From assembly GCA_964427275.1 (NCBI GenBank), contig CAYRSR010000004.1, positions 2,769 through 66,768 of the forward strand: DNA of 64,000 nucleotides, in the 5' to 3' direction. The position numbers and the translations under genes are program-made. A model generated the notes under the pieces. The model was not told the origin of the DNA. It did not search any database and was given only the letters and a program-made list of their open reading frames with translations. This stretch comes from an uncultured Candidatus Saccharibacteria bacterium (GTDB lineage Bacteria; Patescibacteriota; Minisyncoccia; UBA6257; CAYRSR01). Shown here piece after piece: positions 1 to 64,000 of this stretch (within the stretch, counting starts at the first letter, position 1; each line of letters begins with the position of its first letter).

Positions 1-485
1 CTGCTATTGGCACCTCTATTGGTGATGTATTTAATCTTAAAGGACTACGGTATCATAAAATAATTATCATGACTGATGCTGATGTGGATGGGGCTCATAT
101 TCGAACTTTGCTTTTAACTCTATTTTATCGCTACTTTAAGCCGGTAATTGATAATGGACATCTTTACATTGCCCAGCCGCCACTTTATAAAATTCAATCT
201 GGAAAACATATTGAATATGTTTATACTGAATCAGATAAGCAAAGAGTTATAAAAAGTTTTAATCATGAATTTTCAATACAAAGATACAAAGGATTGGGTG
301 AGATGAATCCAGAGCAGTTATGGGAAACTACAATGAATCCAGAAACTCGAATTTTAAAGCAAGTTACTATTGAAGATGCTAAAGAGGCTGATAGATTGTT
401 TGATATTTTAATGGGGGAAGCTGTAGCTCCCAGAAAAAGGTTCATCTTAACTTACGCTACTGCAGTGAAAAATCTAGATATATAA
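1..485 (+). CDS. gyrB: DNA gyrase subunit B, C-terminal fragment (the 5' end lies upstream of the window)
   Basis: Reading frame 3 runs in from position 1: [43 protein letters not shown] is the GyrB Toprim/C-terminal region. Ends at 485. Confidence 0.85.
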
Positions 486-486
486 T

Positions 487-672
487 ATGTTAAATAAGAT
501 AACCAGGTTTTTGAGAGAAAGTCGAGTAGAATTTAAAAGGGTAAACTGGCCTACCTTTAATCGTACCATGCATTATACTCTGGTAGTAGTTGGACTTAGT
601 TTAACTTTGGCTGTTTTTCTAGGAATATTGGATTTTGTTTTTGTTTATATTTTAAGAAAATTTTTTGTTTAA
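487..672 (+). CDS. secE: preprotein translocase subunit SecE
   Basis: 61 aa with a single C-terminal TM helix, immediately upstream of nusG (the conserved secE-nusG pair). Confidence 0.65.
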   Translation: MLNKITRFLRESRVEFKRVNWPTFNRTMHYTLVVVGLSLTLAVFLGILDFVFVYILRKFFV

Positions 673-1222
673 TATGGTTAAGTTTCCGGAAGAAACTAAA
701 GCAAAATGGTATGCAGTTTATACTTACCCTGGTCATGAGGATGCGGTGGTAAGGTATATAAAACAAAGAGTTGAATCATTAGAAATGGAAGATAAAATTT
801 TTGATGCAATTGTTCCCAGAGAAAAGAAGATAAAAATTGTTAGAGGAAAAAGGCAAGTGGTTGACGAAAAAATTTATCCAGGATATGTTTTAGTAAAGAT
901 GATTATGGATGAAGATTCCTGGTATGTGGTTAGAAATACGCCTAGAGTCTCGGGCTTTGTTGGATCTGATCCAAGCCATCCGACTCCATTATCTGCTCAG
1001 GAAGTAGAGAGCTTGATGGAGAGAATGGGAAAAAAAGAAGTTGAATTTGAGATTAATTTAAAACCTGGTGATACGGTAAAAATCCTTCAAGGTCCGCTAA
1101 GAGATAAGGAGGGCACTGTAGCAGAAATTGACCAAAAACAGAATAAAGTAAAAGTAAAAATTCCAATTTTTGGTAGAGAAACTACCGTAGAATTAGATGT
1201 ATTGCAAGTTAAAAGGGTCTAA
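665..1222 (+). CDS. nusG: transcription termination/antitermination factor NusG
   Basis: KWYAVYTYPGHEDAV NGN domain plus a C-terminal KOW (GDTVKILQGPLRDKEGTV). Start overlaps secE. Confidence 0.9.
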   Translation: MFNMVKFPEETKAKWYAVYTYPGHEDAVVRYIKQRVESLEMEDKIFDAIVPREKKIKIVRGKRQVVDEKIYPGYVLVKMIMDEDSWYVVRNTPRVSGFVGSDPSHPTPLSAQEVESLMERMGKKEVEFEINLKPGDTVKILQGPLRDKEGTVAEIDQKQNKVKVKIPIFGRETTVELDVLQVKRV

Positions 1223-1272
1223 AATTGTATAGCACGTTTTATAGCACGTTGCATAAAACGTGGCATAATATC

Positions 1273-1698
1273 ATGAAAGAAATTAAAACAATTCTAAAAT
1301 TACAAATAAAAGCTGGGCAGGCCAATCCAGCTCCCCCGCTGGGACCAGCTTTAGCCTCGCATGGGATAAATATAGCTGATTTCTGTAATAAATTTAATCA
1401 ACAAACTAAAGATTTAGGAGGTGATTTGGTTTCAGTAGAATTAAAGATTTATAAAGATCGTTCTTTTGATTTCAAAATTAAAACCCCACCAACCTCTTAT
1501 TTACTAAAAAAGGCAGCTGGAATTGAAAAGGGTTCTGGAGAACCTCATAAAACTAAGGTAGGAAAAGTTACCAGAGCAGACTTAATTAAAATAGCTGAAA
1601 GAAAGTTGCCAGATTTAAACACTGATAGCATTGAACAAGCTATAAAGATTGTTGAAGGTACTGCTAAACAGATGGGAATAGAAATAATAGAAGAATAA
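1273..1698 (+). CDS. rplK: 50S ribosomal protein L11
   Basis: MKEIKTILKLQIKAGQANPAPPLGPALASHGINI is the L11 signature. Start refined to the internal ATG of ORF 1225..1698. Confidence 0.9.
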   Translation: MKEIKTILKLQIKAGQANPAPPLGPALASHGINIADFCNKFNQQTKDLGGDLVSVELKIYKDRSFDFKIKTPPTSYLLKKAAGIEKGSGEPHKTKVGKVTRADLIKIAERKLPDLNTDSIEQAIKIVEGTAKQMGIEIIEE

Positions 1699-1720
1699 TA
1701 AATAGCAATTTCTTAAACAT

Positions 1721-2362
1721 ATGTTTATTGTTTTTGAAGGAGGAGAAGGTAGTGGAAAAACTACCCAGGTTAAACTGCTAGCTAGAAAGCTAAAACAAAA
1801 TGGATATAAGGTATTGATTACTCATGAACCAGGTGGAACTGATCTTGGATTAAAAATAAGAAAACTACTTTTATTTTCCAGAAAACCAGTTGTTCCTCGA
1901 GCCGAGTTGTTTCTTTTTTTGGCTGACCGTGCCCAACATGTTGAAGAAGTGATAAGGCCAGCTTTAAAGCAGGGCAAGATTGTTATTTCGGATAGGTTTT
2001 CTGGAAGTACATTTGCTTATCAGTATTATGCTCGTCAGCTGGAAAATTTTGATGAAATTGAATTTTTAGATAAGTATGCTCGCCATGAAATCTGGCCAGA
2101 TTTAACCATTCTTTTAGATGTTCCTTGCGAAGTTGGCTTAGCTAGAATTAAGAAAGACATAGCTAAAAAGAATAGTGTAAGAGATTTAACTGGTAAAAAA
2201 GGAATGAGCAGTTTTGAACTGGAATCTTTGGATTTTCATAAAAGACTAAGAGAGGGATATCTTCGTTTAGCTAAAAGGTATCACTGGAAAGTGATTGATG
2301 CAACTTTGCCAGTAGATAGAATTGCATCTCTTGTCTGGAAAGAAGTAGAAAAAATTTTATGA
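1721..2362 (+). CDS. tmk: thymidylate kinase
   Basis: MFIVFEGGEGSGKTTQ P-loop, an LADR motif and a DRF-like lid. Confidence 0.85.
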   Translation: MFIVFEGGEGSGKTTQVKLLARKLKQNGYKVLITHEPGGTDLGLKIRKLLLFSRKPVVPRAELFLFLADRAQHVEEVIRPALKQGKIVISDRFSGSTFAYQYYARQLENFDEIEFLDKYARHEIWPDLTILLDVPCEVGLARIKKDIAKKNSVRDLTGKKGMSSFELESLDFHKRLREGYLRLAKRYHWKVIDATLPVDRIASLVWKEVEKIL

Positions 2363-3786
2363 AATATATTCCTGTCATTGGATTGGAAATTCATTTTGAA
2401 CTTAATACTAAAACTAAAATGTTTTGTTCTTGCTTGAATACTGAGGCTACTTTGCCCAATTCTAATGTTTGTCCAATTTGTCTGGGTCATCCTGGTACAT
2501 TGCCAACTATTAATCCTGAAGCAGTAGAAAAGGTAATTAAAGTTGGCCTAGCTACAAATTGTCAGATTTCTGACTTTTCATTTTTTGAAAGAAAAAATTA
2601 TTTTTACCCTGATTTGCCTAAAGGGTACCAGATTTCTCAATATACTTATCCATTATGTCAAAATGGTTATCTAGTGTTTAGTTCAAATTCAGATTTAAGT
2701 AAATTGGTAAAAATTAGAATTAATCGGATACATCTGGAAGAAGATACTGCTAAGTCTGTACATTTTGAAAGCTATTCTTTAATTGACTTTAATCGTGCCG
2801 GAATACCTTTAGCTGAACTGGTTACTGAACCAGAGATTAAAACTCCAAGACAAGCTAAATTATTTGCACAGGAGCTGCAGAAAATTTTAAGATACTTAGA
2901 GGTCTCTAATGCAGATATGGAAAAAGGACAAATGAGAGTTGAAGCTAATGTATCTTTGATTTCTCCTAATTCCAAAGAACTAGGAACTAAAGTTGAAATT
3001 AAAAATCTTAATTCATTTAGAGCAGTTGAAGATGGATTAAATTATGAAATTGAAAGACAATCCCAACTTCTCAATCGAGGAGAAAAAGTAATTCAAGAAA
3101 CTAGAGGATGGGATGCTAAGCAACAAAAAACTTTTCCTCAGAGGAGTAAAGAATATGCTCCTGATTACAAATATTTTCCTGAACCGGATTTAATTCCTAT
3201 AAAAGTAAGTCAGGTTTTAGATTTAAAGAGGATTAAAAAAACTATCCCGGAATTGCCTAGACAAAAACTAACAAGGTTTCAAAAACAATATCAGTTAACT
3301 GCAAAACAAGCTAATCAGTTAGTTGGCGATAAACAAGTTGCAGATTTTTTTGAGCAAGCTGCCTCAAAGACCAAAAATTATCAGTTATTATTTAACTACT
3401 TTACTACTGATTTGATGGGATTAATCGAGAAAAAGAAAGTTGATTTATCTGAAATAGATCCTGAATACTTATCTCAATTAATTAACCTGCTGGAAGCAAA
3501 AAAAATTAGAAGTCCCCAGGCCAAAGCAATTCTTAGTTTAATGGTGGAAACTAAAAAAAGTCCTCAACAAATCATTGAGCAGGAAAAAATTGGATTAATT
3601 AGTGATTTAGAAGAGTTAACTCAAATTGTTGAAAAGGTAATTGCCAATAATTCTAAAGCAGTTGAAGATTTTAAAAAAGGAAAGCTAACTGCCTTGCAAT
3701 ACTTAATAGGTCAGACAATGAAAGAAACTAAAGGACAGGTTGATCCTCAGCAAATTAAAAAAATTTTACAAGAAAAATTGACTTAA
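2359..3786 (+). CDS. gatB: Asp/Glu-tRNA amidotransferase subunit B
   Basis: IGLEIHFELNTKTKMFCSC, PGTLP, and a YqeY-like C-terminal tail. Confidence 0.9.
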   Translation: MKYIPVIGLEIHFELNTKTKMFCSCLNTEATLPNSNVCPICLGHPGTLPTINPEAVEKVIKVGLATNCQISDFSFFERKNYFYPDLPKGYQISQYTYPLCQNGYLVFSSNSDLSKLVKIRINRIHLEEDTAKSVHFESYSLIDFNRAGIPLAELVTEPEIKTPRQAKLFAQELQKILRYLEVSNADMEKGQMRVEANVSLISPNSKELGTKVEIKNLNSFRAVEDGLNYEIERQSQLLNRGEKVIQETRGWDAKQQKTFPQRSKEYAPDYKYFPEPDLIPIKVSQVLDLKRIKKTIPELPRQKLTRFQKQYQLTAKQANQLVGDKQVADFFEQAASKTKNYQLLFNYFTTDLMGLIEKKKVDLSEIDPEYLSQLINLLEAKKIRSPQAKAILSLMVETKKSPQQIIEQEKIGLISDLEELTQIVEKVIANNSKAVEDFKKGKLTALQYLIGQTMKETKGQVDPQQIKKILQEKLT

Positions 3787-3822
3787 ATGTTGGTTTAAAT
3801 TAAGATTATAATAAATAATAAA

Positions 3823-4407
3823 ATGAGCAATTCTGAAAAATTGAAACGAGAAAGAACTTTGGTTTTAATTAAGCCAGATGCAATAAAACGAGGGTTGGTC
3901 GGCGAAATTATTAGAAGAATAGAGCAAAGAGGACTTAAGATTGTAGCTTTAAAGATGTTTCAGCCAAACCCGGATGATTTTAAAGAACATTATCCAGAAA
4001 CCGAGGAATATTTAAGGATTTTAGGTCGGAAGACCTTAGAAGATTATCGACAGTCCAATCTCGATGTTAAAAAAGAATTAGGAACTGATGATGAACTTGA
4101 GTTGGGAAAGTTGATTAGAGGTTGGCTGGTGGAGTTTATGTGCTCTGGGCCACTAATAAAAATGGTAGTAGAAGGATTACATGCAGTAAAAATGGTCAGG
4201 AAATTAGTTGGTTCTACTATGCCTGCTGATGCTGAGATGGGAACTATCCGGGGAGATTTCTCTGTGGATTCAGCTATTTTAGCTAATTCTCAAAAGAGAG
4301 CAGTTCATAATTTAGTTCATGCATCTGGAACTTTGGAAGAAGCAAAAAAAGAAATAAATTTGTGGTTTTCTCCGGAAGAAATTCAGGAATATGATTTAAA
4401 AATATGA
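3823..4407 (+). CDS. ndk: nucleoside diphosphate kinase (with a ~45-aa insertion)
   Basis: ERTLVLIKPDAIKRGLVGEII and TIRGDF...NLVHASG (active-site His) frame an insert that standard NDKs lack. Confidence 0.75.
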   Translation: MSNSEKLKRERTLVLIKPDAIKRGLVGEIIRRIEQRGLKIVALKMFQPNPDDFKEHYPETEEYLRILGRKTLEDYRQSNLDVKKELGTDDELELGKLIRGWLVEFMCSGPLIKMVVEGLHAVKMVRKLVGSTMPADAEMGTIRGDFSVDSAILANSQKRAVHNLVHASGTLEEAKKEINLWFSPEEIQEYDLKI

Positions 4408-5036
4408 CTAAAATCGCTATCTTTTTAATTATTTTGGTAGCTGCTTTGGGAATTTGTTATTTCTATTATCGACAGAAATCTGAATTGAAATCTAAACCTT
4501 TGCCAGTTTCTACTACTAAGAAAGTGGTAATGGTTATAGCCTGGAGAGGTTTTAGAAGTGAGGAGTATTTTGAGCCCAAAAGGATTTTGGAACAAGCAGG
4601 TGTAGTAGTAAAAACAGCTTCAGTAGAAAAAGGAATTGCCAAAGGAACTGGAATAGGAAGTACCAAGATAGATTTACTGATAGGAGAAATTAATCCTCTG
4701 GACTTTGATGCAGTAATTTTTGTTGGTGGACCTCAAGCATTGCAATACCTGGATAATCAGAATTCTTATAGAATAATTAGGGAAACTGTTAAGTGTGGAA
4801 AAATTTTAGCTGCAATTTGCATATCACCTACAATTTTGGCTAAATCTGGAGTACTTCAAGGTAAAAAAGCTACAGTCTGGTATTCTGCAGTGAATAGGCA
4901 GCCAATTGAAATACTTAAAGAAAATGGGGCAAATTTTGTAGACCAGGATGTGGTTCAGGACGGAAATATAATTACTGCTAATGGTCCTGGAGCAGCCAAG
5001 AAATTTGGAAAAGCTATACTTGAAGCTCTGCGCTAA
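4404..5036 (+). CDS. DJ-1/PfpI family protein with N-terminal TM anchor
   Basis: N-terminal hydrophobic helix, then a DJ-1/PfpI fold with the nucleophile elbow AICISP and FVGGP. Confidence 0.7.
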   Translation: MTKIAIFLIILVAALGICYFYYRQKSELKSKPLPVSTTKKVVMVIAWRGFRSEEYFEPKRILEQAGVVVKTASVEKGIAKGTGIGSTKIDLLIGEINPLDFDAVIFVGGPQALQYLDNQNSYRIIRETVKCGKILAAICISPTILAKSGVLQGKKATVWYSAVNRQPIEILKENGANFVDQDVVQDGNIITANGPGAAKKFGKAILEALR

Positions 5037-5094
5037 TTGTTTATACTTTTTTTAACTTTAAGTACCAATTCTGAAATTGGGACTAGTTAAAATT

Positions 5095-6849
5095 ATGATT
5101 AAAAACATCAGAAATTTTGTTATTCTTTCTCATGTTGATCATGGAAAGTCAACCTTAGCTGACCGCTTTTTGGAATTGACCAATACTATTCCAAAAGAAA
5201 AAATGATTCCCCAGTTTTTAGATAAGATGGACCTAGAAAGAAGAAGGGGAATTACCATTAAAATGCACCCAGTTCGAATGCTTTATCATAACTACATCTT
5301 AAATTTAATAGATACTCCAGGTCATGTAGATTTTTCTTACGAAGTTGAAAGAAGTTTAAAAGCAGTAGAAGGAGCAATTTTACTGGTTGATGCTACCAAG
5401 GGAATTCAAGCTCAAACTTTGTCAAATTATTATTTGGCTAAGAAAAATAATTTAACAATTATTCCAGTAGTTAATAAAATTGATTTAGTCTGTGCTAGAG
5501 TTGAAGAAACTAAGAAAGAATTAATCCAGCTTACCGGTGAAGATGAGGTGTATCTAGTTTCAGCAAAACTTGGAATCGGAGTGGAGAAATTACTTCGAGC
5601 GGTAATTGACAAAATTCCTTCACCAAAGGCAAATGAAGATACCTTTAAATCTTTAGTTTTTGATTCTTTATATGATGAGCATCGAGGGGTTGTAGTTTTT
5701 ATTAGAGTTTTTAGTGGGAAGATTGGGCTTGGTCAGCAGGTAAAATTCTTGAATTCTAATGAGTTAGCTAAAGTAGTTGAATTAGGAATATTTAGACCAG
5801 AGTTTTTGCCAGTTCCAGAATTATCAGCTGGGGAAATTGGCTATTTAGCTACTGGAATAAAACAAGCCAGGAATTATTTGATTGGAGATACGCTGGTTGA
5901 GTTTAAACCTGAAATTGTAAAGCCTATTGCTGGTTACAAAAAACCTCAACCAAAAGTTTTTGCCAGTTTTTATTGTTTAAATCAGCCCATAGACAAGTTT
6001 AAGAAAGTTCTGGAAAAAATTTGTTTGACTGACCCGGCTTTTGGATTTGAACCAGAGGCATCCGAGCTGGGAAATGGGTTTCGTTGTTCTTTTTTAGGAA
6101 CCCTTCATTTAGACATTATTAAGGAAAGACTAGAAGAACTTGGAATGGATTTAATAGTTTGTTCCCCATCGGTTAGATATCAGTTGATTTTAAAGTCAAG
6201 AGAAGTAATTTTTGCTGATTCTTTGGATAAATTTCCGCCAGCAGAAAAAATAAGTCAGATAAAAGAGCCATGGATAAATCTAGAAATTTTTTCTCCACCT
6301 AAGTACTTGTCAGCAATTATTGATCTAGTCAAAAAGTTTGGAGGAAATTATTTAGGTAGTGATAGTTTAGGAGAGGGAATTAGATTAAAATTTGAGCTTC
6401 CTTTGGTTTCTTTACTAAGAGGCTTTTATGATAGCTTAAAAAGCATATCTTCTGGCTTTGCTTCTCTAAGTTATAAACTAGCAGGTTACCGAGAAAATAA
6501 CTTACAAAGAGTTGACATAAAAGTTGCCGACAAAATAATATCAGCGTTTTCTTTCATTGTTCCTGGTCAATTTGCCTACTTGGAAAGTAGAAAAAAATTG
6601 GTAAGATTAAAAAAAGTTATTCCAAGACAATTATTTGAAGTAAAACTTCAGGCCTGCATTGGTTCAAGAGTTATTGCTAAAGAAGTAATTAAACCCTTAA
6701 GAAAGGATGTGTTAGCTAAGCTTTATGGTGGAGATAGAACTAGAAAGAACAAATTACTGGAAAAACAAAAACTTGGTAAAAAGAAACTCAAAAAAATTGG
6801 TAAAGTAAGAATTCCTCAACAAGCTTTTTATGAAATTCTTAAATTATGA
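5095..6849 (+). CDS. lepA: elongation factor 4 (LepA)
   Basis: MIKNIRNFVILSHVDHGKSTLADR with the DTPGHVDF and NKID G-motifs. An alternative start is 5077. Confidence 0.9.
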   Translation: MIKNIRNFVILSHVDHGKSTLADRFLELTNTIPKEKMIPQFLDKMDLERRRGITIKMHPVRMLYHNYILNLIDTPGHVDFSYEVERSLKAVEGAILLVDATKGIQAQTLSNYYLAKKNNLTIIPVVNKIDLVCARVEETKKELIQLTGEDEVYLVSAKLGIGVEKLLRAVIDKIPSPKANEDTFKSLVFDSLYDEHRGVVVFIRVFSGKIGLGQQVKFLNSNELAKVVELGIFRPEFLPVPELSAGEIGYLATGIKQARNYLIGDTLVEFKPEIVKPIAGYKKPQPKVFASFYCLNQPIDKFKKVLEKICLTDPAFGFEPEASELGNGFRCSFLGTLHLDIIKERLEELGMDLIVCSPSVRYQLILKSREVIFADSLDKFPPAEKISQIKEPWINLEIFSPPKYLSAIIDLVKKFGGNYLGSDSLGEGIRLKFELPLVSLLRGFYDSLKSISSGFASLSYKLAGYRENNLQRVDIKVADKIISAFSFIVPGQFAYLESRKKLVRLKKVIPRQLFEVKLQACIGSRVIAKEVIKPLRKDVLAKLYGGDRTRKNKLLEKQKLGKKKLKKIGKVRIPQQAFYEILKL

Positions 6850-7676
6850 GGAAAGTTTATATTCTTAATGCTAAAGGAGAAAAGGAATTGTTTTCAAAAG
6901 CTAAAGTTTATCGTTCTTTGATAAAAACCGGTGTTAAGGCTAATATTGCTAAAGTTATTTGCAAAGAGATTGAAAAAGTTGTTTATTCTGGAATGAAAAC
7001 TTCCGAAATTTTTAAAAAAGTAAGACAACTACTTAAAAGATATTCTCCTCAAACAGCTTTAAAGTACAATTTAAGGGAAGGTATGAGAAAACTTGGACCA
7101 ACTGGATTTCCTTTTGAGAAATATGTTGGCAGAATTCTGGAGAGCCTTGGTTTTAAAGTGAAGCTTAATCAAAGACTGGATGGAAAATGCTTTAAAGGAT
7201 ATGAGATAGATTTTATAGCTCAAAATAAATATTTTTATATTGGAGAATGCAAGTACCATCAGTTTATTGGAAAAAGAGTTCATTTACCTACAATTTTAGC
7301 TTTTAAGGCAAAATTTACGGATTTAAAAAAGAAGGATTTGAAAAACAAAAGAGCAATTCCAATCTTGGTTACCAATACTAAGTTCAGTAATAACAGTATC
7401 AAATTTTCAAAATGTGCTGGGATTAAGCTACTTGGCTGGAAGTATCCTGAAAAACAAGGATTAGAAGATTTAATTGCTCAAAAAAATCTATATCCAGTTA
7501 CAGTTTTGTCGATTAAAAAAGACTTACTGGATATTTTAGTGTCCGAAAAATTAATGCTGGCTCAGGATTTGTTAAAAATTGACTCTTTTAAATTCTGTAA
7601 GAAATACAAGATAAAAATAGAAAGGTTTAACCGAATTATAAAGCAAGCTAGAATGTTACTCTATGGCAAAACTTAA
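6846..7676 (+). CDS. ATP-cone domain fused to Mrr-like restriction endonuclease domain protein
   Basis: N-terminal ATP-cone-like ~90 aa (KVYILNAKGEKELFSKAKV...), then FEKYVGRILESLGFKV...GYEIDFIA...GECKYH, a PD-(D/E)xK Mrr_cat-like core. ATGA overlap with lepA. Confidence 0.5.
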   Translation: MRKVYILNAKGEKELFSKAKVYRSLIKTGVKANIAKVICKEIEKVVYSGMKTSEIFKKVRQLLKRYSPQTALKYNLREGMRKLGPTGFPFEKYVGRILESLGFKVKLNQRLDGKCFKGYEIDFIAQNKYFYIGECKYHQFIGKRVHLPTILAFKAKFTDLKKKDLKNKRAIPILVTNTKFSNNSIKFSKCAGIKLLGWKYPEKQGLEDLIAQKNLYPVTVLSIKKDLLDILVSEKLMLAQDLLKIDSFKFCKKYKIKIERFNRIIKQARMLLYGKT

Positions 7677-7678
7677 AA

Positions 7679-8974
7679 ATGAATAATCTAACCGGCTTAT
7701 TTTTTAAAACTTTAAATAGTGTTAAAAAGGATAAATTTTTAGTTAGTAGTGCTATTTTTTTTGGAGGCAGCCTTTTAGCAAGTGCTGGCAATTATCTTTT
7801 TCATTTTTTAATGGCTAGAATGTTAGCTATTGAAACTTATGGCGAGCTTCAATCTTTAATAGCAGTTTTTGTTATTATTGGTATTCCAGTTTCTGCTTTG
7901 TCTACTGTTTTAGTAAAATATACAGCTGACTTTAAGGCGAAGCAGCAGTTAGGTAAAGTTTTTAGCCTACTTTCTTTTTTTACTAAAAAAGCATTGTTTA
8001 TTGGAATAATATTTCTAGTAGTTTTTTTAATTTTTAATGGTTATATTGCAAATTTTTTAAAGTTAACTTCTGGCTTACCAGTAATGATTTTAGCTATTAG
8101 CTTCTTGGTAGTATTTCCACGTTCCATTAACTATGGCATTATAAGAGGATTAGAAAAATTTAAATTTGCTTCAATTGTTCTTGTTGCTGAAGTTTTTTTG
8201 AAGATAGTGTTGGCAGTATTGCTGGTAAAAATAGGACTTACTTTAAATGGAGTTGTTGGCGCTGTTGTTTTGGCTGGTGTGATTAGTTATTTTATTAGTT
8301 TTTTTCCTTTGAGGTATCTATTTAAAGAGAAAAAGGAAAAAATTGAAACTAGAAAAATTTTAAAATATTTTTTCCCAACTTTTTTTATTTTGTTGTTTAT
8401 AACCTTGCTTTATAATATGGATGTTGTTTTAGTTAAACACTTTTTTTCAGCTAAGACTGCTGGAGAATATGGAGCTCTGGCTGTAATTGGTCGAATTATT
8501 TTTTTTATTGGAGGGCCAATAGTATCGGTAATGTTTCCAATGACTGCTTCTGCCTATACCAGCAGAAGTAGCTCTACCAAAATTTTTAAAAAGAGTATTT
8601 TTTTGGTTAGCTTAGTTGGACTGATTGTTTTAGTTTTTTATTTTATTTTTCCAAATTTTGTTATTAAAATGTTGGTTGGCAGCAAGTTTTTAGCTATCGG
8701 CAAGTTTTTGGGTTGGTTTGGAATAGCAATGTTTTTATGTTCTTTGGTTAATCTGTTTTTGCAATATTTTCTTTCTATTGGTAAAACAAAGTGCGTTTAC
8801 TTGGTAGTAACAGGAGTATTGTTGCAGGTAGTGTTGATTTCAGCTTTTCATAATAGTTTATGGCAAGTTATCTTTATAATGAATTCGGTAATGTTTTTGA
8901 CATTAATGCTGTTGGTGGGGTATTATTTAAGGGTTAGTCGGCAAAAGGCTACGGTTATGAAGCCGGTATTGTGA
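7679..8974 (+). CDS. oligosaccharide flippase (Wzx/MOP-superfamily polysaccharide biosynthesis protein)
   Basis: 431 aa with ~12–14 TM helices, at the head of a glycosyltransferase cluster. Confidence 0.6.
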   Translation: MNNLTGLFFKTLNSVKKDKFLVSSAIFFGGSLLASAGNYLFHFLMARMLAIETYGELQSLIAVFVIIGIPVSALSTVLVKYTADFKAKQQLGKVFSLLSFFTKKALFIGIIFLVVFLIFNGYIANFLKLTSGLPVMILAISFLVVFPRSINYGIIRGLEKFKFASIVLVAEVFLKIVLAVLLVKIGLTLNGVVGAVVLAGVISYFISFFPLRYLFKEKKEKIETRKILKYFFPTFFILLFITLLYNMDVVLVKHFFSAKTAGEYGALAVIGRIIFFIGGPIVSVMFPMTASAYTSRSSSTKIFKKSIFLVSLVGLIVLVFYFIFPNFVIKMLVGSKFLAIGKFLGWFGIAMFLCSLVNLFLQYFLSIGKTKCVYLVVTGVLLQVVLISAFHNSLWQVIFIMNSVMFLTLMLLVGYYLRVSRQKATVMKPVL

Positions 8975-8996
8975 GGTGTAAAGAGTAAGGCGTAAT

Positions 8997-9416
8997 ATGG
9001 AAAATAATCAAAATAGAAAACCAATAACAAGCTTTAGAGATTTAGAAGTTTATCAAAATACTTACAAAGCAATGCTAATAGTGATGAAAGAAATTATATC
9101 AAAATTGCCTGATTCTGAGAAGTACGATCTAAAAGACCAATTAAGTAGATCTTGTAAGGCCATCCCGCGATTAATTGCAGAAGGATATGCAAAACGGCAC
9201 CAGAGAGCAGGATTTCAGAAATATTTAGATGATGCAATGGGCGAATGTAATGAAACTATTGTTAGTTTGGAACAATGTCGCGATATTTATGAGGTGGATA
9301 AAAGTTTGATTGATAGGTTAGTAGATGTTTATGACAAATCTGGAAGACAACTCTATAGATTGAGTATTGCCTGGGCTAATTTTAAAAGACGTCAAGCACG
9401 ACCATTGAAGAACTAA
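8997..9416 (+). CDS. four-helix-bundle protein (the so-called 23S rRNA intervening-sequence protein family)
   Basis: DLEVYQNTYKAMLIVMKEIISKLPDSEKYDLKDQLSRSCKAIPRLIAEGYAKR matches the TIGR02436-type four-helix-bundle family. Flanked by unusually GC-rich non-coding DNA. Confidence 0.6.
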   Translation: MENNQNRKPITSFRDLEVYQNTYKAMLIVMKEIISKLPDSEKYDLKDQLSRSCKAIPRLIAEGYAKRHQRAGFQKYLDDAMGECNETIVSLEQCRDIYEVDKSLIDRLVDVYDKSGRQLYRLSIAWANFKRRQARPLKN

Positions 9417-9538
9417 CAGTAACGAAATGTGTGTTTTGAAATCGTCAAATATTTAAAGGTTATGCTTACGAAGCCGCCAAACTTTACCGCTGAACGAAAC
9501 GGGCATCGTAACCCATAAACGTTAAACAATTTGCAGTT

Positions 9539-10519
9539 ATGAAAAAATTAATTTCAATTATAATTCCTGTTTACAACGAGGAGAAGAACATTCCTTTGGT
9601 CTATCAAGAGATATTAAAAATCTGGAGTGAATTAGAAAGTAAATATGATTATGAAATTATTTTTGTTGATGATGGAAGTCAGGATAAAAGTAGCGAAATA
9701 ATAGAAAATTTGGCTGAAGTTGATAAAAAAGTTAAGTATATTCAATTTTCTCGCAATTTTGGCAAAGAAATTGCTACTTCTGCTGGAATCTATTATTCCA
9801 AAGGTGATGCAGCAATTATACTTGATGCTGATTTACAACATCCTGTAGAGTTAATTCCAAAATTTATTGAAAAATGGGAAAATGGAGTTGATATTGTTGT
9901 AGGAATCAGACAGAAGAACAAAAAAGAAGGACTAATTAAAAGAGTTGGTTCATACTGGTTTTATAAGATAATGAACCTTATTGGAGAAACTAAAATTGTT
10001 CCGCGGGCAACTGATTATCGGTTAATTGATAAAAAAGTTATTCAAGAGTTTAATCGTTTTACTGAAAGAAATAGAATCACTCGAGGATTAATTGACTGGC
10101 TGGGATTTAAAAGAGATTACATTTATTTTAAAGCTAACCAGAGAAAGTTTGGTAAAGCTAGTTATAGTTTTTTAAAATTAGTTAAACTAGCTTTGTCTAG
10201 TTTTGTGTCTTTAAGTTTATTTCCCTTGAAATTTGCCGGGTATTTAGGAATCACTATCACTTTCTTTTCTGGTATTTTTGGGGTTTTTATTTTGGTTGAG
10301 AAATATATTTTGGACGACCCTTTAAATTTAAATATTACTGGCACTGCTTCTTTAGCAGTACTGATTTTATTTCTAATTGGCATAGTTTTAAGTAGTCTGG
10401 GTTTGATAACCTTGTATATTGCTAATATTTATAGCGAAGTTCTTAATAGGCCAATTTATGTGATTAAAAAAAAGAAAAATTTTAATTTAAAAGAAGATAA
10501 TAGGAAAACTAAAAATTGA
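9539..10519 (+). CDS. GT2 polyprenyl-phosphate sugar synthase (Dpm1/GtrB/ArnC-like) with C-terminal TM helices
   Basis: IIIPVYNEEKNI...VDDGSQD...DADLQHP GT-A core, two C-terminal TM helices, 326 aa. Confidence 0.75.
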   Translation: MKKLISIIIPVYNEEKNIPLVYQEILKIWSELESKYDYEIIFVDDGSQDKSSEIIENLAEVDKKVKYIQFSRNFGKEIATSAGIYYSKGDAAIILDADLQHPVELIPKFIEKWENGVDIVVGIRQKNKKEGLIKRVGSYWFYKIMNLIGETKIVPRATDYRLIDKKVIQEFNRFTERNRITRGLIDWLGFKRDYIYFKANQRKFGKASYSFLKLVKLALSSFVSLSLFPLKFAGYLGITITFFSGIFGVFILVEKYILDDPLNLNITGTASLAVLILFLIGIVLSSLGLITLYIANIYSEVLNRPIYVIKKKKNFNLKEDNRKTKN

Positions 10520-10571
10520 ATTTCTTTTTCTAGTAAAGTGCGGGTTTAAAAGAGTTTGAAGTTAAAATAAT

Positions 10572-11690
10572 ATGAAAATATTGTGGTTAACCTGGAAGGA
10601 TAGAAAGCATCCACTAGCTGGGGGTGCAGAAATAGTTAATGAAGAATTGGCTAAGAGATTAACTAAAAATGGTTATGAGATTATCTTTATTGTTAGTGGA
10701 TTTCCTGGTGCAGCTAAAAAAGAAATGATTAATGGTTATAAAGTAGTTCGCTTGGGAAATCGGTGGACAGTTTATTGGAGGGCATACCAATATTACAAAA
10801 AACACTTGTCTAATTGGCTAGATTTAGTAATTGATGAAATAAATACAGTTCCTTTCTTTGCAAAGTTTTACGTTAAAACGAAGAATATTTTATTCATTCA
10901 TCAACTTTGTCGGGAGATTTGGTTTTATGAAATGTTCTTTCCATTGAATTTAATTGGGTATTTATTAGAGCCTGTTTATTTATGGCTTCTGCGGGATAGA
11001 AAAGTAATCACTGTTTCCGAGAGCACCAAAAAAGATTTAATAAGGTACGGTTTTAAAAAAGAAAATGTTTATGTTATTTCAGAAGGAATAGAGATTGAGC
11101 CACTAAAAAATTTACCGTCGGTTAAAGAAGTTAAAGAGAAGAATCCAACAATTTTATTTTTAGGTACACTAAGAAGAATGAAAAGACCAGAACAGGTAAT
11201 TAAGGCTTTTGAACTTGTTAAAAAGAAGATAAAAAATTTAAAACTATGGATAGCTGGAGGAGGAAAAGGAAGATATTTTAAAAAGATAATGCGATTGATT
11301 AGAAACTCTAGGTATAAAAAAGATATTGTTTATTTTGGGAAAGTAAATAAAAAAAAGAAATATGAACTATTACTAAAGGCTCATTTACTTTGTGTTACTT
11401 CAGTTAAAGAAGGCTGGGGATTGGTTGTAGCTGAGGCTAATAGCCAAGGAACTCCAGCAATTGTTTACAACGTTGATGGCTTGCGGGATGCAGTGAAAGA
11501 TAATAAAACTGGTATTGTTTGCCAGCAAAATACTCCTGAAAATTTAGCTCAAAACATTATTGAATTATTGAGAAATAAAGAAAAATATGATTTTTTGAGA
11601 AAAAATGCTTGGGAACTATCAAAGGAAATAACTTTTGAAAAGAGCCTAGGACAGTTTAAAAAAATTGTTGAAGAAATAAAAAATGAATAA
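10572..11690 (+). CDS. glycosyltransferase family 4 (GT-B)
   Basis: C-terminal GT1/GT4 domain with an EGWGLVVAEANSQGTPAIV motif. Confidence 0.7.
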   Translation: MKILWLTWKDRKHPLAGGAEIVNEELAKRLTKNGYEIIFIVSGFPGAAKKEMINGYKVVRLGNRWTVYWRAYQYYKKHLSNWLDLVIDEINTVPFFAKFYVKTKNILFIHQLCREIWFYEMFFPLNLIGYLLEPVYLWLLRDRKVITVSESTKKDLIRYGFKKENVYVISEGIEIEPLKNLPSVKEVKEKNPTILFLGTLRRMKRPEQVIKAFELVKKKIKNLKLWIAGGGKGRYFKKIMRLIRNSRYKKDIVYFGKVNKKKKYELLLKAHLLCVTSVKEGWGLVVAEANSQGTPAIVYNVDGLRDAVKDNKTGIVCQQNTPENLAQNIIELLRNKEKYDFLRKNAWELSKEITFEKSLGQFKKIVEEIKNE

Positions 11691-12525
11691 TCAACCATTA
11701 GTTTCAATAGTAATACCAACAAAAAACTCAGGAAGATTTTTAGAAAGGTGTTTAGATTCAATAAAGAAACAGACTTATAGAAACATTGAAATAATAGTTG
11801 TTGATAATAAGAGTGATGATAATACAAGAAAAGTTGCTAGAAGATATACTGATAAAGTTTTTGTAGTAGATGCAGGGGAAAGAAGTGAGCAAATAAATTT
11901 CGGCATTAAAAAAAGTAAAGGGAAGTATGTTTATAGAGTAGACTCAGATTTTATTTTAGATTCTAATGTGGTTAAAGAGGCAGTTGAAAAGTGTGAAAAA
12001 GAAGGATATGATGCAATTTGCATTCATAATACTTCAGATCCTACCGTTAGCTTTTGGGCAAGAGTAAGAAAGTTAGAAAGAGATTGTTACAAGGGTGATG
12101 AGTTAAATGTAGGGGCAAGATTTTTTAGAAAGGATATTGTTAAAGAAATTGGAGGTTTTGATGAAAGGTTAGTAGCGGCGGAAGATTATGATTTTCATAA
12201 CCGGCTTTTAAAAGCAGGTTATAAAATTGGTAGAATTAAAGCGGAAGAAATTCACTTAGGGGAGCCAAAATCTTTGTGGGAAGTTGCTAAGAAACACTAT
12301 TATTATGGAAAGACAATAGTCAGATTCATTGAAAAAAATAGAGGGAGGGGAATAAAGCAACTAAATCCTATAAGACCTGCTTTTATCAGACATTGGAAAG
12401 AATTCGCAAGACATCCACTTTTAACTTTCGGCTTTATAGTTTATCAGTTGGTTAAATATTTTTCAGGAGGACTAGGATATTTAAAAGCAAAATTAGGTTG
12501 TAAGGTTTATAATAAGCCAAAATAG
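11683..12525 (+). CDS. glycosyltransferase family 2
   Basis: VSIVIPTKNSGRFLERCLDSIKKQTY...VVDNKSDD GT-A signature. Confidence 0.7.
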   Translation: MNNQPLVSIVIPTKNSGRFLERCLDSIKKQTYRNIEIIVVDNKSDDNTRKVARRYTDKVFVVDAGERSEQINFGIKKSKGKYVYRVDSDFILDSNVVKEAVEKCEKEGYDAICIHNTSDPTVSFWARVRKLERDCYKGDELNVGARFFRKDIVKEIGGFDERLVAAEDYDFHNRLLKAGYKIGRIKAEEIHLGEPKSLWEVAKKHYYYGKTIVRFIEKNRGRGIKQLNPIRPAFIRHWKEFARHPLLTFGFIVYQLVKYFSGGLGYLKAKLGCKVYNKPK

Positions 12526-12561
12526 GGCTTAGGTATAAATTTTTGAAGATAAATTAAACAA

Positions 12562-13479
12562 ATGACCAACCAACCATTAGTTTCTGTAGTTATTCCTACA
12601 TGTAATAGAGAGAGGAAGCTGACCAGACTGGTGAGTTCAATTTTAAACTCTAACTATCCTAAGAATAGATTAGAAATAATTGTAATTGATGATAATTCTA
12701 CAGATGCAACATATAGGGATATCGAAAAATATCCAAATATTACAATCGTAAGGAATAACAAAAAACTTTTTCCATCAAAGTTAAGAAATATTGGGATAAG
12801 AAAGGCAACCGGAAAGTATATTCTTTTTATTGATGATGACAATGTGGTTGAAAAAGACATGATTTTGAATCTGGTTTGTTTTATGGAAAATCATAAATCT
12901 GTGGGAATAGTAGCACCCTTAATGCTATACTATGGAAGTAATCTTATTTGGTGTGCTGGAATTAAAAGGAATATGCTTACCAGCCTTACCAGTTTTTTGC
13001 TTAATGGCAAGGACTATACAAAAGTAAAGCTACCAAAGATAATAGAGTCTGATGATTTTCCAAATTGTTTTATGACCAGAAGAGATATAATTCTGAAGTA
13101 TGGTATTTATTTTGATGAGATACTTTTTCCTATTCATTACGAAGAATCGGACTTTTGTCGAAAGGTTCATTCAAAAGGTTATAAAATAGTTATGTTCTCT
13201 AACGCTAAGGTTTGGCATGATGTTGGACTACCAGGAAAGCCTCATAATATATTTGATAACCAAAGCCCTCAGCGTTTATTTTACACTGCCCGTAACAGAA
13301 TACTATTTCACAAAAAATATACTCCCTGGTATAAATATATCTTGTTTCTTTTCTTATTTTTACCACTTCTAACTTTCTATTATCTTTATAAAGGTATTGT
13401 ATCTAATACAGAGAATAAAATCTTAAAGATAACTTCGTTCCTTAATGGTGTCTGGAAGGGCATTTTTATGTCAGTATGA
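12562..13479 (+). CDS. glycosyltransferase family 2 with C-terminal TM segment
   Basis: VSVVIPTCNRERKL...VIDDNSTD...DDDN, with a hydrophobic C-terminus. Confidence 0.7.
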   Translation: MTNQPLVSVVIPTCNRERKLTRLVSSILNSNYPKNRLEIIVIDDNSTDATYRDIEKYPNITIVRNNKKLFPSKLRNIGIRKATGKYILFIDDDNVVEKDMILNLVCFMENHKSVGIVAPLMLYYGSNLIWCAGIKRNMLTSLTSFLLNGKDYTKVKLPKIIESDDFPNCFMTRRDIILKYGIYFDEILFPIHYEESDFCRKVHSKGYKIVMFSNAKVWHDVGLPGKPHNIFDNQSPQRLFYTARNRILFHKKYTPWYKYILFLFLFLPLLTFYYLYKGIVSNTENKILKITSFLNGVWKGIFMSV

Positions 13480-14615
13480 AGATAGCTATAGTTTCAAAGT
13501 ATGCTCCTGCTGATACTGGCGGTTTAGAATCTGTGGTAAATGGAATAATAAGTGTTATTAGAAGGTCAGGTTTTAATTTTGATATAACTGTCTTTTATCA
13601 GAGAAAAAGAAGAGGTGATAAATTTACTTCTGAAGAATATAAGTCCAAAGAGGTAATGGTGCCGGACATACCAGTTGTTTCGGAGGTTATTTATAATTTT
13701 ATCTGTGGAATAAAATGTGCTTCGGGGAACTACGATATTGTACATACTCATGGTGTTACAGGTGCTGGATATGCTCTTATAAGAAGATTTATTAGAGATA
13801 AAGCCAAATTTATTCATACTTTCCATGGAATTTCTTACAAGTCTTTAGAGTGCTATGTTAAAAGATTTGGATTTCCAGGAAATGTATTGGTTCAAATCTA
13901 TAGAACTATCATGTCTTACCTTGAAAAATTAGCCGGAAGGAAATGTGATGTTGCTGTTGCGGTATCTGAGGGAGTTAAAAGGGACCTGGTAAAGTATTAT
14001 GGAATACCTGAAAGTAAAATAACTGTTATACATAATGCTGTTGATACAGAAGTTTTTTACCCGATGTCGAAAGATAAAGCCAAAGAGCTATTGAAGCTGG
14101 ATAAGAGCAAAAAGTATATTCTTTTTGTGGGTAAAGAAGCTTTTAGAAAAGGGATGGACATAGCTATTAATGCTATGAGGTATTTAAAATTTGACAATAT
14201 TGTGCTATTAATAGTAGGTCCAGCTAAGATTGACTTTAAAGAAGATAACATTATAAGCTTAGGAGAGCTTTCAAGAAAGAAAATGGTTTTTGTTTATAAT
14301 ACTGCAGAGGTTTTAATATTACCTTCAAGATACGAAGGGCATCCTATTACAGCCCTGGAGGCACTATCTTGCGGTCTTCCGTTGATTGTATCTAGAGAGT
14401 CAAATGTAGAGATTATTAATAAGAATCAAGGAATTGTAATTAATGAAAATAAGCCAGAATTATTTGCTACTGAAATAAAAAAGCTTTTGAAAAGTGAAGA
14501 ATTAAAAGAAATGTCAAACTCGTGTCGAAAGCTAGCAGAAAAATATTCGGTTAATAATCAATACAAGAAATACTTAGAATTATATTTGAGTTTTTATGAA
14601 TCAAGAAACTATTAG
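13476..14615 (+). CDS. glycosyltransferase family 4 (GT-B)
   Basis: The EGHPITALEALSCGLPLIVS motif is characteristic of GT4 retaining glycosyltransferases. Confidence 0.75.
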   Translation: MKIAIVSKYAPADTGGLESVVNGIISVIRRSGFNFDITVFYQRKRRGDKFTSEEYKSKEVMVPDIPVVSEVIYNFICGIKCASGNYDIVHTHGVTGAGYALIRRFIRDKAKFIHTFHGISYKSLECYVKRFGFPGNVLVQIYRTIMSYLEKLAGRKCDVAVAVSEGVKRDLVKYYGIPESKITVIHNAVDTEVFYPMSKDKAKELLKLDKSKKYILFVGKEAFRKGMDIAINAMRYLKFDNIVLLIVGPAKIDFKEDNIISLGELSRKKMVFVYNTAEVLILPSRYEGHPITALEALSCGLPLIVSRESNVEIINKNQGIVINENKPELFATEIKKLLKSEELKEMSNSCRKLAEKYSVNNQYKKYLELYLSFYESRNY

Positions 14616-15321
14616 CTCCTGGTACAATAATTTTTATACCCGCAAAGAAGTAAATAAGAAATTGTCCCCATGGAGGCGTACAACATTTCAGCTTATCTGT
14701 GAACTAGGCTTGAAAGGTAAAATACTGGATGTTGGTTGTGGTGATGGAGGGTTGCTATTTGAACTAATTAAATCTTCAATGTTTGGTAAGGAAGATATTT
14801 ATGGTATTGATATATCTAAATCTGCGATTAATATTTCACGAGCCCGATTGGGAATACCAGAGGAGCATCTTAAAACTTATGATATTGAATCTAGTGAATT
14901 ACCGTTTCGGCAGGAATTTTTTGATATAGTGGTAATGAATGATGTTATAGAACATCTTCAACATCCTTTTAAGAGCTTACCTAAGACACTAAAAATGCTT
15001 AAAGTAAAAGGCCACTTAGTTATTTCTTTCCCTAATTATACAAATTTACCTTGGCTTGCACTTAGAATATTGGCAGAGAAATTAAAAAGACCGGGGTGGA
15101 TAGTCCTTCAACCTGTTGACCATATATTTTTTTATAGAGGACTTAAGGATTTACTAGTTAAAAGGTTTGGTTTAAAGTTTATTACTAGCAGGGGCAGTGT
15201 CTTTTTCCCGCCGCTATTATATAAATTTGAACCTCGGATTTTCAGTTTAGTTTTGAATAAACTTGGATTAGCTTTTCTTTCATTTCACCCTGTTTTAGTT
15301 TTTAAGAAAAATGAGAAATAA
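14596..15321 (+). CDS. class I SAM-dependent methyltransferase
   Basis: ILDVGCGDGGLLFEL motif I and a VVMNDVIEHL motif. Confidence 0.75.
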   Translation: MNQETISSWYNNFYTRKEVNKKLSPWRRTTFQLICELGLKGKILDVGCGDGGLLFELIKSSMFGKEDIYGIDISKSAINISRARLGIPEEHLKTYDIESSELPFRQEFFDIVVMNDVIEHLQHPFKSLPKTLKMLKVKGHLVISFPNYTNLPWLALRILAEKLKRPGWIVLQPVDHIFFYRGLKDLLVKRFGLKFITSRGSVFFPPLLYKFEPRIFSLVLNKLGLAFLSFHPVLVFKKNEK

Positions 15322-16903
15322 TACTATTATCGTAATTTCTGGTTCTTCAGGTTCGGGTAAGACAACTATATCCAGAAAACTATACTTTACCTTGTCTACT
15401 TGCGGCTTGGATGCTGTATATAGAGAGTGGGAAAATAATCCTGATGATTATTTCTTACTTAAAATACCGCTGAAGTTATTAATAAAGTTTTTTCCTAGAA
15501 TACATAAATCCAATCTGGAGCGTTTGGTTCAGGGACCTAAAAACAATAAGTTTCCATTAAGGTTTAAGATATGGCCATTTTTTATCTGGTTAGATCGATT
15601 GGCCGAGATATTTTACTTGAGATTTTTTAAGCCGCATAATGTAACAGTAATTCATAGATACATTCATGGAGTATTGATTGCTCTCCTTGGATATTATGGA
15701 TGGGGAAAAAATGAACTCATAGACAAGCTTTATTTTCCAAAACCAGATATTTTCATTATGTTGGATACTACACCAGAAGAGGTTATGAAGCGTGGCGCAG
15801 ATTATCCGACCCTTAAAGATGCTGAATATTGGAGAAAAAATTTCCTAAATATTGCAGATAAAAATGGTTATCCAATAGTTGACTCTTCGTATGATGTAGA
15901 AACTACATTTAGAAATTGCTTAAGAGTAATTGTTTCAAGAATGATGAAAAATCAGGAAGATATGGTTCTGCACCTACTTAGTGATCCATATAACTACTAC
16001 GATAGGGAATTATTAGAGAGAATAGATTTTAGAAAGCTGGATTATAATTATTTGTACTCCTATGTATTAGAACTTGGAATTGGCTTTCAGGCACTTGGCT
16101 CATTGCTTGAGTATGATATACCAGAAATATGGAGGAATAAGTTCAGTAATAAATTACTTGAACTTGAAAATTATTCCAGAAAAGTATCGAGTGCAATCAA
16201 AGAAATTCACAATCTTTTTAAGCAAAACAATATTAAATATGTAATGTTTAAGACCAATAGGCCATATAAGCATGTTTCTAGGGATATTGATATTTTGGTA
16301 GATGATTATAAGAAGGCATTTTCTGTACTTAAAAAAGATGGATGGGTTACAGACCTGGAGCAAATTCTACTTAGTGAAGTTCATTTAAAAAAAGGCAATA
16401 TAGTATTGGACTTGCATGATAAAATAGAAAGGTTACCTAAGAAACTTCTTCTTGAAAATGTTATTAAAAATAAAGAAGAAATTAATATTCCAAAGCCAGA
16501 ATTAGAGGTACTATCAATATTACTTGAATGTATAGAGGATTTGCAAATGGATTTAGAAGATATTCACTATATCAGGGGATTGGTTAAAGAGAATGATATA
16601 AACTGGAAGGAAGTATACAATCTTTCCAAAGTTTTAGGTGTTTATAAAAAAATAAATCAACTTCTTTCAATTGTTAGACTTAAAGACATTTTTTATTATT
16701 CTGGAAAATTAAGTAGAAAATTACCCGAGATTAAAGACTCTGGAATTGACTTTCAAAAGAGTTTAATATCTTTAGTTTATCAATTTAGATTAGCAAAAGT
16801 TAAAAAGAGATTATTATTTTTAAAATTAGCAATTAGACGCTTAATAAGCAGTCCTTTTAAGACAATTAGGGCGGGCTTTAAGAGATATATTTTTAGAAGG
16901 TAA
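15311..16903 (+). CDS. P-loop kinase domain fused to NTP_transf_5-like nucleotidyltransferase domain protein
   Basis: N-terminus IIVISGSSGSGKTTISRKL (Walker A; dNK/thymidylate-kinase-like). C-terminal half carries the YKHVSRDIDILVDDY nucleotidyltransferase signature. Confidence 0.45.
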   Translation: MRNNTIIVISGSSGSGKTTISRKLYFTLSTCGLDAVYREWENNPDDYFLLKIPLKLLIKFFPRIHKSNLERLVQGPKNNKFPLRFKIWPFFIWLDRLAEIFYLRFFKPHNVTVIHRYIHGVLIALLGYYGWGKNELIDKLYFPKPDIFIMLDTTPEEVMKRGADYPTLKDAEYWRKNFLNIADKNGYPIVDSSYDVETTFRNCLRVIVSRMMKNQEDMVLHLLSDPYNYYDRELLERIDFRKLDYNYLYSYVLELGIGFQALGSLLEYDIPEIWRNKFSNKLLELENYSRKVSSAIKEIHNLFKQNNIKYVMFKTNRPYKHVSRDIDILVDDYKKAFSVLKKDGWVTDLEQILLSEVHLKKGNIVLDLHDKIERLPKKLLLENVIKNKEEINIPKPELEVLSILLECIEDLQMDLEDIHYIRGLVKENDINWKEVYNLSKVLGVYKKINQLLSIVRLKDIFYYSGKLSRKLPEIKDSGIDFQKSLISLVYQFRLAKVKKRLLFLKLAIRRLISSPFKTIRAGFKRYIFRR

Positions 16904-16925
16904 AATTTATACATAAAACAATTAA

Positions 16926-19900
16926 ATGATACCAATACTATCAAAATTACTGAATTGGATTAATTCTAAAGACAGGCGAGATTATTTTTTAGCTGGGATA
17001 ATTATATTAGCTCTTGTTTTTTTAGAATACCGGCTACTTATCTTTGAAAGTATTAACTACATAGGAAAAGGATATTTTAAATTCTCAAAAATCCCGTTTA
17101 CTTTAAAAGAATCATTTCAGTTTTTGCCCTTAATTTTAATAGATTGGGCTTCGCTTCCAGGAGGATGTGCTGTAACATTGCTAGCCGGACTTTATCATCT
17201 TTTGGGAGGATTAGCTATCTTTGCATTTATAAGAATCTACTTAAAAGACCTTTTTAAGGAAAATAATCTCTTTTTACCTGCTTTTCTTGGAACTTTATTG
17301 TTTATGTTTTATCCCTGGAACACCACAGGTGATAACTTTCCCACGTTGGTTATGGTTAGATTTTTATTTCCATTGGCCCTTCTTTGTGCATTTAAGGGTA
17401 TAAAACATAATTCTACCTGTGCATTACTGCTTTCCGGAATAATAATTTCACTTGCAACTTTAGCTGACCCACGTGCTATTGTGTTTTTTATTCCAATTAT
17501 TTTTTTTGTAATTTTACTGCCACATTTATTGATAAGGGAAACAGGAAATCTCAAGTTATACCTTTTTCGATTTATAGGTCTTTTAGTTATTTCTACAATT
17601 TTTTCTTCTCTTGAGATTGCATATAGAGTTTTAAAATCATTCTCAGCTGGAAAAGCAAGTATTCCTACAACAGTGGCATCTGCATTTAATCCAGATTCAT
17701 TTATTCCAAATTTTAAATATGCAGATTTAATATCAACTTTTCAGGGTATTTCTTTCCTTGCAACAGGAGAACAATTTTTAAAAATTCTAAAAGAAATTCC
17801 GTTTCTTTATAACTTGTTTTTAATAGCTCCATTATTAGCAGTTGCTGTTATTTTTATGATTCTTCTCAAATATCATCGAACTCAGAAGTTGAGGGCTCAT
17901 ATTTTATCATTGGTTCTTTTTATATTAATAGTTATTGGACTATTTTCTAGATTGGTTCCGAATAAGTTGCCACTATTTCCAAGAATAGCTTGTAGTTTTG
18001 TAGGGTCTAAAATACCAGGTATCATAACTTCTCTATTTTTATTGTTCCGAACCGAAAGATTTTTGAATCTTTCAATGATGATTTTTTTGGGATTATCAGC
18101 TGGAATAAGCATAAAACTATTGCGGAATAGTCGAAATTCTTTCTTTAAAATACTTTTTGTTAGCGGTGTTTTAGTTTCTGTGGTAGTTGTGTGGGGTATT
18201 CCAGTTATCATGGATGGACACGGACTGGTTAATAGAGGAGGAATAATTTTTGAGATTGACGAAGAATCTTTAGCGTTGTCAAAGGTAATTAGTGATATAA
18301 AACCATACTCAGTGATAGATAAATCAATTCCTTTACAAAAAGGATCTGGCGGATTACCAAATGCACATTTCTTATCTAATGTTGAAGCTGGTGTAAAGCA
18401 ATTTCTGGTAAGGTATAGCACAGAAACATCTAAAGGATTTAGAAGTCCAATTCTAATTGATAAGGATTATGATTTTTTGGCGCACTTGTTAAATCAGATG
18501 GGAGTTAAATACTTAATTTTGAATGGATATAGGGCTGAGCCAAATGACCCAGCAATGTTTAAAAAAGAACTTAACCAATCTCCCTATTTTAGATTTAGAA
18601 GTAAGTCAGGTAGTGTATATGGCTATGAAATCCAGAAAGAAATAAAACCCAAAATTGCTGATGGCCTGTTTGTTCTAGGCGGGCTGGAGGATTATCGAAA
18701 AGCATATCCGTTTTTTGAAAAACAAAACTTAGATGTTGCCCCAATATTTCTTGATGCTCCAGTAGATTTTACTGTTTTAAAAAGATTTCACTTTCCATTG
18801 CTAGTAAGTACTCATAAAACCAAAACTGACTTAATAGCAAGCTTTTGTATTTCACATAAAGACGCAGAAATACTAACTCCTGCAAAGTGGAAAACTGGAA
18901 CTTGGAATAGATTTGTTCGCTGGTCTCCGGGGTACATTATGGATACAATAAGCGGAATGTGGTCTCACATACTGCCAGACCTTATAAACTATGAATGGAG
19001 TTACACCTATAGACCGGACTATGGCAATGTCTTTGTAATAAATGCTGAAAGTTCAATTTCAACCGAAGTAAATTTAAATCCCGGTAAATATAGAGTTTTG
19101 ATACGTGTCTTAATGAATCCTAGAGGAGGTGTTATAAATTTAAAATTAGGAGGTTTCTCTAAGGATATTGTTACAAAATGGGATTATGATAGCAGTGAGT
19201 TTATCTGGAAAGACCTTGGAGTATATGATTTTACTGGTTCTAAACTTAAGGTCATTCTGAGAAGTTTTGAAGGGGTAAATGCAGTTAATTTAATAGTTGC
19301 TATTCCACAAAAGGATTGGGAAGAAATAACAAAGAAGGTAAAACAATTTATAAAGGAGCGTGAAATTATATATATTGTGGATCCAGAGCGACAGAGAACT
19401 AATCCTACAGATGGTTCTGTTGCAACAGAAATGAAATTACTAAAATCAGGTAGTTATAAAGCTTCATCCCTTTCTAATGTAAAGTTTGAAATAATTCAGG
19501 ATTCAATACTACAGTCAAATAACCAAATTACATACTTTCAGGGTAAATATATAACCATTTCTTTTCCTAAATATAGAGATATATTGTTTTCTTCTTTTTT
19601 TGAAAAAGAAGAAGGTTTGTGGACTGATCTAGATTCTAGATTTTCAGTCTCCTATGTTAATGATGGATATGTAGGCAAATCAATTCTTGTTTCAACTACC
19701 ACTCAACAACCTGGTAGCTGGAGCTGGATTAAGGGACCATTAATTGAGGTTAAACCTAATCATAAATATCAGTTTAAATCTGCTATGAAGTGGGAAAATG
19801 TTGTTCAATCTCACATATCTATTGATGGTATTAAAAAAGATGGTTCAGTTGTTAGATTGGGTCTTTTGCCTTCAGGAAAAGATGGTGAATCAGATTGGGT

Positions 19901-20450
19901 TGAGTATTCAACCATTAAAGAAATTCCTTCGGATATAGTAAAGGTTAGGTTTGTGCTTAATGCTGGCTGGGCTGAAAAAAGTGATAAGCCGGCTAAAACA
20001 TGGTTTGATAACATATTGATAAAAAGACTGAAGACCTCAAAAAAAGGTAATCAGGCCATATTGCTTCATACTTCTGAATTAGGTCAAATTTATAATAACT
20101 CAGATTTCAAAATAGTTTCCTATAAGATTAATGAATACAACAAGACTCATAAAGGATATGATATCAGTTTGAAAGGAAGTGGTGAAAAAGTCTTGTCAAT
20201 TCCAGAAATTTATGATGGCATGTGGAAATTAGAAAATTCAACATTTCAATCTATAGCTGTTCCTGTGTATTATATCCTTAATGGTTTTGCGATAAACTCC
20301 TTTGACAATCAAATTCATCATTTTACTCTTTATAACACTAAAGAAAGATTGGATAGAATATTAGAAAGTTTTTACTTTACTAGTTTAATTTTCATATTGT
20401 TTGGAATGATTGTTTTTTATTGGATTAAAAGAAGTCAATTTTTTAAATGA
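16926..20450 (+). CDS. large polytopic membrane protein with ~700-aa extracytoplasmic domain and C-terminal TM anchor (putative GT-C-type glycosyltransferase/polymerase)
   Basis: 1174 aa. ~12 TM helices within residues 1–430, a long soluble region with a CBM-like C-terminal module (GSWSWIKGP...VRFVLNAGWA...WFDNI), and a final TM helix. Confidence 0.4.
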   Translation: MIPILSKLLNWINSKDRRDYFLAGIIILALVFLEYRLLIFESINYIGKGYFKFSKIPFTLKESFQFLPLILIDWASLPGGCAVTLLAGLYHLLGGLAIFAFIRIYLKDLFKENNLFLPAFLGTLLFMFYPWNTTGDNFPTLVMVRFLFPLALLCAFKGIKHNSTCALLLSGIIISLATLADPRAIVFFIPIIFFVILLPHLLIRETGNLKLYLFRFIGLLVISTIFSSLEIAYRVLKSFSAGKASIPTTVASAFNPDSFIPNFKYADLISTFQGISFLATGEQFLKILKEIPFLYNLFLIAPLLAVAVIFMILLKYHRTQKLRAHILSLVLFILIVIGLFSRLVPNKLPLFPRIACSFVGSKIPGIITSLFLLFRTERFLNLSMMIFLGLSAGISIKLLRNSRNSFFKILFVSGVLVSVVVVWGIPVIMDGHGLVNRGGIIFEIDEESLALSKVISDIKPYSVIDKSIPLQKGSGGLPNAHFLSNVEAGVKQFLVRYSTETSKGFRSPILIDKDYDFLAHLLNQMGVKYLILNGYRAEPNDPAMFKKELNQSPYFRFRSKSGSVYGYEIQKEIKPKIADGLFVLGGLEDYRKAYPFFEKQNLDVAPIFLDAPVDFTVLKRFHFPLLVSTHKTKTDLIASFCISHKDAEILTPAKWKTGTWNRFVRWSPGYIMDTISGMWSHILPDLINYEWSYTYRPDYGNVFVINAESSISTEVNLNPGKYRVLIRVLMNPRGGVINLKLGGFSKDIVTKWDYDSSEFIWKDLGVYDFTGSKLKVILRSFEGVNAVNLIVAIPQKDWEEITKKVKQFIKEREIIYIVDPERQRTNPTDGSVATEMKLLKSGSYKASSLSNVKFEIIQDSILQSNNQITYFQGKYITISFPKYRDILFSSFFEKEEGLWTDLDSRFSVSYVNDGYVGKSILVSTTTQQPGSWSWIKGPLIEVKPNHKYQFKSAMKWENVVQSHISIDGIKKDGSVVRLGLLPSGKDGESDWVEYSTIKEIPSDIVKVRFVLNAGWAEKSDKPAKTWFDNILIKRLKTSKKGNQAILLHTSELGQIYNNSDFKIVSYKINEYNKTHKGYDISLKGSGEKVLSIPEIYDGMWKLENSTFQSIAVPVYYILNGFAINSFDNQIHHFTLYNTKERLDRILESFYFTSLIFILFGMIVFYWIKRSQFFK

Positions 20451-20454
20451 TTCT

Positions 20455-20865
20455 ATGAGAGAGATAAAATTAACTATCAGGATACCAGAATTACTCGAAA
20501 TAAAGAAGTTTATAAAACTTCAAGTTATCAAGATTTTTAAAAGAACCAAAGAAGACATAATTAACAAGAAGGTATATACAGTTTTATTGATAGTCATTTT
20601 TGGCTTATTGTTTTGGAAATTTGCTTTTAAAGTAGCTATTTTATGGACAATCTTTTGGCTTTTTTTGTTCTATAACTGGGAAGATAGGGTTTTAGCTGGA
20701 ATTGCTTTGGTTCTTTTAGTTGGTTGCCCGATATTTTTGATTACTGGAAGAAAAGTTATTGCTGAACAAATAGCAATTTATGCTTATTACTTTATAGTGA
20801 TGACTGTAGCTTTGCAGATTGCAAAATTATGTGGCTTAGACAGAAGAATAAGATTGCATATTTAG
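20455..20865 (+). CDS. small membrane protein (3–4 TM)
   Basis: Hydrophobic 136-aa product between two large membrane proteins. The ORF-track start (20410) overlaps the upstream gene, so the start is taken at the ATG at 20455. Confidence 0.4.
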   Translation: MREIKLTIRIPELLEIKKFIKLQVIKIFKRTKEDIINKKVYTVLLIVIFGLLFWKFAFKVAILWTIFWLFLFYNWEDRVLAGIALVLLVGCPIFLITGRKVIAEQIAIYAYYFIVMTVALQIAKLCGLDRRIRLHI

Positions 20866-22487
20866 TTTATACTTTTTTAGCAATTTCTATTTTATTACCC
20901 CTGTTGAAACCAGGATATATTTTCGCTATGGATATGGTTTTTACTCCTCGTTTAAGATGGCCATCAGAATTTAATTTTCCCGGTGCTGTTTTATATTTGT
21001 TAAACTTTATTTTACCCAGTCAGATTATTCAAAAAATTCTTTTGTTTTTAGTCTTGTTTTTGGGTGGTGTCGGGATGCACAAATTAGTTCCAGTAAGGAA
21101 TGAGTTTGCTAAATACTTTGCCGGCATTTTTTATATTTTTAATCCATGGATTTATTCCAGGTTTTTGTATGGGCATTTATACTTATTAATTGCTTATGCT
21201 CTGATGCCATTTGTAGTTAAAACAATTTTTAAATTTTTGGACCAGATAAATTTCAAAATTGCCCTGAAGTTAAGTTTATGGCTGATTTTAATTGGTTTTA
21301 TCAGTCATCATTTTATTTTTATGGCAGTTTTATTTTTTGTGATTTCTGTTCTGGTTTATATTTTAAAGAACTTAAAAGATTTGCCTAAAATTTTAGAAAT
21401 TTTAAAATTTACAACTTTAATTGGATTAATTTTTTTAATTTTATCAAGCTGGTGGATTGCTCCTTATTTCAATAAAAGTTCTCCTCAAGGGCAATTTATT
21501 CAGCGGTCCATTGGTTTAAGTGACCTAAAGGCTTTTCAAACTGAACCGGATGCAAAGTATGGGGTATTACTAAATGTTTTGGCAATGTATGGCTTTTGGG
21601 GGGATAGGACCGAACAATATGTGGTTCAGAAGGATGTAGTTCGAGGCTGGTTTTGGTTATTTTTGATTATCCTAGGGCTGGTAATATTTGGCGCAATAAG
21701 TAAGTTAAAGGAATATAAGGCAATTGTTTTAATTCTAATTGGAATTATTTCCTTTGTTTTATCAGTTGGATTTGCTTATCCACCATTTAGGTTATTGATA
21801 AATTTTTTAAATCAGAATCTTTTTATTTTTAAGGGTTTTAGGGAGTCCCAGAAGTTCAGTGCTTTGTTAGTTTTAGTTTATGCTTATTTTGGAGCTTTGG
21901 GAATTAACAGCATAGTTGAAGGTTTAAAAGTTAGAAAGTTAGAAGGTTTAAAAGTTAGAAAGTTAGAAAGTTTAAAAATGTTTTTGTTAGCTTTTTTGAT
22001 TATTTTGCCAATTCTTTATTCTCCAATGATGTTTTGGGGCTTTAGAGGACAGCTTTCTGTTTCTGATTATCCATCAGATTGGTTTAGGGCAAATGAAATT
22101 TTAAATCAAGACCAAGATAATTTTAAGGTTTTGTTTTTCCCCTGGCATCAATATATGTTATTTAGTTTCACTAATGGTAAAGTAATTGCCAATCCGGCAC
22201 CAAATTTTTTTGATAAACCGGTTATTGCTGGTGATAATATGGAATTAGCAGAAATTTACACTCAGAGTAGAAGACCTATATCTAAATTTATTGAAAATGA
22301 AATTCTGGCTAAAAGAGAAATCATTAATAATTTAGGTCAGATACTTAAACCTCTGAGTATCAAGTATGTTATATTAGTTAAACAAGAAGATTGGCAAACC
22401 TATGGTTTTTTGGATTGGCAAACTGATTTAAAACAAATTTATGATTCTAAGCATTTAAAAATTTATCAAAATCAAAGCTGGAGATAA
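20829..22487 (+). CDS. polytopic membrane protein, GT-C-like glycosyltransferase candidate
   Basis: 552 aa with >10 TM helices and an in-frame tandem repeat EGLKVRKLEGLKVRKLESLK. Lies at the downstream end of the glycan cluster. Confidence 0.4.
   Translation: MWLRQKNKIAYLVYTFLAISILLPLLKPGYIFAMDMVFTPRLRWPSEFNFPGAVLYLLNFILPSQIIQKILLFLVLFLGGVGMHKLVPVRNEFAKYFAGIFYIFNPWIYSRFLYGHLYLLIAYALMPFVVKTIFKFLDQINFKIALKLSLWLILIGFISHHFIFMAVLFFVISVLVYILKNLKDLPKILEILKFTTLIGLIFLILSSWWIAPYFNKSSPQGQFIQRSIGLSDLKAFQTEPDAKYGVLLNVLAMYGFWGDRTEQYVVQKDVVRGWFWLFLIILGLVIFGAISKLKEYKAIVLILIGIISFVLSVGFAYPPFRLLINFLNQNLFIFKGFRESQKFSALLVLVYAYFGALGINSIVEGLKVRKLEGLKVRKLESLKMFLLAFLIILPILYSPMMFWGFRGQLSVSDYPSDWFRANEILNQDQDNFKVLFFPWHQYMLFSFTNGKVIANPAPNFFDKPVIAGDNMELAEIYTQSRRPISKFIENEILAKREIINNLGQILKPLSIKYVILVKQEDWQTYGFLDWQTDLKQIYDSKHLKIYQNQSWR
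21918..21977 (+). repeat. 24-bp tandem repeat (x2.5) inside CDS
   Basis: gaaggtttaaaagttagaaagtta repeated perfectly, then a partial copy. Confidence 0.8.
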
Positions 22488-22509
22488 AATAAATGTGGAA
22501 AACTTCCTC

Positions 22510-22538
22510 TTGACATTACTTGAAATTTCCCTTAATTT
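22510..22538 (+). promoter_or_regulatory. sigma70-like promoter TTGACA-17-TAATTT
   Basis: ttgacattacttgaaatttcccttaattt lies ~40 nt upstream of the ATG at 22577. Confidence 0.5.
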
Positions 22539-22576
22539 AGGAGTAAACAAGGTCGAATACATTGGCAAGCAAATTT

Positions 22577-23380
22577 ATGAAGCAATTACTAAAAATTAGT
22601 TGGTTGGTTGTAGTTTTACTGCTATCAAGCAATCTGGTTCTGGGCTATGGTTATGGCGGAGGACACCGGGTTGAAGATATTAGTGCTCCAGAAATTAGTC
22701 AAATAGAGGTAACTGTTTTTGCAAGTAGTGCCGAGATTAGCTGGCAAACTGATGAATCATCTATTACCTGGTTTAGTTATGGTTTAACTTCTGATTATAC
22801 CGAAGAAATAAAGACTACTGACTACAGTACATCTCATTCAGTAAGCTTAACTGGCCTTTCTCCAAATACTACTTATCATTATCGAATAAAGTCAAAAGAC
22901 CGACATGGAAATATGACCTCTACTTCGGATAGAACTTTTACTACCCTGGAAGAAGAAGAGGAAGTTGAAGAAGAAAAACCGCCAGTAGAAAAGCCAATCA
23001 CTGAAATGACTCTACCCGAGCTTAAAGCCAAGCTGGTTGAATTAACTGAATTAGTTAATAAACTAAGGGCAAAATTATTAGCTCTGGTAGCCAAGAGAGT
23101 TGAAGAAATTCCTTCCGATTATAAATTTGTTACCGATCTTTATTATGGTCAGAGAAGTATTGATGTTAGATATCTTCAGATATTCTTGAAAAGCCAGGGT
23201 CCAGATATTTACCCTGAAGGTTTAGTTACCGGTTATTTTGGTCCATTAACTCGAAGAGCAATAATTAGATTTCAGGAGAAGTATAGAGATGAAATTTTGG
23301 CACCCTGGGGCCTGACTTATGGAACCGGTTTTGTAGGCAGAACTACTAGAGCCAAAATTAATCAGATACTGGGAAGATAA
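22577..23380 (+). CDS. secreted protein: signal peptide, Fn3-like domain, acidic linker, peptidoglycan-binding (PG_binding_1-like) domain
   Basis: MKQLLKISWLVVVLLLSSNLVLG signal peptide; an Fn3-like beta region (ISWQTDE...TTYHYRIKSKD); an EEEEEVEEEK linker; C-terminal YLQIFLKSQG...GYFGPLTRRAIIRFQ PG-binding motif. Confidence 0.55.
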   Translation: MKQLLKISWLVVVLLLSSNLVLGYGYGGGHRVEDISAPEISQIEVTVFASSAEISWQTDESSITWFSYGLTSDYTEEIKTTDYSTSHSVSLTGLSPNTTYHYRIKSKDRHGNMTSTSDRTFTTLEEEEEVEEEKPPVEKPITEMTLPELKAKLVELTELVNKLRAKLLALVAKRVEEIPSDYKFVTDLYYGQRSIDVRYLQIFLKSQGPDIYPEGLVTGYFGPLTRRAIIRFQEKYRDEILAPWGLTYGTGFVGRTTRAKINQILGR

Positions 23381-23405
23381 GTGATAATAAGTAATCATTG
23401 AGCTT

Positions 23406-23445
23406 TAAAACGGCTAATTGTTATTAACAGTTAGCCGTTTTAAAT
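23406..23445 (+). terminator. Rho-independent terminator
   Basis: aaaacggctaa...ttagccgtttt is a perfect 10-bp stem followed by a T/A-rich tail. Confidence 0.65.
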
Positions 23446-23498
23446 TAAGCAAACTTATGGTAAAATAATATTGTAAAGGTCGAAAACATAAAAATTAT

Positions 23499-25853
23499 AT
23501 GCTTAGAAAATTATCAGTTTTACTGATTGGAATTTCGCTGATTTTTAGTTTAGTCCCGGAAATTAATGCTCAAACAGCCGGAGAAACAAATGATACAAAT
23601 TTAATGCTGGATGAGGAAGTTGGCGCTGAAGACCTGGAAATATCCGAGCCAAAGATTTTACCGGATAGCAGGTTATATTTGTTTAAAAATTTTACCAGAG
23701 CAATTAGGAGGTTTTTTACTTTCAGTTCGTTGGCTAAGGCTGAGCTGAATTTAAGATATGCTTCAGAAAAATTGATTGAAGCCGAGAAGCTAGCCCGAAA
23801 AGGAAAGAAGGATTTAGCCGAAAAAGTTTTGGAAAGATATAGCGCCAACTTTGATAAAGCAAAAGAATTACTGGAAAAACAGAAAGATAATCCCAGAGCC
23901 AGAAAGATTCTGGAAAAATTAATTGACCGGGGAATCAAGCACCAGAAAGTTTTAAGTTTAATTCAGAAAAATCTTCCCTTAAATAAATCGGGGAAAATAA
24001 TAGGACTTAAAGCAAAAATAGCTAAACGATTGGGAGAATTTGGAGAAAAAGATCCCGAGAAGCTTAAAGAAATTATTGAGAAACAGAAAGGTTCAAAATT
24101 TAGAAACATTAAAAACATTCAGGTTTTACTAAGAGTAAAAGAACAAGTTCCAGAAGAAGCAAAAGATAAAATAGAAAGTGTAATTGAAAATCAATTAGAA
24201 AAACTTAAGTCCGATTTAGAAGAATTAGCTCCAGAAGAAAGAGAAAAAGTTAAATCCTATCTTCAGAATCTTTCTGGAAATGAAACCAGGTTACTTGAGG
24301 TAATTTCAAGAATAGAGAATTTAGATTTACCCGAGAAAATTCAGGAAAAACTTGGTGAAGCTAAAGAGAAAGTAATTGAAAGATTTGAAAATAGATTGAA
24401 AAAACTTGACGAACAAAATTTAGAAGATTTAAAACAAGAGTTATTTAAACCTTTGGAAGAAGCAGAATTATCTAAGCTGAAAGTAACTAAAGAGCTGATT
24501 AAAAAATTACCGGTTCAAAGAATTGAAAGAATTTTACCTGTTGAACAAAAAATTAAGCAAAAGTTTGCTAAAAAAATTGAACAGCTTTCAGCAGAAAAAA
24601 GAGAAGAATTTGTTCAAAGACTTGGTAGATATCAGGACGTTCAAGGACTAGAAATTTTAAAAGAAATTGAAGAATTTGTTCCTGAAGAAGGAAAAGATGT
24701 TTTGAAAAAAGCTAGAGAAAGAATAAAAACAAGAATCAAAAATGAACTGGAAGAAACTTCAGAATCTGACTTAGGTAGAAAAGTGCAACGAATATTTAAG
24801 AATCGTTTAGAAGGACTGGAAATAGTTGAAGAATTACCAATTTCTTCTCCGGTTAAAGAAAAGACAAAAAAGTTGTTAATTAAAGGAATAGAAAGAAAGC
24901 TTCAGAATGTAGAAGACCCCGAAGAGCTAAACCAGATTAAACAGAGATTGAAAGCTCGAAGAGCAGAGATAAAAAGCATCTCTCCCCAGTTTATCGAGAA
25001 ATTGGAAAGAGCCGAGCGTACGGCTGAAGGAAGAATAACCAAAGAATTGGTTGAGAAAAAGATTGAACAGGCTAAAAAAATGTTTTCAGAATTAAAAGGG
25101 AAGGTTGAGAAATTAACTGATGAACAGAAACAACTACTTCCTAGATATCTTTTCTTAAGTTTAGAATTGATTAAAAAAGAAATAAATCAATCAGTTTCAG
25201 CTTTAGAACAAGGAAAGGTGAAGGTTGCCTTTACTACAATTCAGTCAGTTTTAGGTAGGATAAGAAGTTGTTTTGCTATGCTATTAAGGAGTTTAACAGA
25301 AGTACCACTAGTCCCCGAAAAACCACAACAGCCAGGTAAAAAAATAGTATGTCCAGCTTTATATGACCCAGTTTGTGGGATAGATGGAATAACCTATCCA
25401 AATCGATGTGTAGCAGAAAGAATTCATCGAGTGAAGGTAGCTTATCGAGGAAAATGTAGAGAACAAAAGCTAACCTGCGAGCAAAAGTGTAAGATTTTAG
25501 GTTATCTTAAAGGAACTTGTAGAAGTTATCCTATTTATCCAAGAGCAAGAAAATGTTTGGAAAATGAGATTTATGTTGGTTCTGCTGTTGATTGTCAAGC
25601 GGATACTTCTAAGTTGGGAATTGGTTATGGATGCTGTTGTTTAATTAGAAAGCCTCAAAAGAAGGTTATTGAAGTTCCTAAGCCTGGTTTTATTTCACCC
25701 GAACCAGTTCCAGTAAAGGAATTAATACCATTTTTTGAAAGACCAGTTTCTGAACCAGTTGAAGGGGAAGTAAAATCAATTAAAAAGCCAACAATAAAAG
25801 CTGAACCGATTGAAAAGAAATTGGAACTAGAACCTGAATCTTTATTAGAGTAA
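23499..25853 (+). CDS. secreted coiled-coil protein with C-terminal Kazal-like domain and second Cys-rich module
   Basis: Signal peptide, ~560 aa of K/E-rich heptad coiled coil, then CPALYDPVCGIDGITYPNRC...GKC (Kazal signature PVCGxDGxTYxNxC), then an 8-Cys module and a Pro/Glu-rich tail. Confidence 0.6.
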   Translation: MLRKLSVLLIGISLIFSLVPEINAQTAGETNDTNLMLDEEVGAEDLEISEPKILPDSRLYLFKNFTRAIRRFFTFSSLAKAELNLRYASEKLIEAEKLARKGKKDLAEKVLERYSANFDKAKELLEKQKDNPRARKILEKLIDRGIKHQKVLSLIQKNLPLNKSGKIIGLKAKIAKRLGEFGEKDPEKLKEIIEKQKGSKFRNIKNIQVLLRVKEQVPEEAKDKIESVIENQLEKLKSDLEELAPEEREKVKSYLQNLSGNETRLLEVISRIENLDLPEKIQEKLGEAKEKVIERFENRLKKLDEQNLEDLKQELFKPLEEAELSKLKVTKELIKKLPVQRIERILPVEQKIKQKFAKKIEQLSAEKREEFVQRLGRYQDVQGLEILKEIEEFVPEEGKDVLKKARERIKTRIKNELEETSESDLGRKVQRIFKNRLEGLEIVEELPISSPVKEKTKKLLIKGIERKLQNVEDPEELNQIKQRLKARRAEIKSISPQFIEKLERAERTAEGRITKELVEKKIEQAKKMFSELKGKVEKLTDEQKQLLPRYLFLSLELIKKEINQSVSALEQGKVKVAFTTIQSVLGRIRSCFAMLLRSLTEVPLVPEKPQQPGKKIVCPALYDPVCGIDGITYPNRCVAERIHRVKVAYRGKCREQKLTCEQKCKILGYLKGTCRSYPIYPRARKCLENEIYVGSAVDCQADTSKLGIGYGCCCLIRKPQKKVIEVPKPGFISPEPVPVKELIPFFERPVSEPVEGEVKSIKKPTIKAEPIEKKLELEPESLLE

Positions 25854-25946
25854 TTTTTAGTAATTGGAAGAATCTAGCAATATGTGGTTCACCTTGAGGT
25901 GAGTTTAAGTCTTGAATTGTATTTTTAGTAAAAATATTTTAGAATA

Positions 25947-26561
25947 ATGTCAATGATAAAATCGTTAATATTTGACTTTGGAAACGTAATTTATCCTGAA
26001 AGATGGGACTTAGTTCTGGAAAATTTTCGGGAAGAAATAGATAGAAAAATAACTTCTGAACAGTTTAAATCGGGCTTTAAAAAATTCTGGGACGAATACA
26101 AATGTGGAAGATTAAATACCCAAACTTTTTGGGCTCAGGTCTTAAGTTTTTTAAATTTAAATAATTCATTTCAGAATGTTTGCAAAGCAACTCTTTCATT
26201 TAAGCAAATTTGGAAAAGCCCAGATGAAAAAATAATTAGAATTCTTAGTAAACTAAACTGGGATCATCAGGTGTTTGGATTAACTAATTCATGCTTTGAG
26301 CTGGAAGAAAAGATAGAGCAGGTAAATAAATTATTTAAGAAGGTTTATATGTCTCACCGGGAAGGAATAGCTAAACCAAAGAAAGAATTTTACTTGAAGG
26401 TGATTGAGCAAAATCAATTAAAACCAGAGCAATGTATATTTATCGATGATAAAGAGGGAAATATTAAAGCTGCTAGGAATTTAGGAATAATTGGTATTAG
26501 GTATCAGAATCCGGAGCAACTGCAAACTGAACTTACCAGGTTTAAAATCAAAATAGTATGA
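25947..26561 (+). CDS. HAD-superfamily hydrolase (subfamily IA-like)
   Basis: LIFDFGNVIY motif I with a C-terminal IFIDDKEGNIKAA motif. Confidence 0.65.
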   Translation: MSMIKSLIFDFGNVIYPERWDLVLENFREEIDRKITSEQFKSGFKKFWDEYKCGRLNTQTFWAQVLSFLNLNNSFQNVCKATLSFKQIWKSPDEKIIRILSKLNWDHQVFGLTNSCFELEEKIEQVNKLFKKVYMSHREGIAKPKKEFYLKVIEQNQLKPEQCIFIDDKEGNIKAARNLGIIGIRYQNPEQLQTELTRFKIKIV

Positions 26562-27829
26562 ATAGATTTTTTCAAATTTTTAGAATAAAGGATTTGAGAA
26601 TAAAAGTTTTTAAAATTGCTTTTTTACTTTTAGTGTTTAGATTGATGGCTAATATTCCTATCCCTGGAGTTGACCCGGTTAAGCTTCAGGAATTTTTTTC
26701 AGCAAATCAATTGTTCGGGTTATTTAATGTCTTTGCTGGAGGAACTTTGAGTCAATTATCCATTATTATGCTTGGTTTGGCTCCTTATATTACTGCGGTA
26801 ATCATTTTACAACTACTGACCATAATTTTTCCCAAGTTAAAAGAGATTTATTATGAACAGGGGGCTCAAGGAAGAGCTAAATTTAACAGGTATTCCAGGT
26901 ATTTAACTGTTCCACTGGCTTTTATGCAAGCTTATGGTTTTTTGAACCTATTAGTAGCTCAGGGAGTGATTGATAAACCCAGCTTTCTTCCCTTAATAGT
27001 AAACATTTTAGTAATTACTGCTGGTAGCATGATACTGGTCTGGATTGGTGAGCTGATTACTGAATATAGATTGGGAAATGGAGTATCGTTACTGATTTGT
27101 GCTGGAATTGTAGCCAGGTTTCCGGCAGCAGTTAGGCAGAGCATCCTGAATTATGATCCTTCTATGATACCTACTTACTTTATATTTTTGTTAATGGCTT
27201 TAGTGGTAACTGCCGGTGTGGTTTTTGTTACTGAAGGAGAAAGAAGAATACCGGTATCTTTTGCAAAAAGAGTAAGGGGAACCAGGCTTTATGGAGGAGT
27301 TCAGACCTTTTTACCAATAAGAGTAAATCAAGCTGGAGTAATTCCAATAATTTTTGCTATTTCAGTTTTACTTTTTCCCCAGTTTATAGCTCAAGTTTCT
27401 GCTCTTTTCTCCAAAGATTTCTCAGTTAAATTAAATCAGCTGGTTAATAATTTTTATAGTAATTTATGGATTTACAGTCTAATTTATTTTGCACTGGTAG
27501 TAGTTTTTACTTACTTTTATACTGCAGTAACTTTCGATCCTGAAGAAGTTTCTAAAAATCTTCAGAAAAGTGGTGGATTTATTTTGGGGATTAGGCCAGG
27601 AGCAAGTACTACTGAATTCATTAAAAAAATTGTCAATAGAATCACTTTATTTGGGGCTATATTTTTAGGAATAGTTGCAATTCTTCCTCACTTAGTTAGA
27701 GTATTTACCGGAATAACTGGACTTACTATTGGAGGAACTGCTTTACTGATTGTAGTAGCGGTGAGTCTGGAAATTATGAAACAGGTTGACTCTCAGTTGA
27801 TGATCAGGGAATATGAAGGGATACTTTAA
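26558..27829 (+). CDS. secY: preprotein translocase subunit SecY
   Basis: ANIPIPGVD...GLAPYITAVIILQLL, 10 TM helices, 423 aa. Confidence 0.9.
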   Translation: MNRFFQIFRIKDLRIKVFKIAFLLLVFRLMANIPIPGVDPVKLQEFFSANQLFGLFNVFAGGTLSQLSIIMLGLAPYITAVIILQLLTIIFPKLKEIYYEQGAQGRAKFNRYSRYLTVPLAFMQAYGFLNLLVAQGVIDKPSFLPLIVNILVITAGSMILVWIGELITEYRLGNGVSLLICAGIVARFPAAVRQSILNYDPSMIPTYFIFLLMALVVTAGVVFVTEGERRIPVSFAKRVRGTRLYGGVQTFLPIRVNQAGVIPIIFAISVLLFPQFIAQVSALFSKDFSVKLNQLVNNFYSNLWIYSLIYFALVVVFTYFYTAVTFDPEEVSKNLQKSGGFILGIRPGASTTEFIKKIVNRITLFGAIFLGIVAILPHLVRVFTGITGLTIGGTALLIVVAVSLEIMKQVDSQLMIREYEGIL

Positions 27830-28517
27830 AGCAATAGTTTTATATGGTCCTCCTGGAGCCGGAAAGGGAACTCTGGCTAATCTGTTAGCTCAAAACTATG
27901 ATTTAATTCACTTTGATACTGGTAAATACCTGGAAAATTTATTGTTTTATACTGATTGGTCTAAGTTTTCAAAAAGAGAACAACTGGAGTTTAAAAAGGA
28001 AAAAGAATTATTTGAGAAAGGAATTTTATTAAGTCCGCCATTTGTGTTAAAGGTAGTTAAAAGAAGAGCCGAAAGAATTGCTAAAGCTGGATGGGGAGTT
28101 ATTTTTTCTGGCTCACCACGGACTTTATTTGAGGCATTTGGCGATAAAAGAACCCTGGGACTAATCCCGGTTTTAGAAAGATTATATCAAAAGAAAAATG
28201 TTCTTGTTTTTCAATTAAAAGTAAAGCCACAAACTTCTATAAACAGGAATTTAAATAGACTAATCTGTCCAGTTTGCGGGCAAGTTCCTTTGGGCTTTTA
28301 CAATAAGATTTTGGATAAATGTCCGATTTGTGGAAAGAAGATGGTAAAAAGAAGTGTAGATAGAAGCACTGAGGTAATAAAGGTGAGATTAAAAGAATAT
28401 CAAAATAGAACAAAACCAATTTTAAGAGAACTTAAAAAGAAAGGTTATTCAATTAATAAAATTAATGGTGAACCTTTACCTTATCTGGTTTATCAGCAGG
28501 TCTTGAAGTTTTTATGA
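27813..28517 (+). CDS. adk: adenylate kinase (Zn-lid type)
   Basis: LYGPPGAGKGT P-loop and a CPVCG...CPICG zinc-ribbon lid; sits in the secY-adk-map order. Confidence 0.85.
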   Translation: MKGYFKAIVLYGPPGAGKGTLANLLAQNYDLIHFDTGKYLENLLFYTDWSKFSKREQLEFKKEKELFEKGILLSPPFVLKVVKRRAERIAKAGWGVIFSGSPRTLFEAFGDKRTLGLIPVLERLYQKKNVLVFQLKVKPQTSINRNLNRLICPVCGQVPLGFYNKILDKCPICGKKMVKRSVDRSTEVIKVRLKEYQNRTKPILRELKKKGYSINKINGEPLPYLVYQQVLKFL

Positions 28518-29281
28518 TTAGATTAAAAACTACGCAGGATATTAAAAGGATTGCTGAATCCGGAAGAATTTTATCTGAGATTTTGTTTGAACTTTTAAGG
28601 AATTCTAAACCAGGAGTTTCACTAATTTATTTGGAGAAACTAGCCAGAAAGTTATTTAAAAAATACAAAGCCAAACCAGCATTTTTAGGATTTAAACCAG
28701 ATGGGGGTCCAGCTTATCCAGCAACTATTTGTACTTCGGTAAATGAACAAGTAGTCCACGGAATACCTTCAAGATACGTCTTAAAATCTGGAGATATTTT
28801 AACCATTGATTCCGGCATAAATTATAAAAATTACTTTGCTGATGCTGCTTATACTATTGGAATTGGGAAGATATCTCCGATAGCTGAAAAATTGATAGCA
28901 GCTACTAGAAAATCTTTAGAAAATGCAATTAAACAAGCTAAACCATCTAATCGTCTTGGAGATATTGGTTTCACTATTCAGGAAACTATCGAAAATGAAG
29001 GATTTTCAGTAGTTAAAGAACTATGCGGACATGGAGTTGGGTATCAATTACATGAACAACCCCAGGTACTTAATTTTGGGCAGAAAAATAGCGGAGGGAA
29101 GCTTCTTTGTGGAATGGTTTTAGCCATTGAACCGATGGCTTGTACGGGGTGTGGTAGAGTTAAACAATTAAAAGATGGAACATTTGTAACTATCGATAAT
29201 AGCTTATCGGCTCATTTTGAACAAACCATTGCAGTTACAAGGGATGGACCTATAGTCTTAACTCCTTATTTAAAGCTTTAA
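28514..29281 (+). CDS. map: methionine aminopeptidase type I
   Basis: VHGIPS...DSGINYKNYFADAAYT...HGVG pita-bread motifs. Confidence 0.85.
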   Translation: MIRLKTTQDIKRIAESGRILSEILFELLRNSKPGVSLIYLEKLARKLFKKYKAKPAFLGFKPDGGPAYPATICTSVNEQVVHGIPSRYVLKSGDILTIDSGINYKNYFADAAYTIGIGKISPIAEKLIAATRKSLENAIKQAKPSNRLGDIGFTIQETIENEGFSVVKELCGHGVGYQLHEQPQVLNFGQKNSGGKLLCGMVLAIEPMACTGCGRVKQLKDGTFVTIDNSLSAHFEQTIAVTRDGPIVLTPYLKL

Positions 29282-29321
29282 AATTGAACTTAGTTTTAAA
29301 AAGTTTTATAATAGTTAAAAA

Positions 29322-29645
29322 GTGATTAAACTTAAGGACTTTCAAAAAATAGAATTAAGAGTAGCCAGAGTTTTAGAAGCTCAAAATATTGAAAATACTC
29401 AGAAATTAATCAGATTGAAAGTTGACTTAGGAGATGAACAAAGGCAGTTGATAGCCGGATTAAGACCAGCTTATCAGGATAAAGATTTGATTGGGAAACA
29501 GGTTATAGTGTTAGTTAATTTAGAACCCAGGCCTATTTTAGGAAATTTAAGTCAGGGTATGCTTTTGGCTGCTATTGATAAAAATGGGAATCCAGTATTA
29601 ATTAGTCCGGAAAGGTCAGTGGATTCAGGTGCGCAGGTGAAATAG
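29322..29645 (+). CDS. tRNA-binding domain protein (CsaA/Myf/EMAP-like)
   Basis: LRVARVLEAQNIENTQKLIRLKVDLGDEQRQLIAGL is an OB-fold tRNA-binding domain as in the MetRS C-terminus. Confidence 0.7.
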   Translation: MIKLKDFQKIELRVARVLEAQNIENTQKLIRLKVDLGDEQRQLIAGLRPAYQDKDLIGKQVIVLVNLEPRPILGNLSQGMLLAAIDKNGNPVLISPERSVDSGAQVK

Positions 29646-29648
29646 ATT

Positions 29649-29879
29649 ATGGAGAAATTAAATAAAACTTTAGTTCATGGTTTTAAGACTTATTATTCTA
29701 GTGATGTTAAAACTGGAATAGATTATCTAAGATATGACCTGGACTATTCTGAAGCCAAGGTATTTTTTAACCAGGCTAGAATTTATGGAAGAGCAAATTT
29801 TGAAGATGATGATGATAGACAGTATGTTCTTATTCATAACTCGGATGGAAGTTACACTTTAAAGAAAAGAGGATATTAA
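29649..29879 (+). CDS. hypothetical protein (76 aa)
   Basis: ORF with no recognisable motif; tightly packed between neighbours. Confidence 0.35.
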   Translation: MEKLNKTLVHGFKTYYSSDVKTGIDYLRYDLDYSEAKVFFNQARIYGRANFEDDDDRQYVLIHNSDGSYTLKKRGY

Positions 29880-29882
29880 ATT

Positions 29883-31085
29883 ATGGTTCCAAGTTACCTG
29901 GATAAAATAGCTAAAATTTTAAGAGTAAGAAGGGATTTTATGGTTGAGTTTGAACAAAAGCTTAATCAAGCATCTGGAAAATCTGGCATGCTTTATTCTT
30001 TAATGGAGGAAAATCAACGATTGATGAGAAATAGACTGGATGAACTTGGAATTGGAATGAAGTCTCCAGCAATCAAAATATACGATAGTTTAGTTTCTAA
30101 GTTAGAAGAAACTGCACTTAGAATTATGGAAACCAATAAATCAGTGATTGAGTTAGCTAAACAAATTCATAAGTTTAACAGAAGTTTTTATTTGAAACCT
30201 GATTCAGCTAAAAAGCTTTTAATTCAAAATCCTCCTCCCAGAGTATTATCAGCTTTGAAATACTCTTCGGTAGAACAAATGTTAAAAAAAGAAAGCTGGA
30301 AAGAAGTTTTTTGTGCAGTCAGGTTTTTGGAGACCAGAAAATGGATGAATCAAGTTTTTTTAAGAGACTATCGAAATTTAACTTTAAATGATTTTGAAAT
30401 AAGGGATACTGAATTAATCCAGCTTTCTCAAAAATGGGTTGAGATTTTAAAGAAATCAATCTCTAAGTCATACCATAATATTTCACATCTTAAAGAATTA
30501 GGCTTAATATATTTGCTTCCTTTAAAGCTGAGAATTTCAGCAGAGACTTTAAGAAACTTAGCTTTAATTATTCACTATGCCTACGAAGTTGAATTTTATA
30601 GTAAGATATTTGAGAAAATTTCAAGAGAAGAAAGCTTTGGGGAAAATTTAGCTAAATTGTTAATTGCCAGAGCAAGACCAACATTACCGAAACCTAAATA
30701 TGGACATCTTTCATTTTTGATTGTACAAAAGTATCTGTCCAGAATTAATGAGAATGATAGGCGATTGTTTTTACCTCATGTTAGTACAGAAGCTTTATTC
30801 TGGGATCAAGCTGAAAGTGATTTAGCTAAAATTAAAGGATTAGGATTCTGGAAAGATTTAAACTGGGTTGGTGATTTCTTTCCAACTGATACCAGCAAAG
30901 AAACTTTGGTTAGTTTTAACTTAGTAGATAACCTAATGAGTATGACTAAAGGTGAACAAATGAGCAGGTATTTATTCCATCATCAGGAAGCTTTATGGAA
31001 TAAGATATTTATTTCATATTTTGGAGAAGAAAAGGCTGAAAACTTAATTGAACAGAACATAGTTAAAGGGTGGTTTGAAGTATAA
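29883..31085 (+). CDS. hypothetical protein (400 aa)
   Basis: Long ORF with no recognisable motif; its stop is 2 nt from the RF1-like gene start. Confidence 0.4.
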   Translation: MVPSYLDKIAKILRVRRDFMVEFEQKLNQASGKSGMLYSLMEENQRLMRNRLDELGIGMKSPAIKIYDSLVSKLEETALRIMETNKSVIELAKQIHKFNRSFYLKPDSAKKLLIQNPPPRVLSALKYSSVEQMLKKESWKEVFCAVRFLETRKWMNQVFLRDYRNLTLNDFEIRDTELIQLSQKWVEILKKSISKSYHNISHLKELGLIYLLPLKLRISAETLRNLALIIHYAYEVEFYSKIFEKISREESFGENLAKLLIARARPTLPKPKYGHLSFLIVQKYLSRINENDRRLFLPHVSTEALFWDQAESDLAKIKGLGFWKDLNWVGDFFPTDTSKETLVSFNLVDNLMSMTKGEQMSRYLFHHQEALWNKIFISYFGEEKAENLIEQNIVKGWFEV

Positions 31086-31087
31086 TT

Positions 31088-31822
31088 ATGTCTAAGGTAA
31101 TTTTAGAGATAAGAGCTGGAGCAGGTGGCGAGGAGGCAGCCTTATTTGCTGCTGATTTATATCGAATGTATCAGAAGTATGGAGAAAAAAAAGGCTGGAA
31201 ATTTTTAGTTTTGGATTTGAATCAAAGTTCACTTGGTGGATATAAGAGTTTAATTGCTCAGGTAAGCGGGGAAGGAGTAGAACAGGATTTAAAATATGAG
31301 TCAGGAGTTCATCGGGTTCAAAGAGTTCCTCTAACTGAAAAGTCTGGAAGAATTCATACTTCCACTGCTTCAGTGGCGGTTTTACCCTTTGTTTCTCCAG
31401 AAAAGATAAAGATTAATCCCCAGGATTTGGAAATTTCTTTTTTTCGTTCTTCCGGTCCGGGAGGACAGAGAGTGAATAAAGTAGAGACTGCAGTAAGAAT
31501 AGTTCACAAGCCATCTGGAATTGTAGTTTCTTCTCAAGCTGGAAGATCTCAATTGCAAAATAGGGAACAAGCTCTGGAGATTTTAAGAGCAAAACTTTAT
31601 CAAAGACAAAAACAGGAAATTGAACAGAAAACTTCAGAAATCAGAAGAAAGCAGATTGGTTCAATGCAAAGAGCTGAGAAAATTAGAACTTATAATTTTC
31701 CTCAGAATCGAATAACTGACCATCGAATTGGTAAAAAATGGCATAATCTGGAAAGTATTCTAGATGGAGATTTAGAGCCAGTTATAGAAGCATTAAAAAA
31801 ATATTTCAAAGATACTGAATAA
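31088..31822 (+). CDS. prfA: peptide chain release factor 1-like, lacking N-terminal domain 1
   Basis: Begins at the domain-1/2 boundary (VILEIRAGAGGEEAALFA). Has the RF1-type PxT tripeptide (RVPLTEKSGRIHTS) and the GGQ motif (SSGPGGQRVNK). Only 244 aa. Confidence 0.7.
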   Translation: MSKVILEIRAGAGGEEAALFAADLYRMYQKYGEKKGWKFLVLDLNQSSLGGYKSLIAQVSGEGVEQDLKYESGVHRVQRVPLTEKSGRIHTSTASVAVLPFVSPEKIKINPQDLEISFFRSSGPGGQRVNKVETAVRIVHKPSGIVVSSQAGRSQLQNREQALEILRAKLYQRQKQEIEQKTSEIRRKQIGSMQRAEKIRTYNFPQNRITDHRIGKKWHNLESILDGDLEPVIEALKKYFKDTE

Positions 31823-31825
31823 ACC

Positions 31826-33862
31826 GTGCCTGTACTAACTAAATTAGAACTTGTTGGGTTTAAATCTTTTGCTAGTAAGACTGTTCTGGAATTTCCTAAA
31901 AATATTACAGCTATTGTAGGTCCGAATGGTTCTGGGAAGTCAAATATTACCGATGCAATCTGTTGGGTTTTAGGTGAGAGAGAAGCAAAGCATCTACGTG
32001 GAGAAAGGCTGGAAAATTTAATATTTGCTGGCACTAGACAAAGACCAGCCAGTTCTCTAGCAAAGGTTTCAATTCATTTTGAAAATAGCTCTGGCTTTTT
32101 ACCTTTAGATTTTAAAGAGGTTAATCTGGTTAGAAAGGTTGATCGTTCCAATACTTCTGAATTTTTCATTAATCATGAAAAAGTAACTTTAAATCAACTT
32201 TTAGAAATTTTAGCTAAAGCTAGACTAGGTCCTCGTGGGTTAACTGTGGTTAGACAGGGACAGACAGATGTGTTTATTGCCAGTTTACCAGAACAAAGGA
32301 GAGAAATAATTGAAGAATTTTTAGGACTTAAACAATTCAGGATTAAAAAAAATAAAGCTGAACTACGACTTAAAAGTACTCAGAATAACATAGAAAGGGC
32401 CAAGGCTGTTTTTGAAGAGCTAAAATCTAGATTAAGAGTGCTTCGGCATCAGGCTAATTTATGGGAAAGAAGAAAAAAATTAGAACAACAACTAAAAGAA
32501 TATCAAGATGTTTATTTTGCTTATGAACTAAAAAAACTTAAAGATAAATTTAGGCAAATTGAACCAGAATATCAGGATATTCAGCAAAAAATTAGTTACT
32601 ATAAGCAGGAAATTAAAAAACTGGAAGAGAAAGCCAGACAATTAAATCAACCAAAATTTATCAGTGAAAAGTTGAACAGTTTAGAAAAGCAAGAAAAATT
32701 ATTACTGGACGAACAATCTAAACTTCAAAAAAGACTGTGGCAGCTGGAAGCTGAATTAAAGAGAGAAATTGATCCTAAAGTCTTAGCAAGTTTAATTTCT
32801 CGTGTTAAACAAACTATCAAAGATTGTCTGAAACTAGATGACTTAAAAAGATTAAAGAAGAATTTACTTATATTACTTCAAGAAATCGAACACCAAACTA
32901 AATCAACTCAATATAAAAGTCAACTTAAACAATTGAGTAATCAGACCATTGAACAAATTAATCAGCTTAAACAGGAGTTTTTAAAATTGAAACAAGATAA
33001 GAAAAAGCTAATTTTAGCTCAACAGGAGTATAGTAATAAGATTAGAGATATTTATGAAGCTATGAATCAACAAAGAGAGAAGTTAAATATCTTACTGACT
33101 GAGGAAAATAGACCAATGCTGGAAAAAGAAAGGTTGAATGTGGAGCTGGAAAATTTAAGAAATAGAATTATCCAGGCTGGAAGAAATCTACAGCAAGTTG
33201 AGAATCTTAGTGTTCCTGTAAATCTAGATATCGATCATTTGGAAAGAAAGATTTCCAGATTAACTCAGAAAATTTTGAGTATTGGAGAAGTGGACCAGCT
33301 TATTTTAAAGGAAAAACAGCAGGCTGAAGAGAAATTTAATTTTTTGAATGAACAGTTAAATGATTTAGAAAAGACCTCTGCTGATTTGAAAATTTTGATA
33401 AAACAGCTAGAGCAGAAAATTCAGTTAGATTTCGAGAATAACTTAAATTCAATAAATGAACAGTTAAAAGATTATTTTAGGTTACTTTTTGGAGGGGGGA
33501 AAATTAAACTCTTTTTAGATGAACAGGGTGGAATTGATATTAGCTTGAGATTACCCAGGAAAAAATTCGGTGGCTTAAAAAGTTTATCTGGTGGAGAAAA
33601 AAGCTTGGTATCTCTGGCTATTTTGTTTTCTTTAATTTCTATTTCCCCTCCACCATTTTTAGTTTTGGATGAAGTTGACGCAGCGCTGGATGAGCAAAAT
33701 GTTTTACGTTTTACTCGGCTAGTAAAGCAGGCTTCATTAAATACTCAGTTTATTATTATTACTCATAATCGAGCTACTATGGAAATAGCTGACCTGCTAT
33801 ACGGTGTTTCTATGGGAAAAGACGGAGCGTCTAAAGTATTGAGCTTGAAACTTGAATCATAA
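31826..33862 (+). CDS. SMC-like ATPase, short form without recognisable hinge
   Basis: SMC-type N-terminus (KLELVGFKSFA...IVGPNGSGKSNI Walker A). C-terminal LSGGEKSLVSLAILF signature and LVLDEVDAALD Walker B. ~340 aa of coiled coil in between. 678 aa. Confidence 0.55.
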   Translation: MPVLTKLELVGFKSFASKTVLEFPKNITAIVGPNGSGKSNITDAICWVLGEREAKHLRGERLENLIFAGTRQRPASSLAKVSIHFENSSGFLPLDFKEVNLVRKVDRSNTSEFFINHEKVTLNQLLEILAKARLGPRGLTVVRQGQTDVFIASLPEQRREIIEEFLGLKQFRIKKNKAELRLKSTQNNIERAKAVFEELKSRLRVLRHQANLWERRKKLEQQLKEYQDVYFAYELKKLKDKFRQIEPEYQDIQQKISYYKQEIKKLEEKARQLNQPKFISEKLNSLEKQEKLLLDEQSKLQKRLWQLEAELKREIDPKVLASLISRVKQTIKDCLKLDDLKRLKKNLLILLQEIEHQTKSTQYKSQLKQLSNQTIEQINQLKQEFLKLKQDKKKLILAQQEYSNKIRDIYEAMNQQREKLNILLTEENRPMLEKERLNVELENLRNRIIQAGRNLQQVENLSVPVNLDIDHLERKISRLTQKILSIGEVDQLILKEKQQAEEKFNFLNEQLNDLEKTSADLKILIKQLEQKIQLDFENNLNSINEQLKDYFRLLFGGGKIKLFLDEQGGIDISLRLPRKKFGGLKSLSGGEKSLVSLAILFSLISISPPPFLVLDEVDAALDEQNVLRFTRLVKQASLNTQFIIITHNRATMEIADLLYGVSMGKDGASKVLSLKLES

Positions 33863-33881
33863 ATTTATTATAATAAGCTAG

Positions 33882-34259
33882 ATGTTATCAATTAGATTTT
33901 ATCCAGTAGGGAGAAAACATCAGCGGAGTTATAGGATAGTAGTGGACGAAAAAAGGTCCAAGCTTAAAGGGAAATTTATAGAGGACTTAGGTTGGTATAA
34001 TCCATTTACCAAGCAGTATTCCTTAAAACAGGATAGGTTGAAATTTTTTTTGGGTCACGGTGCTCAGCCAAGTGATACAGTATATAATCTTTTAGTTAGA
34101 GCTGGAGTAATTAAAGGAAAAAAGAGACCAGTGCACAAAAAGAAGAAAGTCAAAGAAGAGACTTCAAAGAAAGAAGTTAAAGCTGAGTCAGAAAAGATTA
34201 CAGAATCTAGCCAGCCTACTCAGGAAACTAAGTCAGAGGAAGTTAAAGAGGCTACTTAA
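33882..34259 (+). CDS. rpsP: 30S ribosomal protein S16 with Lys-rich C-terminal extension
   Basis: MLSIRFYPVGRKHQRSYRIVV...GWYNP. Confidence 0.85.
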   Translation: MLSIRFYPVGRKHQRSYRIVVDEKRSKLKGKFIEDLGWYNPFTKQYSLKQDRLKFFLGHGAQPSDTVYNLLVRAGVIKGKKRPVHKKKKVKEETSKKEVKAESEKITESSQPTQETKSEEVKEAT

Positions 34260-34274
34260 TTTCAATTGAATGGG

Positions 34275-34303
34275 TTGACATTAGGTAACTAGATAGTTAT
34301 TAT
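34275..34303 (+). promoter_or_regulatory. sigma70-like promoter TTGACA-17-TATTAT
   Basis: ttgacattaggtaactagatagttattat lies upstream of the KH-domain gene. Confidence 0.55.
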
Positions 34304-34362
34304 TAAGAATGCAGATATTTTAGAATTAAAAGGTCGAAGAGAATAATATTCCTAAATACTGC

Positions 34363-34662
34363 ATGGGACAGAAAAAGCCAGACCAAGAATTTCTGGAATT
34401 TGTAGTTAAGTCTATTGTTCAACATCCTGAGGATGTAAAAGTGGAAAGGAAGGTTGACGAAATGGGAGTATTGCTTTCGCTGAAAGTTAATCCTCAAGAT
34501 ATGGGCACTGTAATTGGTCGACAGGGAGCTACTGCTATAGCTATTCGATCTTTGTTGCGGGTGGTTGGTCAGAAGAACCATGCTCGAATAAATTTGAAGA
34601 TTGAAGAGCCAGCTAAAGTTGCTAAAAAGGAGGAGTCGGAAAAAGAATCTTCCTCAGAATAA
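34363..34662 (+). CDS. KH-domain RNA-binding protein (YlqC-like)
   Basis: VIGRQGATAIAIRSLL is the KH GXXG loop; conserved position between rpsP and trmD. Confidence 0.75.
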   Translation: MGQKKPDQEFLEFVVKSIVQHPEDVKVERKVDEMGVLLSLKVNPQDMGTVIGRQGATAIAIRSLLRVVGQKNHARINLKIEEPAKVAKKEESEKESSSE

Positions 34663-34737
34663 AGTTAATAGGCTTAAATATCTTCTATTATACTTCCCGT
34701 TAGTTTACCAGTGGTAGGCTAGCGGGATTTAATTTTT

Positions 34738-35430
34738 ATGATTTACTTTGAAATTGTTAGTTTATTTCCTCAAGTTTTTAAAGATTATTTCAATCAGTCT
34801 ATAATTAAGAGAGCCCAGGGAAATAAACTAATTAAAATAACAGTTTACAACTTAAGAGATTACACTAAAGATAAACATAAAAAAGTTGATGATTGTCCTT
34901 ACGGGGGAGGTCCGGGCATGGTTATTAAGGTTGAACCTCTAGCTCGGGCAATTACTACTATTCTAGCAACCAAGCCTAAAATTAAAAAAAATAAAACCAA
35001 AATAGTTTTATTTTCTCCAGCCGGAAGACAGTTTGATAATGAAATTGCTCGAAATTTGGCCACAAATTATCAGCGGATTATTTTAATTTGTGGTCGTTAT
35101 GAGGGTATAGATCAGAGAATTGAAAAAGTAATTAGAGATTTAGGTTATAAAATTCAGGAAATTTCAATTGGACCATATGTATTATCTGGAGGGGAAATTC
35201 CGGCTATGGTTTTAGTTGATTGTGTTTGCAGGCATATTAAAGGAGTGCTGGGAAAGTTCCAATCTTTAGAAGAAGAAAGATTAGGGGTAGGAGTTCCGGT
35301 TTATACTCATCCAGAGGTTTTTATTTGGAAAGGAAAGAAATATAGAGTACCTAAAGTCTTACTTTCTGGTCATCATCAAAAGATAGAAGAATGGAGAAAA
35401 AAACATCGGAGAGTAGTTGTTAAGTCCTGA
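34738..35430 (+). CDS. trmD: tRNA (guanine37-N1)-methyltransferase
   Basis: MIYFEIVSLFPQVF...PYGGGPGMV and the C-terminal SPOUT knot GYEGIDQR. Confidence 0.9.
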   Translation: MIYFEIVSLFPQVFKDYFNQSIIKRAQGNKLIKITVYNLRDYTKDKHKKVDDCPYGGGPGMVIKVEPLARAITTILATKPKIKKNKTKIVLFSPAGRQFDNEIARNLATNYQRIILICGRYEGIDQRIEKVIRDLGYKIQEISIGPYVLSGGEIPAMVLVDCVCRHIKGVLGKFQSLEEERLGVGVPVYTHPEVFIWKGKKYRVPKVLLSGHHQKIEEWRKKHRRVVVKS

Positions 35431-35473
35431 TTTGTTTACAATTTTGCATTTTTGGTGAAGTATTTTTACTCTC

Positions 35474-35501
35474 TTGACAAAATTAACTGTGATTGTATGA
35501 T
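35474..35501 (+). promoter_or_regulatory. strong sigma70-like promoter TTGACA-16-TATGAT
   Basis: ttgacaaaattaactgtgattgtatgat, followed by the AAGGAGGTGA Shine-Dalgarno 7 nt before the ATG at 35578. Confidence 0.6.
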
Positions 35502-35577
35502 TTAGGCAGAACTTTAAAAAAAGAAGAGGTGAATTTTTGAAATAAGTCTGTGATCAAGTAAAACAAAGGAGGTGAGA

Positions 35578-36108
35578 ATGCTTCAAGGTATCATTAAAAG
35601 GATTTTTAAGAAAACCAAAGAAAAAACTAAAGTAGTTGATGCTTTGATAAGGACTTACATAGACAAAGGATGGCTTGATGAAGCTGAAGAAGCGATCGAG
35701 TTGGGGGCTTCTCGTGATGCAATTGATCTTTTGATACGAGCCTACATTCAAAAAGGAGGATGGTGGCTTTACAGAGCTAGAGGATTAATTAAAAGATTGA
35801 AAGCTTCCAAGGGGGTAATTGATTTTCTAGTGAAGACTTATCTGGACAATGATAGACTTTCTGAAGCTATTGAAGCTGTTAAAGAATTTGGGGCTTCTCA
35901 AGAAATAATCAATTCTCTGACAGGAGCCCATATTAGCATAGGTAGACTTTATGAAGCTATTGAAGCTGCCAAACTAGGAGCTTCTAAAAAGGTAGTTGAA
36001 TTTTTAGTAAAAATCTGCATTCAGAGAAAGCAGGTTTTTTTAGCTAAGAAAGCTGCCAGACTGATAGGAAGAAGTCTTACAATTCAGGAAATCAGAGAGC
36101 TTCTGTAA
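35578..36108 (+). CDS. hypothetical helical-repeat protein (4 x ~36-aa repeats)
   Basis: Internal repeats of the form (V/I)DxL(I/V)(R/K)(T/A)YI...L(D/S)EA(I/E)EA(V/A)(E/K)LGAS. Has its own promoter and SD. Confidence 0.5.
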   Translation: MLQGIIKRIFKKTKEKTKVVDALIRTYIDKGWLDEAEEAIELGASRDAIDLLIRAYIQKGGWWLYRARGLIKRLKASKGVIDFLVKTYLDNDRLSEAIEAVKEFGASQEIINSLTGAHISIGRLYEAIEAAKLGASKKVVEFLVKICIQRKQVFLAKKAARLIGRSLTIQEIRELL

Positions 36109-36126
36109 TAAAACAATATTGAGGGT

Positions 36127-36155
36127 AGTTTTAAAGCTACCCTCTTTTTAGAAGT
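36127..36155 (+). terminator. Rho-independent terminator
   Basis: gagggtag-ttttaaag-ctaccctc followed by TTTTT. Confidence 0.7.
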
Positions 36156-36213
36156 TTATTTTGCTCGGTTAAAAATTTTTTAGTTGTCTTTAAATCAAAT
36201 AGGTTTTATTGCT

Positions 36214-36242
36214 TTGCATTTTTAGCTGATTTAATTTATAAT
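36214..36242 (+). promoter_or_regulatory. sigma70-like promoter TTGCAT-17-TATAAT, close to rpsB start
   Basis: The -10 ends 8 nt before the rpsB ATG, so the transcript could be leaderless or have a very short leader. Confidence 0.4.
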
Positions 36243-36250
36243 TTTTAGGT

Positions 36251-36988
36251 ATGATTCAAAAGAAACCTAGTCCAGAGATTTTTGCTGAAATGTGCAAAGC
36301 TGGCTTACTTTATGGATGTCTTAAGAGTCAAACTCATTCTGGTACCAAGCCATTTATTGTTGGCAACTTTAATAACATTGAGATAATTGATTTAGAAATT
36401 ACTCTGAATCACTTAAATGATTTAGTCAGTTTCTTAAAGGATAAGATTTACCCCTCAAAGAGTGAACCAGCCTTAATCCTTCTAGTTGGGACTACTCCAC
36501 CAGCTATCAAAGAAGTGAAAGAATTTGCCCAGCAGTACAAATTTCCCTATATTACTAACAAATGGATAGCTGGTACTCTTACCAATTTCAATCAGATTAG
36601 GAAAAGAATTGATTATTATTTGGAATACAAACAAAAAATAGAAAAAGGGGAACTAAAAAAGTATACTAAAAAAGAGAGATTAAAGATGGAAAGGGAATTT
36701 TTAAAGCTAAAACAGAACTTTGAAAGTTTGGTTGCCTTGAGTAGATTACCGGATATTTTATTTGTGGTTAATCCATTTCAGCATAAGATAGCGGTTTGTG
36801 AAGCAAATAAGATGAATATACCTGTAGTCGGAATAGTTGGAACTAATTTTAATCTTAAAAGATTTGCCTATCCAGTGTTGGCCAACGATTGTTCAAGGGA
36901 GAGTATAAGCTGGATTTTTAGTTATATTAGAAAAAACCTTAAAGAAGGCAGAAAAAAACGGTCTAAAAAGAAAACTGAATCAAAATAA
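36251..36988 (+). CDS. rpsB: 30S ribosomal protein S2
   Basis: LLYGCLKSQTHSGTKPFIVGNFNNIEIIDLE resembles the S2 N-terminus; followed by tsf (the conserved rpsB-tsf pair). Confidence 0.8.
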   Translation: MIQKKPSPEIFAEMCKAGLLYGCLKSQTHSGTKPFIVGNFNNIEIIDLEITLNHLNDLVSFLKDKIYPSKSEPALILLVGTTPPAIKEVKEFAQQYKFPYITNKWIAGTLTNFNQIRKRIDYYLEYKQKIEKGELKKYTKKERLKMEREFLKLKQNFESLVALSRLPDILFVVNPFQHKIAVCEANKMNIPVVGIVGTNFNLKRFAYPVLANDCSRESISWIFSYIRKNLKEGRKKRSKKKTESK

Positions 36989-36991
36989 AAA

Positions 36992-37441
36992 ATGGCTGAA
37001 ATTAATCAAATTAAAAAACTAAGAGAGGAAACTGGAGCTGGAGTAATGTCCTGCAAGAAAGCAATTGACCAGGCTAAAGGCGACTATCAAAAAGCTAAAC
37101 AACTAATCAAAAAATGGGGACTTCTGAAGGCCAAGGAAAAATCTGAGGGTTCAGCTAATGTTGGATATATTACCAGTTATGTTCACCAAGATAGTAGAAT
37201 TGGGGTGTTAGTGGAGCTATGGTGTCAGACTGATTTTGTGGCTCGTAATTCTATGTTTCAAAAGTTGGCTCATGAAATAGCATTGCAAATTGCAGCAATG
37301 AATCCCAAGGATCTAGATGAACTACTAGAACAACAATACATTAGGGACCCAAGTAAGACCATCGAAGAACTAATTAATGAAAACATTGCAGTGCTGAAGG
37401 AAAAAATCCGAATAGGAAGATTCTGTAGGTATGAAGTTTAA
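36992..37441 (+). CDS. tsf: elongation factor Ts (short form)
   Basis: MAEINQIKKLREETGAGVMSCKKAI is the EF-Ts UBA-like N-terminus; 149 aa. Confidence 0.8.
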   Translation: MAEINQIKKLREETGAGVMSCKKAIDQAKGDYQKAKQLIKKWGLLKAKEKSEGSANVGYITSYVHQDSRIGVLVELWCQTDFVARNSMFQKLAHEIALQIAAMNPKDLDELLEQQYIRDPSKTIEELINENIAVLKEKIRIGRFCRYEV

Positions 37442-37455
37442 CTTAAAGTGAATTT

Positions 37456-37740
37456 ATGCATGGCTATCCTTATCCGTTTATCTTAAGAATGATTGCTTAT
37501 TTTTCTCTAATAGTACTGATTTACATTTTTGTTAGAGCAGCAGTACGGAAGAAAGAAGAAATTAACTTACCAAAGAAAGAAATTAAATCCCTCGGTAGCT
37601 TTGAGATATTAGAAAAAATGGATAAGGTAGCGGATTTCTGGATTGAAAAAATACTTAGAAGAGCCAGATTGATTTTGATGAAGATAAATAATAAAATAAC
37701 TCTGAAGCTTCAAGAATTTAAAACAAAAGACAGACATTGA
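37456..37740 (+). CDS. hypothetical small membrane protein
   Basis: 94 aa with one N-terminal TM helix. Confidence 0.35.
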   Translation: MHGYPYPFILRMIAYFSLIVLIYIFVRAAVRKKEEINLPKKEIKSLGSFEILEKMDKVADFWIEKILRRARLILMKINNKITLKLQEFKTKDRH

Positions 37741-37749
37741 AGTTAATCC

Positions 37750-37834
37750 GGGCAGGTGGCAGAGTGGACAAATGCATTGGTCTGTAAAACCAACGCCTTT
37801 AATGGCTTCGTAGGTTCGAATCCTACCCTGCCCA
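37750..37834 (+). tRNA. tRNA-Tyr (GTA), type II with long variable arm
   Basis: Acceptor GGGCAGG/CCTGCCC, anticodon loop CTGTAAA, long variable arm, T-loop GGTTCGAATCC. Confidence 0.85.
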
Positions 37835-37884
37835 CAAAAGAACTTTAAAGTTGTAAAGGGCGATTATTGTTATTAAATTTTAAA

Positions 37885-38073
37885 ATGTACAAAGTAAATA
37901 AAGAAAAGTGCGTTGGATGTCAGTCTTGTGTTCAGGCTTGTCCTGGAGCAATTAAGATAGGAGAAGATGGTAAAGCGGAAATAATTGACCAGGAGAAGTT
38001 GGAGAAGTGTGGTGGAGAAAGTGTTTGTCCACTAGGAGCAATTGAGAAAACTGAATCTCAAGAAAATGATTAG
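37885..38073 (+). CDS. 4Fe-4S ferredoxin
   Basis: CVGCQSCVQACP plus a second ...C...CPLGAI cluster motif; ~62 aa. Confidence 0.75.
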   Translation: MYKVNKEKCVGCQSCVQACPGAIKIGEDGKAEIIDQEKLEKCGGESVCPLGAIEKTESQEND

Positions 38074-38422
38074 ATTGACTGATTTGAACTTTGAAAAGGA
38101 AATTCAAAGTACAAATAAGCCAGTTTTAGTTGATTTTTGGGCAACTTGGTGCTATCCTTGTAGTGTTCTTAGCCCAATTTTAGAGAAATTAGCTAAGGAG
38201 TATCAGGATGAATTGATATTGGCTAAAGTGAATATTGCTGAAGCTCCAATGATTTCTGAAAAGCTTGGAATTGACCAGATTCCAACTGTAATTTTGTTTA
38301 AGAATGGAAAACCGATTAGTGGGTTTATTGGAGTAAGGCCTGAGCCAGTAATAAGAGAGTGGTTAAGAAAGATGTTGAGAGAATCTAAAAATAATTATGC
38401 CGAGAGTAAAAACTCAAACTAA
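38066..38422 (+). CDS. trxA: thioredoxin
   Basis: VDFWATWCYPC active site (WCxPC), ~118 aa. Start refined to the ATG at 38066. Confidence 0.85.
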   Translation: MIRLTDLNFEKEIQSTNKPVLVDFWATWCYPCSVLSPILEKLAKEYQDELILAKVNIAEAPMISEKLGIDQIPTVILFKNGKPISGFIGVRPEPVIREWLRKMLRESKNNYAESKNSN

Positions 38423-38687
38423 AAAGAATGAGTTGAAAGAAATTATTGAATGGCTTGAGAACTATGCGAAGAAGAATGGCTTTAGATTAAATCCTAATAG
38501 AGCAATAGTAGAAAAATTAGCAAGAGGCCTTTTAATCAATCAGAAAAAATATGGAGCTAGATATTGTCCTTGTAGGAGAATTACCGGAAATTTAAAGGAA
38601 GATCGATTTAAAATTTGTCCCTGTAAATGGCATCGAGAAGAAATTAAGAAATATGGTCATTGTTTTTGTGGATTGTTTTTTAAATAG
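38397..38687 (+). CDS. ferredoxin-thioredoxin reductase catalytic subunit-like protein
   Basis: Three Cys pairs in FTR-type spacing: YCPCR...ICPCKWH...GHCFCGLF (CPC / CPC / CxC). Confidence 0.65.
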   Translation: MPRVKTQTKKNELKEIIEWLENYAKKNGFRLNPNRAIVEKLARGLLINQKKYGARYCPCRRITGNLKEDRFKICPCKWHREEIKKYGHCFCGLFFK

Positions 38688-38701
38688 TTCTTTGAAATTT
38701 T

Positions 38702-38777
38702 GCCGGTATAGCTCAGTGGCTAGAGCAACGCTCTTGTAAAGCGTAGGTCGGGGGTTCAAATCCCTCTACCGGCTCCA
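38702..38777 (+). tRNA. tRNA-Thr (TGT)
   Basis: Acceptor GCCGGTA/TACCGGC, anticodon loop CTTGTAA, CCA encoded. Confidence 0.85.
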
Positions 38778-38800
38778 GAACAGCAATTCAGTAAATTATT

Positions 38801-38874
38801 GCCTGAGTAGCTCAGTTGGTTAGAGCACGTCTCTGGTAATGACGAGGTCGTGAGTTCGAATCTCACCTCAGGCT
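38801..38874 (+). tRNA. tRNA-Thr (GGT)
   Basis: Acceptor GCCTGAG/CTCAGGC, anticodon loop CTGGTAA, T-loop GTTCGAATC. Confidence 0.8.
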
Positions 38875-38885
38875 CATAGTGTGGA

Positions 38886-39030
38886 ATAAATACAAAAATG
38901 AAAAACATTACAATTTACAATTTTCAATTTCTAATTTTCAATCAATTATCAATGAATTAATTTTCAAATTAATTAAACTAATTGAAAATTCAATGAAAAT
39001 TGAAAATTGATAATTGAAAATTGATTATTT
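38886..39030. repeat. AT-only palindromic repeat element (caattttcaatttt family), copy A
   Basis: Two imperfectly inverted ~45-bp arms: cacaatttacaattttcaatttctaattttcaatcaattatcaatga, and aattgaaaattcaatgaaaattgaaaattgataattgaaaattgatta. Near-identical copy at 42020–42175. Confidence 0.7.
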
Positions 39031-39033
39031 ATT

Positions 39034-39198
39034 ATGGCTCAATACAAAACAAAACAAACTATGGTTAAGTTGAGATGTTCAGAATGCAAGCGAATTAATT
39101 ATTATACTAGAAGGAATAAGAAAACTACCGAAAAGTTACAATTGAGAAAGTATTGTAAATGGTGTAGAAAGCACACTTTACATAAAGAAACCAAGTGA
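39034..39198 (+). CDS. rpmG: 50S ribosomal protein L33
   Basis: 54-aa ORF absent from the ORF track: [54 protein letters not shown] (L33 Zn-ribbon, CxxC...CxxC). Confidence 0.8.
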
Positions 39199-39214
39199 TA
39201 TAAGTATATATTGA

Positions 39215-39288
39215 GATTAGGGGCGTGGTGAAGTGGCATCGCGGAAGTCTCCAAAACTTCAGTCGGGGGTTCGATTCCTCCCGCCCCT
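39215..39288 (+). tRNA. tRNA-Trp (CCA)
   Basis: Acceptor AGGGGCG/CGCCCCT, anticodon loop CTCCAAA, T-loop GGTTCGATTCC, CCA encoded. Confidence 0.8.
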
Positions 39289-39325
39289 GCCAGGTAGAAA
39301 TCTCCTCTAAAGTTTATTAGAATTT

Positions 39326-40312
39326 TTATAACTTTAAGCCGATTTTAGCTTTTATTTGGTTTAGTCTTTTAGTGGCTATTTTTCTGGCTTGAATAGAACC
39401 AGTTTTGAATATTTTTAATACTTTTTGATTGGTAATTTTTTTTCGATTTTGTCGATAAGGTTTAAACGAATTGTTAATTAGTTTAGATAACTCTAACTTG
39501 AATTCAGCATATCCTTTTCCTTTAAATTCCTCTTCCAGACTGCTAATCGGTTTTCCAGATAATGCTGAGTATATGGTTAATAAGTTACTGATACCTGGCT
39601 TGGTTTTAGAATCGTATTTAATTTCTCTTCCTGAATCGGTAACTGCTGATTTAATTTTTCGATAAATTTCTGATTTAGAGTCCTTTAAAAATAAGCATCC
39701 TTCCGCTTGAGATTTAGACATCTTTGAACTTGGATCAGTTAAGCTCAAAATTTTTGGAGCAGTAGTTAAGACTGGTTCTGGTAGATTAAATGTTTTTCCA
39801 AATTCGGAATTGAATTTTTGGGCAATATCTCTAACAAATTCCAGGTGTTGTAATTGATCTTTTCCTACTGGAACATATTTGGCATTATATAGTAAAATGT
39901 CGGCGGCCATTAAGCTGGGATAAGCAAACAGGCCAGCATTTACCTGAACTGACTCTTTAGCCTTTTGCTTAAATTGAGTCATTCTGGTTAATTGTCCAAA
40001 TGGGGACAAACATTGAATGATCCAACCAAGTTCTAGATGTTCGGGGACTAATGATTGAATGAATAAAATAGATTTTTTCGGATTAAGTCCAACAGCCAAA
40101 TAATCTTTTCCTAATTCAATAATTCGGTTAGTTAGTTTTTTAGTTTCAGTTCCCTTAAAATTAGTGGTAATTGCATGGTAATCAGCAATGAAGAATAGAC
40201 AGTTGTATTTTTCTGAATTTTGAAGTTCCACAAAGTTTTTTAAAGCCCCCAGGTAATTTCCCAGGTGTAGAGCTTCGGTTGGTCTTATTCCTGAAATTAG
40301 AATAGGCTTCAT
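39326..40312 (-). CDS. trpS: tryptophanyl-tRNA synthetase
   Basis: Class I HIGH motif (TEALHLGNYLG) and KMSKS; 328 aa. Confidence 0.9.
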   Translation of the reverse strand: MKPILISGIRPTEALHLGNYLGALKNFVELQNSEKYNCLFFIADYHAITTNFKGTETKKLTNRIIELGKDYLAVGLNPKKSILFIQSLVPEHLELGWIIQCLSPFGQLTRMTQFKQKAKESVQVNAGLFAYPSLMAADILLYNAKYVPVGKDQLQHLEFVRDIAQKFNSEFGKTFNLPEPVLTTAPKILSLTDPSSKMSKSQAEGCLFLKDSKSEIYRKIKSAVTDSGREIKYDSKTKPGISNLLTIYSALSGKPISSLEEEFKGKGYAEFKLELSKLINNSFKPYRQNRKKITNQKVLKIFKTGSIQARKIATKRLNQIKAKIGLKL

Positions 40313-42027
40313 ACTTCTACTACTGTTGCAACAACCATTGGTCTTTTTCTAGTTTTTTTGTAGAGGAAATTCTCAATTTGTTGCCTAACCAGAGTTTTAA
40401 AATAATCTAAATCTAGTGGCTTATAGGTTGGCAATCGTTTTAAAATCTGTCTAACTCGTTGTTTAATTTCATCTACAAGTTCTTTGTTAGCTCTCAAATA
40501 AATAAATCCTCTGGAAATTACATCCGGATTTTTAACTAAATTAGTAGTTCCTCGTTTAATTGTAGAAACAATTACCACTATTCCTCCTTGAGCAAGTAAC
40601 TTCCTGTCTCTAAGTACTATATCTTTCATTTTTTCTACAGTTAAGCCATCTACAATTGAGTAACTTGATGGAATTGTTTCCATAGTAAACTTAATACTTT
40701 CAGGGAATAAATTCAAAACTTCGCCATTTGCTGGAAGGAATATATTTGATTCGGGAATATCGCATTCAATACCTATTTGCCGATTTAATGCTCTCATATA
40801 ATACGAGCCATGAATTGGAACAAAAAATCTTGGCTTGGTATTTTTGATTATTAATCTAAGTTCCTCTCTAGGAGCATGGCCCCCGGAATGAATGTCTAAA
40901 ACCTTTACACAGTATATTTTAACCTTTTGTTTAGCTAGTTTATCCTTTAAATATTCAATATTTCTTTCATTTCCCGGAATAATTGAGGAAGAAAAAACTA
41001 CCGTATCCTGCTTGGGTTTAATTTTTATCCATCGGTGTTCGCTATTAGCAATTCGCATTAAATTAGCAGTTGGTTCTCCCTGAGCGCCGGTAACTAAAAG
41101 AACTAACTTATTATCAGGATATCTATTAACCAGGCTTTTTGGAATAATTAATTCTTCGGGAATTTTTAAGTAACCCAGGCGTTGAGCAATCTTTACATTA
41201 TCTTCCATAGTTCTTCCGCTGATAGATACTTTTCGATGATGTTTTATTGCCAGTTTCAGGATAGTATCAATTCTTGAAATCAATGAAGCAAAAGTAGCTA
41301 CAATTATTCGTCCTGGTGACTTTTTAAATATCTCATCTAGATTTTTAACTACTTCTTCTTCTGGCACGGAATATCCTTCAACTTCAGCATTTGTGCTTTC
41401 TAAGAATAATGTATGAATATCTTGATTAAAAACATGCTGGTATTTTTTAAGGCTATTTTTCAAGTCTGATTCTAAATATTTTTTCCGATGTGGTAGCTTG
41501 AATTCAGCAAAATGAACCAGCTTTCCTATCGGGGTGTTCAATATAAATCCAAAGGTATCTGGAATACTGTGAATCACTTCGAAAAATTCAATTTGGAAAT
41601 ACTTAGATAATTTTATTTTTTGTTTATCCTGAACTATTACAAATTTTAATTCTGACTTACTGTCAAATTCTTCTTGTCTCTTTAGAATTATCTCTTTAGT
41701 TAACCTACCACAATAAATCGGTGGATTTCCAATTTTATCCATCAAATAAGGTATTGCTCCAATATGGTCGTAATGACCATGAGTTATAACCAGTGCCCGA
41801 ATATCTTCTTTTTTTTCTTCTAGGTAAGAAACATTTGGCAGAATATAGTCAACTCCAGGTGTTTCTTCGTCTGGAAATTGCAGACCTAAATCAACCACGA
41901 TTATTTCATTTTTATATTCAAAAAACATACAATTCCTACCGACTTCTTCCAGTCCACCTAATCCAGCCCAACGTAGAGGTAATTTATTTTTTGGTTCAAC
42001 CATAGTAAATTTAAAATGTGAATACAA
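40309..42027 (-). CDS. rnj: ribonuclease J (RNA-metabolising metallo-beta-lactamase)
   Basis: ITHGHYDHIGAIPYL beta-lactamase motif II, beta-CASP and C-terminal domains; 572 aa. Confidence 0.85.
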   Translation of the reverse strand: MYSHFKFTMVEPKNKLPLRWAGLGGLEEVGRNCMFFEYKNEIIVVDLGLQFPDEETPGVDYILPNVSYLEEKKEDIRALVITHGHYDHIGAIPYLMDKIGNPPIYCGRLTKEIILKRQEEFDSKSELKFVIVQDKQKIKLSKYFQIEFFEVIHSIPDTFGFILNTPIGKLVHFAEFKLPHRKKYLESDLKNSLKKYQHVFNQDIHTLFLESTNAEVEGYSVPEEEVVKNLDEIFKKSPGRIIVATFASLISRIDTILKLAIKHHRKVSISGRTMEDNVKIAQRLGYLKIPEELIIPKSLVNRYPDNKLVLLVTGAQGEPTANLMRIANSEHRWIKIKPKQDTVVFSSSIIPGNERNIEYLKDKLAKQKVKIYCVKVLDIHSGGHAPREELRLIIKNTKPRFFVPIHGSYYMRALNRQIGIECDIPESNIFLPANGEVLNLFPESIKFTMETIPSSYSIVDGLTVEKMKDIVLRDRKLLAQGGIVVIVSTIKRGTTNLVKNPDVISRGFIYLRANKELVDEIKQRVRQILKRLPTYKPLDLDYFKTLVRQQIENFLYKKTRKRPMVVATVVEV

Positions 42028-42175
42028 AAGTGGAAAATATCACAATTTACAATTTTCAATTTCTAATTTTCAATCAATTATCAATGAGTCAATTTTCAAA
42101 CAAATTAAAAACAAATTAAAAATTGAAAATTCAATGAAAATTGAAAATTGATAATTGAAAATTGATTAATATCAA
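42020..42175. repeat. AT-only palindromic repeat element, copy B
   Basis: Shares both ~45-bp arms, and the 30 bp of left flank (aatacaaaag...), with copy A; the central loop differs. Confidence 0.7.
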
Positions 42176-42224
42176 TTTTGATTTGTAATTTTGATTTTTG
42201 ATTTTTTAGTTTTAAATTTACTAT

Positions 42225-42310
42225 GTGCCGGAGGAGAGATTTGAACTCTCACGCTTTTTTAAAGCACAGAGCCCTGAACTCTGCGTGTCTACCAGTTCCA
42301 CCACTCCGGC
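42225..42310 (-). tRNA. tRNA-Leu (CAG), type II
   Basis: Reverse complement reads GCCGGAG...anticodon loop TTCAGGG...long variable arm...GAGAGTTCAAATCTCTC...CTCCGGCA. Confidence 0.8.
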
Positions 42311-42320
42311 ATCTAATTTG

Positions 42321-43226
42321 TTAATAAATTTCTTTTTTCATTTCATCAATAATTTTAGTTTCCCATGGATTTATTTTTTGAAGTTCAGCTAACTTTAAAC
42401 TTAATTTTTCAGCCAGGTTACAACTAAATAGAATTCTATTCAATCCTCGTCCTCTAATTGGTAAGGTGATGTATTTAATTTTTTGGCGATTGAACAATTT
42501 TTTTACAAACTTAATTTGTTTTTTTACTATTTGATGGTCGGATTTATCTTCGATTAATAAAACTATAAATTCTCTAAAATTATCTTGATTTAAAGCCACA
42601 ATTTCATTGTGGGTTAGTTCAGGAAAGAAATTACAAAATGCTGCTTTTTTTGAAGTTTCATTGAGATGAATTTTGAATAAATAAACCAGTGCTGAATTTT
42701 TAAAACTACTATAGATTAGTACTTTTTTGGTGTCAATTTTTTGAGCAATTTTTCTTATTACTGACTCGGATGGTGAACTTGATTTTGCCGATATTTTAAC
42801 TGATTTAAGATATTTTTTCAACTGTTTGTTTAGCTTTAATGTTTGGATTAGAGTTTTGAGCATTAATGGAACTGCCTGGCGAGGAACCAGATTATCTTTT
42901 GGGATAATAACTAATGGAGTTTTTTGTTTTAAGGCAATTTTTTTGAGTTTTCCTCCAGTGGTAATAACTACTGCTAGTGATTTGGCTTTTAGAAAACTAG
43001 TTATAGTTTCTCTTGTATTACCAGAAAAGGAAATGAAAATGTTTAAGGGACTTGAAAAAGTAGCTTTATAAATCGGGTATTTTTGCACCTCAACTGGTAA
43101 AGGGAAGTTTATTTCATCTAATAATAGCTTGGCTAAGTTGCCTACTATCCCTGAGCCACCCATTCCAACAATTATCAAACTATCAGGATTAAAAGATTTA
43201 AGTTTGACTTGATTTAAGATTTCCAT
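42321..43226 (-). CDS. SIS-domain bifunctional phosphoglucose/phosphomannose isomerase-like protein
   Basis: LIIVGMGGSGIVGNL and FISFSGNTRET SIS motifs. ~300 aa, as in archaeal-type PGI/PMI. Confidence 0.55.
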   Translation of the reverse strand: MEILNQVKLKSFNPDSLIIVGMGGSGIVGNLAKLLLDEINFPLPVEVQKYPIYKATFSSPLNIFISFSGNTRETITSFLKAKSLAVVITTGGKLKKIALKQKTPLVIIPKDNLVPRQAVPLMLKTLIQTLKLNKQLKKYLKSVKISAKSSSPSESVIRKIAQKIDTKKVLIYSSFKNSALVYLFKIHLNETSKKAAFCNFFPELTHNEIVALNQDNFREFIVLLIEDKSDHQIVKKQIKFVKKLFNRQKIKYITLPIRGRGLNRILFSCNLAEKLSLKLAELQKINPWETKIIDEMKKEIY

Positions 43227-43236
43227 AAATTTTTAG

Positions 43237-44814
43237 CTAACTTAAGAAAACTCTAGTGGTATTAATATACCAATTCTGAATTTTTTTAAATCGGTTAGAT
43301 GGCTCAACTAACTTAGTCTGATTGAACCCTTTTAGTTTTTGAGTGGTTACATAAATATATTTTGGAGAAAAGAGGAATATTGCTGGCTTATCTTCAGAAA
43401 TAATGGAAATTAGAGATTTAAATTTTTCCTTTCTTTCTTGGGATTGCAAGTCCTTACGGATTTCTTCTATTAACTCATCTACTTCAGGGTTACTGTATAA
43501 AGAGAGGTTTAGTCCCGGACTAAATTTTTCAGAGGAATGCCAGAATGGAAACAGGTCCATGTTGGGAACTGGCCGAATTCCAAATAATAGCATTTGGTAA
43601 TCCCTTGTCTCTATTGCCAGTTTAATTTGCTGAAGATTTACGACATTTAAGTTTAGCTTTATTCCAATTTTTTCCCATTGACTTTTAATCTGCTTGGCAG
43701 TTTCTAATAAGAAATCAATTTCAGGAACTAGTAAACTAAATTCCAGGCTTTGATCCAAATTGTCAAACGATTCTTTTTTATCTTCATTTTGAATTGAAAC
43801 ATAATTTGAAAAGCCTGGAACTGTAGGATTGTTTATTTCCAATGCTTGATTGAATAGTACTTTATCGATAATAACTTTTTTATTTAAGTTATTGGCCAGA
43901 TATTTTCTAAGTTTCTTTTGATTTAAGGAAGGCTGAGTATGAAAGTTAAAGAAAACTGCATAGTAATCTGGAAGAATAATTGAGTGAACCGACTTTTTAG
44001 TTTTTAGTTCAGTTAGGTTAATTGGAGCGATTGTTCCAAATCCATCAATTTCTCGCTGGTTAAAAGCCTGAATTAATTCAGATTTAGCTTGATAGAATTT
44101 AAAGATAAGTTTATTGAGATATGGTTGCCGCTGGTTGTAAAATGGATTTCGAATTAAGTGATATTCCTCAATAAAACCAAATTTATTCTTTTTAAGATGG
44201 TCAAATTTAAACGGACCATTTCCAATCGGAGCTAGATTATATTCTGATAGAGAAATATTTTGAGGAGGGATTTTGCCAAAAATATGCTTGGGAAGAATAT
44301 ATAACCTGGAAAGATTATCTAAAAAGAATGAATAGGGTTCAGGAAGTGTAAACTCAACTTTAAGCTGACTTATTCTTTTCACTTTTACATATTGCCAGCT
44401 TGAAAACAACGGAGAGTTGGTTTTGGGATTTTGAATGAGATTAACAGTAAAAATTACATCATCAGCAGTTAAAGGCATTGAATCACTCCATTTTAAGTTT
44501 TGTTGTAATTGAATAGTGTATTGCTTATCCTGTTTGACCTGGTAGTTTTCAGCTAAATCTAACAGATTAAGATAGATTAGTGAGGAAATATCTTTATCTG
44601 GAGAGTCTAAGGATATTATTGGATTAATTATCTTGGGTTGTCCGATTATTCCTTCTCTAAATTCTCCTCCTTCTTTTGCAATAGGCTTAGTGTTTCTTTC
44701 CCAGAATAAAAGTAGGGATGTAGCTGAACTGGTTAGAAATATTATTAGCATTCCCCAGAAAATTAAGCGTTCTGGCTTTTTAAAATTGTTAAAAATTTTT
44801 AAAAGGTTTTTCAT
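43237..44814 (-). CDS. ABC transporter substrate-binding protein, family 5 (peptide/nickel type), N-terminal TM anchor
   Basis: SBP_bac_5-like region (LKWSDSMPLTADDVIFT); 525 aa; no adjacent permease or ATPase genes. Confidence 0.6.
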   Translation of the reverse strand: MKNLLKIFNNFKKPERLIFWGMLIIFLTSSATSLLLFWERNTKPIAKEGGEFREGIIGQPKIINPIISLDSPDKDISSLIYLNLLDLAENYQVKQDKQYTIQLQQNLKWSDSMPLTADDVIFTVNLIQNPKTNSPLFSSWQYVKVKRISQLKVEFTLPEPYSFFLDNLSRLYILPKHIFGKIPPQNISLSEYNLAPIGNGPFKFDHLKKNKFGFIEEYHLIRNPFYNQRQPYLNKLIFKFYQAKSELIQAFNQREIDGFGTIAPINLTELKTKKSVHSIILPDYYAVFFNFHTQPSLNQKKLRKYLANNLNKKVIIDKVLFNQALEINNPTVPGFSNYVSIQNEDKKESFDNLDQSLEFSLLVPEIDFLLETAKQIKSQWEKIGIKLNLNVVNLQQIKLAIETRDYQMLLFGIRPVPNMDLFPFWHSSEKFSPGLNLSLYSNPEVDELIEEIRKDLQSQERKEKFKSLISIISEDKPAIFLFSPKYIYVTTQKLKGFNQTKLVEPSNRFKKIQNWYINTTRVFLS

Positions 44815-44841
44815 TTAAATTTCAAAAACTTTAAAGTTTGC

Positions 44842-45060
44842 TTATTTAATTAGTAGATTGAGTAAGGCTAGAATGATAAAGATAGAAATCAAACCGGCAG
44901 TTAAATAAAAAACAAGTTTTTCTAATCCTCTTTTGGCTGAGTAAGCAACTTCTGATGTTCCACCAAATATTCCGGATAATCCTGAGGAACGTTCCTGTAG
45001 AAGTATTAGTACTATTATAACTATTGCTACCAATGCTTGTAAAATATTTAGGAAATTCAT
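44842..45060 (-). CDS. secG: preprotein translocase subunit SecG
   Basis: MNFLNILQALVAIVIIVLILLQERSSGLSGIFGG is the SecG signature. Confidence 0.8.
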   Translation of the reverse strand: MNFLNILQALVAIVIIVLILLQERSSGLSGIFGGTSEVAYSAKRGLEKLVFYLTAGLISIFIILALLNLLIK

Positions 45061-45065
45061 TTTGA

Positions 45066-45419
45066 TTAGAGTTTACTCAATAGACTAATTAACACATTAG
45101 TTAAGCTTACTAGTAGAGTAGTAATGACTAGCGGTGCTATTCCTTCAATGCTGATAGTAGTAGAAAAGATATCTAAAATATATAACAACAAAGTATTTAA
45201 AATCAAGGAAAAAGTTCCTGCCGAAAATATCATCAAAGGAAAGAATACGATTTTCAATAAAGGCTTGACCAGTACATTTAGTAGTGCAAAAATCAGGCTT
45301 ATTTTGGCCAGGTCAACGAAATTTCCGGAAATAGTAAACCCGGTAATAAGGTGGTTTGCAATCAAAAATGCTAAAAAGTTAGCCAGGCTAAGAAATATAA
45401 ATTTTGAGATAATCTTCAT
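45066..45419 (-). CDS. hypothetical membrane protein (4 TM)
   Basis: Hydrophobic 117-aa ORF. Confidence 0.35.
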   Translation of the reverse strand: MKIISKFIFLSLANFLAFLIANHLITGFTISGNFVDLAKISLIFALLNVLVKPLLKIVFFPLMIFSAGTFSLILNTLLLYILDIFSTTISIEGIAPLVITTLLVSLTNVLISLLSKL

Positions 45420-45420
45420 T

Positions 45421-46962
45421 TTAAATTAAAGTTGATAAAAGACTGGTTCCATCCATATCTTCAGGAACAGGAATGTGCATTAACTCTAAGATAGTTGGGA
45501 CAACATCTGAAATAATTCCTGAAATTCTAGTTTCACCTGCAGCAGTTTCAGTCTTAAATCTTTTTCCAATTAGGTAAAATGGAACTGGATTAGTAGTGTG
45601 ATCAGTTAAAGGGACTCCAGTGAATGGATCTCGCATTTTTTCCATGTTTCCATGATCCGAAGTAATTAGCATTATAGTATTTTCTTTTTCAATTACTTCC
45701 TGGTATATTTTAGATAGTTGCTGGTCTATAATCTTTGCTACTTCTATTCCGGCTTTAAAATCTCCGCTATGACCAATTATATCTGGATTGGCATAATTTG
45801 CAACTATAAAATCGTAAATTCTTTCTTTAATTGAAGAAATAACCCTATTTGTAATTTCATTAGCTCTGAGTTGTGGGAATTCTTGAGGCCTGGGAACATC
45901 TAAAGATGGAATAGTGATACGATATTCATTAGCAAATGGCTTTCTGATATATCCATTGAAGAATACAGCTAGATTATCATATTTTTGGCTTTCGGTGATT
46001 TTCAGTTGAATTTTATTATGGTCAGCTAAAATTTTAGACAAGGGATTTTTGATTTGTTGGGGTGGGAAGACAACAGGCAGGTTAAATCTTTTGTCGTACT
46101 CTGTGAAAGTTACAACTTTTAAACTGTCAATCTTTTTAGTTTTGATAGGGCAATAATCTGGGAGTGCAAATGGGAAGGTAATCTGCCTGGAAACATCTTC
46201 TCTGAAATTAAAGAAAATTATAGCATCGTTTTCTTTAACTGGCTGTTTGAGTAAGGTAGGAGGAACAAATTGGTCGGATAAATTTCGACTGTAGATGTTA
46301 TCGATAAGTTGTTCGGGAGTTAAATCACTTTTTTTAGTTTCGCCAATTAGGATTTTATAAACTCTTTCAGTTCTTTCCCAATTTTCTGATTGGTCCAGTG
46401 CATAATATCTACCTGATAAACTAGCTATTTCTCCAGGTAGCTTTTCCTGCTCAAGAATCCTTTTTAGTTTGATTAGTAACTGTTTAGCCGACTTTGGTGG
46501 AGAATCAATACCATCAGTAAATAGATGCAGGTATACTGAATTAACCTGCTGCTGTTTAGCTAGATGAAGTAGGGCGGTTAAATGGTCCATATGAGAGCAG
46601 GAATAACCAGCAGTTAACAATCCTACCAGATGAACTGCTGATGAATACTTTTTAGAGTGATTAAAAGCATTAATTAAAACCTGATTTTCAAAGAAGGTTT
46701 TATTTTTTATAGCTAATGAGATTCTGGGGTAATGCTGGTAGATTATTTTTCCGGTTCCCAGGCATAGGTATCCAACTTCGCTGTTACCTTTTTCTTCCCA
46801 GGGAAGACCAACTGCAATTCCAGAAGCCTTTAGCGCGGTATGGGGAAATTCTTTTTCAATCTTTTTAAAAAAAGGAAGATTAGCTATATAAATTGGATTA
46901 CTCCTATTCTTTTCTCCAACTCCCCACCCTTCCAGAATTAATAGAACTATAGTTTGCTTCAT
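45421..46962 (-). CDS. gpmI: 2,3-bisphosphoglycerate-independent phosphoglycerate mutase
   Basis: LLILEGWGVG N-terminus and a SDHGNME metal-site motif; 513 aa. Confidence 0.9.
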   Translation of the reverse strand: MKQTIVLLILEGWGVGEKNRSNPIYIANLPFFKKIEKEFPHTALKASGIAVGLPWEEKGNSEVGYLCLGTGKIIYQHYPRISLAIKNKTFFENQVLINAFNHSKKYSSAVHLVGLLTAGYSCSHMDHLTALLHLAKQQQVNSVYLHLFTDGIDSPPKSAKQLLIKLKRILEQEKLPGEIASLSGRYYALDQSENWERTERVYKILIGETKKSDLTPEQLIDNIYSRNLSDQFVPPTLLKQPVKENDAIIFFNFREDVSRQITFPFALPDYCPIKTKKIDSLKVVTFTEYDKRFNLPVVFPPQQIKNPLSKILADHNKIQLKITESQKYDNLAVFFNGYIRKPFANEYRITIPSLDVPRPQEFPQLRANEITNRVISSIKERIYDFIVANYANPDIIGHSGDFKAGIEVAKIIDQQLSKIYQEVIEKENTIMLITSDHGNMEKMRDPFTGVPLTDHTTNPVPFYLIGKRFKTETAAGETRISGIISDVVPTILELMHIPVPEDMDGTSLLSTLI

Positions 46963-48335
46963 TGAGAGGTTTGAGAGGTAATTATATCTATATCTCTTTG
47001 AATTGACCTGGCTCTTTCAATTACTCTATCGCCATATCCCCATAGATGTCTTTGCCATCTTGAACCAGCGTAATATTTAGCAGCAGCAATTCTTTCGTTT
47101 CTAATTCCTCCTTTGTCCGCTCCGGCATCCTTTAAATATAAAGCTGTAGCTAGAAAAGCATCAGCGTTATTCCAGGGAGAAGGAGGATATCGCTTAGTGA
47201 TTTTAGCTATTCTATCTTTATAGTGTATCCAGGTAGATGGTAAGAACTGAGCTGGTCCCATTGCTCCACCATAGTATCCATCTTGATTTGGGCAGGATAC
47301 TTTTACTATATTTGGGTTTAAGTTTAATTCCCTAACAATTTTTAAGAAATGGGGAATGTCTCTTTTAGGATGCATAGCAGTTTTATAATTACACTTTCCG
47401 ACGTTTTTTCCTAAAGCCGATTCCTGATCCAGTACTGCTAGAATTAAGGCAGCTCTTACTCCGGTAGCCTTTTCAGCCATAGAGGCCAATTTATAAGCAG
47501 TTTCAAAGTCTAACTCTTCTCCACCAAGTAATTTAAATATTTGACTTCTAATTTCAGCTGCGGTTTTCTTGGTTTGGGTTAGTATTTTTTGATAAACTTT
47601 TTCTTTTCCTTGTGTAACCTTTAATAATCTATTTTTTTCTAATTGCTTATTGATTAGTTTTGTTTTTTGGTATTCTCGATACTTTTTTAATTCTCTAATA
47701 TCTCCTGACTCCTTTGCAAGTTCCTGTTGCTGGAAAATTAACTCTTGTTTAGATTGATTTATTTTTTTTAAGTTAATTTTTAAGCTTTGCTGAATTGCTA
47801 ATATATTATTGATACTGCTGAAAAAATCTGAAATATTAGAGTTAGTTAGAAGTATTTCTACTAAACCGCGGTGGTCATTTTCGTGAAGAATCTGTAAGGC
47901 AGTAGATAAAGCCTGGTGATTAAGCTGGATAATTGCTTCTAAATCTGAAATTTTTGACTGAATATCTTCAATTTCCTTATTGATGCTAGCCAGATTAAGA
48001 TTAATTGCCTGTATTTTCAGATTAAGTTGTTTTTCCTGAATTTCTAATTGTTCAATTTGATTTTTGAGAGTTCGTTTTTGATGTCTGAATTGCTTTATTT
48101 TTTGTTCATAGTTTTCAATTTCCTTTTCAAGCTGTTGTAACTGATTTTCTAGTTCAAGCCGGGTTAAATTTTTTGTGGAAGTCTGGGAAGTTGCCAGAAT
48201 TAACGAAGAAATCATTTTATTTCCAGGCTTTATTGGAGCTATAATCAGTATAAGTATTAAAATAGCAATAGAAAAACTTTTTAGAATGTAACTTATTTTT
48301 AAAAGAAGAATACTATTGGCTTTTTTTAGCATCAT
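46959..48335 (-). CDS. membrane-anchored coiled-coil protein with C-terminal lytic transglycosylase (SLT/MltB-like) domain
   Basis: N-terminal TM helix, ~230 aa of coiled coil, then VLDQESALG (catalytic Glu motif) and GAMGPAQFLPSTW. Confidence 0.6.
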   Translation of the reverse strand: MMLKKANSILLLKISYILKSFSIAILILILIIAPIKPGNKMISSLILATSQTSTKNLTRLELENQLQQLEKEIENYEQKIKQFRHQKRTLKNQIEQLEIQEKQLNLKIQAINLNLASINKEIEDIQSKISDLEAIIQLNHQALSTALQILHENDHRGLVEILLTNSNISDFFSSINNILAIQQSLKINLKKINQSKQELIFQQQELAKESGDIRELKKYREYQKTKLINKQLEKNRLLKVTQGKEKVYQKILTQTKKTAAEIRSQIFKLLGGEELDFETAYKLASMAEKATGVRAALILAVLDQESALGKNVGKCNYKTAMHPKRDIPHFLKIVRELNLNPNIVKVSCPNQDGYYGGAMGPAQFLPSTWIHYKDRIAKITKRYPPSPWNNADAFLATALYLKDAGADKGGIRNERIAAAKYYAGSRWQRHLWGYGDRVIERARSIQRDIDIITSQTSQ

Positions 48336-48990
48336 TTGTAATCTCAGATTCTTTTTTTTCTTTAGCTTCTTCTATTTTTTTCTCTTTTTTGACTTCAGTT
48401 TCTTCTGCTACCTCAGCTGGTTTCTCTTCTTCTATCTTTTCTTCTTCAATTGGCTTTAAAATGACCACCAGAGTATCCGGCTCTTGATTAACCTGGCAGC
48501 CCGGAGGAATCTTCAGATCCTTTATGCTGATACTGCCTCCTACTTTCTTTAATTTGGATAAGTCTACTTCAATTTTTGAAGGAATATTTTCTAATTTTCC
48601 TTTTAGTTCAATTTCTTTAAGTAGTTTAATTAAATTACCTTGTTTAATTAAACTTTCTACCTTTGATTCGTTAATAAATTCCAAAGGAATGGTTAATTCT
48701 ACTTCTTCTCCTTTTTTAATGTGATAAAAATCTACACATAAAAATTCGCCACTAATTGGGTGAACTTGGTAATCATAAATTAAAACCGGATATTTCTTAT
48801 CGTTTACAACCAGATTGATTACTGTGCTGGTTGAAGCCTGAGTTAATATTTTTTTAAAATCTTTACTGTTTATACTCAGGTGAATGTTTTTAATGTCAGG
48901 ACCGTAAAGTTCAGCTGGAATAAGCTCTTGCTCTCGCAACTTTTTTACTTTTTTACCAAGAATATTTCTGACCTGAGCTTTGAGTTCCAT
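48313..48990 (-). CDS. rplY: 50S ribosomal protein L25/general stress protein Ctc
   Basis: MELKAQVRNILGKKVKKLREQELIPAELYG; two beta-barrel domains plus an acidic/Lys tail. Confidence 0.8.
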   Translation of the reverse strand: MELKAQVRNILGKKVKKLREQELIPAELYGPDIKNIHLSINSKDFKKILTQASTSTVINLVVNDKKYPVLIYDYQVHPISGEFLCVDFYHIKKGEEVELTIPLEFINESKVESLIKQGNLIKLLKEIELKGKLENIPSKIEVDLSKLKKVGGSISIKDLKIPPGCQVNQEPDTLVVILKPIEEEKIEEEKPAEVAEETEVKKEKKIEEAKEKKESEITNDAKKSQ

Positions 48991-48999
48991 AGTAAATGT

Positions 49000-49076
49000 A
49001 AAATTAAAAAATCAAAATTCAAAATGATTTAATGTTAAAATTTATAAATTGAAAATTGAAAATTGATTTTTGTATT
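49000..49076. repeat. partial copy of the caattttcaatttt repeat family
   Basis: aaattgaaaattgaaaattgat with aatcaaaattcaaaatga; intergenic between rplY and rpmE. Confidence 0.5.
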
Positions 49077-49286
49077 TTATTGTCTGGCGCGTTTTCTTCT
49101 CTGTTCGAATTTTTCTACTCTTTTAGCAGTATCTACAATCTTTTTTTCTCCGGTGTAAAATGGATGGCAGTTACTGCAAATTTCTATTTTCATTTCTGGC
49201 TTGGTAGATCCAACTACAAAAACCTTTCCACAACTGCATTTTACCTTAGCTTCAGGATAATATTTTGGATGGATGTTTTTTTTCAT
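49077..49286 (-). CDS. rpmE: 50S ribosomal protein L31
   Basis: [20 protein letters not shown]...[10 protein letters not shown]. Start refined from the ORF-track start at 49304. Confidence 0.85.
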
Positions 49287-49336
49287 AAACTTCATTATAA
49301 GCATATTTTAATGATTGACAAGATTACTTGCAAAAA

Positions 49337-49365
49337 TTAAAGACCTTGACAAGAATATAGAAAAA
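49337..49365 (+). promoter_or_regulatory. sigma70-like promoter TTGACA-17-TATTTA
   Basis: ttgacaagaatatagaaaaatgatattta lies upstream of the HAD gene, whose SD is GAAGGAGG. Confidence 0.45.
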
Positions 49366-49470
49366 TGATATTTAGTTTGTTAACGGATATGGAGATAATG
49401 TAAAATCTGGGGTGTCTTAAAGTTTATTAGTAACTTGAAAATTTAATAAGGTTAGAAGGAGGTTTTAGTA

Positions 49471-50175
49471 ATGAGAAAATGCTTGGTTTTTGATGGTGAT
49501 GATACTTTATGGTTCAATGCTTATAAGTATCACCTGCCAATGATTAAGTGTCTGGAAATTATCTGTAAGGAATTAAAAGAAAAAAGTGTTCATCCATTGG
49601 AACTACTTAAGCTTCACAACCATATTGACAAAGAAATGGTAGCTAAGGCTGGATTTAAGAAAGACAGGTTTCCTTTAAGTTTTGTAAAAACTTATAGGAG
49701 AATATGCAAGGAAAGGAATTTAATTCCTGAAAGAAGAGTTGAACAAAAGCTACTTAGCAAAGCTTATAAGTTTGCAATTCCTCCTTTTCCTTTAGTAAAA
49801 GGAGCAAGGAAAGTTTTAAGGAAGTTAAAGAAGCGAGGGTATTATCTGGTACTTCTTACAGCAGGAGATAGAAAGTTACAGAAAGAAAAAATAAGATATA
49901 ATAGCTTGGAAAGATATTTTGACCAAATTATTATTACTCCACTGAATAAGAAAGAAAAATTGAAAAAGCTGGCTAAAAAATTTGGCAAGGAAAATGTCTG
50001 GATGATTGGAAATTCTAAAAAGTCAGATATAAAAGCAGCGTTACAAATTCCAGTTAAAGCAATCTATATTCCCTGTTTTACCTGGGACTATGAGGATGTT
50101 GAACTGGATAAAAAGCTTTATAGAAAGTATGTGATAGAATGTCGGAATTTGGTTCAACTCCTGGAAATTTTTTAA
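49471..50175 (+). CDS. HAD-superfamily phosphatase-like protein
   Basis: LVFDGDDTLW motif I and LLTAGDRK motif. Confidence 0.6.
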   Translation: MRKCLVFDGDDTLWFNAYKYHLPMIKCLEIICKELKEKSVHPLELLKLHNHIDKEMVAKAGFKKDRFPLSFVKTYRRICKERNLIPERRVEQKLLSKAYKFAIPPFPLVKGARKVLRKLKKRGYYLVLLTAGDRKLQKEKIRYNSLERYFDQIIITPLNKKEKLKKLAKKFGKENVWMIGNSKKSDIKAALQIPVKAIYIPCFTWDYEDVELDKKLYRKYVIECRNLVQLLEIF

Positions 50176-50207
50176 TCAAGTATTGAAGGTAAAAGGAGGA
50201 GGTTTAA

Positions 50208-50509
50208 TGAAACTAAATAAAATGGTAGTGTTGTTTGATCCATTTTTGAATGCCGGTAAGCCACTTGTTTGTATACCTTTTAATGTTGAAAGAAAATTAA
50301 TTGAACTGAATGGTAAAAGGATGCTTTTAAAGGATGCAGTTAGAGAAATTAAAAAGGAAGTAAAGAAAATGGGTGAAGCTTGTGATGCTAAAATAGTAGT
50401 TCAGTCTGATAGGATTATTCTGAGAGTTATTGAATGGAAATTAACCGGTAGTACATGGCGAATAGGCCGAATTTATAAGTGCGTACTACTTAGATATCAT
50501 CAGGATTAA
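50208..50509 (+). CDS. hypothetical protein (100 aa)
   Basis: AAAGGAGGAGG Shine-Dalgarno 6 nt upstream of the ATG at 50208. Confidence 0.4.
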
Positions 50510-50523
50510 ATATTTCTTTTTAT

Positions 50524-50551
50524 CAGCCCGGTTAAAGCCGGGCTTTTTTAC
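50524..50551. terminator. bidirectional Rho-independent terminator between convergent genes
   Basis: agcccgg-ttaa-agccgggct followed by TTTTTT. Confidence 0.7.
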
Positions 50552-51626
50552 AGTTTGTTCTATCTAGGGACTCTGTAGCTGTAGCTGGAATAAATTTTAT
50601 TATGTTTTTAACTTCGCTTATTTTAAACTTTCCTTGGATAAACTTTTCAATTACCCAGAGATTAGTCTTGCAGTGTTTAGTAATCCTTGAAACTGAAATT
50701 GTGCTACTTTCAGAAGCTAAACTTATATATGGTAAAATCTGATCAGCTAAATATCTATCCAGTGTAGCATTAGATTCAAATTCTTCCAAAAATTGCATTG
50801 CTACCTCTTTTCCTACTTGTTCAGCTGGTTTTCCTATCTTTCCCAGATTATCTGAACCAATCACTGTATTTTCAAACCAGCCAACAATATTTATCTGACT
50901 TCCGGTACTCAGGCTGGGATAATATTCGACTTGAGTTTCAATGTTAGAAGTTATTTTTTCGATTATTGATTTTGCTGAATTTAGTTGTCTCTCGGCTACT
51001 TGATTGTGTTTTAATTTAATTGATGCTCCAGAAATTATTTGAATTTTTTTTAACTTTCCACGCTCAATTAAGTTAAGAGGAAGGATTTTAGAAACAGGAC
51101 TGATTTTAACTCTTACTTTTGCTCCTCCTTCAGGATAGAATCCCCGGTTTAAAATCTTAATGTCAATATCTTTGATGCCCAACTTAGACAGAATTTCAAG
51201 CAACACTAACCTAGTATAATCAATAGTTGGAGCAAAGAATGTATCAGTTGCTCCACCATCAAAAGTTACAATTACCGGAGTTTGCTTTTTTGATGAATTA
51301 GCAAACAGTGCCGGTAGCATTAAGGTTTGAAGAATTAAGGTAATACTTCCGGCAGTAGGGATTTTTATGGTTAGTTCCCTGGCTTTGGTCTCTCCGGGGT
51401 AAAAAAATATTTCTTCAGAATTAAGCTTATCTCCAATTAGTCTTGTATTACATAGCTTAGCTAAAGACCTTATTCCAAGGAGATGTTGAGTTTTAAGCCC
51501 AGGTTTTGGTCTATTTTTTCTAATATTTTTTATGTGACAAGGAATTTTTAAAACTGCTGAAAGTGAGCAAGCAGTTCTTAATATTTGTCCTCCCCCTTCC
51601 AAATATGAGCCATCAATCTCTATCAT
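50532..51626 (-). CDS. rtcA: RNA 3'-terminal phosphate cyclase
   Basis: MIEIDGSYLEGGGQILRTACSLSA is the RtcA N-terminal signature; 364 aa. Confidence 0.8.
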   Translation of the reverse strand: MIEIDGSYLEGGGQILRTACSLSAVLKIPCHIKNIRKNRPKPGLKTQHLLGIRSLAKLCNTRLIGDKLNSEEIFFYPGETKARELTIKIPTAGSITLILQTLMLPALFANSSKKQTPVIVTFDGGATDTFFAPTIDYTRLVLLEILSKLGIKDIDIKILNRGFYPEGGAKVRVKISPVSKILPLNLIERGKLKKIQIISGASIKLKHNQVAERQLNSAKSIIEKITSNIETQVEYYPSLSTGSQINIVGWFENTVIGSDNLGKIGKPAEQVGKEVAMQFLEEFESNATLDRYLADQILPYISLASESSTISVSRITKHCKTNLWVIEKFIQGKFKISEVKNIIKFIPATATESLDRTNCKKARL

Positions 51627-51649
51627 GGTGATAACTTTAAAAAGAGTAG

Positions 51650-52270
51650 TTAGGAGTGACTTAGTAAGTCTTTTCTGGTTAGAAATCCTGGACCAACAGT
51701 AGTATTTGGCATAACCAAACTTCTTTTTCCTAATAAAGTTCCTGGCATAGTGACTGCATTACAACCAAGCTTTGAATAATCACCTATTGCTGCTCCAAAT
51801 TTTTTGAGTCCGGTAGCAATTCCTTCAACATAAATCTCTTTATAGTTTAATTTTAAGTTGGCTAATTTAACTCCAGCTCCTAAATTTACATTGTTTCCGA
51901 TTATACTATCACCAACGTAATTAAAATGTGCCATTCTGGAGTTATCAAGCACAATTGACTTTTTAAGTTCACAGCAATGTCCAATTAAGCAATTTCGACC
52001 AATAATTGCTGGGCCTCTAATTTTGCTAAAGGCTAAAATTTTACTATTTTCACCAATAATTACCTTTCCAGAAATTTTAACCGGTTGTTCAATTTTTACT
52101 CCTTTTTCAGAATAAATATTAGATTGAAGCTGATTGACTTTAAAAAATTGCTCTATAAACTCTTCTAGCTTAATTAAAACCTGCCAGGGATACTTGCACG
52201 ATTCAAAAACCTGTTTCAAGAAAAAGTCATCCAGTGTAAAAAAATTTTCTGGCTTTAAAATTTTCTTCAT
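51650..52270 (-). CDS. hexapeptide-repeat (left-handed beta-helix) transferase family protein
   Basis: Repeated [LIV]-G-x-x-x-x hexads: IIGENSKI, IIGRNCLIGHCCEL, IIGNNVNLGAGVKL. Confidence 0.5.
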   Translation of the reverse strand: MKKILKPENFFTLDDFFLKQVFESCKYPWQVLIKLEEFIEQFFKVNQLQSNIYSEKGVKIEQPVKISGKVIIGENSKILAFSKIRGPAIIGRNCLIGHCCELKKSIVLDNSRMAHFNYVGDSIIGNNVNLGAGVKLANLKLNYKEIYVEGIATGLKKFGAAIGDYSKLGCNAVTMPGTLLGKRSLVMPNTTVGPGFLTRKDLLSHS

Positions 52271-52317
52271 TACCTAATAGTTTATTTTAATTAACTTTGA
52301 ATGTAAAGTTAGGGATT

Positions 52318-52346
52318 GACAGGATTTTAAAATTGTGATATAAGCT
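52318..52346 (+). promoter_or_regulatory. sigma70-like promoter TTGACA-17-TATAAG with TGn extended -10
   Basis: ttgacaggattttaaaattgtgatataag, with the AAAGGAGGTGA SD before the GTG at 52404. Confidence 0.55.
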
Positions 52347-52403
52347 CTTGGGTAACTTAAAAATCATATATGGCTAATAATTGACTAAAAGGAGGTGATT
52401 TAA

Positions 52404-53237
52404 GTGAAGATTGATGGCTGGAGAATTGGAAAGGTATTTGGAATTGAGCTGAGATTACACTGGAGCGTGTTTCTACTAGCTGGCTTGATTGCCTGGAGTT
52501 TAGCTACAAGAATTCCCGCTGTAGTTCCCGGGATTCCAGTAATTTATCGCTGGCTGAGTGGAGTTATTGCTGGCCTGGGTTTAATTTTTTCAATTGTCTG
52601 GCATGAGCTAGCTCATTCAAGAATGGCTATTCACTATGGGTTAAGGCCCAGGAAAATAACCTTATTTCTATTTGGGGGAGCAGCTGAATTTGAAAAGGAG
52701 GAGTTTAAATCTCCAAAAGAGGAATTTTTCATCTCAGTTGTAGGACCGATTTCAAGTTTGGTTTTTGCTGGAATATGTTATGGTCTGGCTTTAATTTTAG
52801 AGGCAATTAATTTTCCGACAGGTCTGGTATATTTTAAGTTAGCTACCATCCTGAGTTTATCCTGGCTGACTGTAATTAATTTTGTTTTGGCAGTATTTAA
52901 TCTCTTTCCAGTTTTCCCAATGGATGGGGGAAGAGTACTTAGAGCAGTAATCTGGAAATTTAATCATGACATTGTAAAAGCTACTAAAATATCAGTAAAA
53001 TTAGCTAAAATCTTTGGAGTAATTCTGGTGTTGATTGGCTATTTAATAGGAGGGATAGGAAATCTTCTCTGGATTGGATTGATTGTCTGGTTTTTTATTA
53101 TACCAGCTGCAGAACAAGAGTATTTGGCAACTAGAATAAAATACGATCCAGATTTTAGAGAGAAAGTTAGGGAAATGATAAAAGAGAGATATCAAAAAGA
53201 GCTAGAAGAACTTGAAAAGTTAATCAAAGATAATTAA
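52404..53237 (+). CDS. site-2 protease family (M50) zinc metalloprotease
   Basis: HELAHS (HExxH) within a TM helix and an LFPVFPMDGGRVL motif; 277 aa. Confidence 0.75.
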   Translation: MKIDGWRIGKVFGIELRLHWSVFLLAGLIAWSLATRIPAVVPGIPVIYRWLSGVIAGLGLIFSIVWHELAHSRMAIHYGLRPRKITLFLFGGAAEFEKEEFKSPKEEFFISVVGPISSLVFAGICYGLALILEAINFPTGLVYFKLATILSLSWLTVINFVLAVFNLFPVFPMDGGRVLRAVIWKFNHDIVKATKISVKLAKIFGVILVLIGYLIGGIGNLLWIGLIVWFFIIPAAEQEYLATRIKYDPDFREKVREMIKERYQKELEELEKLIKDN

Positions 53238-53244
53238 AAATTTA

Positions 53245-53284
53245 CCCCGCTAGGTTAACGACAATCTGGCGGGGTTTAATTTTT
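53245..53284 (+). terminator. putative terminator hairpin
   Basis: ccccgc...gcgggg stem with a long loop containing a gttaac palindrome, then a T-rich tail. Confidence 0.35.
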
Positions 53285-53312
53285 ATTGAAATTTATTATC
53301 ATTAAACTAAAA

Positions 53313-53879
53313 ATGGAAAAATATATTTTATCTATTAAAAGCTATATATTGGTTTCTTCTATAGTATTTTTAGCTGGGATAATATTGGGTTATTTACTCA
53401 GTTACTTTTTCCCCAATGATGTTCAAGTAGTTGTTGACCACTTAAAAAAGGCTTTTGAACCATTAGCCCAATGGCATCCAATTCACAAGTTCATATTTGT
53501 ATTTTTAAATAATGTTTCTACCTGTTTTTTAGTGATTTTATTGGGAATTGTATTTGGAATAGTTCCAATATTCAGTTGCTTGCTTAATGGAGAAATTTTA
53601 GGAGTTTTAGCTTACCTGTATCCTCAAAATTTTTTGATCAAAGTTCTGCCCCATGGAATTATTGAAATTCCGGCATTTATTTTGGCTGTTGCCTGTGGTA
53701 TAAAAATAGGGAAGTTGGCCTTAGTTAAAATTTTAAAAAGGAAAAAATCAATTAATTTTAGATTAGAATTTACTCTAACTATTAGAGTATTGATGAAAAT
53801 TATTGTTCCAGCCTTAATAATTGCAGCAGCTATAGAAATATTTATCACTCCCTACTTAGTAGATATAATAAGCTTATGA
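53313..53879 (+). CDS. SpoIIM/DUF95-family membrane protein
   Basis: 4–5 TM helices and HGIIEIPAFILAVACGIKIG, typical of stage II sporulation M-like proteins. ATG at 53313 is preferred over the upstream TTG. Confidence 0.5.
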   Translation: MEKYILSIKSYILVSSIVFLAGIILGYLLSYFFPNDVQVVVDHLKKAFEPLAQWHPIHKFIFVFLNNVSTCFLVILLGIVFGIVPIFSCLLNGEILGVLAYLYPQNFLIKVLPHGIIEIPAFILAVACGIKIGKLALVKILKRKKSINFRLEFTLTIRVLMKIIVPALIIAAAIEIFITPYLVDIISL

Positions 53880-54565
53880 AACTAGTTGGATTCAAAAAGT
53901 TGCTACAGGATTCCTTAAATCTGTACCGGAAGAACTTTAAAGATTTACTAATAATATCGACTTTGTTTTTTGGTATTCCGGCTATGCTGGGAGGTTTGGT
54001 TGGCGTAGAGCCAGCTGAACTTTCAAAATTTTATTGGCCAGAATTGAAAGGTCTATTTCAAAATGCAATATTTGTTTTACCTCTAAGGCAGTTTGTAATA
54101 GTTATTTTGCTTGCTTTTTTAATGAATAACTTTGGAACCGCTTTAATTGTGTCTTATCTAAAGCACTATCAGATTAACCAATCCTTTAAAGAAACTTTAT
54201 CCAAGTATGGCTTCTTTTTATGGACGTCTTTACTTTCGGGGATAATTATCAGTCTTGGAGTACTAGTTTTTATAATTCCTGGAGTTTTAGCTTATGTCTT
54301 TTTCATTCTTTCTAACTATTTGGTCATTTACGAAAATAAAGTCGGAATTGATGCTTTAATTGAAAGTGCAAGACTGGTTAAAAAATGCTTTACAGGAATA
54401 GCTTTGAGAATTCTTGGTCTAATTTCTATCTTATTTTTGTTTTCAGCTGGTTTAAGTTTCATTCCCTATCTTGGAAATATAGTTTTTAGCGTTCTTTTAA
54501 TTCCATTCTCAATAATTTACTACTATTTAATCTACAACCAATTAAAGAAAGTAATTATTTCTTAA
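53876..54565 (+). CDS. hypothetical polytopic membrane protein
   Basis: 229 aa with ~6 TM helices. Confidence 0.35.
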   Translation: MKLVGFKKLLQDSLNLYRKNFKDLLIISTLFFGIPAMLGGLVGVEPAELSKFYWPELKGLFQNAIFVLPLRQFVIVILLAFLMNNFGTALIVSYLKHYQINQSFKETLSKYGFFLWTSLLSGIIISLGVLVFIIPGVLAYVFFILSNYLVIYENKVGIDALIESARLVKKCFTGIALRILGLISILFLFSAGLSFIPYLGNIVFSVLLIPFSIIYYYLIYNQLKKVIIS

Positions 54566-55334
54566 TTAGCTTTTTTAATAGTGAACTTTCTCCTATTCTT
54601 ATTTTTTTTGGATCTAAATCAATATCTCCATCAGTTCTTCCCGAGGTTGCTGAAAGCAACTCGGTTAAGTTTTCAGGCCTTACTCCACCAGCTATTTTCA
54701 CTCCCCGGCTAAAATTTTCCCTCATTATTTTTAAATGCTCTGACTTTGCTCCAAATTTACCAAATCCGGTTGAGGTTTTAATGAAATCAACTTTTAATTT
54801 CTCGGCTATCTGGCAGGCAGTTTTTATTTGTTGATTATCCAGCTGACAGTTTTCAAAAATTAGCTTTAATAAACCATTATATCTGTGAACTAAGTCAACT
54901 ATTGCTTCAATCTCTTTTTCTACATATTCTAAGTCTTTTTGTTTTAATCTTTCATAGTTTAATACCATATCAATCTCCTGGGCTCCATCTTCTAGAGCTA
55001 GTCTGGTTTCAGCTAGCTTAAACTTAGTAGAATACCAGCTTCCATCTGGAAAACCAACTACAGAAGCTATAACTACTTTTTTTTGATGTTCATCTAAAAA
55101 TTTTTTAGCCCAGCTCACATCTTCAGGGCGGACGCATATAGCATAAGGTAGATATTTAAAGTTAATTGTCTCGTTTAGAAATGAATAAAACTCTTCCTTT
55201 CTTTTAGATGGAGCATCAATTCCGGAATTTCTATAAGCTTCGGAGCGATTTAGGAAAGTATGGTCACAAATCGAGGCAATGTCCTCTAAAGAGATTTTAC
55301 TAATTTGCTTTAGCTTTGAATCGGATTGATTCAT
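54555..55334 (-). CDS. deoC: deoxyribose-phosphate aldolase
   Basis: DFIKTSTGF (Schiff-base Lys) and ASVVGFPDG motifs; 259 aa. Confidence 0.75.
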   Translation of the reverse strand: MNQSDSKLKQISKISLEDIASICDHTFLNRSEAYRNSGIDAPSKRKEEFYSFLNETINFKYLPYAICVRPEDVSWAKKFLDEHQKKVVIASVVGFPDGSWYSTKFKLAETRLALEDGAQEIDMVLNYERLKQKDLEYVEKEIEAIVDLVHRYNGLLKLIFENCQLDNQQIKTACQIAEKLKVDFIKTSTGFGKFGAKSEHLKIMRENFSRGVKIAGGVRPENLTELLSATSGRTDGDIDLDPKKIRIGESSLLKKLIKK

Positions 55335-55541
55335 CTTCGATGAAGAGGGTAATAGGATTCTTTGAATCCTTTCCTAATTTTCTTGGGTAATTTTACTGGT
55401 TTCCCGTTATGTTCAGCAATCCATCTTTGTTTCCCCTGTAAGGGTTCAAAAATATCTCTGGTAGGTGCTTTTTCTTTTTTGCTTTTTCTTTTTTAGTCAT
55501 TGGTCTAATACTAGTGAATTACTATTAAAAAATCAAGGTAT

Positions 55542-55570
55542 TGACATTTGGATTTAAATGATGTATTTTA
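55542..55570 (+). promoter_or_regulatory. sigma70-like promoter TTGACA-17-TATTTT
   Basis: ttgacatttggatttaaatgatgtatttt, followed by the AAAAGGAGG SD before the ATG at 55610. Confidence 0.45.
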
Positions 55571-55609
55571 ACTAAAAATTTGTTCTTTGATAAAAAGGAG
55601 GTTGGTAGA

Positions 55610-56182
55610 ATGAATTTAAAGCAGTTAAAGAAAGAAATTAGTAAGATTAAAATTAGATGGGAGGATAAGGATAGGGTTAGAGAAAAATTACTAGTTCTGG
55701 GTCGGAAGGTAATCAGGCTTTCCGGCAAGGCAATAAAGTTTATTCATAATGGTAACTTAACTAAAGCTGGAGAGTTAATAGAAGAGGCCAAATCTTTGAA
55801 TTTAGCTGCACGCAAGCTTTCTAGAGAATATTCTGACCTGTATTATAATTATACCAAAAATGCTCAAAAGGAGCTGGTGGAAGCGGTAGCTCTAATTTCA
55901 ATTTTGACTGATAGAAATATTCCTACTCGGGATGAATTAAAAGTGGAATGTACTGCATATGCTAATGGGTTAGGAGAAGTAATTGGAGAGTTAAGGAGAT
56001 ATGTTTTAAATTGTTTAAATGAGGGACAATCTGAAAAAGCTCAACAAATTTTTGATTTGATGCAGGAAATCTTTAATATTCTGACAACATTGAATGTTTT
56101 CCCATCTAAGATTAATGGTGGTTTTCGAAGGACAATAGATGTAGCTAGAAATTTGATTGTAAAGACAAAGGAATATTTTTAA
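55610..56182 (+). CDS. translin-family-like helical protein
   Basis: All-helical ~190 aa. Regions such as EAVALISILTD...TAYANGLGEVIGELRRY resemble archaeal/bacterial translin; tentative. Confidence 0.35.
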   Translation: MNLKQLKKEISKIKIRWEDKDRVREKLLVLGRKVIRLSGKAIKFIHNGNLTKAGELIEEAKSLNLAARKLSREYSDLYYNYTKNAQKELVEAVALISILTDRNIPTRDELKVECTAYANGLGEVIGELRRYVLNCLNEGQSEKAQQIFDLMQEIFNILTTLNVFPSKINGGFRRTIDVARNLIVKTKEYF

Positions 56183-56189
56183 TAACTTA

Positions 56190-56216
56190 AGGCAGCTGAA
56201 AAGCTGCCTTTTTAAT
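56190..56216 (+). terminator. Rho-independent terminator
   Basis: aggcagct-gaaa-agctgcct followed by TTTTT. Confidence 0.7.
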
Positions 56217-56256
56217 TTTAAAAAAATAAAATTTATGCTATACTAGAATAGTGTAC

Positions 56257-58509
56257 ATGAAAAAAAGGAGAGTTAAAAAACCCTTTTCAGATTTTTGGTA
56301 CAAAAAATATTTGTCTTCTAGAGATTTTTTGATTATAGAAAATAGTTTTCAAAGAGAACAACAACAAAAGCAGGAAACCATATTTTCTCTAGGGAATGGA
56401 TTTATCTGTTGTAGGGGAACTTTAGAAGAAACTCCGGTTGGTTGTAATCCAGGAACTTATTGGTCTGGTATATATGATCAGCAAGGAGTGCAAGTTACCG
56501 AGATTGTAAATCTTCCCAATCCATTTAAATTTAAAATTAAAGTTAATGGATTAAAATTAAATGTTTCTGAAGGATATTTAAAACACCAAAGGATTTTAGA
56601 TTTAAAAAAATGCGCATTGTTTCGAAAGACTATATTTGATATAAAAAGTCAGCGATTTGATTTCCAGTCCTTAAGGTTTTTAAGTAAATCAAATCCTCAT
56701 TTAGGTGCATTTCAAATATTGTTTACTCCTTTAACTGGCGATGTAACACTTGAAGTAGAAAACTTTATTGATTCTCAAGTTGTAAATCAAAATTCCAAAG
56801 TTTGTCATTTTGAGGTATTAAAATCAATTTCCAGAAAGAACTATGAGTTGTTGCATATTAAAACTCTAGAAGATAGGTATTCGGTCTGCTATGCAGCAGC
56901 ATTAAAGATTAAAAAACAAAATCAGGAACATTTAAATTCTAACAAGCTTTTAAGGTTTAAACTTAAAAAAGGAGAAACTATTAGTTTTACTAAGTTTTTC
57001 TCGATTTATACAACCAGAGAAACTGCAGCTAAAAATCTGGAAGTTTTTGCCAAAGATGACTTAAAGGAAGCTTTAAATACTGGCTTTGAGGAATTATTTT
57101 CTCGACATATTAAATTCTGGAATAAAATCTGGAAAGAGTCGGATTTAAAAATAACTGGGCCATTAAATATCCAGAGAGCTTTAAGGTTTAATATTTATCA
57201 ACATCTGATAGCTGTAGATGAAAGAAATCCTGATATTGGCATACCAGCCAAGGGGTTGACTGGTGAAGGATACAAAGGGCATATTTTCTGGGATGCTGAA
57301 ATATTTAATTTACCATTTTTTGTATTTAATGCTCCGCAAATAGCTAAGAACTTACTGATTTATAGGTACAGTTGCCTAAAAGAAGCCAAAAAAAGAGCTA
57401 AAGATATGGGGTATCAGGGAGCTTTGTTTGGCTGGGAAACAGCTGATAGCGGAAGTGACTGCACTCCCTCCGGAATTCAGGGTGAAGAGATACTTACAGG
57501 TAAGTATGAACAGCATATTTCTGGCGATGTTGCCTTTGGTGTTTACAATTACTTTCGGGCAACTGGTGATGAGCAGTTTATGCTGGACTATGGTCTGGAA
57601 ATTATTTTTGAAACCGCTCGATTTTGGGCTTCCAGATTAACCAGAGGAAAGGACAATTTTTATCACTTAAGTCAAATAATGGGACCAGATGAATTCCATT
57701 TAATTGTGAATGATAACACTTATACCAATTACCTGGCTAAGTGGAATCTATCTATTGCCAGTAGTTTATATAGACAGTTTCTTTTTCACAATCAGTTTGA
57801 AAAGGTTGTTAAAAAAATTGGATTGACAAAAGCAGAAATTGAAGAATGGAATAAAAAAGCTGGAAATATTTTTATTAGTAAAAGACAGGACAGTTTGATT
57901 TTTGATAGCTTTAAAAATTACTCCCGGAAAAAGTATCTTCCAATTAAAAAGAGAAATGAACTGGGATTACCACTTAAGCCGGAACTGAGCTTGAAACAAC
58001 TTGGCAAAACCCAGTTAATCAAACAGCCAGATGTAGTTATGCTATTTTATCTATTTCCAGAACAGTTTGACTTTAAAACTATAAAATCCAACTTTGAATT
58101 TTATGAGCAAAGAACTGTTCATCATTCTTCTCTTTCTGCACCTATCTCTTCTTTGGTAGCTTTATATAGTAAAGATTATTCCAAAGCTAAGTATTACTTT
58201 TTATTAAGTCTTTTTTGCGATTTAAAAGATTTTTATAAAAATACTGTTTCAGGAGTTCATATGGCTTCTTGTGGAGGAGTTTGGCAGGTTATATTTCGCG
58301 GATTTTTAGGAGCAAGGTTTAAAAATGGAAGTTTGGAATTTTGTTCAAATGTTCCTAATTATTTGAAGTCGATAAAAATGAGGTTTAAGTTTAAAGGTAG
58401 AAATTTTGAAATTAAAGCGACTTCAAAAAAGCTAAAAATAAAGTCTTTAAGTAAACTACCAGTCAAAATTGAATCTAAAAAGAATTTTGCCAGAATTAGC
58501 GTTTCTTGA
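56257..58509 (+). CDS. glycoside hydrolase family 65 protein (kojibiose/maltose/trehalose-type phosphorylase)
   Basis: LGNGFICCRGTLEE N-terminal motif and a central (alpha/alpha)6 region (GHIFWDAEIF...). ~750 aa. Confidence 0.75.
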   Translation: MKKRRVKKPFSDFWYKKYLSSRDFLIIENSFQREQQQKQETIFSLGNGFICCRGTLEETPVGCNPGTYWSGIYDQQGVQVTEIVNLPNPFKFKIKVNGLKLNVSEGYLKHQRILDLKKCALFRKTIFDIKSQRFDFQSLRFLSKSNPHLGAFQILFTPLTGDVTLEVENFIDSQVVNQNSKVCHFEVLKSISRKNYELLHIKTLEDRYSVCYAAALKIKKQNQEHLNSNKLLRFKLKKGETISFTKFFSIYTTRETAAKNLEVFAKDDLKEALNTGFEELFSRHIKFWNKIWKESDLKITGPLNIQRALRFNIYQHLIAVDERNPDIGIPAKGLTGEGYKGHIFWDAEIFNLPFFVFNAPQIAKNLLIYRYSCLKEAKKRAKDMGYQGALFGWETADSGSDCTPSGIQGEEILTGKYEQHISGDVAFGVYNYFRATGDEQFMLDYGLEIIFETARFWASRLTRGKDNFYHLSQIMGPDEFHLIVNDNTYTNYLAKWNLSIASSLYRQFLFHNQFEKVVKKIGLTKAEIEEWNKKAGNIFISKRQDSLIFDSFKNYSRKKYLPIKKRNELGLPLKPELSLKQLGKTQLIKQPDVVMLFYLFPEQFDFKTIKSNFEFYEQRTVHHSSLSAPISSLVALYSKDYSKAKYYFLLSLFCDLKDFYKNTVSGVHMASCGGVWQVIFRGFLGARFKNGSLEFCSNVPNYLKSIKMRFKFKGRNFEIKATSKKLKIKSLSKLPVKIESKKNFARISVS

Positions 58510-58542
58510 CCCATTTTTAAATCAGCTTTATAATTCTAGTAT

Positions 58543-59469
58543 ATGAACATCTACGATTTAATAATTATTGGAGGAGGTCCAGCTGGAATTACTGCTGGCA
58601 TTTATGCTGCTAGGCAAAAGCTCAATACATTGTTGATTACCAAAAGTTTTGGTGGCCAGGTAAACAGAAAAGCAGTAGCCATTGAGAATTATCCTGGTTT
58701 TGAAAAAATCTCCGGGAGTGATTTGATAACAAAGTTTGAACAGCAGTTAAGAAAAACTGGAATAGAAATTAGACGAGACGCAGTGGTAAAGGTTAGTTGG
58801 CTGAAGCAAGAGTTTTTAGTAGAAACCAAGACCAAAAATCAATTTAAATCTAAAGCGGTAATTGTTGCTTCTGGTGCAGATCCCAGACCACTGGAAGTTC
58901 CTGGAGAAAAAGAATTCATTGGAAAAGGGGTAAGCTATTGTACTGCCTGTGATGCTCCTTTATATCGAGATAAAACTGTGGCAGTAATTGGTGGGGGGAA
59001 TTCTGGATTTGAAGCAGCAATTGCATTAGCTAATTGGGCTAAGCACATTTATATCCTAGAATTTCTATCTCAGGTTTCAGCTGATGAAATTAATCAAGAG
59101 TTAGTTCAAAAAACTGGAAAAGTGGATGTAATTACTAATGCCAAAGTGGTTGAAATAAAAGGTGATGAATTTGTAAATTCAATTGTTTACCAAGACCGTG
59201 AAACCGGACAATCTAATAGCCTTTCTTTGGATGGAGTATTTATTGAAATTGGTTCTCAGCCAGCTACTTCATTTGTAAAGGACCTGGTAGATTTTAACTC
59301 TAGGGATGAAATTAAAATCGATCCATTTACTAACCAGGCTAAAACTCCAGGATTGTTTGCTGCTGGAGATGTAACTGAAGTTAAATATAAACAAATTGTA
59401 ATTGCCTGCAGTGAAGGTGCAAAAGCTGCTCTTAGCGCTGATAAATATATAAAAAAGTTACTTAGTTAA
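58543..59469 (+). CDS. trxB: thioredoxin reductase-like flavoprotein lacking canonical NADPH 2'-phosphate motif
   Basis: DLIIIGGGPAGITAG FAD site, CTACDA redox CxxC and a second VIGGGNSG Rossmann. The HRRDxFRA box is replaced by YILEFLSQVSAD. Confidence 0.7.
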   Translation: MNIYDLIIIGGGPAGITAGIYAARQKLNTLLITKSFGGQVNRKAVAIENYPGFEKISGSDLITKFEQQLRKTGIEIRRDAVVKVSWLKQEFLVETKTKNQFKSKAVIVASGADPRPLEVPGEKEFIGKGVSYCTACDAPLYRDKTVAVIGGGNSGFEAAIALANWAKHIYILEFLSQVSADEINQELVQKTGKVDVITNAKVVEIKGDEFVNSIVYQDRETGQSNSLSLDGVFIEIGSQPATSFVKDLVDFNSRDEIKIDPFTNQAKTPGLFAAGDVTEVKYKQIVIACSEGAKAALSADKYIKKLLS

Positions 59470-59499
59470 AGGTCGAAAAAGTTGAATTGTCAAAATATT

Positions 59500-59766
59500 A
59501 TGAAAGTTTTAAAATTTGGAGCTAGCTGGTGTGAAGGTTGCAAGGTGATGAAACCAAGGTGGGAAGAAATTGAAAAAGAATATCCCTGGCTGGAAACTAA
59601 ATTCATTAGTATTGATGAACACCCAGAAGCAATGAAAGAATACAAAATTATGAGTCTACCAACTGCTATATTTTTGGATAAACAAAATCAGGAAATAGCC
59701 AGGTTTTCAGGAGAAGTAGAAAAAGAAGTATTGATAAAAGCAATTTTAGAAAATAAGGACAAATAA
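59500..59766 (+). CDS. thioredoxin-like protein (CxxC = WCEGC)
   Basis: LKFGASWCEGCKVM; ~88 aa; immediately downstream of the trxB-like gene. Confidence 0.6.
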   Translation: MKVLKFGASWCEGCKVMKPRWEEIEKEYPWLETKFISIDEHPEAMKEYKIMSLPTAIFLDKQNQEIARFSGEVEKEVLIKAILENKDK

Positions 59767-59778
59767 AATCAACTTCAG

Positions 59779-60468
59779 ATGAACAATTCTAAAAATGATT
59801 ATATTAGATTGTCTCCTTCTACTTTAAACCTGTTTTTAGAATGCAAAAGGTGTTTCTGGCTTCAGGTAAATAAAGGAATTCATCGACCCACAAGCCCTTT
59901 TTCATCTTTACCTGGTGGAATGGATGGGGTAATTAAGAAATATTTTGATAAATACCGATTATTAAATACTTTACCTCCTGAAATCAAAGGAAAAGTTGTT
60001 GGTAGCTTGATGACTGAACTAGAATTACTTAATCAGTGGAGAAACTGGTATACTGGACTAAAGTATATTGATTCAACTAGAAAAGGAATTCTAATTGGAG
60101 CTTTAGATGATTGTCTCAAAGATGGCAAATACTATATTCCAGTTGATTATAAAACCAGAGGTTACCCGCCTTCTCAAAATAGTTCAGAAGAATATTATCA
60201 ACATCAATTAAATTGTTATACTTTCTTATTGAAGCAAAATGGTTATCCGGTAAAGAATTTTGCTTATCTAATTTATTATTATCCCAGGCAAGTTAAAGAG
60301 AATGGAATAGTTGAATTTAATGTGGAGCCAATAAGAATCAAGACCTACCCCGAGCAGGCTAAAAAAGTTTTTGAACAAGCTCTTGATTTATTGAAAGGTG
60401 ACTTGCCAGAAAAACACTCCAAATGCTCTTATTGCAATTGGGCTGGAGATGTTTCTGGATTTGAATAA
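59779..60468 (+). CDS. PD-(D/E)xK nuclease-like protein (Cas4/RecB-like) with 2+2 Cys
   Basis: N-terminal CKRC and C-terminal CSYC; central ILIGALDD...IPVDYKT (D...D-x-K core). Confidence 0.4.
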   Translation: MNNSKNDYIRLSPSTLNLFLECKRCFWLQVNKGIHRPTSPFSSLPGGMDGVIKKYFDKYRLLNTLPPEIKGKVVGSLMTELELLNQWRNWYTGLKYIDSTRKGILIGALDDCLKDGKYYIPVDYKTRGYPPSQNSSEEYYQHQLNCYTFLLKQNGYPVKNFAYLIYYYPRQVKENGIVEFNVEPIRIKTYPEQAKKVFEQALDLLKGDLPEKHSKCSYCNWAGDVSGFE

Positions 60469-60493
60469 AAGGTCGGCTAAAATACAATAATTA

Positions 60494-60934
60494 ATGAAAC
60501 TTACCAGTCCAGCATTTAAAAATAACCAAAATATTCCTGAAAAGTATACCTGCGATGGAGAAAATTTAAGCCCGCCTTTGTTTATATCTGATATTCCGGT
60601 AGGTACTGAAAGCCTGGTTTTAATTGTAGATGATCCCGATGCTCCATCAGGATGCTTTGTTCATTGGACGTTATGGAATATTTCACCCCAAACTACAGAA
60701 ATTCCAGAAGGCAAGATACCTGAGAATGCGATTGAGGGAATAACTGATTTTGGAAAACCTGGTTATGGTGGTCCTTGTCCTCCTTCTGGGATCCATCGAT
60801 ATTTTTTTAAGATTTATGCTTTAGATACCAGACTAGAGCTTGATTCCTCAGCAACTAAAGAGGATATTGAAGAAGTAATGGAAGGACATATTCTGGAGAA
60901 AGCCGAGTTAATTGGTTTATACCAGCGTAAGTAG
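60494..60934 (+). CDS. YbhB/YbcL-family PEBP (Raf kinase inhibitor-like) protein
   Basis: LIVDDPDAP...HWTLWNI...GYGGPCPPSGIHRYFFKIYALD PEBP signature. Confidence 0.8.
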   Translation: MKLTSPAFKNNQNIPEKYTCDGENLSPPLFISDIPVGTESLVLIVDDPDAPSGCFVHWTLWNISPQTTEIPEGKIPENAIEGITDFGKPGYGGPCPPSGIHRYFFKIYALDTRLELDSSATKEDIEEVMEGHILEKAELIGLYQRK

Positions 60935-60964
60935 ATTAAATATTTTTTTTGTGGTAAAATTAAA

Positions 60965-61300
60965 TTGATGATTAATATTGAAATTAAAGTTCGGCAATTA
61001 TCTAAAACTAATACCACTACAACTTTTGAGGTAAATATCATTACTGGAGAAACTCAAACTAAACACCTGGTTTACTTAGATAATGCTGATTATCAGGAGT
61101 TAACTGCTGGTAAGATAACTCCCGAGGAATTGGTTAGAAAAACAATGGAATTCTTACTTCAAAAGAAACCTAAAGAGTCAATTTTAAGAGAGCTTGATAT
61201 TGGTCAGATATCTGGCTACCTTCCTGAGTATCCAGAGCAAGTTAAAGAGTGGCTGAAAGATTTACCTGCGACCGAAGATGATTTGTCTTCAACCAGATAG
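60965..61300 (+). CDS. hypothetical protein (111 aa)
   Basis: ORF with no recognisable motif. Confidence 0.3.
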   Translation: MMINIEIKVRQLSKTNTTTTFEVNIITGETQTKHLVYLDNADYQELTAGKITPEELVRKTMEFLLQKKPKESILRELDIGQISGYLPEYPEQVKEWLKDLPATEDDLSSTR

Positions 61301-61331
61301 TTCGGAAAGGTCGGAATAATTTATCTGCTAA

Positions 61332-61544
61332 ATGGATCGAGAAGAAAAAATTAAACTGGCTATTTTTTTAACCGGGCTTCTAGCTGCTGGCAGTTTAGCT
61401 TCTCAAAAAGGAGTTAAACCAGTTGGACTTTCTGATTATGCCTGGGGGTACTTGTTTAAGAATTGCTACCAGGGAGTAAATGAAATGATTAAAATGGCTG
61501 ATGAAATGGACTCTAGCTCGAAACCTAAATCTAAAAAAACTTAA
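61332..61544 (+). CDS. hypothetical small protein with N-terminal hydrophobic segment (70 aa)
   Basis: ORF preceded by the AAAGGTCGGAA motif. Confidence 0.3.
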   Translation: MDREEKIKLAIFLTGLLAAGSLASQKGVKPVGLSDYAWGYLFKNCYQGVNEMIKMADEMDSSSKPKSKKT

Positions 61545-61562
61545 TTGTCTACGTAGTTTAAA

Positions 61563-63161
61563 ATGAGTCAGGTTTTACTTATCTTCACAGGGTTAGGATT
61601 GTTTGTGTTTGGTTTGATACGGCTGAGCCAGGAAATGCAGATGATAATTAATGTTAGAATCAGGAAGTACATTAAACAGGTAATTAAGCGGCCTTTTCAA
61701 GGGGTAATTTTGGGCAGTATTGTTACTGCTCTTTTTCAAAGCAGTGGCGCTACTACGGTTTTAACGGTGGGTATGGTTAGTGCTGGCTTGTTTAGTTTCT
61801 TTAATTCACTGGGGGTGATTTTGGGAGCTGACATAGGAACTACTATTACTGCTCAATTAGTGGCATTTAGAATTACTACCATTTCTCCAGTTTTTGTAAT
61901 ATTAGGAATTATAATCTGGCTTTTAGCCAGAAATATCAAATGGAAAAGAACTGGTGAAGTAGTATTTTATTTTGGCTTGCTGTTTTTCGGGTTATTAATA
62001 ATGAGTCAAAATTTAACTCCTTTAAAAAACAATCAATTGTTTATAAATTTTATTCAACAGGCTAAAAATCCACTATTAGGAATATTTGGTGGACTAATTT
62101 TTACTGGAATAACTCAAAGCAGTTCAGTTACTACTAGTATTTTAGTTCTTCTAGGACAAAAGGGATTAATAACTATTAGAAGTGCTTTTCCAGTAGTTTT
62201 GGGAGCTAATATTGGCAGCACCTTTATTACATTACTAGCTAGTTTAAAAGCAAATATTAGTGGCAAGAAAGTTGCCCTGGCTCATTTTTTGTTTAAGTTT
62301 TTGGCAGTAATCATGTTTTTTCCATTTATTTCAATGTTTGCTAACTTTCTGGAAAACTTGTGGTCATCAAATGTAGCTCAACAGGTTGCCGGTGGACATT
62401 TTCTGTTTAATTTAATATTAGCTGGCGTGTTTTTAGGTTTACTTAAGCCATTTGCTAACCTGATAAACAGGTTAGTTCCTGGCGGTGAAGAAACTTTACC
62501 ATTGTGGCCAGAGTACCTGGATAGAAGCTATCTAACCAGACCAGATTTGGCTGTTCCAGCGGTAAGAAAGGAACTTGCCAGAGGTCTAAAATTGACCAAG
62601 CAGATGTTTTTAGATAGTAGTAGTATAATTTTTGAGTTCAGAAATTCACTAGCCCAGAAGGTTTTTTATATGGAATCAGTGATAGACAATCTGCAGGCTG
62701 AAATTATGCAGTTTTTAAATTCTATCTCAGCAAAGTCGCTTACTCCAAAAGACTCCATTACCATAATTTATTATGCAGCAATAACTGACAAGGTTGAAAG
62801 GATTGGAGATCACTCAACTAATTTAGCTAATCTGGCTTTGCATAAGGACCAAAGTAAAATTGAATTTGGCTTAGAAACAAAATCAGCTATCAGTCATCTT
62901 AAAGATTTGGTATTAGAGAATCTAAATGATACAATTCTTCTTCTGGAAGAAAAGAATTTAAATTTAATTCAAAGGATTATTTCCAGAGAAGATAAGATTA
63001 ATAAAGAGATTGAACAGGTTAAACAAAAGCAGTTGAAGAAGTTTTATCTACAGGCTGAATTGGTAGTAGCCGGTTTTATTTTTAATGATATATTGATTAA
63101 TCTGGAAAGAATATCTGACCATTGCGAATACATAGCCAGGCATTTAAAGGAAATAATCTAA
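61563..63161 (+). CDS. Na/Pi cotransporter family protein with C-terminal PhoU-like domain
   Basis: Duplicated QSSGATTVL / TQSSSVTTSILV NptA motifs and a helical PhoU-like tail; 532 aa. Confidence 0.75.
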   Translation: MSQVLLIFTGLGLFVFGLIRLSQEMQMIINVRIRKYIKQVIKRPFQGVILGSIVTALFQSSGATTVLTVGMVSAGLFSFFNSLGVILGADIGTTITAQLVAFRITTISPVFVILGIIIWLLARNIKWKRTGEVVFYFGLLFFGLLIMSQNLTPLKNNQLFINFIQQAKNPLLGIFGGLIFTGITQSSSVTTSILVLLGQKGLITIRSAFPVVLGANIGSTFITLLASLKANISGKKVALAHFLFKFLAVIMFFPFISMFANFLENLWSSNVAQQVAGGHFLFNLILAGVFLGLLKPFANLINRLVPGGEETLPLWPEYLDRSYLTRPDLAVPAVRKELARGLKLTKQMFLDSSSIIFEFRNSLAQKVFYMESVIDNLQAEIMQFLNSISAKSLTPKDSITIIYYAAITDKVERIGDHSTNLANLALHKDQSKIEFGLETKSAISHLKDLVLENLNDTILLLEEKNLNLIQRIISREDKINKEIEQVKQKQLKKFYLQAELVVAGFIFNDILINLERISDHCEYIARHLKEII

Positions 63162-63169
63162 AATTTTTA

Positions 63170-63865
63170 ATGTTGAAGTCAAAACATAATTTCATTGTTA
63201 TTGGATTAGGCGGCTCAATAATAGTTCCTGGAAAAATACAGATAGATTTTCTTAAAAAGTTTAGGAAACTTATTTTGACACTTATAAAACAAGGACACCG
63301 GTTTGTGATAGTAACCGGAGGAGGAAATATTGCCAGAAATTACGTTCAGTCTGCGGTTAAAATTTGTAAAGTATCTACTCAAGATAAGGACTGGTTGGGA
63401 ATACAGGCTACCAGAATCAATGCTTATCTTCTGAAAGCTATGTTTACAAATAAGTGTTGTCCGATAGTTTTGGATTGCCCGGATAAAAGGGTTAATCTGA
63501 AAAAATATTCAATATATATTGGTTCTGGTTGGAAACCGGGTTTTTCTACTGACTATGATACAATTCTTTTAGCTAAAAAGTTTAGAGCAGAAAAAATTAT
63601 TTTTGCTACTGATGTTTCCCATGTTTATGAGAAAGATATTCGAAAGTATCCTCAAGCTAAGCCAATGAAAAGAATTACCTGGAAAGATTATCGAAAATTA
63701 ATCAGTTCAAAATGGAGACCAGGAATGAAAGTTCCGGTTGATCCGGTAGCTGCAAAGTTAGCTCAAAAATTGAAATACAAAGTAATTATAACCAAAGGAA
63801 ACAATTTAGGTAATTTAAAAAATATAATTGAGAATAAAAAATTTAAAGGAACAATAATCGAATAA
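63170..63865 (+). CDS. pyrH: amino-acid-kinase-fold UMP kinase-like protein (archaeal-type PyrH)
   Basis: FIVIGLGGSII...VIVTGGGNIAR motif; ~230 aa. Confidence 0.55.
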   Translation: MLKSKHNFIVIGLGGSIIVPGKIQIDFLKKFRKLILTLIKQGHRFVIVTGGGNIARNYVQSAVKICKVSTQDKDWLGIQATRINAYLLKAMFTNKCCPIVLDCPDKRVNLKKYSIYIGSGWKPGFSTDYDTILLAKKFRAEKIIFATDVSHVYEKDIRKYPQAKPMKRITWKDYRKLISSKWRPGMKVPVDPVAAKLAQKLKYKVIITKGNNLGNLKNIIENKKFKGTIIE

Positions 63866-64000
63866 TTAGCAACCATCTTTCAATTTTCAATTTTCAACCT
63901 TCATTGGATCTGTTGACTTTGTAAGTCAATAGATTAGATAGAACTACTTTCATAATAAGGTAGTTGTGTACTTATTAACATTTTTCACGATCGCGAAATT

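Follow-up and report, generated by a model that had tools for sequence, protein, structure and literature searches.

Introduction

The CtsR operator of Firmicutes consists of tandem A/GGTCAAA heptads, which form a direct repeat with 3 nt between the units and are found at clp/hsp targets. In Bacillus, the STAB-SD protects the 5' end of the mRNA from 5'-to-3' decay. STAB-SD and 5'-proximal mRNA stabilisers of Gram-positives were reportedly treated by Agaisse and Lereclus in 1996 and by Sharp and Bechhofer in 2005. KhpA and KhpB are global RNA-binding proteins, the sequence preference of which is still unknown (10.1101/2023.10.30.564711). Leaderless-type promoters make up group C of GeneMarkS-2 (PMC6028130), and for Parcubacteria an unusual anti-Shine-Dalgarno (anti-SD) status together with a conserved h26 has been reported (PMC9297842).

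Almost nothing is known about the control of gene expression in the uncultivated, minimal-genome Patescibacteria (CPR). In the window, i.e. the whole stretch of 64,000 nucleotides analysed here, we found a concrete, invariant 8-mer cis-element that precedes the same gene across candidate phyla and, as estimated from sampled loci, about 10% of the genes in the window's own Nealsonbacteria-like, tiny-genome groundwater lineage.

Results

Copies in the window

Exact AAAGGTCG occurs five times in the window (at 23475, 34329, 59468, 60468 and 61306), always on the + strand; shuffling gives an expectation of 0.88, and none of 100 shuffles reached five. The 7-mer AAGGTCG is present six times on the + strand and not at all on the - strand, the sixth copy being cAAGGTCGAA at 22548-22557. 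All six are intergenic and lie on the coding strand upstream of genes, with AAGGTCG 23-33 nt before the true start codon and 14-24 nt from the end of the 10-mer to the first downstream ATG (22577, 23499, 34363, 59500, 60494 and 61332). An unbiased k-mer scan upstream of the window ORFs returned AAGGTCG as the top 7-mer (6 observed vs 0.21 expected, p 9e-8), level with the SD sequence AAGGAGG, which precedes six genes. The near-identical coding-strand copies upstream of genes that the first-pass annotation had described are therefore borne out, two coordinate errors aside: the copy placed at 61295-61305 lies at 61305-61315, and the variant placed at 37853 is AAAGGGCGA at 37855-37863. The copy given at 22550 is present, but its first A is missing.

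Three copies lie in leaders behind predicted promoters; all transcription starts given here are predictions from promoter consensus. The cAAGGTCGAA copy (22548..22557, + strand) precedes a gene with Pfam matches for an Fn3/PG-binding protein (ATG 22577) and follows TTGACA (22510-22515), 17 nt and TAATTT (22533-22538), which puts the predicted start 1-3 nt ahead of the motif. The AAAGGTCGAA copy at 23475..23484 (+) is located in the leader of a DUF5667/Kazal protein gene (ATG 23499), 8 nt after the end of an extended -10 box, TGGTAAAAT (23458-23466; promoter match), and an inverted repeat (23407-23441) separates this gene from its upstream gene. Another AAAGGTCGAA copy, at 34329..34338 (+), stands in the khpA leader (ATG 34363) downstream of TTGACA-17-TATTAT at 34275-34303. 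The khpA product matches PF13083 (E 6e-20), and trmD lies downstream of khpA and is co-transcribed.

The remaining copies follow closely on upstream reading frames. At 59468..59477 (+), AAAGGTCGAA overlaps the TAA stop of trxB (59467-59469) by two bases, with a 22 nt gap to the thioredoxin ATG (59500). No usable promoter was found between these two genes, and trxB has its own leaderless-type promoter, TTGACC-17-TATAAT at 58506-58534. The AAAGGTCGGC copy at 60468..60477 (+) begins on the last base of the stop codon of a PD-(D/E)XK gene, 16 nt before the ATG of a PEBP gene (60494); a relative with a 93% identical protein (L162) retains the motif here, with TGA instead of TAA as the stop and an altered spacer. 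The AAAGGTCGGA copy at 61306..61315 (+) is separated by 5 nt from the TAG stop (61298-61300) of the upstream 110-aa ORF and by 16 nt from the ATG (61332) of a 70-aa ORF. Since the copies at 59468 and 60468 touch an upstream TAA, the motif is not restricted to transcript 5' ends. A location at or near the 5' end, as proposed earlier, fits the many instances that lie a few nt from a predicted sigma-70 start, but other copies are found inside operons or deep in leaders.

Two variants are less certain. Membership of AAAGGGCGA at 37855..37863 (+), before a ferredoxin-like ORF (ATG 37885), is doubtful because AAGGGCG shows no enrichment in relatives (3 observed vs 3.0 expected); ferredoxin orthologues in three related loci (L003, L028 and L045) have AAAGGTTTG or AAAGGTCA upstream. 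It is uncertain whether AAAGGTCA at 29611..29618 (+), 38 nt before the ATG at 29649 and within the end of the upstream ORF, is a member, AAGGTCA being weakly enriched (5 observed vs 2.5 expected). Neither the Pfam hits in the window nor the loci of relatives revealed an obvious common function of the carrier genes.

Enrichment and conservation in relatives

The comparison covered about 80 loci from partial genomes of Nealsonbacteria-like Patescibacteria, namely the neighbourhoods of trxB, PEBP, PD-(D/E)XK and khpA. Enrichment upstream of genes, proposed earlier as a check, was seen here as well as before the window ORFs. At -50..-15, AAGGTCG is the top G/C-containing 7-mer (14 observed vs 1.6 expected, p 2.5e-9). 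It ranks first among 420 composition-matched permutations, and in the comparison with its variants 22 exact copies were observed vs 2.3 expected. In these loci, none of the 21 single-mismatch variants departs far from expectation or is significantly enriched, the only slightly raised ones being the transitions AAGGTTG and AAGGTCA. This strictness argues for direct base-specific recognition. Every upstream copy, in the window and in relatives, is in sense orientation.

The deepest conservation was found at khpA. All seven independent lineages, Jorgensenbacteria and Harrisonbacteria among them, have an invariant AAAGGTCG in the khpA leader, where it is the sole conserved block of the alignment, the flanks being unconserved apart from one isolated column. 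From base composition, we estimate the chance of finding the motif in a khpA leader at about 0.002 per lineage. In the orthologues it lies 33-71 nt from the ATG and, counted from predicted sigma-70 promoters, at about +3 to +57. In the remaining khpA lineages sampled, the khpA copy is nearly the sole upstream copy within about 20 kb, and therefore a broad regulon may exist only in the lineage of the window. Six genomes also retain the motif before an SDR orthologue, even those in which it lies within the end of the upstream ORF.

By these sequence comparisons we have shown that the motif is a selected element and not a product of chance or composition. Nothing other than the small copy number in a single window speaks for a chance or compositional artefact, an explanation to which we give practically no credence, as it is refuted by the shuffles, the upstream k-mer scan, the 420 permutations, the enrichment in relatives, the strictness and the conservation at khpA.

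Promoters and transcription

A strong -10 hexamer begins 9-15 nt upstream of the motif in 9 of 27 instances vs 5.1% of matched controls (p 5e-6), and AGGTCG and AAGGTCG emerge from a de novo k-mer search of the sequence that follows -10 boxes. Between the upstream -10 and the motif lie 3 to about 60 nt. The 16-41 nt that follow the motif are 88% A+U, and in at least 23 of 25 cases the first AUG that follows is the start codon; only 1-2 of the 25 instances have an ATG triplet in between vs 6.6 expected. This avoidance of ATG points to a transcribed region. Together with the predicted canonical promoters upstream, it suggests that the motif is part of the transcript.

Neither the copies in the window, nor the relatives, nor the khpA alignment contain a second conserved block at a fixed spacing from the motif, and a -10-like hexamer at 16-18 nt is found in at most 11% of instances. 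A two-block sigma promoter element was rejected on these grounds, and because a second block is missing, the motif is neither a -35 nor a -10 box. An alternative-sigma promoter element for leaderless or short-leader transcripts, whether the -10-like box considered earlier or a -35-like box, is thus largely refuted and highly improbable. The clade does rely heavily on leaderless promoters, the median distance of 33 nt from motif to ATG is near a -35 position, and a TTGAAT-16-TACAAT promoter could be drawn around one copy in the window; however, this putative promoter is not conserved in L162, the ATG distance spans 22-71 nt and canonical promoters lie upstream of the motif.

We consider it unlikely that the motif is a DNA operator, which would most probably be bound by a repressor at the transcription starts of a regulon or just after them. 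Such a site would agree with the overlap with the predicted +1 region of many sigma-70-type promoters, the conservation before the same orthologues (khpA, SDR, ferredoxin) and a resemblance to the CtsR heptad A/GGTCAAA. One copy is palindromic (L010, TCAAGGTCGGACCTTGA), and tandem AAAGGTTAA units occur in two loci (L037 and L044). However, the motif is a single asymmetric 8-mer without a second half-site, all upstream copies have one and the same orientation to the gene, some are found between cistrons without a promoter and others 50-60 bp downstream of the khpA promoter, and the avoidance of ATG points to transcribed sequence. A CtsR operator in particular was rejected, as no second heptad beyond what A-richness would give was seen in the six window copies, and there is no conserved downstream column. 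The inter-cistron copies at 59468 and 60468 have no usable promoter and are therefore explained neither by a DNA operator nor by a promoter box.

The same sequence is found at predicted primary 5' ends and right after upstream stops inside operons. This would be expected of an endoribonuclease recognition or cleavage site, at which polycistronic transcripts are cut to yield the same 5' end as primary transcripts. To our knowledge, the RNases that process mRNA in bacteria are not specific for an 8-mer, and the khpA motif of L170 and L172 is internal to a monocistronic leader; we regard this explanation as very unlikely.

At the RNA level, the mean unpaired probability of the motif is 0.47 in native leaders vs 0.58 in shuffled leaders, i.e. 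there is no extra predicted accessibility. Selected pairing of the motif with the coding sequence of its own gene was not found (p 0.24). Among Rfam 15 covariance models, only tRNAs reach the gathering score in the window, and around the motif copies nothing credible appears at E up to 1. We have shown that the position of the motif, in leaders predicted to be transcribed or in gaps between cistrons, is tied to neither promoter nor start codon.

Start-site architectures and the Shine-Dalgarno question

In the window, about 25 genes show translational coupling, and in about 20 a -10 box of the leaderless type precedes the ATG by 10-16 nt; in the genomes that carry the motif, -10 boxes peak sharply 12-14 nt upstream of the ATG. 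The five AAGGAGG genes named earlier were confirmed (35578, 49471, 50207, 52404 and 55610). The lack of an SD, previously taken as a hallmark of the motif genes, does not mark them, because most genes here are without an SD. No fewer than four arrangements of the start site (translationally coupled, leaderless, SD-led and AAAGGTCG-led) stand together in the window, and this mixture matters for gene calling and for reading the metatranscriptomes of Patescibacteria.

The motif itself is not an SD site, because its spacing is wrong and its duplex with the anti-SD is weak. It lies 14-64 nt from the start codon vs about 4-12 nt for an SD. Against GAUCACCUCCUUUCU, the canonical anti-SD tail, which may differ from the 16S of the clade itself, RNAduplex gave -4.7 kcal/mol for AAAGGUCGAA and -14.9 kcal/mol for AAAGGAGGUG. 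The pairing comprises about 5 bp, short of an extended complementarity to the canonical 16S tail, and the invariant UCG is not part of it. Moreover, the exact 7-mer alone is enriched, whereas an SD uses any 4-6-nt subset of the consensus. In relatives, canonical AAGGAGG occurs at -18..-2, separate from AAGGTCG at -50..-15. Measured from its start, the motif is 22-48 nt from the ATG in relatives and 33-71 nt in khpA orthologues. The range in khpA orthologues, some of whose leaders also contain SD-like sequences, speaks against the earlier idea of a translation-initiation signal placed relative to the start codon.

We regard a role of the motif in ribosome anchoring or standby, or in 5' stabilisation, as unlikely. 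The motif would pair with exposed rRNA (5'-CGACCUUU-3'-like, or the CCUUU tail of 16S) and hold the small subunit on an SD-less, A+U-rich leader, from which it would find the first AUG, or would shield the 5' end from 5'-to-3' decay. Consistent with this, the motif opens with AAAGG like the local SDs (AAAGGAGG), is often a few nt from the predicted 5' end and is followed by the A+U-rich stretch in which the start codon is the first AUG. Its invariance across lineages would suit a conserved rRNA partner, the changes it tolerates, C to U and G to A, are transitions and partly wobble-compatible, and the report on anti-SD status and h26 in Parcubacteria (PMC9297842) points in the same direction. 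On the other hand, the canonical anti-SD duplex is weak and does not involve UCG, the AUG spacing is wide, canonical SDs are used at normal spacing in the same genomes, and in the L170 and L172 khpA leaders about 50-57 nt separate the motif from the predicted 5' end.

Discussion

Overall, the sequence evidence points to a new control element that acts at the RNA level, not to a ribosome-binding site or a promoter box. A distinct class of genes with a conserved sense-strand 5'-leader element, as first proposed, is supported. Among the earlier options, the "regulon operator" comes closest, but the evidence favours recognition of RNA rather than DNA. We find it plausible, at somewhat less than an even chance, that AAAGGUCG is a linear element of the sense-strand leader RNA, read post-transcriptionally by a trans-acting factor, with KhpA/KhpB as the prime candidate, which would entail autoregulation and a regulon. 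A sequence-specific factor would read single-stranded AAAGGUCG and thereby control translation and/or stability of the mRNA.

KhpA as the reader is the most economical model, since the deepest-conserved copy stands in the khpA leader and the product of this gene is an RNA-binding protein with a KH domain. As in autoregulatory and RNA-binding-protein leader motifs, the sense-strand motif is present in several leaders, including that of khpA (7/7 lineages), transcription being predicted from the promoters. Each KH domain contacts about 4 nt, and two KH domains would therefore fit the 8-mer. KhpA, probably with its partner KhpB, may bind the 8-mer and autoregulate its own mRNA. In the Nealsonbacteria-like lineage of the window, the site may have been recruited to about 10% of the genes, among them those for thioredoxin, PEBP, SDR, ferredoxin, Hsp20 and surface or membrane proteins. 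We infer KhpA solely from the place of the most conserved copy, and any other conserved factor could take this role. The full proposal, in which AAAGGUCG would be the KhpA/KhpB recognition element, with khpA autoregulation in every lineage examined and a regulon of roughly a tenth of the genes in the window's lineage, is tentative and probably does not hold in all its parts. If it is true, a widespread bacterial RNA-binding protein would for the first time have a defined binding motif, a gene-regulatory circuit would be described for the first time in these uncultivated bacteria with minimal genomes, and the question of recognition by these global RNA-binding proteins would become directly testable.

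Comparison with known systems

With the CtsR operator the motif shares a similar core (GGTCGAA/GGTCAAA), a place near transcription starts and one Hsp20 target gene (L060), but it is single-copy and not tandem, its targets seen are diverse and not clp genes, it also occurs inside operons and deep in leaders, and the lineage is another one. Like STAB-SD, it often stands far from the start codon and a few nt from the predicted 5' end, and begins like an SD, and some related lineages have a 5' hairpin at the equivalent place. Unlike STAB-SD, its 16S complementarity is weak and it is not always 5'-proximal, being found between cistrons as well.

Leaderless-type promoters, with their -10 peak, are used by the same genomes; however, the carrier genes have leaders of 20-70 nt, and the motif is neither a -10 nor a -35 box. 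The motif class is an alternative to this arrangement. The Shine-Dalgarno sequence is similarly purine-rich, with an AAAGG start, and lies on the mRNA strand upstream of the start codons of first and internal cistrons. It differs in its distance to the start (about 5-10 nt vs 14-64 nt); moreover, the UCG of the motif is not complementary to the anti-SD, its partial variants are not tolerated, and true SDs at normal spacing coexist with it.

From the GGA sites of CsrA and the autoregulatory leader sites of ribosomal and RNA-binding proteins, the motif differs in having GGU instead of GGA, in being a single strict 8-mer and not a set of multiple degenerate sites, in not overlapping an SD and in having a candidate binder only. 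It resembles these protein-binding leader motifs in being a short sense-strand sequence in several mRNA leaders, among them the leader of an RNA-binding protein gene, that is kept while its flanks drift.

Results

The 7-mer AAGGTCG is present in six copies on the plus strand of the window and in none on the minus strand. All six are intergenic and on the coding strand, with the motif starting 23-33 nt 5' of the first downstream ATG. The exact 8-mer AAAGGTCG was found five times, always on the plus strand, where 0.88 copies are expected, and none of 100 shuffled windows reached this number. In an unbiased enrichment test upstream of all window ORFs, which were called by a simple longest-ORF heuristic with manually corrected start sites, AAGGTCG was the top 7-mer (6 copies vs 0.21 expected), level with the Shine-Dalgarno (SD) sequence AAGGAGG, which precedes six other window genes. 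The first-pass annotation had described a recurrent motif upstream of genes on the coding strand; enrichment and conservation demonstrate that it is genuine and selected, and chance is excluded. Its coordinates were correct except for two, 61295-61305 being in fact 61305-61315 and 37853 being 37855. The latter is the variant AAAGGGCG of the ferredoxin gene, which we regard as a doubtful member of the class because this form is not enriched in relatives.

The window has a G+C content of 32-33%, and its thioredoxin reductase shows at most 71% identity to proteins of Candidatus Nealsonbacteria and other Patescibacteria (CPR) metagenome-assembled genomes. The DUF5667/Kazal and Fn3/PG-binding proteins agree with such an origin. 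We sampled about 80 loci of related Patescibacteria centred on trxB (1.2 Mb in total), numbered here with the prefix L. In these loci, which are neighbourhoods of a few genes rather than whole genomes and come in part from mutually close relatives, AAGGTCG was the most enriched G/C-containing 7-mer at -50 to -15 (14 vs 1.6 expected, p 2.5e-9), while AAGGAGG was enriched separately, at -18 to -2. Among 420 composition-matched permutations it ranked first for upstream placement, with 15 of 108 occurrences compared with a baseline of 2.2%. Away from leaders its count was near the composition-based prediction; the pattern therefore reflects placement in leaders, not avoidance elsewhere. None of the 21 single-mismatch variants was significantly enriched; AAGGTTG (7 vs 4.3 expected) and AAGGTCA (5 vs 2.5) were slightly, not significantly, raised, and both were found at orthologous positions upstream of SDR and ferredoxin genes. 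Neither flank carries a second conserved block, and the 16-41 nt between motif and ATG are 88% A+T. The motif is thus a clade-wide signal, not a peculiarity of the window.

Orthologous genes provided a direct comparison. Upstream of the SDR gene the exact motif was present in six genomes with diverged flanks, and in two of them it lies within the last codons of the preceding ORF, where it is translated as K-G-R. A relative with a 93%-identical PD-(D/E)XK protein has kept AAAGGTCGG at the stop of that gene, with the stop codon changed from TAA to TGA and the spacer altered. Conservation reaches deepest at khpA, which encodes a KH-domain RNA-binding protein (PF13083) and follows rpsP. Its leader contains the exact AAAGGTCG in each of the seven independent lineages that we compared, namely the window (34329-34338), four metagenomic lineages whose KhpA is 69-81% identical and two named ones, one whose KhpA is labelled Jorgensenbacteria by NCBI and Harrisonbacteria GCA_001818015.1. 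In a 48-nt alignment of these leaders AAAGGTCG is the sole conserved block, the only other invariant position being an isolated A; judged from base composition, a 170-nt upstream region would contain the 8-mer by chance with a probability of about 0.002 per lineage. The trxB-trx and PEBP upstream regions of relatives were uninformative because synteny is not conserved.

Two khpA loci deserve mention. In L168 (JGI Ga0187538_168523) KhpA and the rpsP-khpA spacer are identical to those of the window, while the upstream neighbour differs and S16 is shorter (100 vs 125 aa); it comes from a near relative, a strain or species that has undergone a local rearrangement. In L169 the only upstream-oriented AAGGTCG apart from that of khpA is at position 12364, in the last rplJ codons, 70 nt 5' of the rplL start.

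How genes start in this clade is relevant to the motif. By a simple classification, the approximately 69 window genes comprise about 25 translationally coupled, about 20 of a leaderless type, six SD-led and six motif-led genes, the rest being unclassified. The absence of an SD, which had been proposed as the distinguishing trait of the motif genes, is therefore not distinctive, as few genes are SD-led and leaderless and coupled starts are common. Genes of the leaderless type have a TAnnnT -10 box 10-16 nt 5' of the ATG, frequently preceded by TTGACx at a distance of 17 nt, as in trxB (58506-58545; TTGACC-17-TATAAT-8-ATG) and at 60953-60970, 33860-33884 and 36230-36253. Across 953 genes of the related loci, the position of TAnnnT hexamers shows a sharp maximum 12-14 nt 5' of the ATG. 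A -10 box so close to the ATG implies leaderless mRNAs, on which the clade appears to rely heavily, and the peak corresponds to the "group C" pattern of GeneMarkS-2 (PMC6028130).

Strong AAAGGAGG SD sites precede the few genes at window positions 35578, 49471, 50207, 52404 and 55610. These genes cluster at 49-56 kb, coinciding with a change of strand and skew (40-56 kb), and encode a HAD hydrolase, an M50 peptidase, a Translin-like protein and unknowns. The stretch 55610-56182 gives a Translin-family Pfam match with an E value of 1.6e-9, above the curated cut-off. Such a protein is believed to be unusual for a bacterium.

With all transcription starts predicted from consensus, a strong -10 hexamer starts 9-15 nt 5' of AAGGTCG in nine of 27 motif genes, compared with 5.1% of control anchors matched for distance to the ATG (p 5e-6). 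Several of these genes carry either a complete TTGACx-16/17-TAnnnT promoter or an extended -10 with TGn, including those at window positions 22510-22538 and 23458-23466 (both plus strand) and in L047, L050 and L060. When k-mers immediately 3' of -10 boxes were searched de novo, the only G/C-containing matches were AAGGT, AGGTCG and AAGGTCG. Both results indicate that in many genes the motif starts no more than about 3 nt from the predicted 5' end of the transcript; the gap from a close upstream -10 is 3-10 nt. Upstream of the Kazal gene, an inverted repeat at 23407-23441 (AAAACGGCTAA...TTAGCCGTTTT), 3' of the Fn3/PG-binding gene, is read as an intrinsic terminator, although the terminator scan did not call it; read in this way, it requires the Kazal gene to be transcribed from a separate promoter in the 35 nt that follow.

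A location just downstream of the -10 had been noted before and holds for many genes, but not throughout. The khpA leaders have the motif at about +3 (L171), +8 (L169, L176) and, from a consensus promoter, +19 (window), and at +50 to +57 in L172 and L170. Three window copies, all on the plus strand, show no credible promoter between motif and preceding gene: 59468 overlaps the trxB stop, 60468 begins on the final base of the preceding gene's stop, and 61306 lies 5 nt 3' of the upstream gene's stop. A DNA operator would fit the frequent overlap with +1, but such intercistronic copies and those deep in leaders make it improbable. Moreover, only 1-2 of 25 instances have an ATG triplet between motif and start codon, where 6.6 are expected (P ~0.015), as is expected if this stretch is transcribed.

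Several elements related to the motif were observed. In a lineage of 43% G+C (L014:~480-560, L017:~3565-3645 and L040:~200-280, minus strand) it is embedded in the stem of a conserved hairpin, TATAGCGAC-N15-GTCGCTAT, whose 3' arm includes AAAAAGGTCG, about 31 nt 5' of the ATG of a protein starting MEFKKF. In two Staskawiczbacteria loci (L037:~9040-9098 and L044:~2830-2874) AAAGGTTAA is repeated in tandem, at intervals of about 13 nt, upstream of an orthologous gene; this may be a lineage-specific variant of the motif or a different direct-repeat element. At L010:9061-9077 the motif is part of a perfect palindrome, TCAAGGTCGGACCTTGA, 43 nt 5' of a gene start. The SDR leaders of L014 and L040, which have no motif, start with a small hairpin, AATCGgaattaaaaCGATT, straight after the TATAAT box, a hint that 5'-proximal elements are interchangeable.

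Discussion

Our data identify a leader element that is genuine, under selection and not described before; in a search of the literature for the motif sequence and for CPR promoter and translation signals we found no relevant paper. The first-pass annotation had suggested a distinct 5'-UTR class, which is supported, and had offered an alternative-sigma box and a translation-initiation signal as possible readings. A sigma promoter is highly improbable. A -10 at a spacing of 16-18 nt accompanies no more than 11% of the instances, and no partner block upstream or downstream was found for an ECF, sigma-28, sigma-H or sigma-B-like box. A -35 element of leaderless promoters was likewise rejected, with no -10 at fixed spacing and a varying distance to the ATG. 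A CtsR-type tandem operator would need a second heptad, which is absent, and no known RNA family matched.

A translation-initiation signal in the form of a canonical SD does not agree with the data either. Spacing to the start codon varies from 14 to 64 nt, the duplex with the canonical anti-SD reaches -4.7 kcal/mol through AAAGG only, compared with -14.9 for a local SD, and the strictness of the motif contrasts with the degeneracy of SDs. At the RNA level, base pairing to part of an rRNA is the chief rival reading; it would promote ribosome standby or stabilise the 5' end. Such pairing could account for the AAAGG start common to motif and SD, for the A+U-rich spacer and for the first-AUG rule, but it fails with the canonical anti-SD, and we consider it unlikely. 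For Parcubacteria, a conserved h26 and an unusual status of the anti-SD have been noted (PMC9297842); the subset of our loci that was checked for a clade 16S rRNA contained none.

Other RNA partners were also considered. Individual folds hinted at pairing of the motif with early codons; duplex energies with the start of the own coding sequence did not differ from those of controls (p 0.24), and the motif was not predicted to be unusually accessible. In the sampled DNA, intergenic CGACCTT was only the motif's other strand, a tRNA or hairpins. The motif precedes none of 47 tRNA genes, a number without the statistical power for interpretation. The shorter AGGTCG forms the variable loop/T-stem junction of the window tRNAs at 38745 and 38845 and of 11 of the 47 tRNA genes in the loci, none of these tRNAs having the full AAGGTCG. 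Co-purification of KhpA/KhpB with tRNAs has been reported for other bacteria, and this resemblance may or may not be meaningful.

Overall, the motif is confined to the sense strand, probably transcribed, strict and conserved at orthologous leaders, it also occurs between cistrons, and its position is independent of promoter and start codon. This combination of anatomy and conservation suggests recognition at the RNA level by a trans-acting factor. An RNase site is very improbable. Among the readings we tentatively put first a protein-read RNA site, with binding by KhpA/KhpB; that these proteins specifically are the factor is possible, though doubtful. KhpA/KhpB would bind 5'-UAAAAGGUCGAAGA-3' RNA as the candidate target form of the motif, and KhpA might autoregulate through its own leader. 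Regulators acting through their own leader are a common design, and KH domains contact about four nucleotides each, so that an 8-mer fits two. KhpA/KhpB are candidates because conservation is deepest in the khpA leader, and because of this precedent for autoregulation, the size of the 8-mer and the background of these proteins. KhpA/KhpB, whose sequence preference is still unknown, are global RNA-binding proteins that are kept in reduced genomes (10.1101/2023.10.30.564711).

Follow-up and report, generated by a model that had tools for sequence, protein, structure and literature searches.

Patescibacteria have a minimal redox metabolism, and both their thiol reduction and their deoxynucleotide supply are unclear. 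The locus described here, part of a 64-kb stretch of DNA (hereafter the window) from an uncultured Candidatus Saccharibacteria bacterium, raises the question of whether three small neighbouring genes could carry electrons from a ferredoxin to a thioredoxin (Trx) by way of a homolog of the catalytic chain of ferredoxin:thioredoxin reductase (FTRc), and to which kind of known system such a route would belong.

Layout of the locus

The trio lies on the plus strand between tRNA genes identified with ARAGORN. A tRNA-Tyr gene (GTA; positions 37750 to 37835), located directly 5' and co-directional, marks the 5' boundary of the redox module and plays no functional part in it, and two tRNA-Thr genes on the same strand (TGT, GGT; 38702 to 38777 and 38801 to 38875) form the 3' limit. 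Between these boundaries, three open reading frames (ORFs), each with an ATG start, encode a ferredoxin of 62 amino acids (aa; 37885 to 38073), a Trx of 118 aa (38066 to 38422), and an FTRc homolog of 96 aa (38397 to 38687). The ferredoxin and Trx ORFs share 8 nucleotides (nt), i.e., ATGATTAG, and the Trx and FTRc ORFs share an A-rich stretch of 26 nt, in which the second frame is the Trx frame +1. Judged from the sequence, these 8-nt and 26-nt overlaps suggest that all three products are co-translated. The adjacent or overlapping arrangement of three small genes after tRNA-Tyr, as reported in a preliminary description of this DNA, was thus confirmed. A scan of positions 37300 to 39400 revealed no terminator-like sites, including between tRNA-Tyr and the module, and the promoter-like sites in that scan did not clearly exceed those of shuffles.

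We found the identical trio, with the identical division between Trx and reductase genes, in independent assemblies (ENA, JGI samples). Because the same split recurs in them, the arrangement is not an assembly artefact, and assembly or sequencing error was ruled out as the source of the split.

The ferredoxin and the thioredoxin

Several Fer4 families of Pfam (Fer4, Fer4_15, and Fer4_13) match the 62-aa protein at ~30 bits, above their cutoffs. Its six Cys residues, at positions 9, 12, 15, 19, 42, and 48, follow the pattern CxxCxxCxxxCP...C...CP, with the first four contained in CVGCQSCVQACP (residues 9 to 20). C9, C12, C15, and the Pro-followed C48 would act as cluster ligands, and C19 and C42 make up an extra Cys pair. 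All six are kept in 22 homologs, which also share the N-terminus M-x-K-V-N-K-E-K-C. The best full-length solved relative is the Thermotoga maritima ferredoxin (1ROF/1VJW, 35.7 bits), followed by a Pyrococcus ferredoxin (2Z8Q). With its CxxCxxC...CP ligand set, the extra Cys pair, and a length of about 60 aa, the protein is predicted to be a single-cluster [4Fe-4S] ferredoxin of the T. maritima/P. furiosus kind. Translation from a TTG at 37867, an alternative start, would lengthen it to 68 aa.

The second gene encodes a Trx with the active site W28-C29-Y30-P31-C32, i.e., WCYPC and not WCGPC. Its scores are 97 bits against PF00085 and 110.1 bits against TIGR01068, the latter above the equivalog cutoff of 96.8, and its CxxC is set in a Trx fold. 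Trx homologs of related loci (see below) display a WCxPC motif in which x is variable, and a fused Trx homolog scored about 100 to 110 bits against E. coli and ancestral Trx structures. These family matches, far above what chance would give, uphold the identities originally given to both proteins, namely, a 4Fe-4S ferredoxin and a WCYPC Trx.

Sequence and predicted fold place the 96-aa protein among anaerobe-type ferredoxin:disulfide reductases

The third protein had been described as a homolog of the FTR catalytic chain, and profile, structure alignments, and fold all bore this out. PF02943 (FeThRed_B) is its sole Pfam match, at 83.4 bits (cutoff 22; E = 1.4e-23). The Cys motif reads CPC-x14-CPC-x12-CFC (C57-P-C59, C74-P-C76, and C89-F-C91), and none of its six Cys varies among 32 homologs. 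Homology to Synechocystis FTRc suggests C57, C74, C76, and C89 as cluster ligands and C59 and C91 as the redox-active disulfide. In a Foldseek comparison, the AF2 model of the protein (pLDDT 88.7) matched 7PWE (TM 0.85, rmsd 1.0 Å) and 4TPU (TM 0.79), both of which are structures of ferredoxin:disulfide reductases (FDRs), more closely than plant or cyanobacterial FTRc (1DJ7, 2PU9, and 7C3F; TM 0.70), and only FDR or FTRc structures were returned below E = 1. Sequence matches in the PDB gave 67 bits for 7PWE and 66 bits for 4TPU, both ungapped, and 22 to 32 bits for plant and cyanobacterial FTRc. From the six-Cys conservation and the fold, we predict a [4Fe-4S] cluster and ferredoxin-dependent disulfide reductase activity for this protein.

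On these sequence and model grounds, we assign the 96-aa protein to the anaerobe-type FDR branch of FTRc homologs. Its closest relatives in both sequence and fold are characterised FDRs, its Cys spacing equals theirs, and the middle residue of its CxC is not His. It consists of the 96-aa core alone, with no fused rubredoxin or glutaredoxin domain; the fused accessory domain varies among known FDRs and is probably not a strictly defining feature.

The best fold match, a glutaredoxin/FDR fusion from Desulfotalea psychrophila (7PWE), is 39% identical over 85 residues without gaps, has the same CPC-x14-CPC-x12-CxC spacing with an aromatic residue in place of His, and likewise has a thioredoxin-fold thiol-disulfide carrier physically tied to the reductase domain. 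In that protein, however, a glutaredoxin-like domain of about 84 aa, fused at the N-terminus, serves as the carrier in cis, whereas the window has a separate, overlapping gene for a full-length Trx; the CxC is CYC there and CFC here; and most Patescibacteria relatives are fusions with Trx rather than with glutaredoxin. A literature search returned nothing on 7PWE or on Desulfotalea glutaredoxin with ferredoxin. The FDR of Methanosarcina acetivorans (4TPU) also has an FTRc-like domain without a variable subunit, but it carries a C-terminal rubredoxin domain that is missing from the window protein, and its motif is again CYC.

Cyanobacterial and chloroplast FTRs (1DJ7, 2PU9, and 7C3F) resemble the window system in fold, in the constellation of six Cys, and in the logic of ferredoxin, reductase, and Trx, and they presumably have [4Fe-4S]-assisted disulfide chemistry in common with the 96-aa protein. 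Identity is only 22 to 24%, however, in gapped alignments (1DJ7 and 7BZK), their motif is CPC-x16-CPC-x8-CHC instead of x14/x12 with CFC, the window protein lacks ~20 C-terminal residues (profile positions 87 to 106 are unmatched), and their donor is a plant-type [2Fe-2S] ferredoxin as opposed to the adjacent [4Fe-4S]-type protein. The variable subunit (FTRv, FeThRed_A), which PMC9025218 reports as restricted to oxygenic phototrophs, was not found when Synechocystis FTRv, a query checked against 1DJ7_B, was searched against the six-frame ORFs of the window with phmmer --max (best E 0.72). A phototroph-type FTR was thus ruled out by CFC in place of CHC, the Cys spacing, the missing C-terminal extension, the lack of FTRv in the window, and the type of donor. 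The preliminary description had associated the electron path with oxygenic phototrophs and a few anaerobes; the 96-aa protein is of the anaerobe kind and not of the phototroph kind.

In Synechocystis FTR, the canonical CHC motif supplies a His that promotes catalysis, and the Phe found at this position of the 96-aa protein counts against the electron route proposed below. Across 82 relatives, the middle residue is F in 31, L in 25, and Y and H in 11 each. The family therefore offers natural F, L, Y, and H variation at the catalytic-His position of plant FTR, as well as the smallest natural FDR core (84 to 96 aa) and natural Trx-FDR fusions.

Proposed electron route, related loci, and alternative readings

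We consider it probable, at roughly 0.75, that the trio forms a self-contained, anaerobe-type thioredoxin system that does without pyridine nucleotides. This view is based on homology, fold, conserved Cys, gene fusion, and synteny, from which we infer which cofactor is bound, which way the electrons flow, that the ferredoxin is the donor, and which clients are served. The small single-cluster [4Fe-4S] ferredoxin would be reduced elsewhere in metabolism and would deliver two electrons, one after the other, to the FTRc-like enzyme of 96 aa. The [4Fe-4S] cluster of this enzyme (C57, C74, C76, and C89) would lie beside the C59-C91 disulfide, which the enzyme would cleave with the help of the cluster before reducing the C29-C32 disulfide of the WCYPC Trx encoded just upstream. 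A variable subunit would have no part in the reaction, and the reduced Trx would serve disulfide-dependent clients. The split gene pair of the window, which has no RNR nearby, would be a derived state that arose by fission of an ancestral Trx-FDR fusion. Counting against this model, neither an enzyme that would reduce the ferredoxin nor NrdD, a peroxiredoxin, or another obvious client of Trx is encoded in the 64-kb window. A search of its ORFs for homologs of NrdD, NrdG, GltS-like, MinD-Fer4, CDF-NifX, and UDG4 proteins found none.

A scan of species-representative genomes yielded 284 relatives of the 96-aa protein, the best 80 of which come mostly from Patescibacteria and DPANN archaea; some relatives already bear the NCBI name 'ferredoxin:thioredoxin reductase'. 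The anaerobe-type FDR system is common in reduced genomes such as those of Patescibacteria and is not unusual for this kind of host, and the contrast that the preliminary description drew with a heterotrophic reduced genome needs correcting. Our literature search found no paper joining 'ferredoxin thioredoxin reductase' with Patescibacteria. Of 82 related loci, mostly from Patescibacteria and DPANN archaea, 50 have Trx as an N-terminal fusion to the FDR domain and 26 have it as a separate but adjacent gene, giving physical linkage in 93%, and a ferredoxin of the window type lies directly 5' of the Trx gene in 23. The proposed path from ferredoxin through the reductase to Trx is plausible, and these fusions and upstream ferredoxins reinforce it. 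The relatives also repeatedly have, as a second neighbour, a DsbD/CcdA-like membrane protein that contains a CPHC domain.

Also counting against the trio model, no more than 28% of the related loci have the ferredoxin as a neighbour, and it may be a shared carrier rather than a dedicated donor. In 11 loci, it sits between a PF01645 GltS-like (glutamate-synthase-domain) FMN protein and the Trx-FDR gene. Both observations would suit a reading that we regard as rather unlikely, namely, that the FTRc-like enzyme reduces the neighbouring Trx but the ferredoxin is a general low-potential carrier, serving, e.g., the NrdG activase or the GltS-like FMN/Fe-S enzyme, and its place beside Trx is incidental. 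NrdG activases do need a low-potential one-electron donor. Yet an upstream ferredoxin, where found, is always on the same strand and immediately 5' of the Trx gene (gap of -10 to 120 nt). The ferredoxin and Trx genes of the window overlap by 8 nt, and its ORFs include no GltS-like protein and no NrdG. Solved FDR/FTR enzymes, according to PDB titles and PMC6262447, take ferredoxin as donor.

Less probable still is that the 96-aa FDR acts on another substrate (a small-molecule disulfide or a different protein) or as a redox sensor, its adjacency to Trx reflecting shared regulation. The Methanosarcina FDRs, as stated in PMC6262447, reduce atypical Trx-like proteins and not the canonical Trxs of their hosts, and the WCYPC site of the window Trx is non-canonical. 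This Trx nevertheless scores above the TIGR01068 equivalog cutoff, and covalent fusion of a Trx domain of canonical length to FDR in 50 loci, together with adjacency in 26, is hard to explain without direct interaction.

The five nearest relatives by FDR-domain identity (L010, L020, L009, L011, and L008) are all fused, and this, along with the +1 frame relation and the A-rich overlap, would fit either a disabling frameshift of a fused gene, with one or both halves decaying, or a fusion protein still made by programmed +1 ribosomal frameshifting within the 26 nt. We hold both forms of this explanation to be very improbable: each ORF is full-length, has its own ATG, and retains all catalytic Cys, the split sequence is identical in independent assemblies, and no known +1 frameshift signal was identified. 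Moreover, since 26 other loci have separate genes and a rough tree of related loci requires at least 13 switches between the fused and split states, both states are viable.

Finally, the notion that a generic zinc ribbon, or another metal-binding motif unrelated to FTR, accounts for the Cys pattern, for which we found nothing beyond small size and Cys richness, can practically be dismissed, given PF02943 as the only Pfam match at 83 bits, the PDB alignments, and a fold search that returned FDR/FTRc structures alone below E = 1.

Class III RNR as a linked client in related loci

NrdD is linked to the module in 11 of the 82 related loci. About 10 have a cassette in the order ferredoxin, Trx-FDR, NrdD, and NrdG, with NrdD-NrdG at the position occupied by the tRNA-Thr genes in the window. 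The ferredoxin is present in 10 of the 11 NrdD-linked loci versus 14 of the 71 others (Fisher p = 8e-6, phylogeny ignored). All nine full-length cassette NrdDs carry SMCCRL. The NrdD of T. maritima, with SCCR, requires a protein reductant and not formate, whereas the formate-type T4 NrdD has MGCR (PMC4493059); NrdD2 uses Trx, and NrdD3 uses NrdH (PMC9176816). We used the CCR motif rather than PDB similarity to determine the NrdD subtype; 8P23 (class III RNR) and T. maritima NrdD score alike. In the relatives, the client linked most often is a class III RNR, of the double-Cys (SMCCRL) type, together with its activase.

Related systems are known from methanogens. In Methanosarcina, Trx-like proteins are substrates of FDR enzymes, and in M. 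barkeri one FDR supplies electrons to the class III RNR, as summarised in PMC6262447. Like the relatives' cassettes, these Methanosarcina FDRs and the M. barkeri FDR-NrdH-NrdD system couple ferredoxin-dependent reduction of a Trx/NrdH-like protein to class III RNR (PMC6262447 and PMC9176816). They differ from the window in that their FDR works with a glutaredoxin-like NrdH or with an atypical Trx rather than with a Trx of canonical length, the hosts are methanogenic archaea rather than Patescibacteria, and no NrdD is found near the window trio.

The window itself has no linked nrdD-nrdG within 64 kb. Because class III RNR is the most frequent linked client in relatives, we consider electron supply for dNTP synthesis, by analogy, most likely to be the main job of the trio. 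A broader proposition, which we put forward tentatively and regard as doubtful, is that a dedicated single-cluster ferredoxin with a Trx-FDR module is the main reductant supply of Trx-dependent class III RNR in ultra-small anaerobes among both bacteria (Patescibacteria) and archaea (DPANN), usually as one fused polypeptide that is split in the window lineage, and that it has moved between domains and been repeatedly fused and split. If true, fermentative low-potential electrons would feed DNA-precursor synthesis directly, with no pyridine nucleotide in between. A compact ferredoxin-fed Trx system that recurs in Patescibacteria lineages, often wired to the oxygen-sensitive class III RNR, represents a testable bypass of NADPH and would mark its hosts as dependent on a low-potential electron source. 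The window trio adds a split example of a known anaerobe-type family and no new principle.

A probable second thiol system at 58.5 kb

A low-molecular-weight TrxR homolog of 308 aa with a CTAC active site (58543 to 59469, plus strand; PDB phmmer and NCBIfam) had been called NADPH-motif-less and taken, together with the trio, to suggest ferredoxin-driven rather than NADPH-driven thiol control. HRRxxxR is indeed absent, but GGGNSG is kept, next to a Leu-Glu-Phe signature, and the bab segment is most like those of AhpF (LLEF) and the NADH-dependent Thermoplasma TR (IIEY). In PDB phmmer searches, SsTrxB3 and AhpF scored 223 to 228 bits and FFTR about 110 bits; NCBIfam models gave 324 bits for the AhpF C-terminal part and 323 bits for TRX_reduct; and the NAD-domain segment alone matched AhpF at 70, T. 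acidophilum TR at 49, and FFTR at 26 bits. Clostridial FFTR (6GNA/6GNC) is another anaerobe route from ferredoxin to Trx, and the preliminary description had implied this family for the homolog through the missing HRRxxxR motif, but FFTR is a flavoenzyme and has no relation to the 96-aa Fe-S protein. FFTRs lack both NAD(P)H motifs (GxGxxA/G and HRRxxxR) and cluster with the clostridial enzymes (PMC10880999). The window homolog resembles AhpF and NADH-/NADPH-type TRs much more than FFTR and keeps the Glu typical of NADH binders; FFTR identity was ruled out by the retained GGGNSG, the low FFTR scores, and the AhpF-like NAD domain.

From its sequence, the TrxR homolog is probably an NADH-linked second thiol system outside the trio, and it therefore gives no argument for thiol control driven exclusively by ferredoxin. 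Because it keeps GGGNSG and a signature of NADH users and is remote from FFTR, two thiol systems probably coexist. That this TrxR might reduce the WCYPC Trx too counts against the trio model. Besides the Trx of the trio, the window has a single Trx-like ORF, directly 3' of the TrxR gene (59482 to 59766, plus strand). It encodes a small protein of 94 aa with a WCEGC motif (TIGR01068, 54 bits, below the cutoff), which is likely the partner of the TrxR homolog.

Gene organization of the triad

The layout recorded in the preliminary description, i.e., a gene trio directly after tRNA-Tyr (37750-37835), was borne out by ARAGORN and ORF analysis: a ferredoxin of 62 aa (ATG at 37885, ending at 38073; alternative TTG at 37867), a 118-aa thioredoxin with a WCYPC motif (ATG at 38066, ending at 38422) and a Cys-rich protein of 96 aa (38397 to 38687). 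All three ORFs are co-directional and lie between tRNA-Tyr and the first of two tRNA-Thr genes (38702-38875). The ferredoxin and thioredoxin genes overlap by 8 nt, and the thioredoxin and 96-aa genes by 26 nt, and the reading frame of the 96-aa gene is +1 with respect to that of the thioredoxin gene. Identical copies of all three proteins occur in public assemblies, and the split thioredoxin/96-aa arrangement recurs in independent ENA and JGI contigs. The triad is embedded in a tRNA/ribosomal-protein cluster (37750-39292; tRNA-Tyr, triad, two tRNA-Thr genes, rpmG [L33] and tRNA-Trp at 39219-39292), a scan of the window detected no terminator-like sites across 37300-39400, and co-transcription of the triad with the flanking tRNAs may occur.

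The 96-aa protein belongs to an anaerobe-type disulfide reductase branch

The likeness of the 96-aa protein to the catalytic chain (FTRc) of ferredoxin:thioredoxin reductase (FTR), as initially proposed, holds at the level of the superfamily but not of the phototroph type. Its sole Pfam match was FeThRed_B (PF02943; 83.4 bits, cutoff 22). The top matches among PDB sequences were 7PWE (67 bits) and 4TPU (66 bits), both gap-free, whereas plant and cyanobacterial FTR catalytic chains reached just 22-32 bits and needed gaps. More specifically, its Cys motif reads C57-P-C59, x14, C74-P-C76, x12, C89-F-C91, in contrast to CPC-x16-CPC-x8-CHC in Synechocystis FTR, and the Pfam match covers the profile only up to position 86 of 106, meaning that the protein lacks the C-terminal extension seen in plant-type FTRc. 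With an AlphaFold2 model (32 homologs, pLDDT 88.7) as query, the only Foldseek hits with E < 1 were ferredoxin:disulfide reductase (FDR) and FTRc structures; the FTRc fold is present (TM 0.70, rmsd ~3 Å to FTR catalytic chains), but the model lies nearer to 7PWE, a glutaredoxin/ferredoxin disulfide reductase fusion from Desulfotalea psychrophila (TM 0.85, rmsd 1.0 Å), and to 4TPU, the ferredoxin-dependent disulfide reductase of Methanosarcina acetivorans (TM 0.79). A search covering all frames of the window gave no homolog of FTRv, the variable subunit, consistent with the reported restriction of FTRv to oxygenic phototrophs (PMC9025218). Thus, the sequence and fold matches, the Cys spacing with its terminal CFC, the missing extension and the lack of FTRv in the window place the protein within the FTRc superfamily, in its anaerobe-type FDR branch, and a phototroph-type FTR identity was rejected.

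Across the 32 homologs all six Cys are invariant; the position flanked by the final two Cys is variable (F, L, Y or H), and His88, just before the last CxC, is mostly kept. By homology with Synechocystis FTR (1DJ7, 2PU9), we presume that C57, C74, C76 and C89 would ligate a [4Fe-4S] cluster and that C59-C91 would be the redox-active disulfide.

Ferredoxin, thioredoxin and the proposed electron path

The ferredoxin gene product matched a series of Fer4 families in Pfam at ~30 bits. Among solved structures, the best-matching full-length relative was the single-cluster [4Fe-4S] ferredoxin of Thermotoga maritima (1ROF/1VJW); the ferredoxins of Pyrococcus, Desulfovibrio africanus and D. gigas came next. 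The window ferredoxin carries six Cys (9, 12, 15, 19, 42 and 48), which are kept together with the N-terminus in 22 homologs from related loci. We infer that CxxCxxC supplies three cluster ligands and C48-Pro the fourth. The remaining two Cys, C19 and C42, make up an additional pair, and the matching pair in thermophile ferredoxins forms a disulfide. Two ferredoxin homologs outside the window (L012:4096-4437 and L036:4222-4581) bear a Gly/Arg-rich C-terminal tail resembling DUF5320, which elsewhere is a separate recurrent neighbor gene of the module. The WCYPC thioredoxin scored 97 bits against Pfam Thioredoxin and passed the TIGR01068 equivalog cutoff (NCBIfam).

Homology, fold, fusion and synteny all lend good support to the central idea of the preliminary description, a path from ferredoxin through an Fe-S reductase to thioredoxin. 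The searchable literature yielded no description of a ferredoxin/thioredoxin/FDR module in Patescibacteria; its parts and logic are already known from Methanosarcina and Desulfotalea. Most worth attention are the dominance of thioredoxin-FDR fusions, the cassettes that join ferredoxin, thioredoxin and FDR to NrdDG, and the range of residues that occur naturally at the 'His' position.

Distribution, fusion and fission

A word-indexed search returned 80 homologs of the 96-aa protein (63-167 aa, most 80-126; 48-72% identity). Some, from Nealsonbacteria, Wolfebacteria, Pacearchaeota and Nanohalarchaeota, bear the NCBI name 'ferredoxin:thioredoxin reductase', and one is a Trx-FeThRed_B fusion. A scan of one genome per species gave 284 relatives, the best 80 of which were mostly from Patescibacteria and DPANN archaea. 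The module, at first described as normally associated with oxygenic phototrophs and a few anaerobes, is common in Patescibacteria and DPANN, with some members already annotated automatically. An exhaustive HMMER search of 1.84 billion representatives yielded 705 clusters that passed E <= 1e-3, of which 255 also passed E <= 1e-10; their lengths ran from 68 to 648 aa, indicative of a superfamily of modest size and diverse architecture.

Linkage was counted in stop-to-stop ORFs of 82 loci outside the window, queried with the three window proteins. An N-terminal thioredoxin and the reductase domain shared a single reading frame in 50 of the 82 loci and were separate yet adjacent in 26; the two were unlinked or absent in the other 6, 5 of them archaeal. 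The thioredoxin active site was WCxPC, with x free to vary, and a window-type ferredoxin lay directly upstream of thioredoxin in 23/82 loci. In a rough neighbor-joining tree of the reductase domain, of low resolution given its 85 residues, the window reductase nests among fused forms and at least 13 fused/split switches are required; the overlapping thioredoxin/FDR pair of the window is thus best read, at that resolution, as a derived fission.

Archaeal homologs, from DPANN lineages and one bin labelled Methanocellales, were never fused to thioredoxin and often not adjacent to it (L039, L048, L056, L059, L065, L067, L071, L075, L080 and L087), whereas most Patescibacteria homologs were fused. 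Identities of 50-60% across domains hint at inter-domain transfer.

Neighbors and possible clients in related loci

ORFs within 3.5 kb of the module were clustered, and cluster representatives were annotated with Pfam. A class III ribonucleotide reductase, NrdD, with an ATP-cone lay directly downstream in 11 loci, its radical-SAM activase was present in 11, and the gene order Fd > Trx~FDR > NrdD > NrdG was found in ~10. Ferredoxin occurred in 10/11 NrdD-linked loci versus 14/71 others (Fisher p = 8e-6, with no correction for relatedness). SMCCRL is present in each of the nine full-length cassette NrdDs; this double-Cys motif corresponds to SCCR of T. maritima NrdD, an enzyme that shows no activity with formate and depends on a protein factor of >10 kDa; the formate-type T4 NrdD has MGCR (PMC4493059). 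Thioredoxin and NrdH are the reductant types of NrdD2 and NrdD3, respectively (PMC9176816), and the M. barkeri enzyme receives electrons from an FDR (PMC6262447). Two cassette-linked NrdD ORFs (L026:5351-8716 and L038:5341-8454) encode 1038-1122 aa versus the usual ~710-730 aa, which suggests a large insertion, possibly an intein.

An FMN protein with a glutamate-synthase domain (PF01645) was near the module in 15 to 16 loci (the count varies with the method) and directly 5' of ferredoxin in 11 of the 24 loci with ferredoxin anywhere (L010, L012, L013, L015, L017, L020, L021, L023, L045, L047 and L060). This stand-alone protein (~400 aa, 382 bits, C-terminal Cys cluster, located ~1.2 kb upstream of the module) may also use the window-type ferredoxin. 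In 13 loci a neighbor was a membrane protein whose N-terminal part is thioredoxin-like with a CPHC motif and whose helices resemble those of DsbD/CcdA; it was described from sequence reading and has no Pfam match. Further recurrent neighbors were MinD/ParA-Fer4 ATPases, CDF transporters with a NifX-like domain, DUF5320, DUF134, family-4 UDG, small rubrerythrin/EncFtn-like proteins and MnmA. DUF5320, the CDF/NifX-like transporter and the MinD/ParA-Fer4 ATPase, sometimes with DUF134, form a flanking set (L013, L017-L020, L022, L024, L030, L043, L045 and others) that is a metal or Fe-S-related island. The window contains neither this set nor NrdD, NrdG, a GltS-like gene or a second ferredoxin gene, and no known ferredoxin-reducing enzyme was seen among the window proteins inspected or annotated.

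A probable NADH-linked thiol system at 58.5 kb

The thioredoxin reductase homolog at 58.5 kb, previously taken to favor ferredoxin-driven control, is a 308-aa low-molecular-weight enzyme with a CTAC site. It does lack HRRxxxR, with no HRR at the bab position where canonical NTRs have it, but it retains GGGNSG and does not support a ferredoxin-driven role. Its scores for the C-terminal part of AhpF and for TRX_reduct were equal (324 and 323 bits, respectively; TRX_reduct cutoff 343), and its bab segment (GGGNSG...ILEF) is almost that of AhpF (70 bits). A Glu ending the second strand of the Rossmann fold is the classical NADH signature. The second-best bab match (IGGGNSG...IIEY, 49 bits) was the Thermoplasma enzyme, which is NADH-dependent (PMC6262447), and the weakest relative was the clostridial ferredoxin-dependent flavin thioredoxin reductase (~110 bits full-length, 26 bits for the bab segment). 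Because HRRxxxR loss goes with NADH, F420 or ferredoxin use (PMC6262447; PMC10880999), it alone is no indicator of ferredoxin. Directly after this gene lies one for a 94-aa WCEGC thioredoxin-like protein (59482-59766). Given the AhpF-like bab segment, the Glu signature and a motif loss that is not ferredoxin-specific, the two genes (58543-59766) probably encode a second, NADH-linked thiol system in the same genome.

Host genome and additional observations

The window has a G+C content of ~0.32 and encodes EF-Ts, a 23S-IVS protein, many glycosyltransferases, a GH65 phosphorylase, iPGM and DeoC. For its LepA, the closest named relatives share just 50-56% identity, and all of them belong to Patescibacteria (Portnoy-, Nealson-, Pace- and Parcubacteria, Minisyncoccales). 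On this gene content and these relatives, the earlier label of a reduced heterotroph is fair. The EF-Ts (149 aa; 36992-37441) is a truncated form, since its match covers only the first 76 of 204 EF_TS profile positions. A stand-alone PD-(D/E)XK/Cas4-like nuclease with a C-terminal Cys cluster (59779-60468; PF12705, 56 bits) is encoded; of the window proteins that were inspected, none belonged to a CRISPR-Cas system. A 784-aa Lys/Glu-rich protein (23499-25853), probably secreted, combines an N-terminal DUF5667 with a Kazal-type serine-protease-inhibitor domain (residues 614-653; PF00050, 35 bits, cutoff 21), which is unusual in a bacterium because Kazal domains are chiefly eukaryotic. Finally, a membrane protein (ORF 20829-22487) contains, at 21800-22000, the short tandem peptide repeat LKVRKLEGLKVRKLESLK, as read by eye from the translation.

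Follow-up and report, generated by a model that had tools for sequence, protein, structure and literature searches.

Gene arrangement at the locus

The window, which is the whole 64-kb stretch of DNA analyzed and comes from a Patescibacteria (CPR) bacterium with a tiny genome, carries two adjacent genes on its forward strand. The first (58543–59469, 308 amino acids) encodes a homolog of low-molecular-weight thioredoxin reductases (TrxR) with a predicted NADH-type, AhpF-like cofactor site, assigned from Pfam/NCBIfam matches, PDB matches, and an AF2 model. The second (59500–59766) encodes a short thioredoxin (Trx), with its ATG lying 30 nt after the TrxR stop codon. The upstream neighbor of TrxR encodes a GH65 phosphorylase, and a PD-(D/E)XK nuclease is encoded downstream of Trx. 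Both genes are regarded as real because an identical TrxR protein is found on contigs of independent samples with the same neighbors and because TrxR homologs number in the thousands in databases.

The open reading frame of Trx (59482–59766, forward strand) opens with TTG, which would give a protein of 94 amino acids, and contains an in-frame ATG at 59500, which gives 88. Nearly all of the approximately 120 listed homologs, together with the identical protein P0121, are 88 amino acids long and start with MKVLKF; the TTG at 59482 is therefore probably the wrong start, and ATG 59500 is used here.

A promoter-like sequence, TTGACC-17-TATAAT (58506–58534, forward strand), lies after the GH65 stop codon and ahead of the TrxR ATG. 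It matches 11 of the 12 consensus positions and is the top site in the region 56000–61500, but it is treated as a consensus match only, since the total of such sites in this region equals the expectation from shuffled sequence. The site stops 8 nt short of the TrxR ATG, and so small a gap suggests a transcript with a very short leader or none at all.

Family, fold, and motifs of the flavoprotein

Family and fold, motifs, alignment, and conservation were established directly in this analysis, as was the arrangement of the genes, and by its motifs, fold, and alignment, the flavoprotein is a member of the low-Mr TrxR family. It matches Pfam Pyr_redox_2 with E = 2.7e-47 and covers positions 1–300 of the 300 in NCBIfam TIGR01292 (TRX_reduct) with 323.1 bits, below the equivalog cutoff of 343.45. 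This shortfall is a near miss and fits the naming of the homologs by NCBI merely as "FAD-dependent oxidoreductase". PDB sequence matches range from 1e-66 to 1e-62 with archaeal TrxRs and the C-terminal half of AhpF. The AF2 model (pLDDT 82.6) has the two-domain TrxR/AhpF fold, and its best Foldseek matches are TrxB3 of S. solfataricus, the TrxR of Thermosipho, and AhpF of E. coli, with E of approximately 1e-36 and TM-scores of 0.73–0.82 against TrxR and AhpF structures. TrxR-like ferredoxin-NADP reductases (PDB 3lzw, 2zbw, and others) were also considered and rejected on their weak E-values of 1e-26 to 1e-14; these enzymes are not known to carry a CxxC, unlike this TrxR.

An earlier sequence-only reading had placed both genes correctly and had recognized the FAD site, the CTAC, and a second Rossmann motif GGGNSG, all of which are present. 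The FAD-binding GxGxxG (G10-G-G-P-A-G15, 58570–58587) is invariant in the homolog alignment, and so is the second FAD motif GxFAAGD (G270-L-F-A-A-G-D276, 59350–59370). The redox disulfide C133-T-A-C136, followed by the acid/base residue D137 (58939–58953), aligns with CATCD of E. coli TrxB; the two cysteines and D137 are invariant in 80 of 80 species loci, whereas the two residues that separate the cysteines vary. The pyrophosphate-binding motif G150-G-G-N-S-G-F-E157 (58990–59013) matches the published GGGxxAxE except that G stands for A, which is also the case in AhpF (GGGNSGVE). Its GGG is effectively invariant among 120 close homologs and 80 GTDB species loci, and in the model, the motif sits at the turn between strand 145–149 and helix 152–162. 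The thioredoxin-contact motif is kept as GKG, and this motif together with the adjacent Trx gene supports the prediction that the protein catalyzes thioredoxin reduction.

E. coli TrxB (1tde, 1f6m) has the same two-domain architecture, FAD motifs, CxxCD, GGGxxxxE, and GKG/GRG contact motif, but it shares only 33% identity with this protein, and its HRRDGFRA is replaced by EFLSQVSA. Its FF thioredoxin-contact pair is also replaced, by P-L-Y, which is P-L-F in AhpF.

The cofactor box and the proposed role of E173

The segment Y170-I-L-E-F-L-S-Q-V-S-A-D181 (59050–59085), delimited by alignment, conservation, and the AF2 model, stands where NADPH-dependent enzymes have the (V/I)HRRDxFRA box for the 2'-phosphate. 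In the MAFFT alignment with E. coli TrxB (from NC_000913), L172-E-F-L-S-Q-V-S-A-D181 lies opposite I174-H-R-R-D-G-F-R-A-E, and the VxxxHRRDxxRA column reads IYILEFLSQVSA. All three 2'-phosphate arginines are missing. The absence of the box, already claimed in the sequence-only reading, is thus borne out, and a shift of the arginines was looked for as well; they are neither present nor shifted, residues 174–181 containing no basic residue. Because the box has none of its arginines, the enzyme is not a canonical NADPH-dependent TrxR.

E173 occupies the column of H175 in E. coli TrxB and of the Glu in the LLEF of AhpF, and it is invariant in 120 of 120 close homologs and in 80 of 80 Patescibacteria GTDB species loci. 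In the model, strand 168–172 directly precedes it, which places E173 exactly at the C-terminus of β2. A Glu at this place in the model is an NAD-type signature, and E173 is proposed to bind the adenosine-ribose hydroxyls of NADH.

The closest specific similarity of this site is to AhpF, whose donor is NADH (PMC4960239 Table 1). A 75-residue query over the dinucleotide site retrieved three AhpF sequences first (E of approximately 1e-14), with the next match about five orders weaker, and over residues 145–185, the identity is 56% with E. coli AhpF vs. 37% with TrxB. Overall, the C-terminal half of AhpF (1fl2, 1hyu, 4o5q) is 40% identical and shares the fold, the CxxCD disulfide, and a nearly identical box, GGGNSGxEAAI...LEF.....AD, which continues as LLEFAPEMKAD in AhpF and LEFLSQVSAD here. 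AhpF differs in having an N-terminal double-Trx-fold domain (approximately 200 amino acids, with its own CxxC), so that the protein aligns to AhpF residues 212–515 only. The E. coli AhpF entries 4ykf and 4ykg, NAD+/NADH complexes, are likewise among the PDB matches.

A stand-alone low-Mr enzyme of similar kind is the TrxR of T. acidophilum (3cty, E = 1.1e-55), which keeps GGGNSG, has no HRRxxxR, and aligns as GGGNSG...TIIEYMPKYMCE with its Glu in the E173 column (TIIEY vs. YILEF). PMC6262447, citing Susanti 2017, gives it as active with NADH and not with NADPH, although it was at first described as inactive with both. This enzyme is archaeal, and the remainder of its box (MPKYMCE vs. LSQVSAD) is different. 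With such a contradictory cofactor history, it serves as a caution that the acidic-residue rule of Rossmann domains is a strong predictor and not an absolute one. It is from this rule, together with the characterized AhpF and T. acidophilum TrxR, that we infer NADH specificity for the present enzyme; a literature search found no enzymology for it or for any Patescibacteria homolog.

Use of NADPH, or of both NADH and NADPH, would require that the 2'-phosphate be recognized through residues other than HRR. The nucleotide domain is fully intact overall, and the closest solved structure by sequence, TrxB3 of S. solfataricus, was crystallized with NADP and has an HRRD box. A Lys or Arg is present at residue 177 or 179 in many homologs, though not in this protein, and the wider family may therefore include dual NADH/NADPH specificity. 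For this enzyme, such a donor is improbable, because E173 in the His column would be expected to clash electrostatically with the 2'-phosphate, no basic residue is found at 174–181, and the segment matches the NADH-using AhpF and T. acidophilum TrxR instead of NADPH enzymes.

Beyond the close homologs, column 173 is less uniform. Of the 150 cluster representatives (50% identity) that lie nearest, only 32 have HR, while 48 have Glu and 68 have other residues, which suggests that a simple division into NTR and FFTR understates by far the variety of donor specificities in the TrxR superfamily.

Reduced ferredoxin as an alternative, unlikely electron donor

The sequence-only reading had connected the loss of the HRRDxFRA box with flavin thioredoxin reductases that depend on ferredoxin (FFTRs) and other non-NADPH TrxR-like enzymes. 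With a ferredoxin donor, reduced ferredoxin would hand single electrons to FAD, and nucleotide binding would have been lost from the "NAD(P)H domain". The HRRxxxR box is indeed missing here as in FFTR and in the NAD(P)H-independent TRi, and FFTRs (C. acetobutylicum 6gna/6gnc; G. violaceus 5j60) are likewise TrxR-derived flavoenzymes without this box, from anaerobes. The host belongs to a fermentative Patescibacteria lineage, a ferredoxin is encoded in the window, and genes of pyruvate:ferredoxin oxidoreductase (POR) occur on related contigs near Trx or the TrxR-Trx pair, so that this donor would be physiologically available in the organism group. The 68 of 150 cluster representatives with neither Glu nor HR further indicate that donor switching is common in this sequence space.

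Against this stands the pyrophosphate motif. It is highly conserved in the NADPH (TR1) and NADH (TR3) types and degenerate in TRi (PMC5627308), NAD(P)H-independent TrxRs have lost both GxGxxA/G and HRRxxxR (PMC5627308), and FFTRs likewise have neither (PMC10880999). These classes are thus defined by the loss or degeneration of a motif that is intact and conserved here as GGGNSGFE. The invariant Glu at the end of β2 would also have no obvious role in the absence of a nucleotide. Judged by bit scores against PDB sequences and by published motif definitions, the protein matches FFTR much more weakly than AhpF or archaeal TrxRs: the FFTR structures 6gna/6gnc score 110–112 bits and 5j60 scores 142, vs. 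223 for AhpF and 228 for TrxB3 of S. solfataricus. FFTRs are moreover shorter (288–294 amino acids) or, as in cyanobacteria, have a C-terminal Trp tail; neither applies to the present enzyme of 308 amino acids, which stops with ...ADKYIKKLLS at the end of helix 284–307 and has no tail or Trp there. The FAD midpoint potential reported for FFTR is about -448 mV. In addition, another system tied to ferredoxin, of the Fe-S FTRc type (38397–38687), is already encoded in the window. Ferredoxin is on these grounds a very unlikely donor, and this part of the earlier suggestion is not upheld. An NADH type does fall under its wider wording, "other non-NADPH TrxR-like enzymes", and to that extent, the interpretation is partly supported.

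A PDB query with a short, motif-degenerate relative (P0237) had the TrxR of M. mazei as its top match and not 6gna. An F420-dependent TrxR of the M. jannaschii type was set aside as well in view of the bacterial host, the AhpF-like site, and the lack of any sign of F420 metabolism in the window.

The short thioredoxin and its pairing with TrxR

The thioredoxin-like protein that the sequence-only reading had noted immediately downstream matches Pfam Thioredoxin with E = 3.5e-14, while its 53.7 bits against TIGR01068 are under the cutoff of 96.8. Its active site is W10-C11-E-G-C14 (59527–59541) and its cis-proline is P54; C11, C14, and P54 are invariant. The AF2 model (pLDDT 97.4) has βαβαββα topology, with C11 and C14 at the start of helix 12–27 and P54 preceding strand 55–59, and Foldseek gives TM-scores of 0.82–0.89 against classical thioredoxins. 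The protein departs from these in having WCEGC instead of the canonical WCGPC and 88 amino acids instead of the full length of approximately 105, the N-terminal β-α unit being missing. It is an atypical short thioredoxin and no TrxA equivalog. The WCEGC motif, which had been singled out as unusual, turns out to be a non-conserved variant: the 88-residue family has more than 20 CxxC dipeptides (PG, SG, AD, PD, and others), WCEGC being one of them, and with a dipeptide so hypervariable, a special meaning for the motif was rejected.

Here, Trx directly follows a TrxR homolog, and it does so in two other lineages as well (L086/L087 and L089/L090), where the gaps are 4–5 nt. Among 80 GTDB species-representative loci, a search within ±3 kb of TrxR with phmmer and a family HMM found the 88-residue Trx in none. 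A conserved TrxR-Trx operon was therefore rejected, the pairing being lineage-restricted, and the partnership of the two proteins, which we infer from gene adjacency, leans on a minority arrangement.

Precedents exist for an NADH-linked TrxR with a small redoxin, namely, the TR of T. maritima and TR3 of D. vulgaris (PMC5627308) and Cp34/Cp9 of C. pasteurianum (PMC3720550). These systems (T. maritima TR plus a Grx-like protein, D. vulgaris TR3/Trx3, and C. pasteurianum Cp34/Cp9/Cp20), compared here by description, are NADH-preferring TrxR homologs of anaerobes, each beside its own atypical redoxin, and the underlying idea, a chain that reduces thiols without NADPH, is the same. There are differences in detail. 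D. vulgaris TR3 has CxQ instead of the G[R/K]G thioredoxin-contact motif, which is GKG in the present enzyme. Cp9, a Grx-like protein, has CP[YW]C and is followed by a peroxiredoxin (Prx), whereas the redoxin of the present pair is a classical thioredoxin in truncated form, with no Prx after it.

The last comparison bears on what the pair would reduce. A split module of the AhpF or Cp34/Cp9 kind, in which flavoenzyme and redoxin mainly recycle a peroxiredoxin with NADH instead of serving as a general thioredoxin system, would make the acceptor side more specific and does not conflict with the NADH mechanism. It draws on the nucleotide site, which has its highest specific similarity to AhpF, on several homologs annotated by JGI as "alkyl hydroperoxide reductase subunit F", on the C. 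pasteurianum operon in which a small redoxin and Prx accompany a TrxR-like protein that depends on NADH (PMC3720550), and on the report of a thioredoxin-dependent peroxiredoxin in Parcubacteria genomes (PMC5220378). Such a module is nevertheless unlikely here. A phmmer search with E. coli AhpC against the six-frame translation of the window found no AhpC-like peroxiredoxin, the gene after Trx encodes the nuclease, and the conserved TrxR neighbors in the 80 related loci are enolase and phosphoglycerate mutase, not Prx. The enzyme also has no AhpF N-terminal domain, its predicted acceptor being a free-standing thioredoxin that is not Grx-like.

A probable NADH-dependent thioredoxin system

Together, the two genes likely supply both components of a complete thioredoxin system, whose flavoenzyme would use NADH and not NADPH or ferredoxin. 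In the proposed mechanism, NADH would dock in the second Rossmann domain, with its pyrophosphate held by G150GGNSGFE157, and E173 would form hydrogen bonds with the 2'- and 3'-hydroxyls of the adenosine ribose and repel a 2'-phosphate. Hydride would pass from NADH to FAD and, after the domain rotation usual in low-Mr TrxRs, the reduced FAD would reduce the C133-C136 disulfide with D137 as acid/base. The resulting dithiol would then reduce the C11-C14 disulfide of the 88-residue Trx, which in its reduced form would act on cellular disulfide targets. Read this way, the gene pair represents an ordinary housekeeping system in a variant that is known but not common, and its description amounts to an informed re-annotation instead of a new kind of system.

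If the Glu-type site does use NADH, thioredoxin-dependent peroxide defense, ribonucleotide reduction, and protein repair would draw on glycolytic NADH in these ultra-small fermenters, and the modeling of redox balance and oxygen tolerance in CPR organisms would change. A broader proposal, put forward tentatively and with some doubt, is that in Patescibacteria, or at any rate in the sampled lineages of the Parcubacteria type, no part of the thiol-disulfide economy uses NADPH and all of it runs on two donor-specific systems, the NADH TrxR and FTRc. The first may be a flavin TrxR that is specific for NADH and universally of the Glu type, with its gene often next to those of enolase and phosphoglycerate mutase in lower glycolysis, and the second may be the Fe-S ferredoxin:thioredoxin reductase of the FTRc type that is found in this window. 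In this genome, each may have its own atypical thioredoxin, the first of 88 amino acids with WCx[G/D/E]C and the second with WCYPC. Were this true, NADH and reduced ferredoxin, the two pools of reductant that a fermenter has, would be coupled directly to the thiol redox state.

For annotation, the absence of an HRR box should not be read as dependence on ferredoxin. CPR metabolic reconstructions that rely on pipeline labels silently assume NADPH, and the labels carried by such proteins are "thioredoxin-disulfide reductase" and "AhpF", or no more than "FAD-dependent oxidoreductase".

Cofactor site of the thioredoxin reductase homolog

The thioredoxin reductase (TrxR) homolog is encoded at 58543-59469 (+), comprises 308 amino acids and matches Pfam Pyr_redox_2 (E=2.7e-47). 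Against the NCBIfam thioredoxin-disulfide reductase model, which it matches over the full length, it scores 323 bits, slightly below the 343-bit equivalog cutoff, and it does equally well against the C-terminal 300 positions of the model for AhpF, the alkyl hydroperoxide reductase subunit F. An alignment with 120 homologs and E. coli trxB and ahpF (from NC_000913) shows every catalytic element of a low-Mr TrxR, namely G10GGPAG15, C133TAC136-D137, G150GGNSGFE157 and G270LFAAGD276, together with the GKG Trx-contact motif; the sequence-only reading had named the FAD site, CTAC and GGGNSG. The same reading had described the NADPH box HRRDxFRA as absent, which is correct: L172-EFLSQVSA-D181 stands opposite TrxB I174-HRRDGFRA-E183. 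The alignment could have revealed displaced arginines, but residues 174-181 include no basic residue, and the arginines are therefore not shifted.

The segment resembles the corresponding part of AhpF, which in E. coli and Salmonella reads LLEFAPEMKAD with GGGNSGVEAAI ahead of it. A 75-residue query across the dinucleotide site places three AhpF sequences on top (E about 1e-14), the first non-AhpF match being weaker by about five orders of magnitude; identity over residues 145-185 is 56% to AhpF against 37% to TrxB, and over the whole length 40% and 33%, respectively. AlphaFold (pLDDT 82.6) builds the second Rossmann unit from strand 145-149, helix 152-162 and strand 168-172, which puts E173 at the predicted C-terminal end of β2. 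An acidic residue at this position of dinucleotide folds binds the 2'/3'-hydroxyls of the NAD(H) adenosine ribose and works against binding of the NADP(H) 2'-phosphate, a rule known from Wierenga's fingerprint and from coenzyme-swap work on glutathione reductase and other enzymes. E173 is invariant in the close homologs (120/120) and in 80 of 80 species-representative Patescibacteria loci, at identities as low as about 47%, while the adjoining positions 174-179 vary freely among homologs. The 75-residue query also matched the Thermoplasma acidophilum TrxR (3cty), with GGGNSG...TIIEYMPKYMCE and Glu in the same column. NADH is listed as the cofactor of AhpF in Table 1 of PMC4960239, and the T. 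acidophilum enzyme is described in PMC6262447 (citing Susanti et al. 2017) as lacking HRRxxxR and as active with NADH, not with NADPH.

The residue aligned with TrxB His175 (column 173) differs among more distant relatives. Among the 150 representatives of the nearest 50%-identity clusters (P0128-P0277), 48 have Glu, including 13 of the 15 top-ranked, while 32 have His-Arg and 68 some other residue. Absence of the HRR box is therefore common near this family and, by itself, diagnostic of no single donor. The 68 relatives with neither Glu nor His-Arg (38-61% identity) show local contexts including INI, ISN, LTK, VSR and LIR; most of them still keep GGG, and their electron donors may be diverse. 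The literature searched yielded no paper on which cofactor CPR TrxRs use, so the family-wide Glu signature is a modest new generalisation.

Ferredoxin-dependent reduction as an alternative

Loss of the HRR box had been taken to characterise ferredoxin-dependent flavin TrxRs (FFTRs) and other non-NADPH TrxR-like enzymes. FFTRs by definition lack both NAD(P)H motifs, GxGxxA/G and HRRxxxR (PMC10880999); the NAD(P)H-independent TRi of Desulfovibrio vulgaris carries GEGxxAxN and TQGK instead (PMC5627308). In the window protein, by contrast, the pyrophosphate motif GGGNSGFE is intact. By bit score, the clostridial FFTR structures 6gna and 6gnc (288-294 aa) reach 110-112 bits and the Gloeobacter FFTR 5j60 142 bits, against 223-228 bits for AhpF and Sulfolobus solfataricus TrxB3. 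The Trp-bearing C-terminal tail of cyanobacterial FFTRs is missing, and by Foldseek the model belongs with AhpF and NAD(P)H-linked TrxRs. Judged by published motif definitions and score comparison, the FFTR assignment is unlikely.

A compact trio of overlapping ORFs at 37867-38687 (+) encodes a separate set: a 4Fe-4S ferredoxin of 62-68 aa (37867/37885-38073, +), a WCYPC thioredoxin (38042-38422, +; Pfam E=5.9e-28; true start probably internal) and a 96-residue ferredoxin:thioredoxin reductase catalytic-chain homolog (38397-38687, +; PF02943 E=1.4e-23) with CPC...CPC...CFC. Independent gene calls recovered the same trio on other contigs. It is a genuine Fe-S ferredoxin-linked Trx system, which already gives the organism a ferredoxin-to-thioredoxin route and makes a second, flavin-based one less necessary, though not impossible. 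The trio is flanked by genes for tRNA-Tyr and two tRNA-Thr.

The short thioredoxin

The thioredoxin-like ORF spans 59482-59766 (+; Pfam Thioredoxin E=3.5e-14). Nearly all of its homologs are 88 aa long with the N-terminus MKVLKF, so the start is most probably ATG 59500, 30 nt past the TrxR stop codon, and not TTG 59482. The model of the 88-aa protein (pLDDT 97.4) has the topology β-α-β-α-β-β-α, with C11 and C14 placed where helix 1 begins and an invariant P54 ahead of β3. It superposes on classical thioredoxins (TM-scores 0.82-0.89) without their N-terminal β-α unit, which makes it a truncated classical Trx rather than a redoxin of the Grx or NrdH type. At least 1178 short-Trx clusters were retrieved by profile search, almost all from Parcubacteria-like sources. 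The CxxC dipeptides of the best 120 matches are PG (28), SG (14), AD (11), PD (11), AG (8), NG (8), PE (5), ED (5), EG (3) and 15 rarer forms, and the canonical GP occurs in none of the 120. The family signature is W-C-x-[G/D/E]-C; the WCEGC protein does lie directly downstream of the TrxR homolog, as had been stated, but its motif, then called unusual, is one variant of this signature and not specific to the locus.

Taken together, electrons would most likely pass from NADH to the FAD of the TrxR homolog, from FAD to the C133/C136 disulfide, then to C11/C14 of Trx and finally to protein disulfides, a route that we regard as probable. Systems of the same kind are T. acidophilum TrxR, Thermotoga maritima TR, D. 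vulgaris TR3/Trx3 and Clostridium pasteurianum Cp34/Cp9.

Gene context

Contigs from independent samples carry an identical TrxR protein with identical neighbours, and more than 8000 database clusters match it at E≤1e-20, so both genes are genuine, with a very large family behind them. Close homologs of the studied genes bear the names Patescibacteria, Parcubacteria or Nealsonbacteria, which identifies the source as a CPR bacterium, and the window has about 32% G+C throughout. A strong match to the sigma-70-like consensus, TTGACC-17-TATAAT, lies directly 5' of the TrxR ATG at 58506-58534, the count of such sites in the region not exceeding shuffle expectation. Within 58506-58542, this best promoter-like site stops 8 nt short of the ATG and the gap holds no obvious Shine-Dalgarno sequence, which suggests a leaderless or near-leaderless transcript.

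Two further lineages (L086/L087 and L089/L090) also have the Trx after a TrxR homolog, the two genes being 4-5 nt apart. No short Trx occurs within 3 kb of the closest TrxR homologs in 80 of 80 GTDB loci, so that the TrxR-Trx operon recurs, but in a minority of cases. In these 80 loci, the conserved neighbours are enolase (47 at +1 and 11 at +2), phosphoglycerate mutases of the His_Phos_1 or PhosphMutase type after the TrxR homolog, an NTP-transferase often preceding it and, in 18/80, an NAD(P)H-hydrate dehydratase immediately upstream. This majority context of lower glycolysis and nicotinamide-cofactor (NAD(P)HX) repair fits a nicotinamide-linked enzyme, though it proves nothing.

In one further lineage (L091, 2154-3267), the 88-aa Trx lies 20 nt 3' of pyruvate:ferredoxin oxidoreductase (PFOR) genes instead of a TrxR homolog, and in L085 and L092, Trx is linked to neither. 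In L086, a POR gene (1-377) precedes the TrxR-Trx pair by about 3 kb. PFOR is among the known Trx targets of Desulfovibrio (PMC5627308) and may be a physiological target here as well. The gene after the pair in L086 (4279-4767) and L089 (3279-3785) encodes 162-168 aa, has no Pfam hit, matches the HMM of the short-Trx family weakly (E 2e-5 to 4e-3) and may represent a further divergent Trx-fold protein of the operon.

The window differs in carrying a PD-(D/E)XK/Cas4-like nuclease at this position (59779-60468, +; PF12705 E=7.9e-15; weak TIGR00372 cas4 match), beginning 12 nt past the Trx stop codon. It has one N-terminal-side CxxC (CKRC) and one C-terminal-side (CSYC), a pattern that we take to resemble the Fe-S cluster site of Cas4/AddB-type nucleases. 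Upstream of the pair lies a GH65 phosphorylase, and no AhpC-type peroxiredoxin was detectable within the 64-kb window. Elsewhere, a 200-residue Translin-family protein (55580-56182, +; PF01997 E=1.8e-9), of a family that is mainly eukaryotic and archaeal, is encoded near the RNA 3'-terminal phosphate cyclase RtcA (50532-51626, -).
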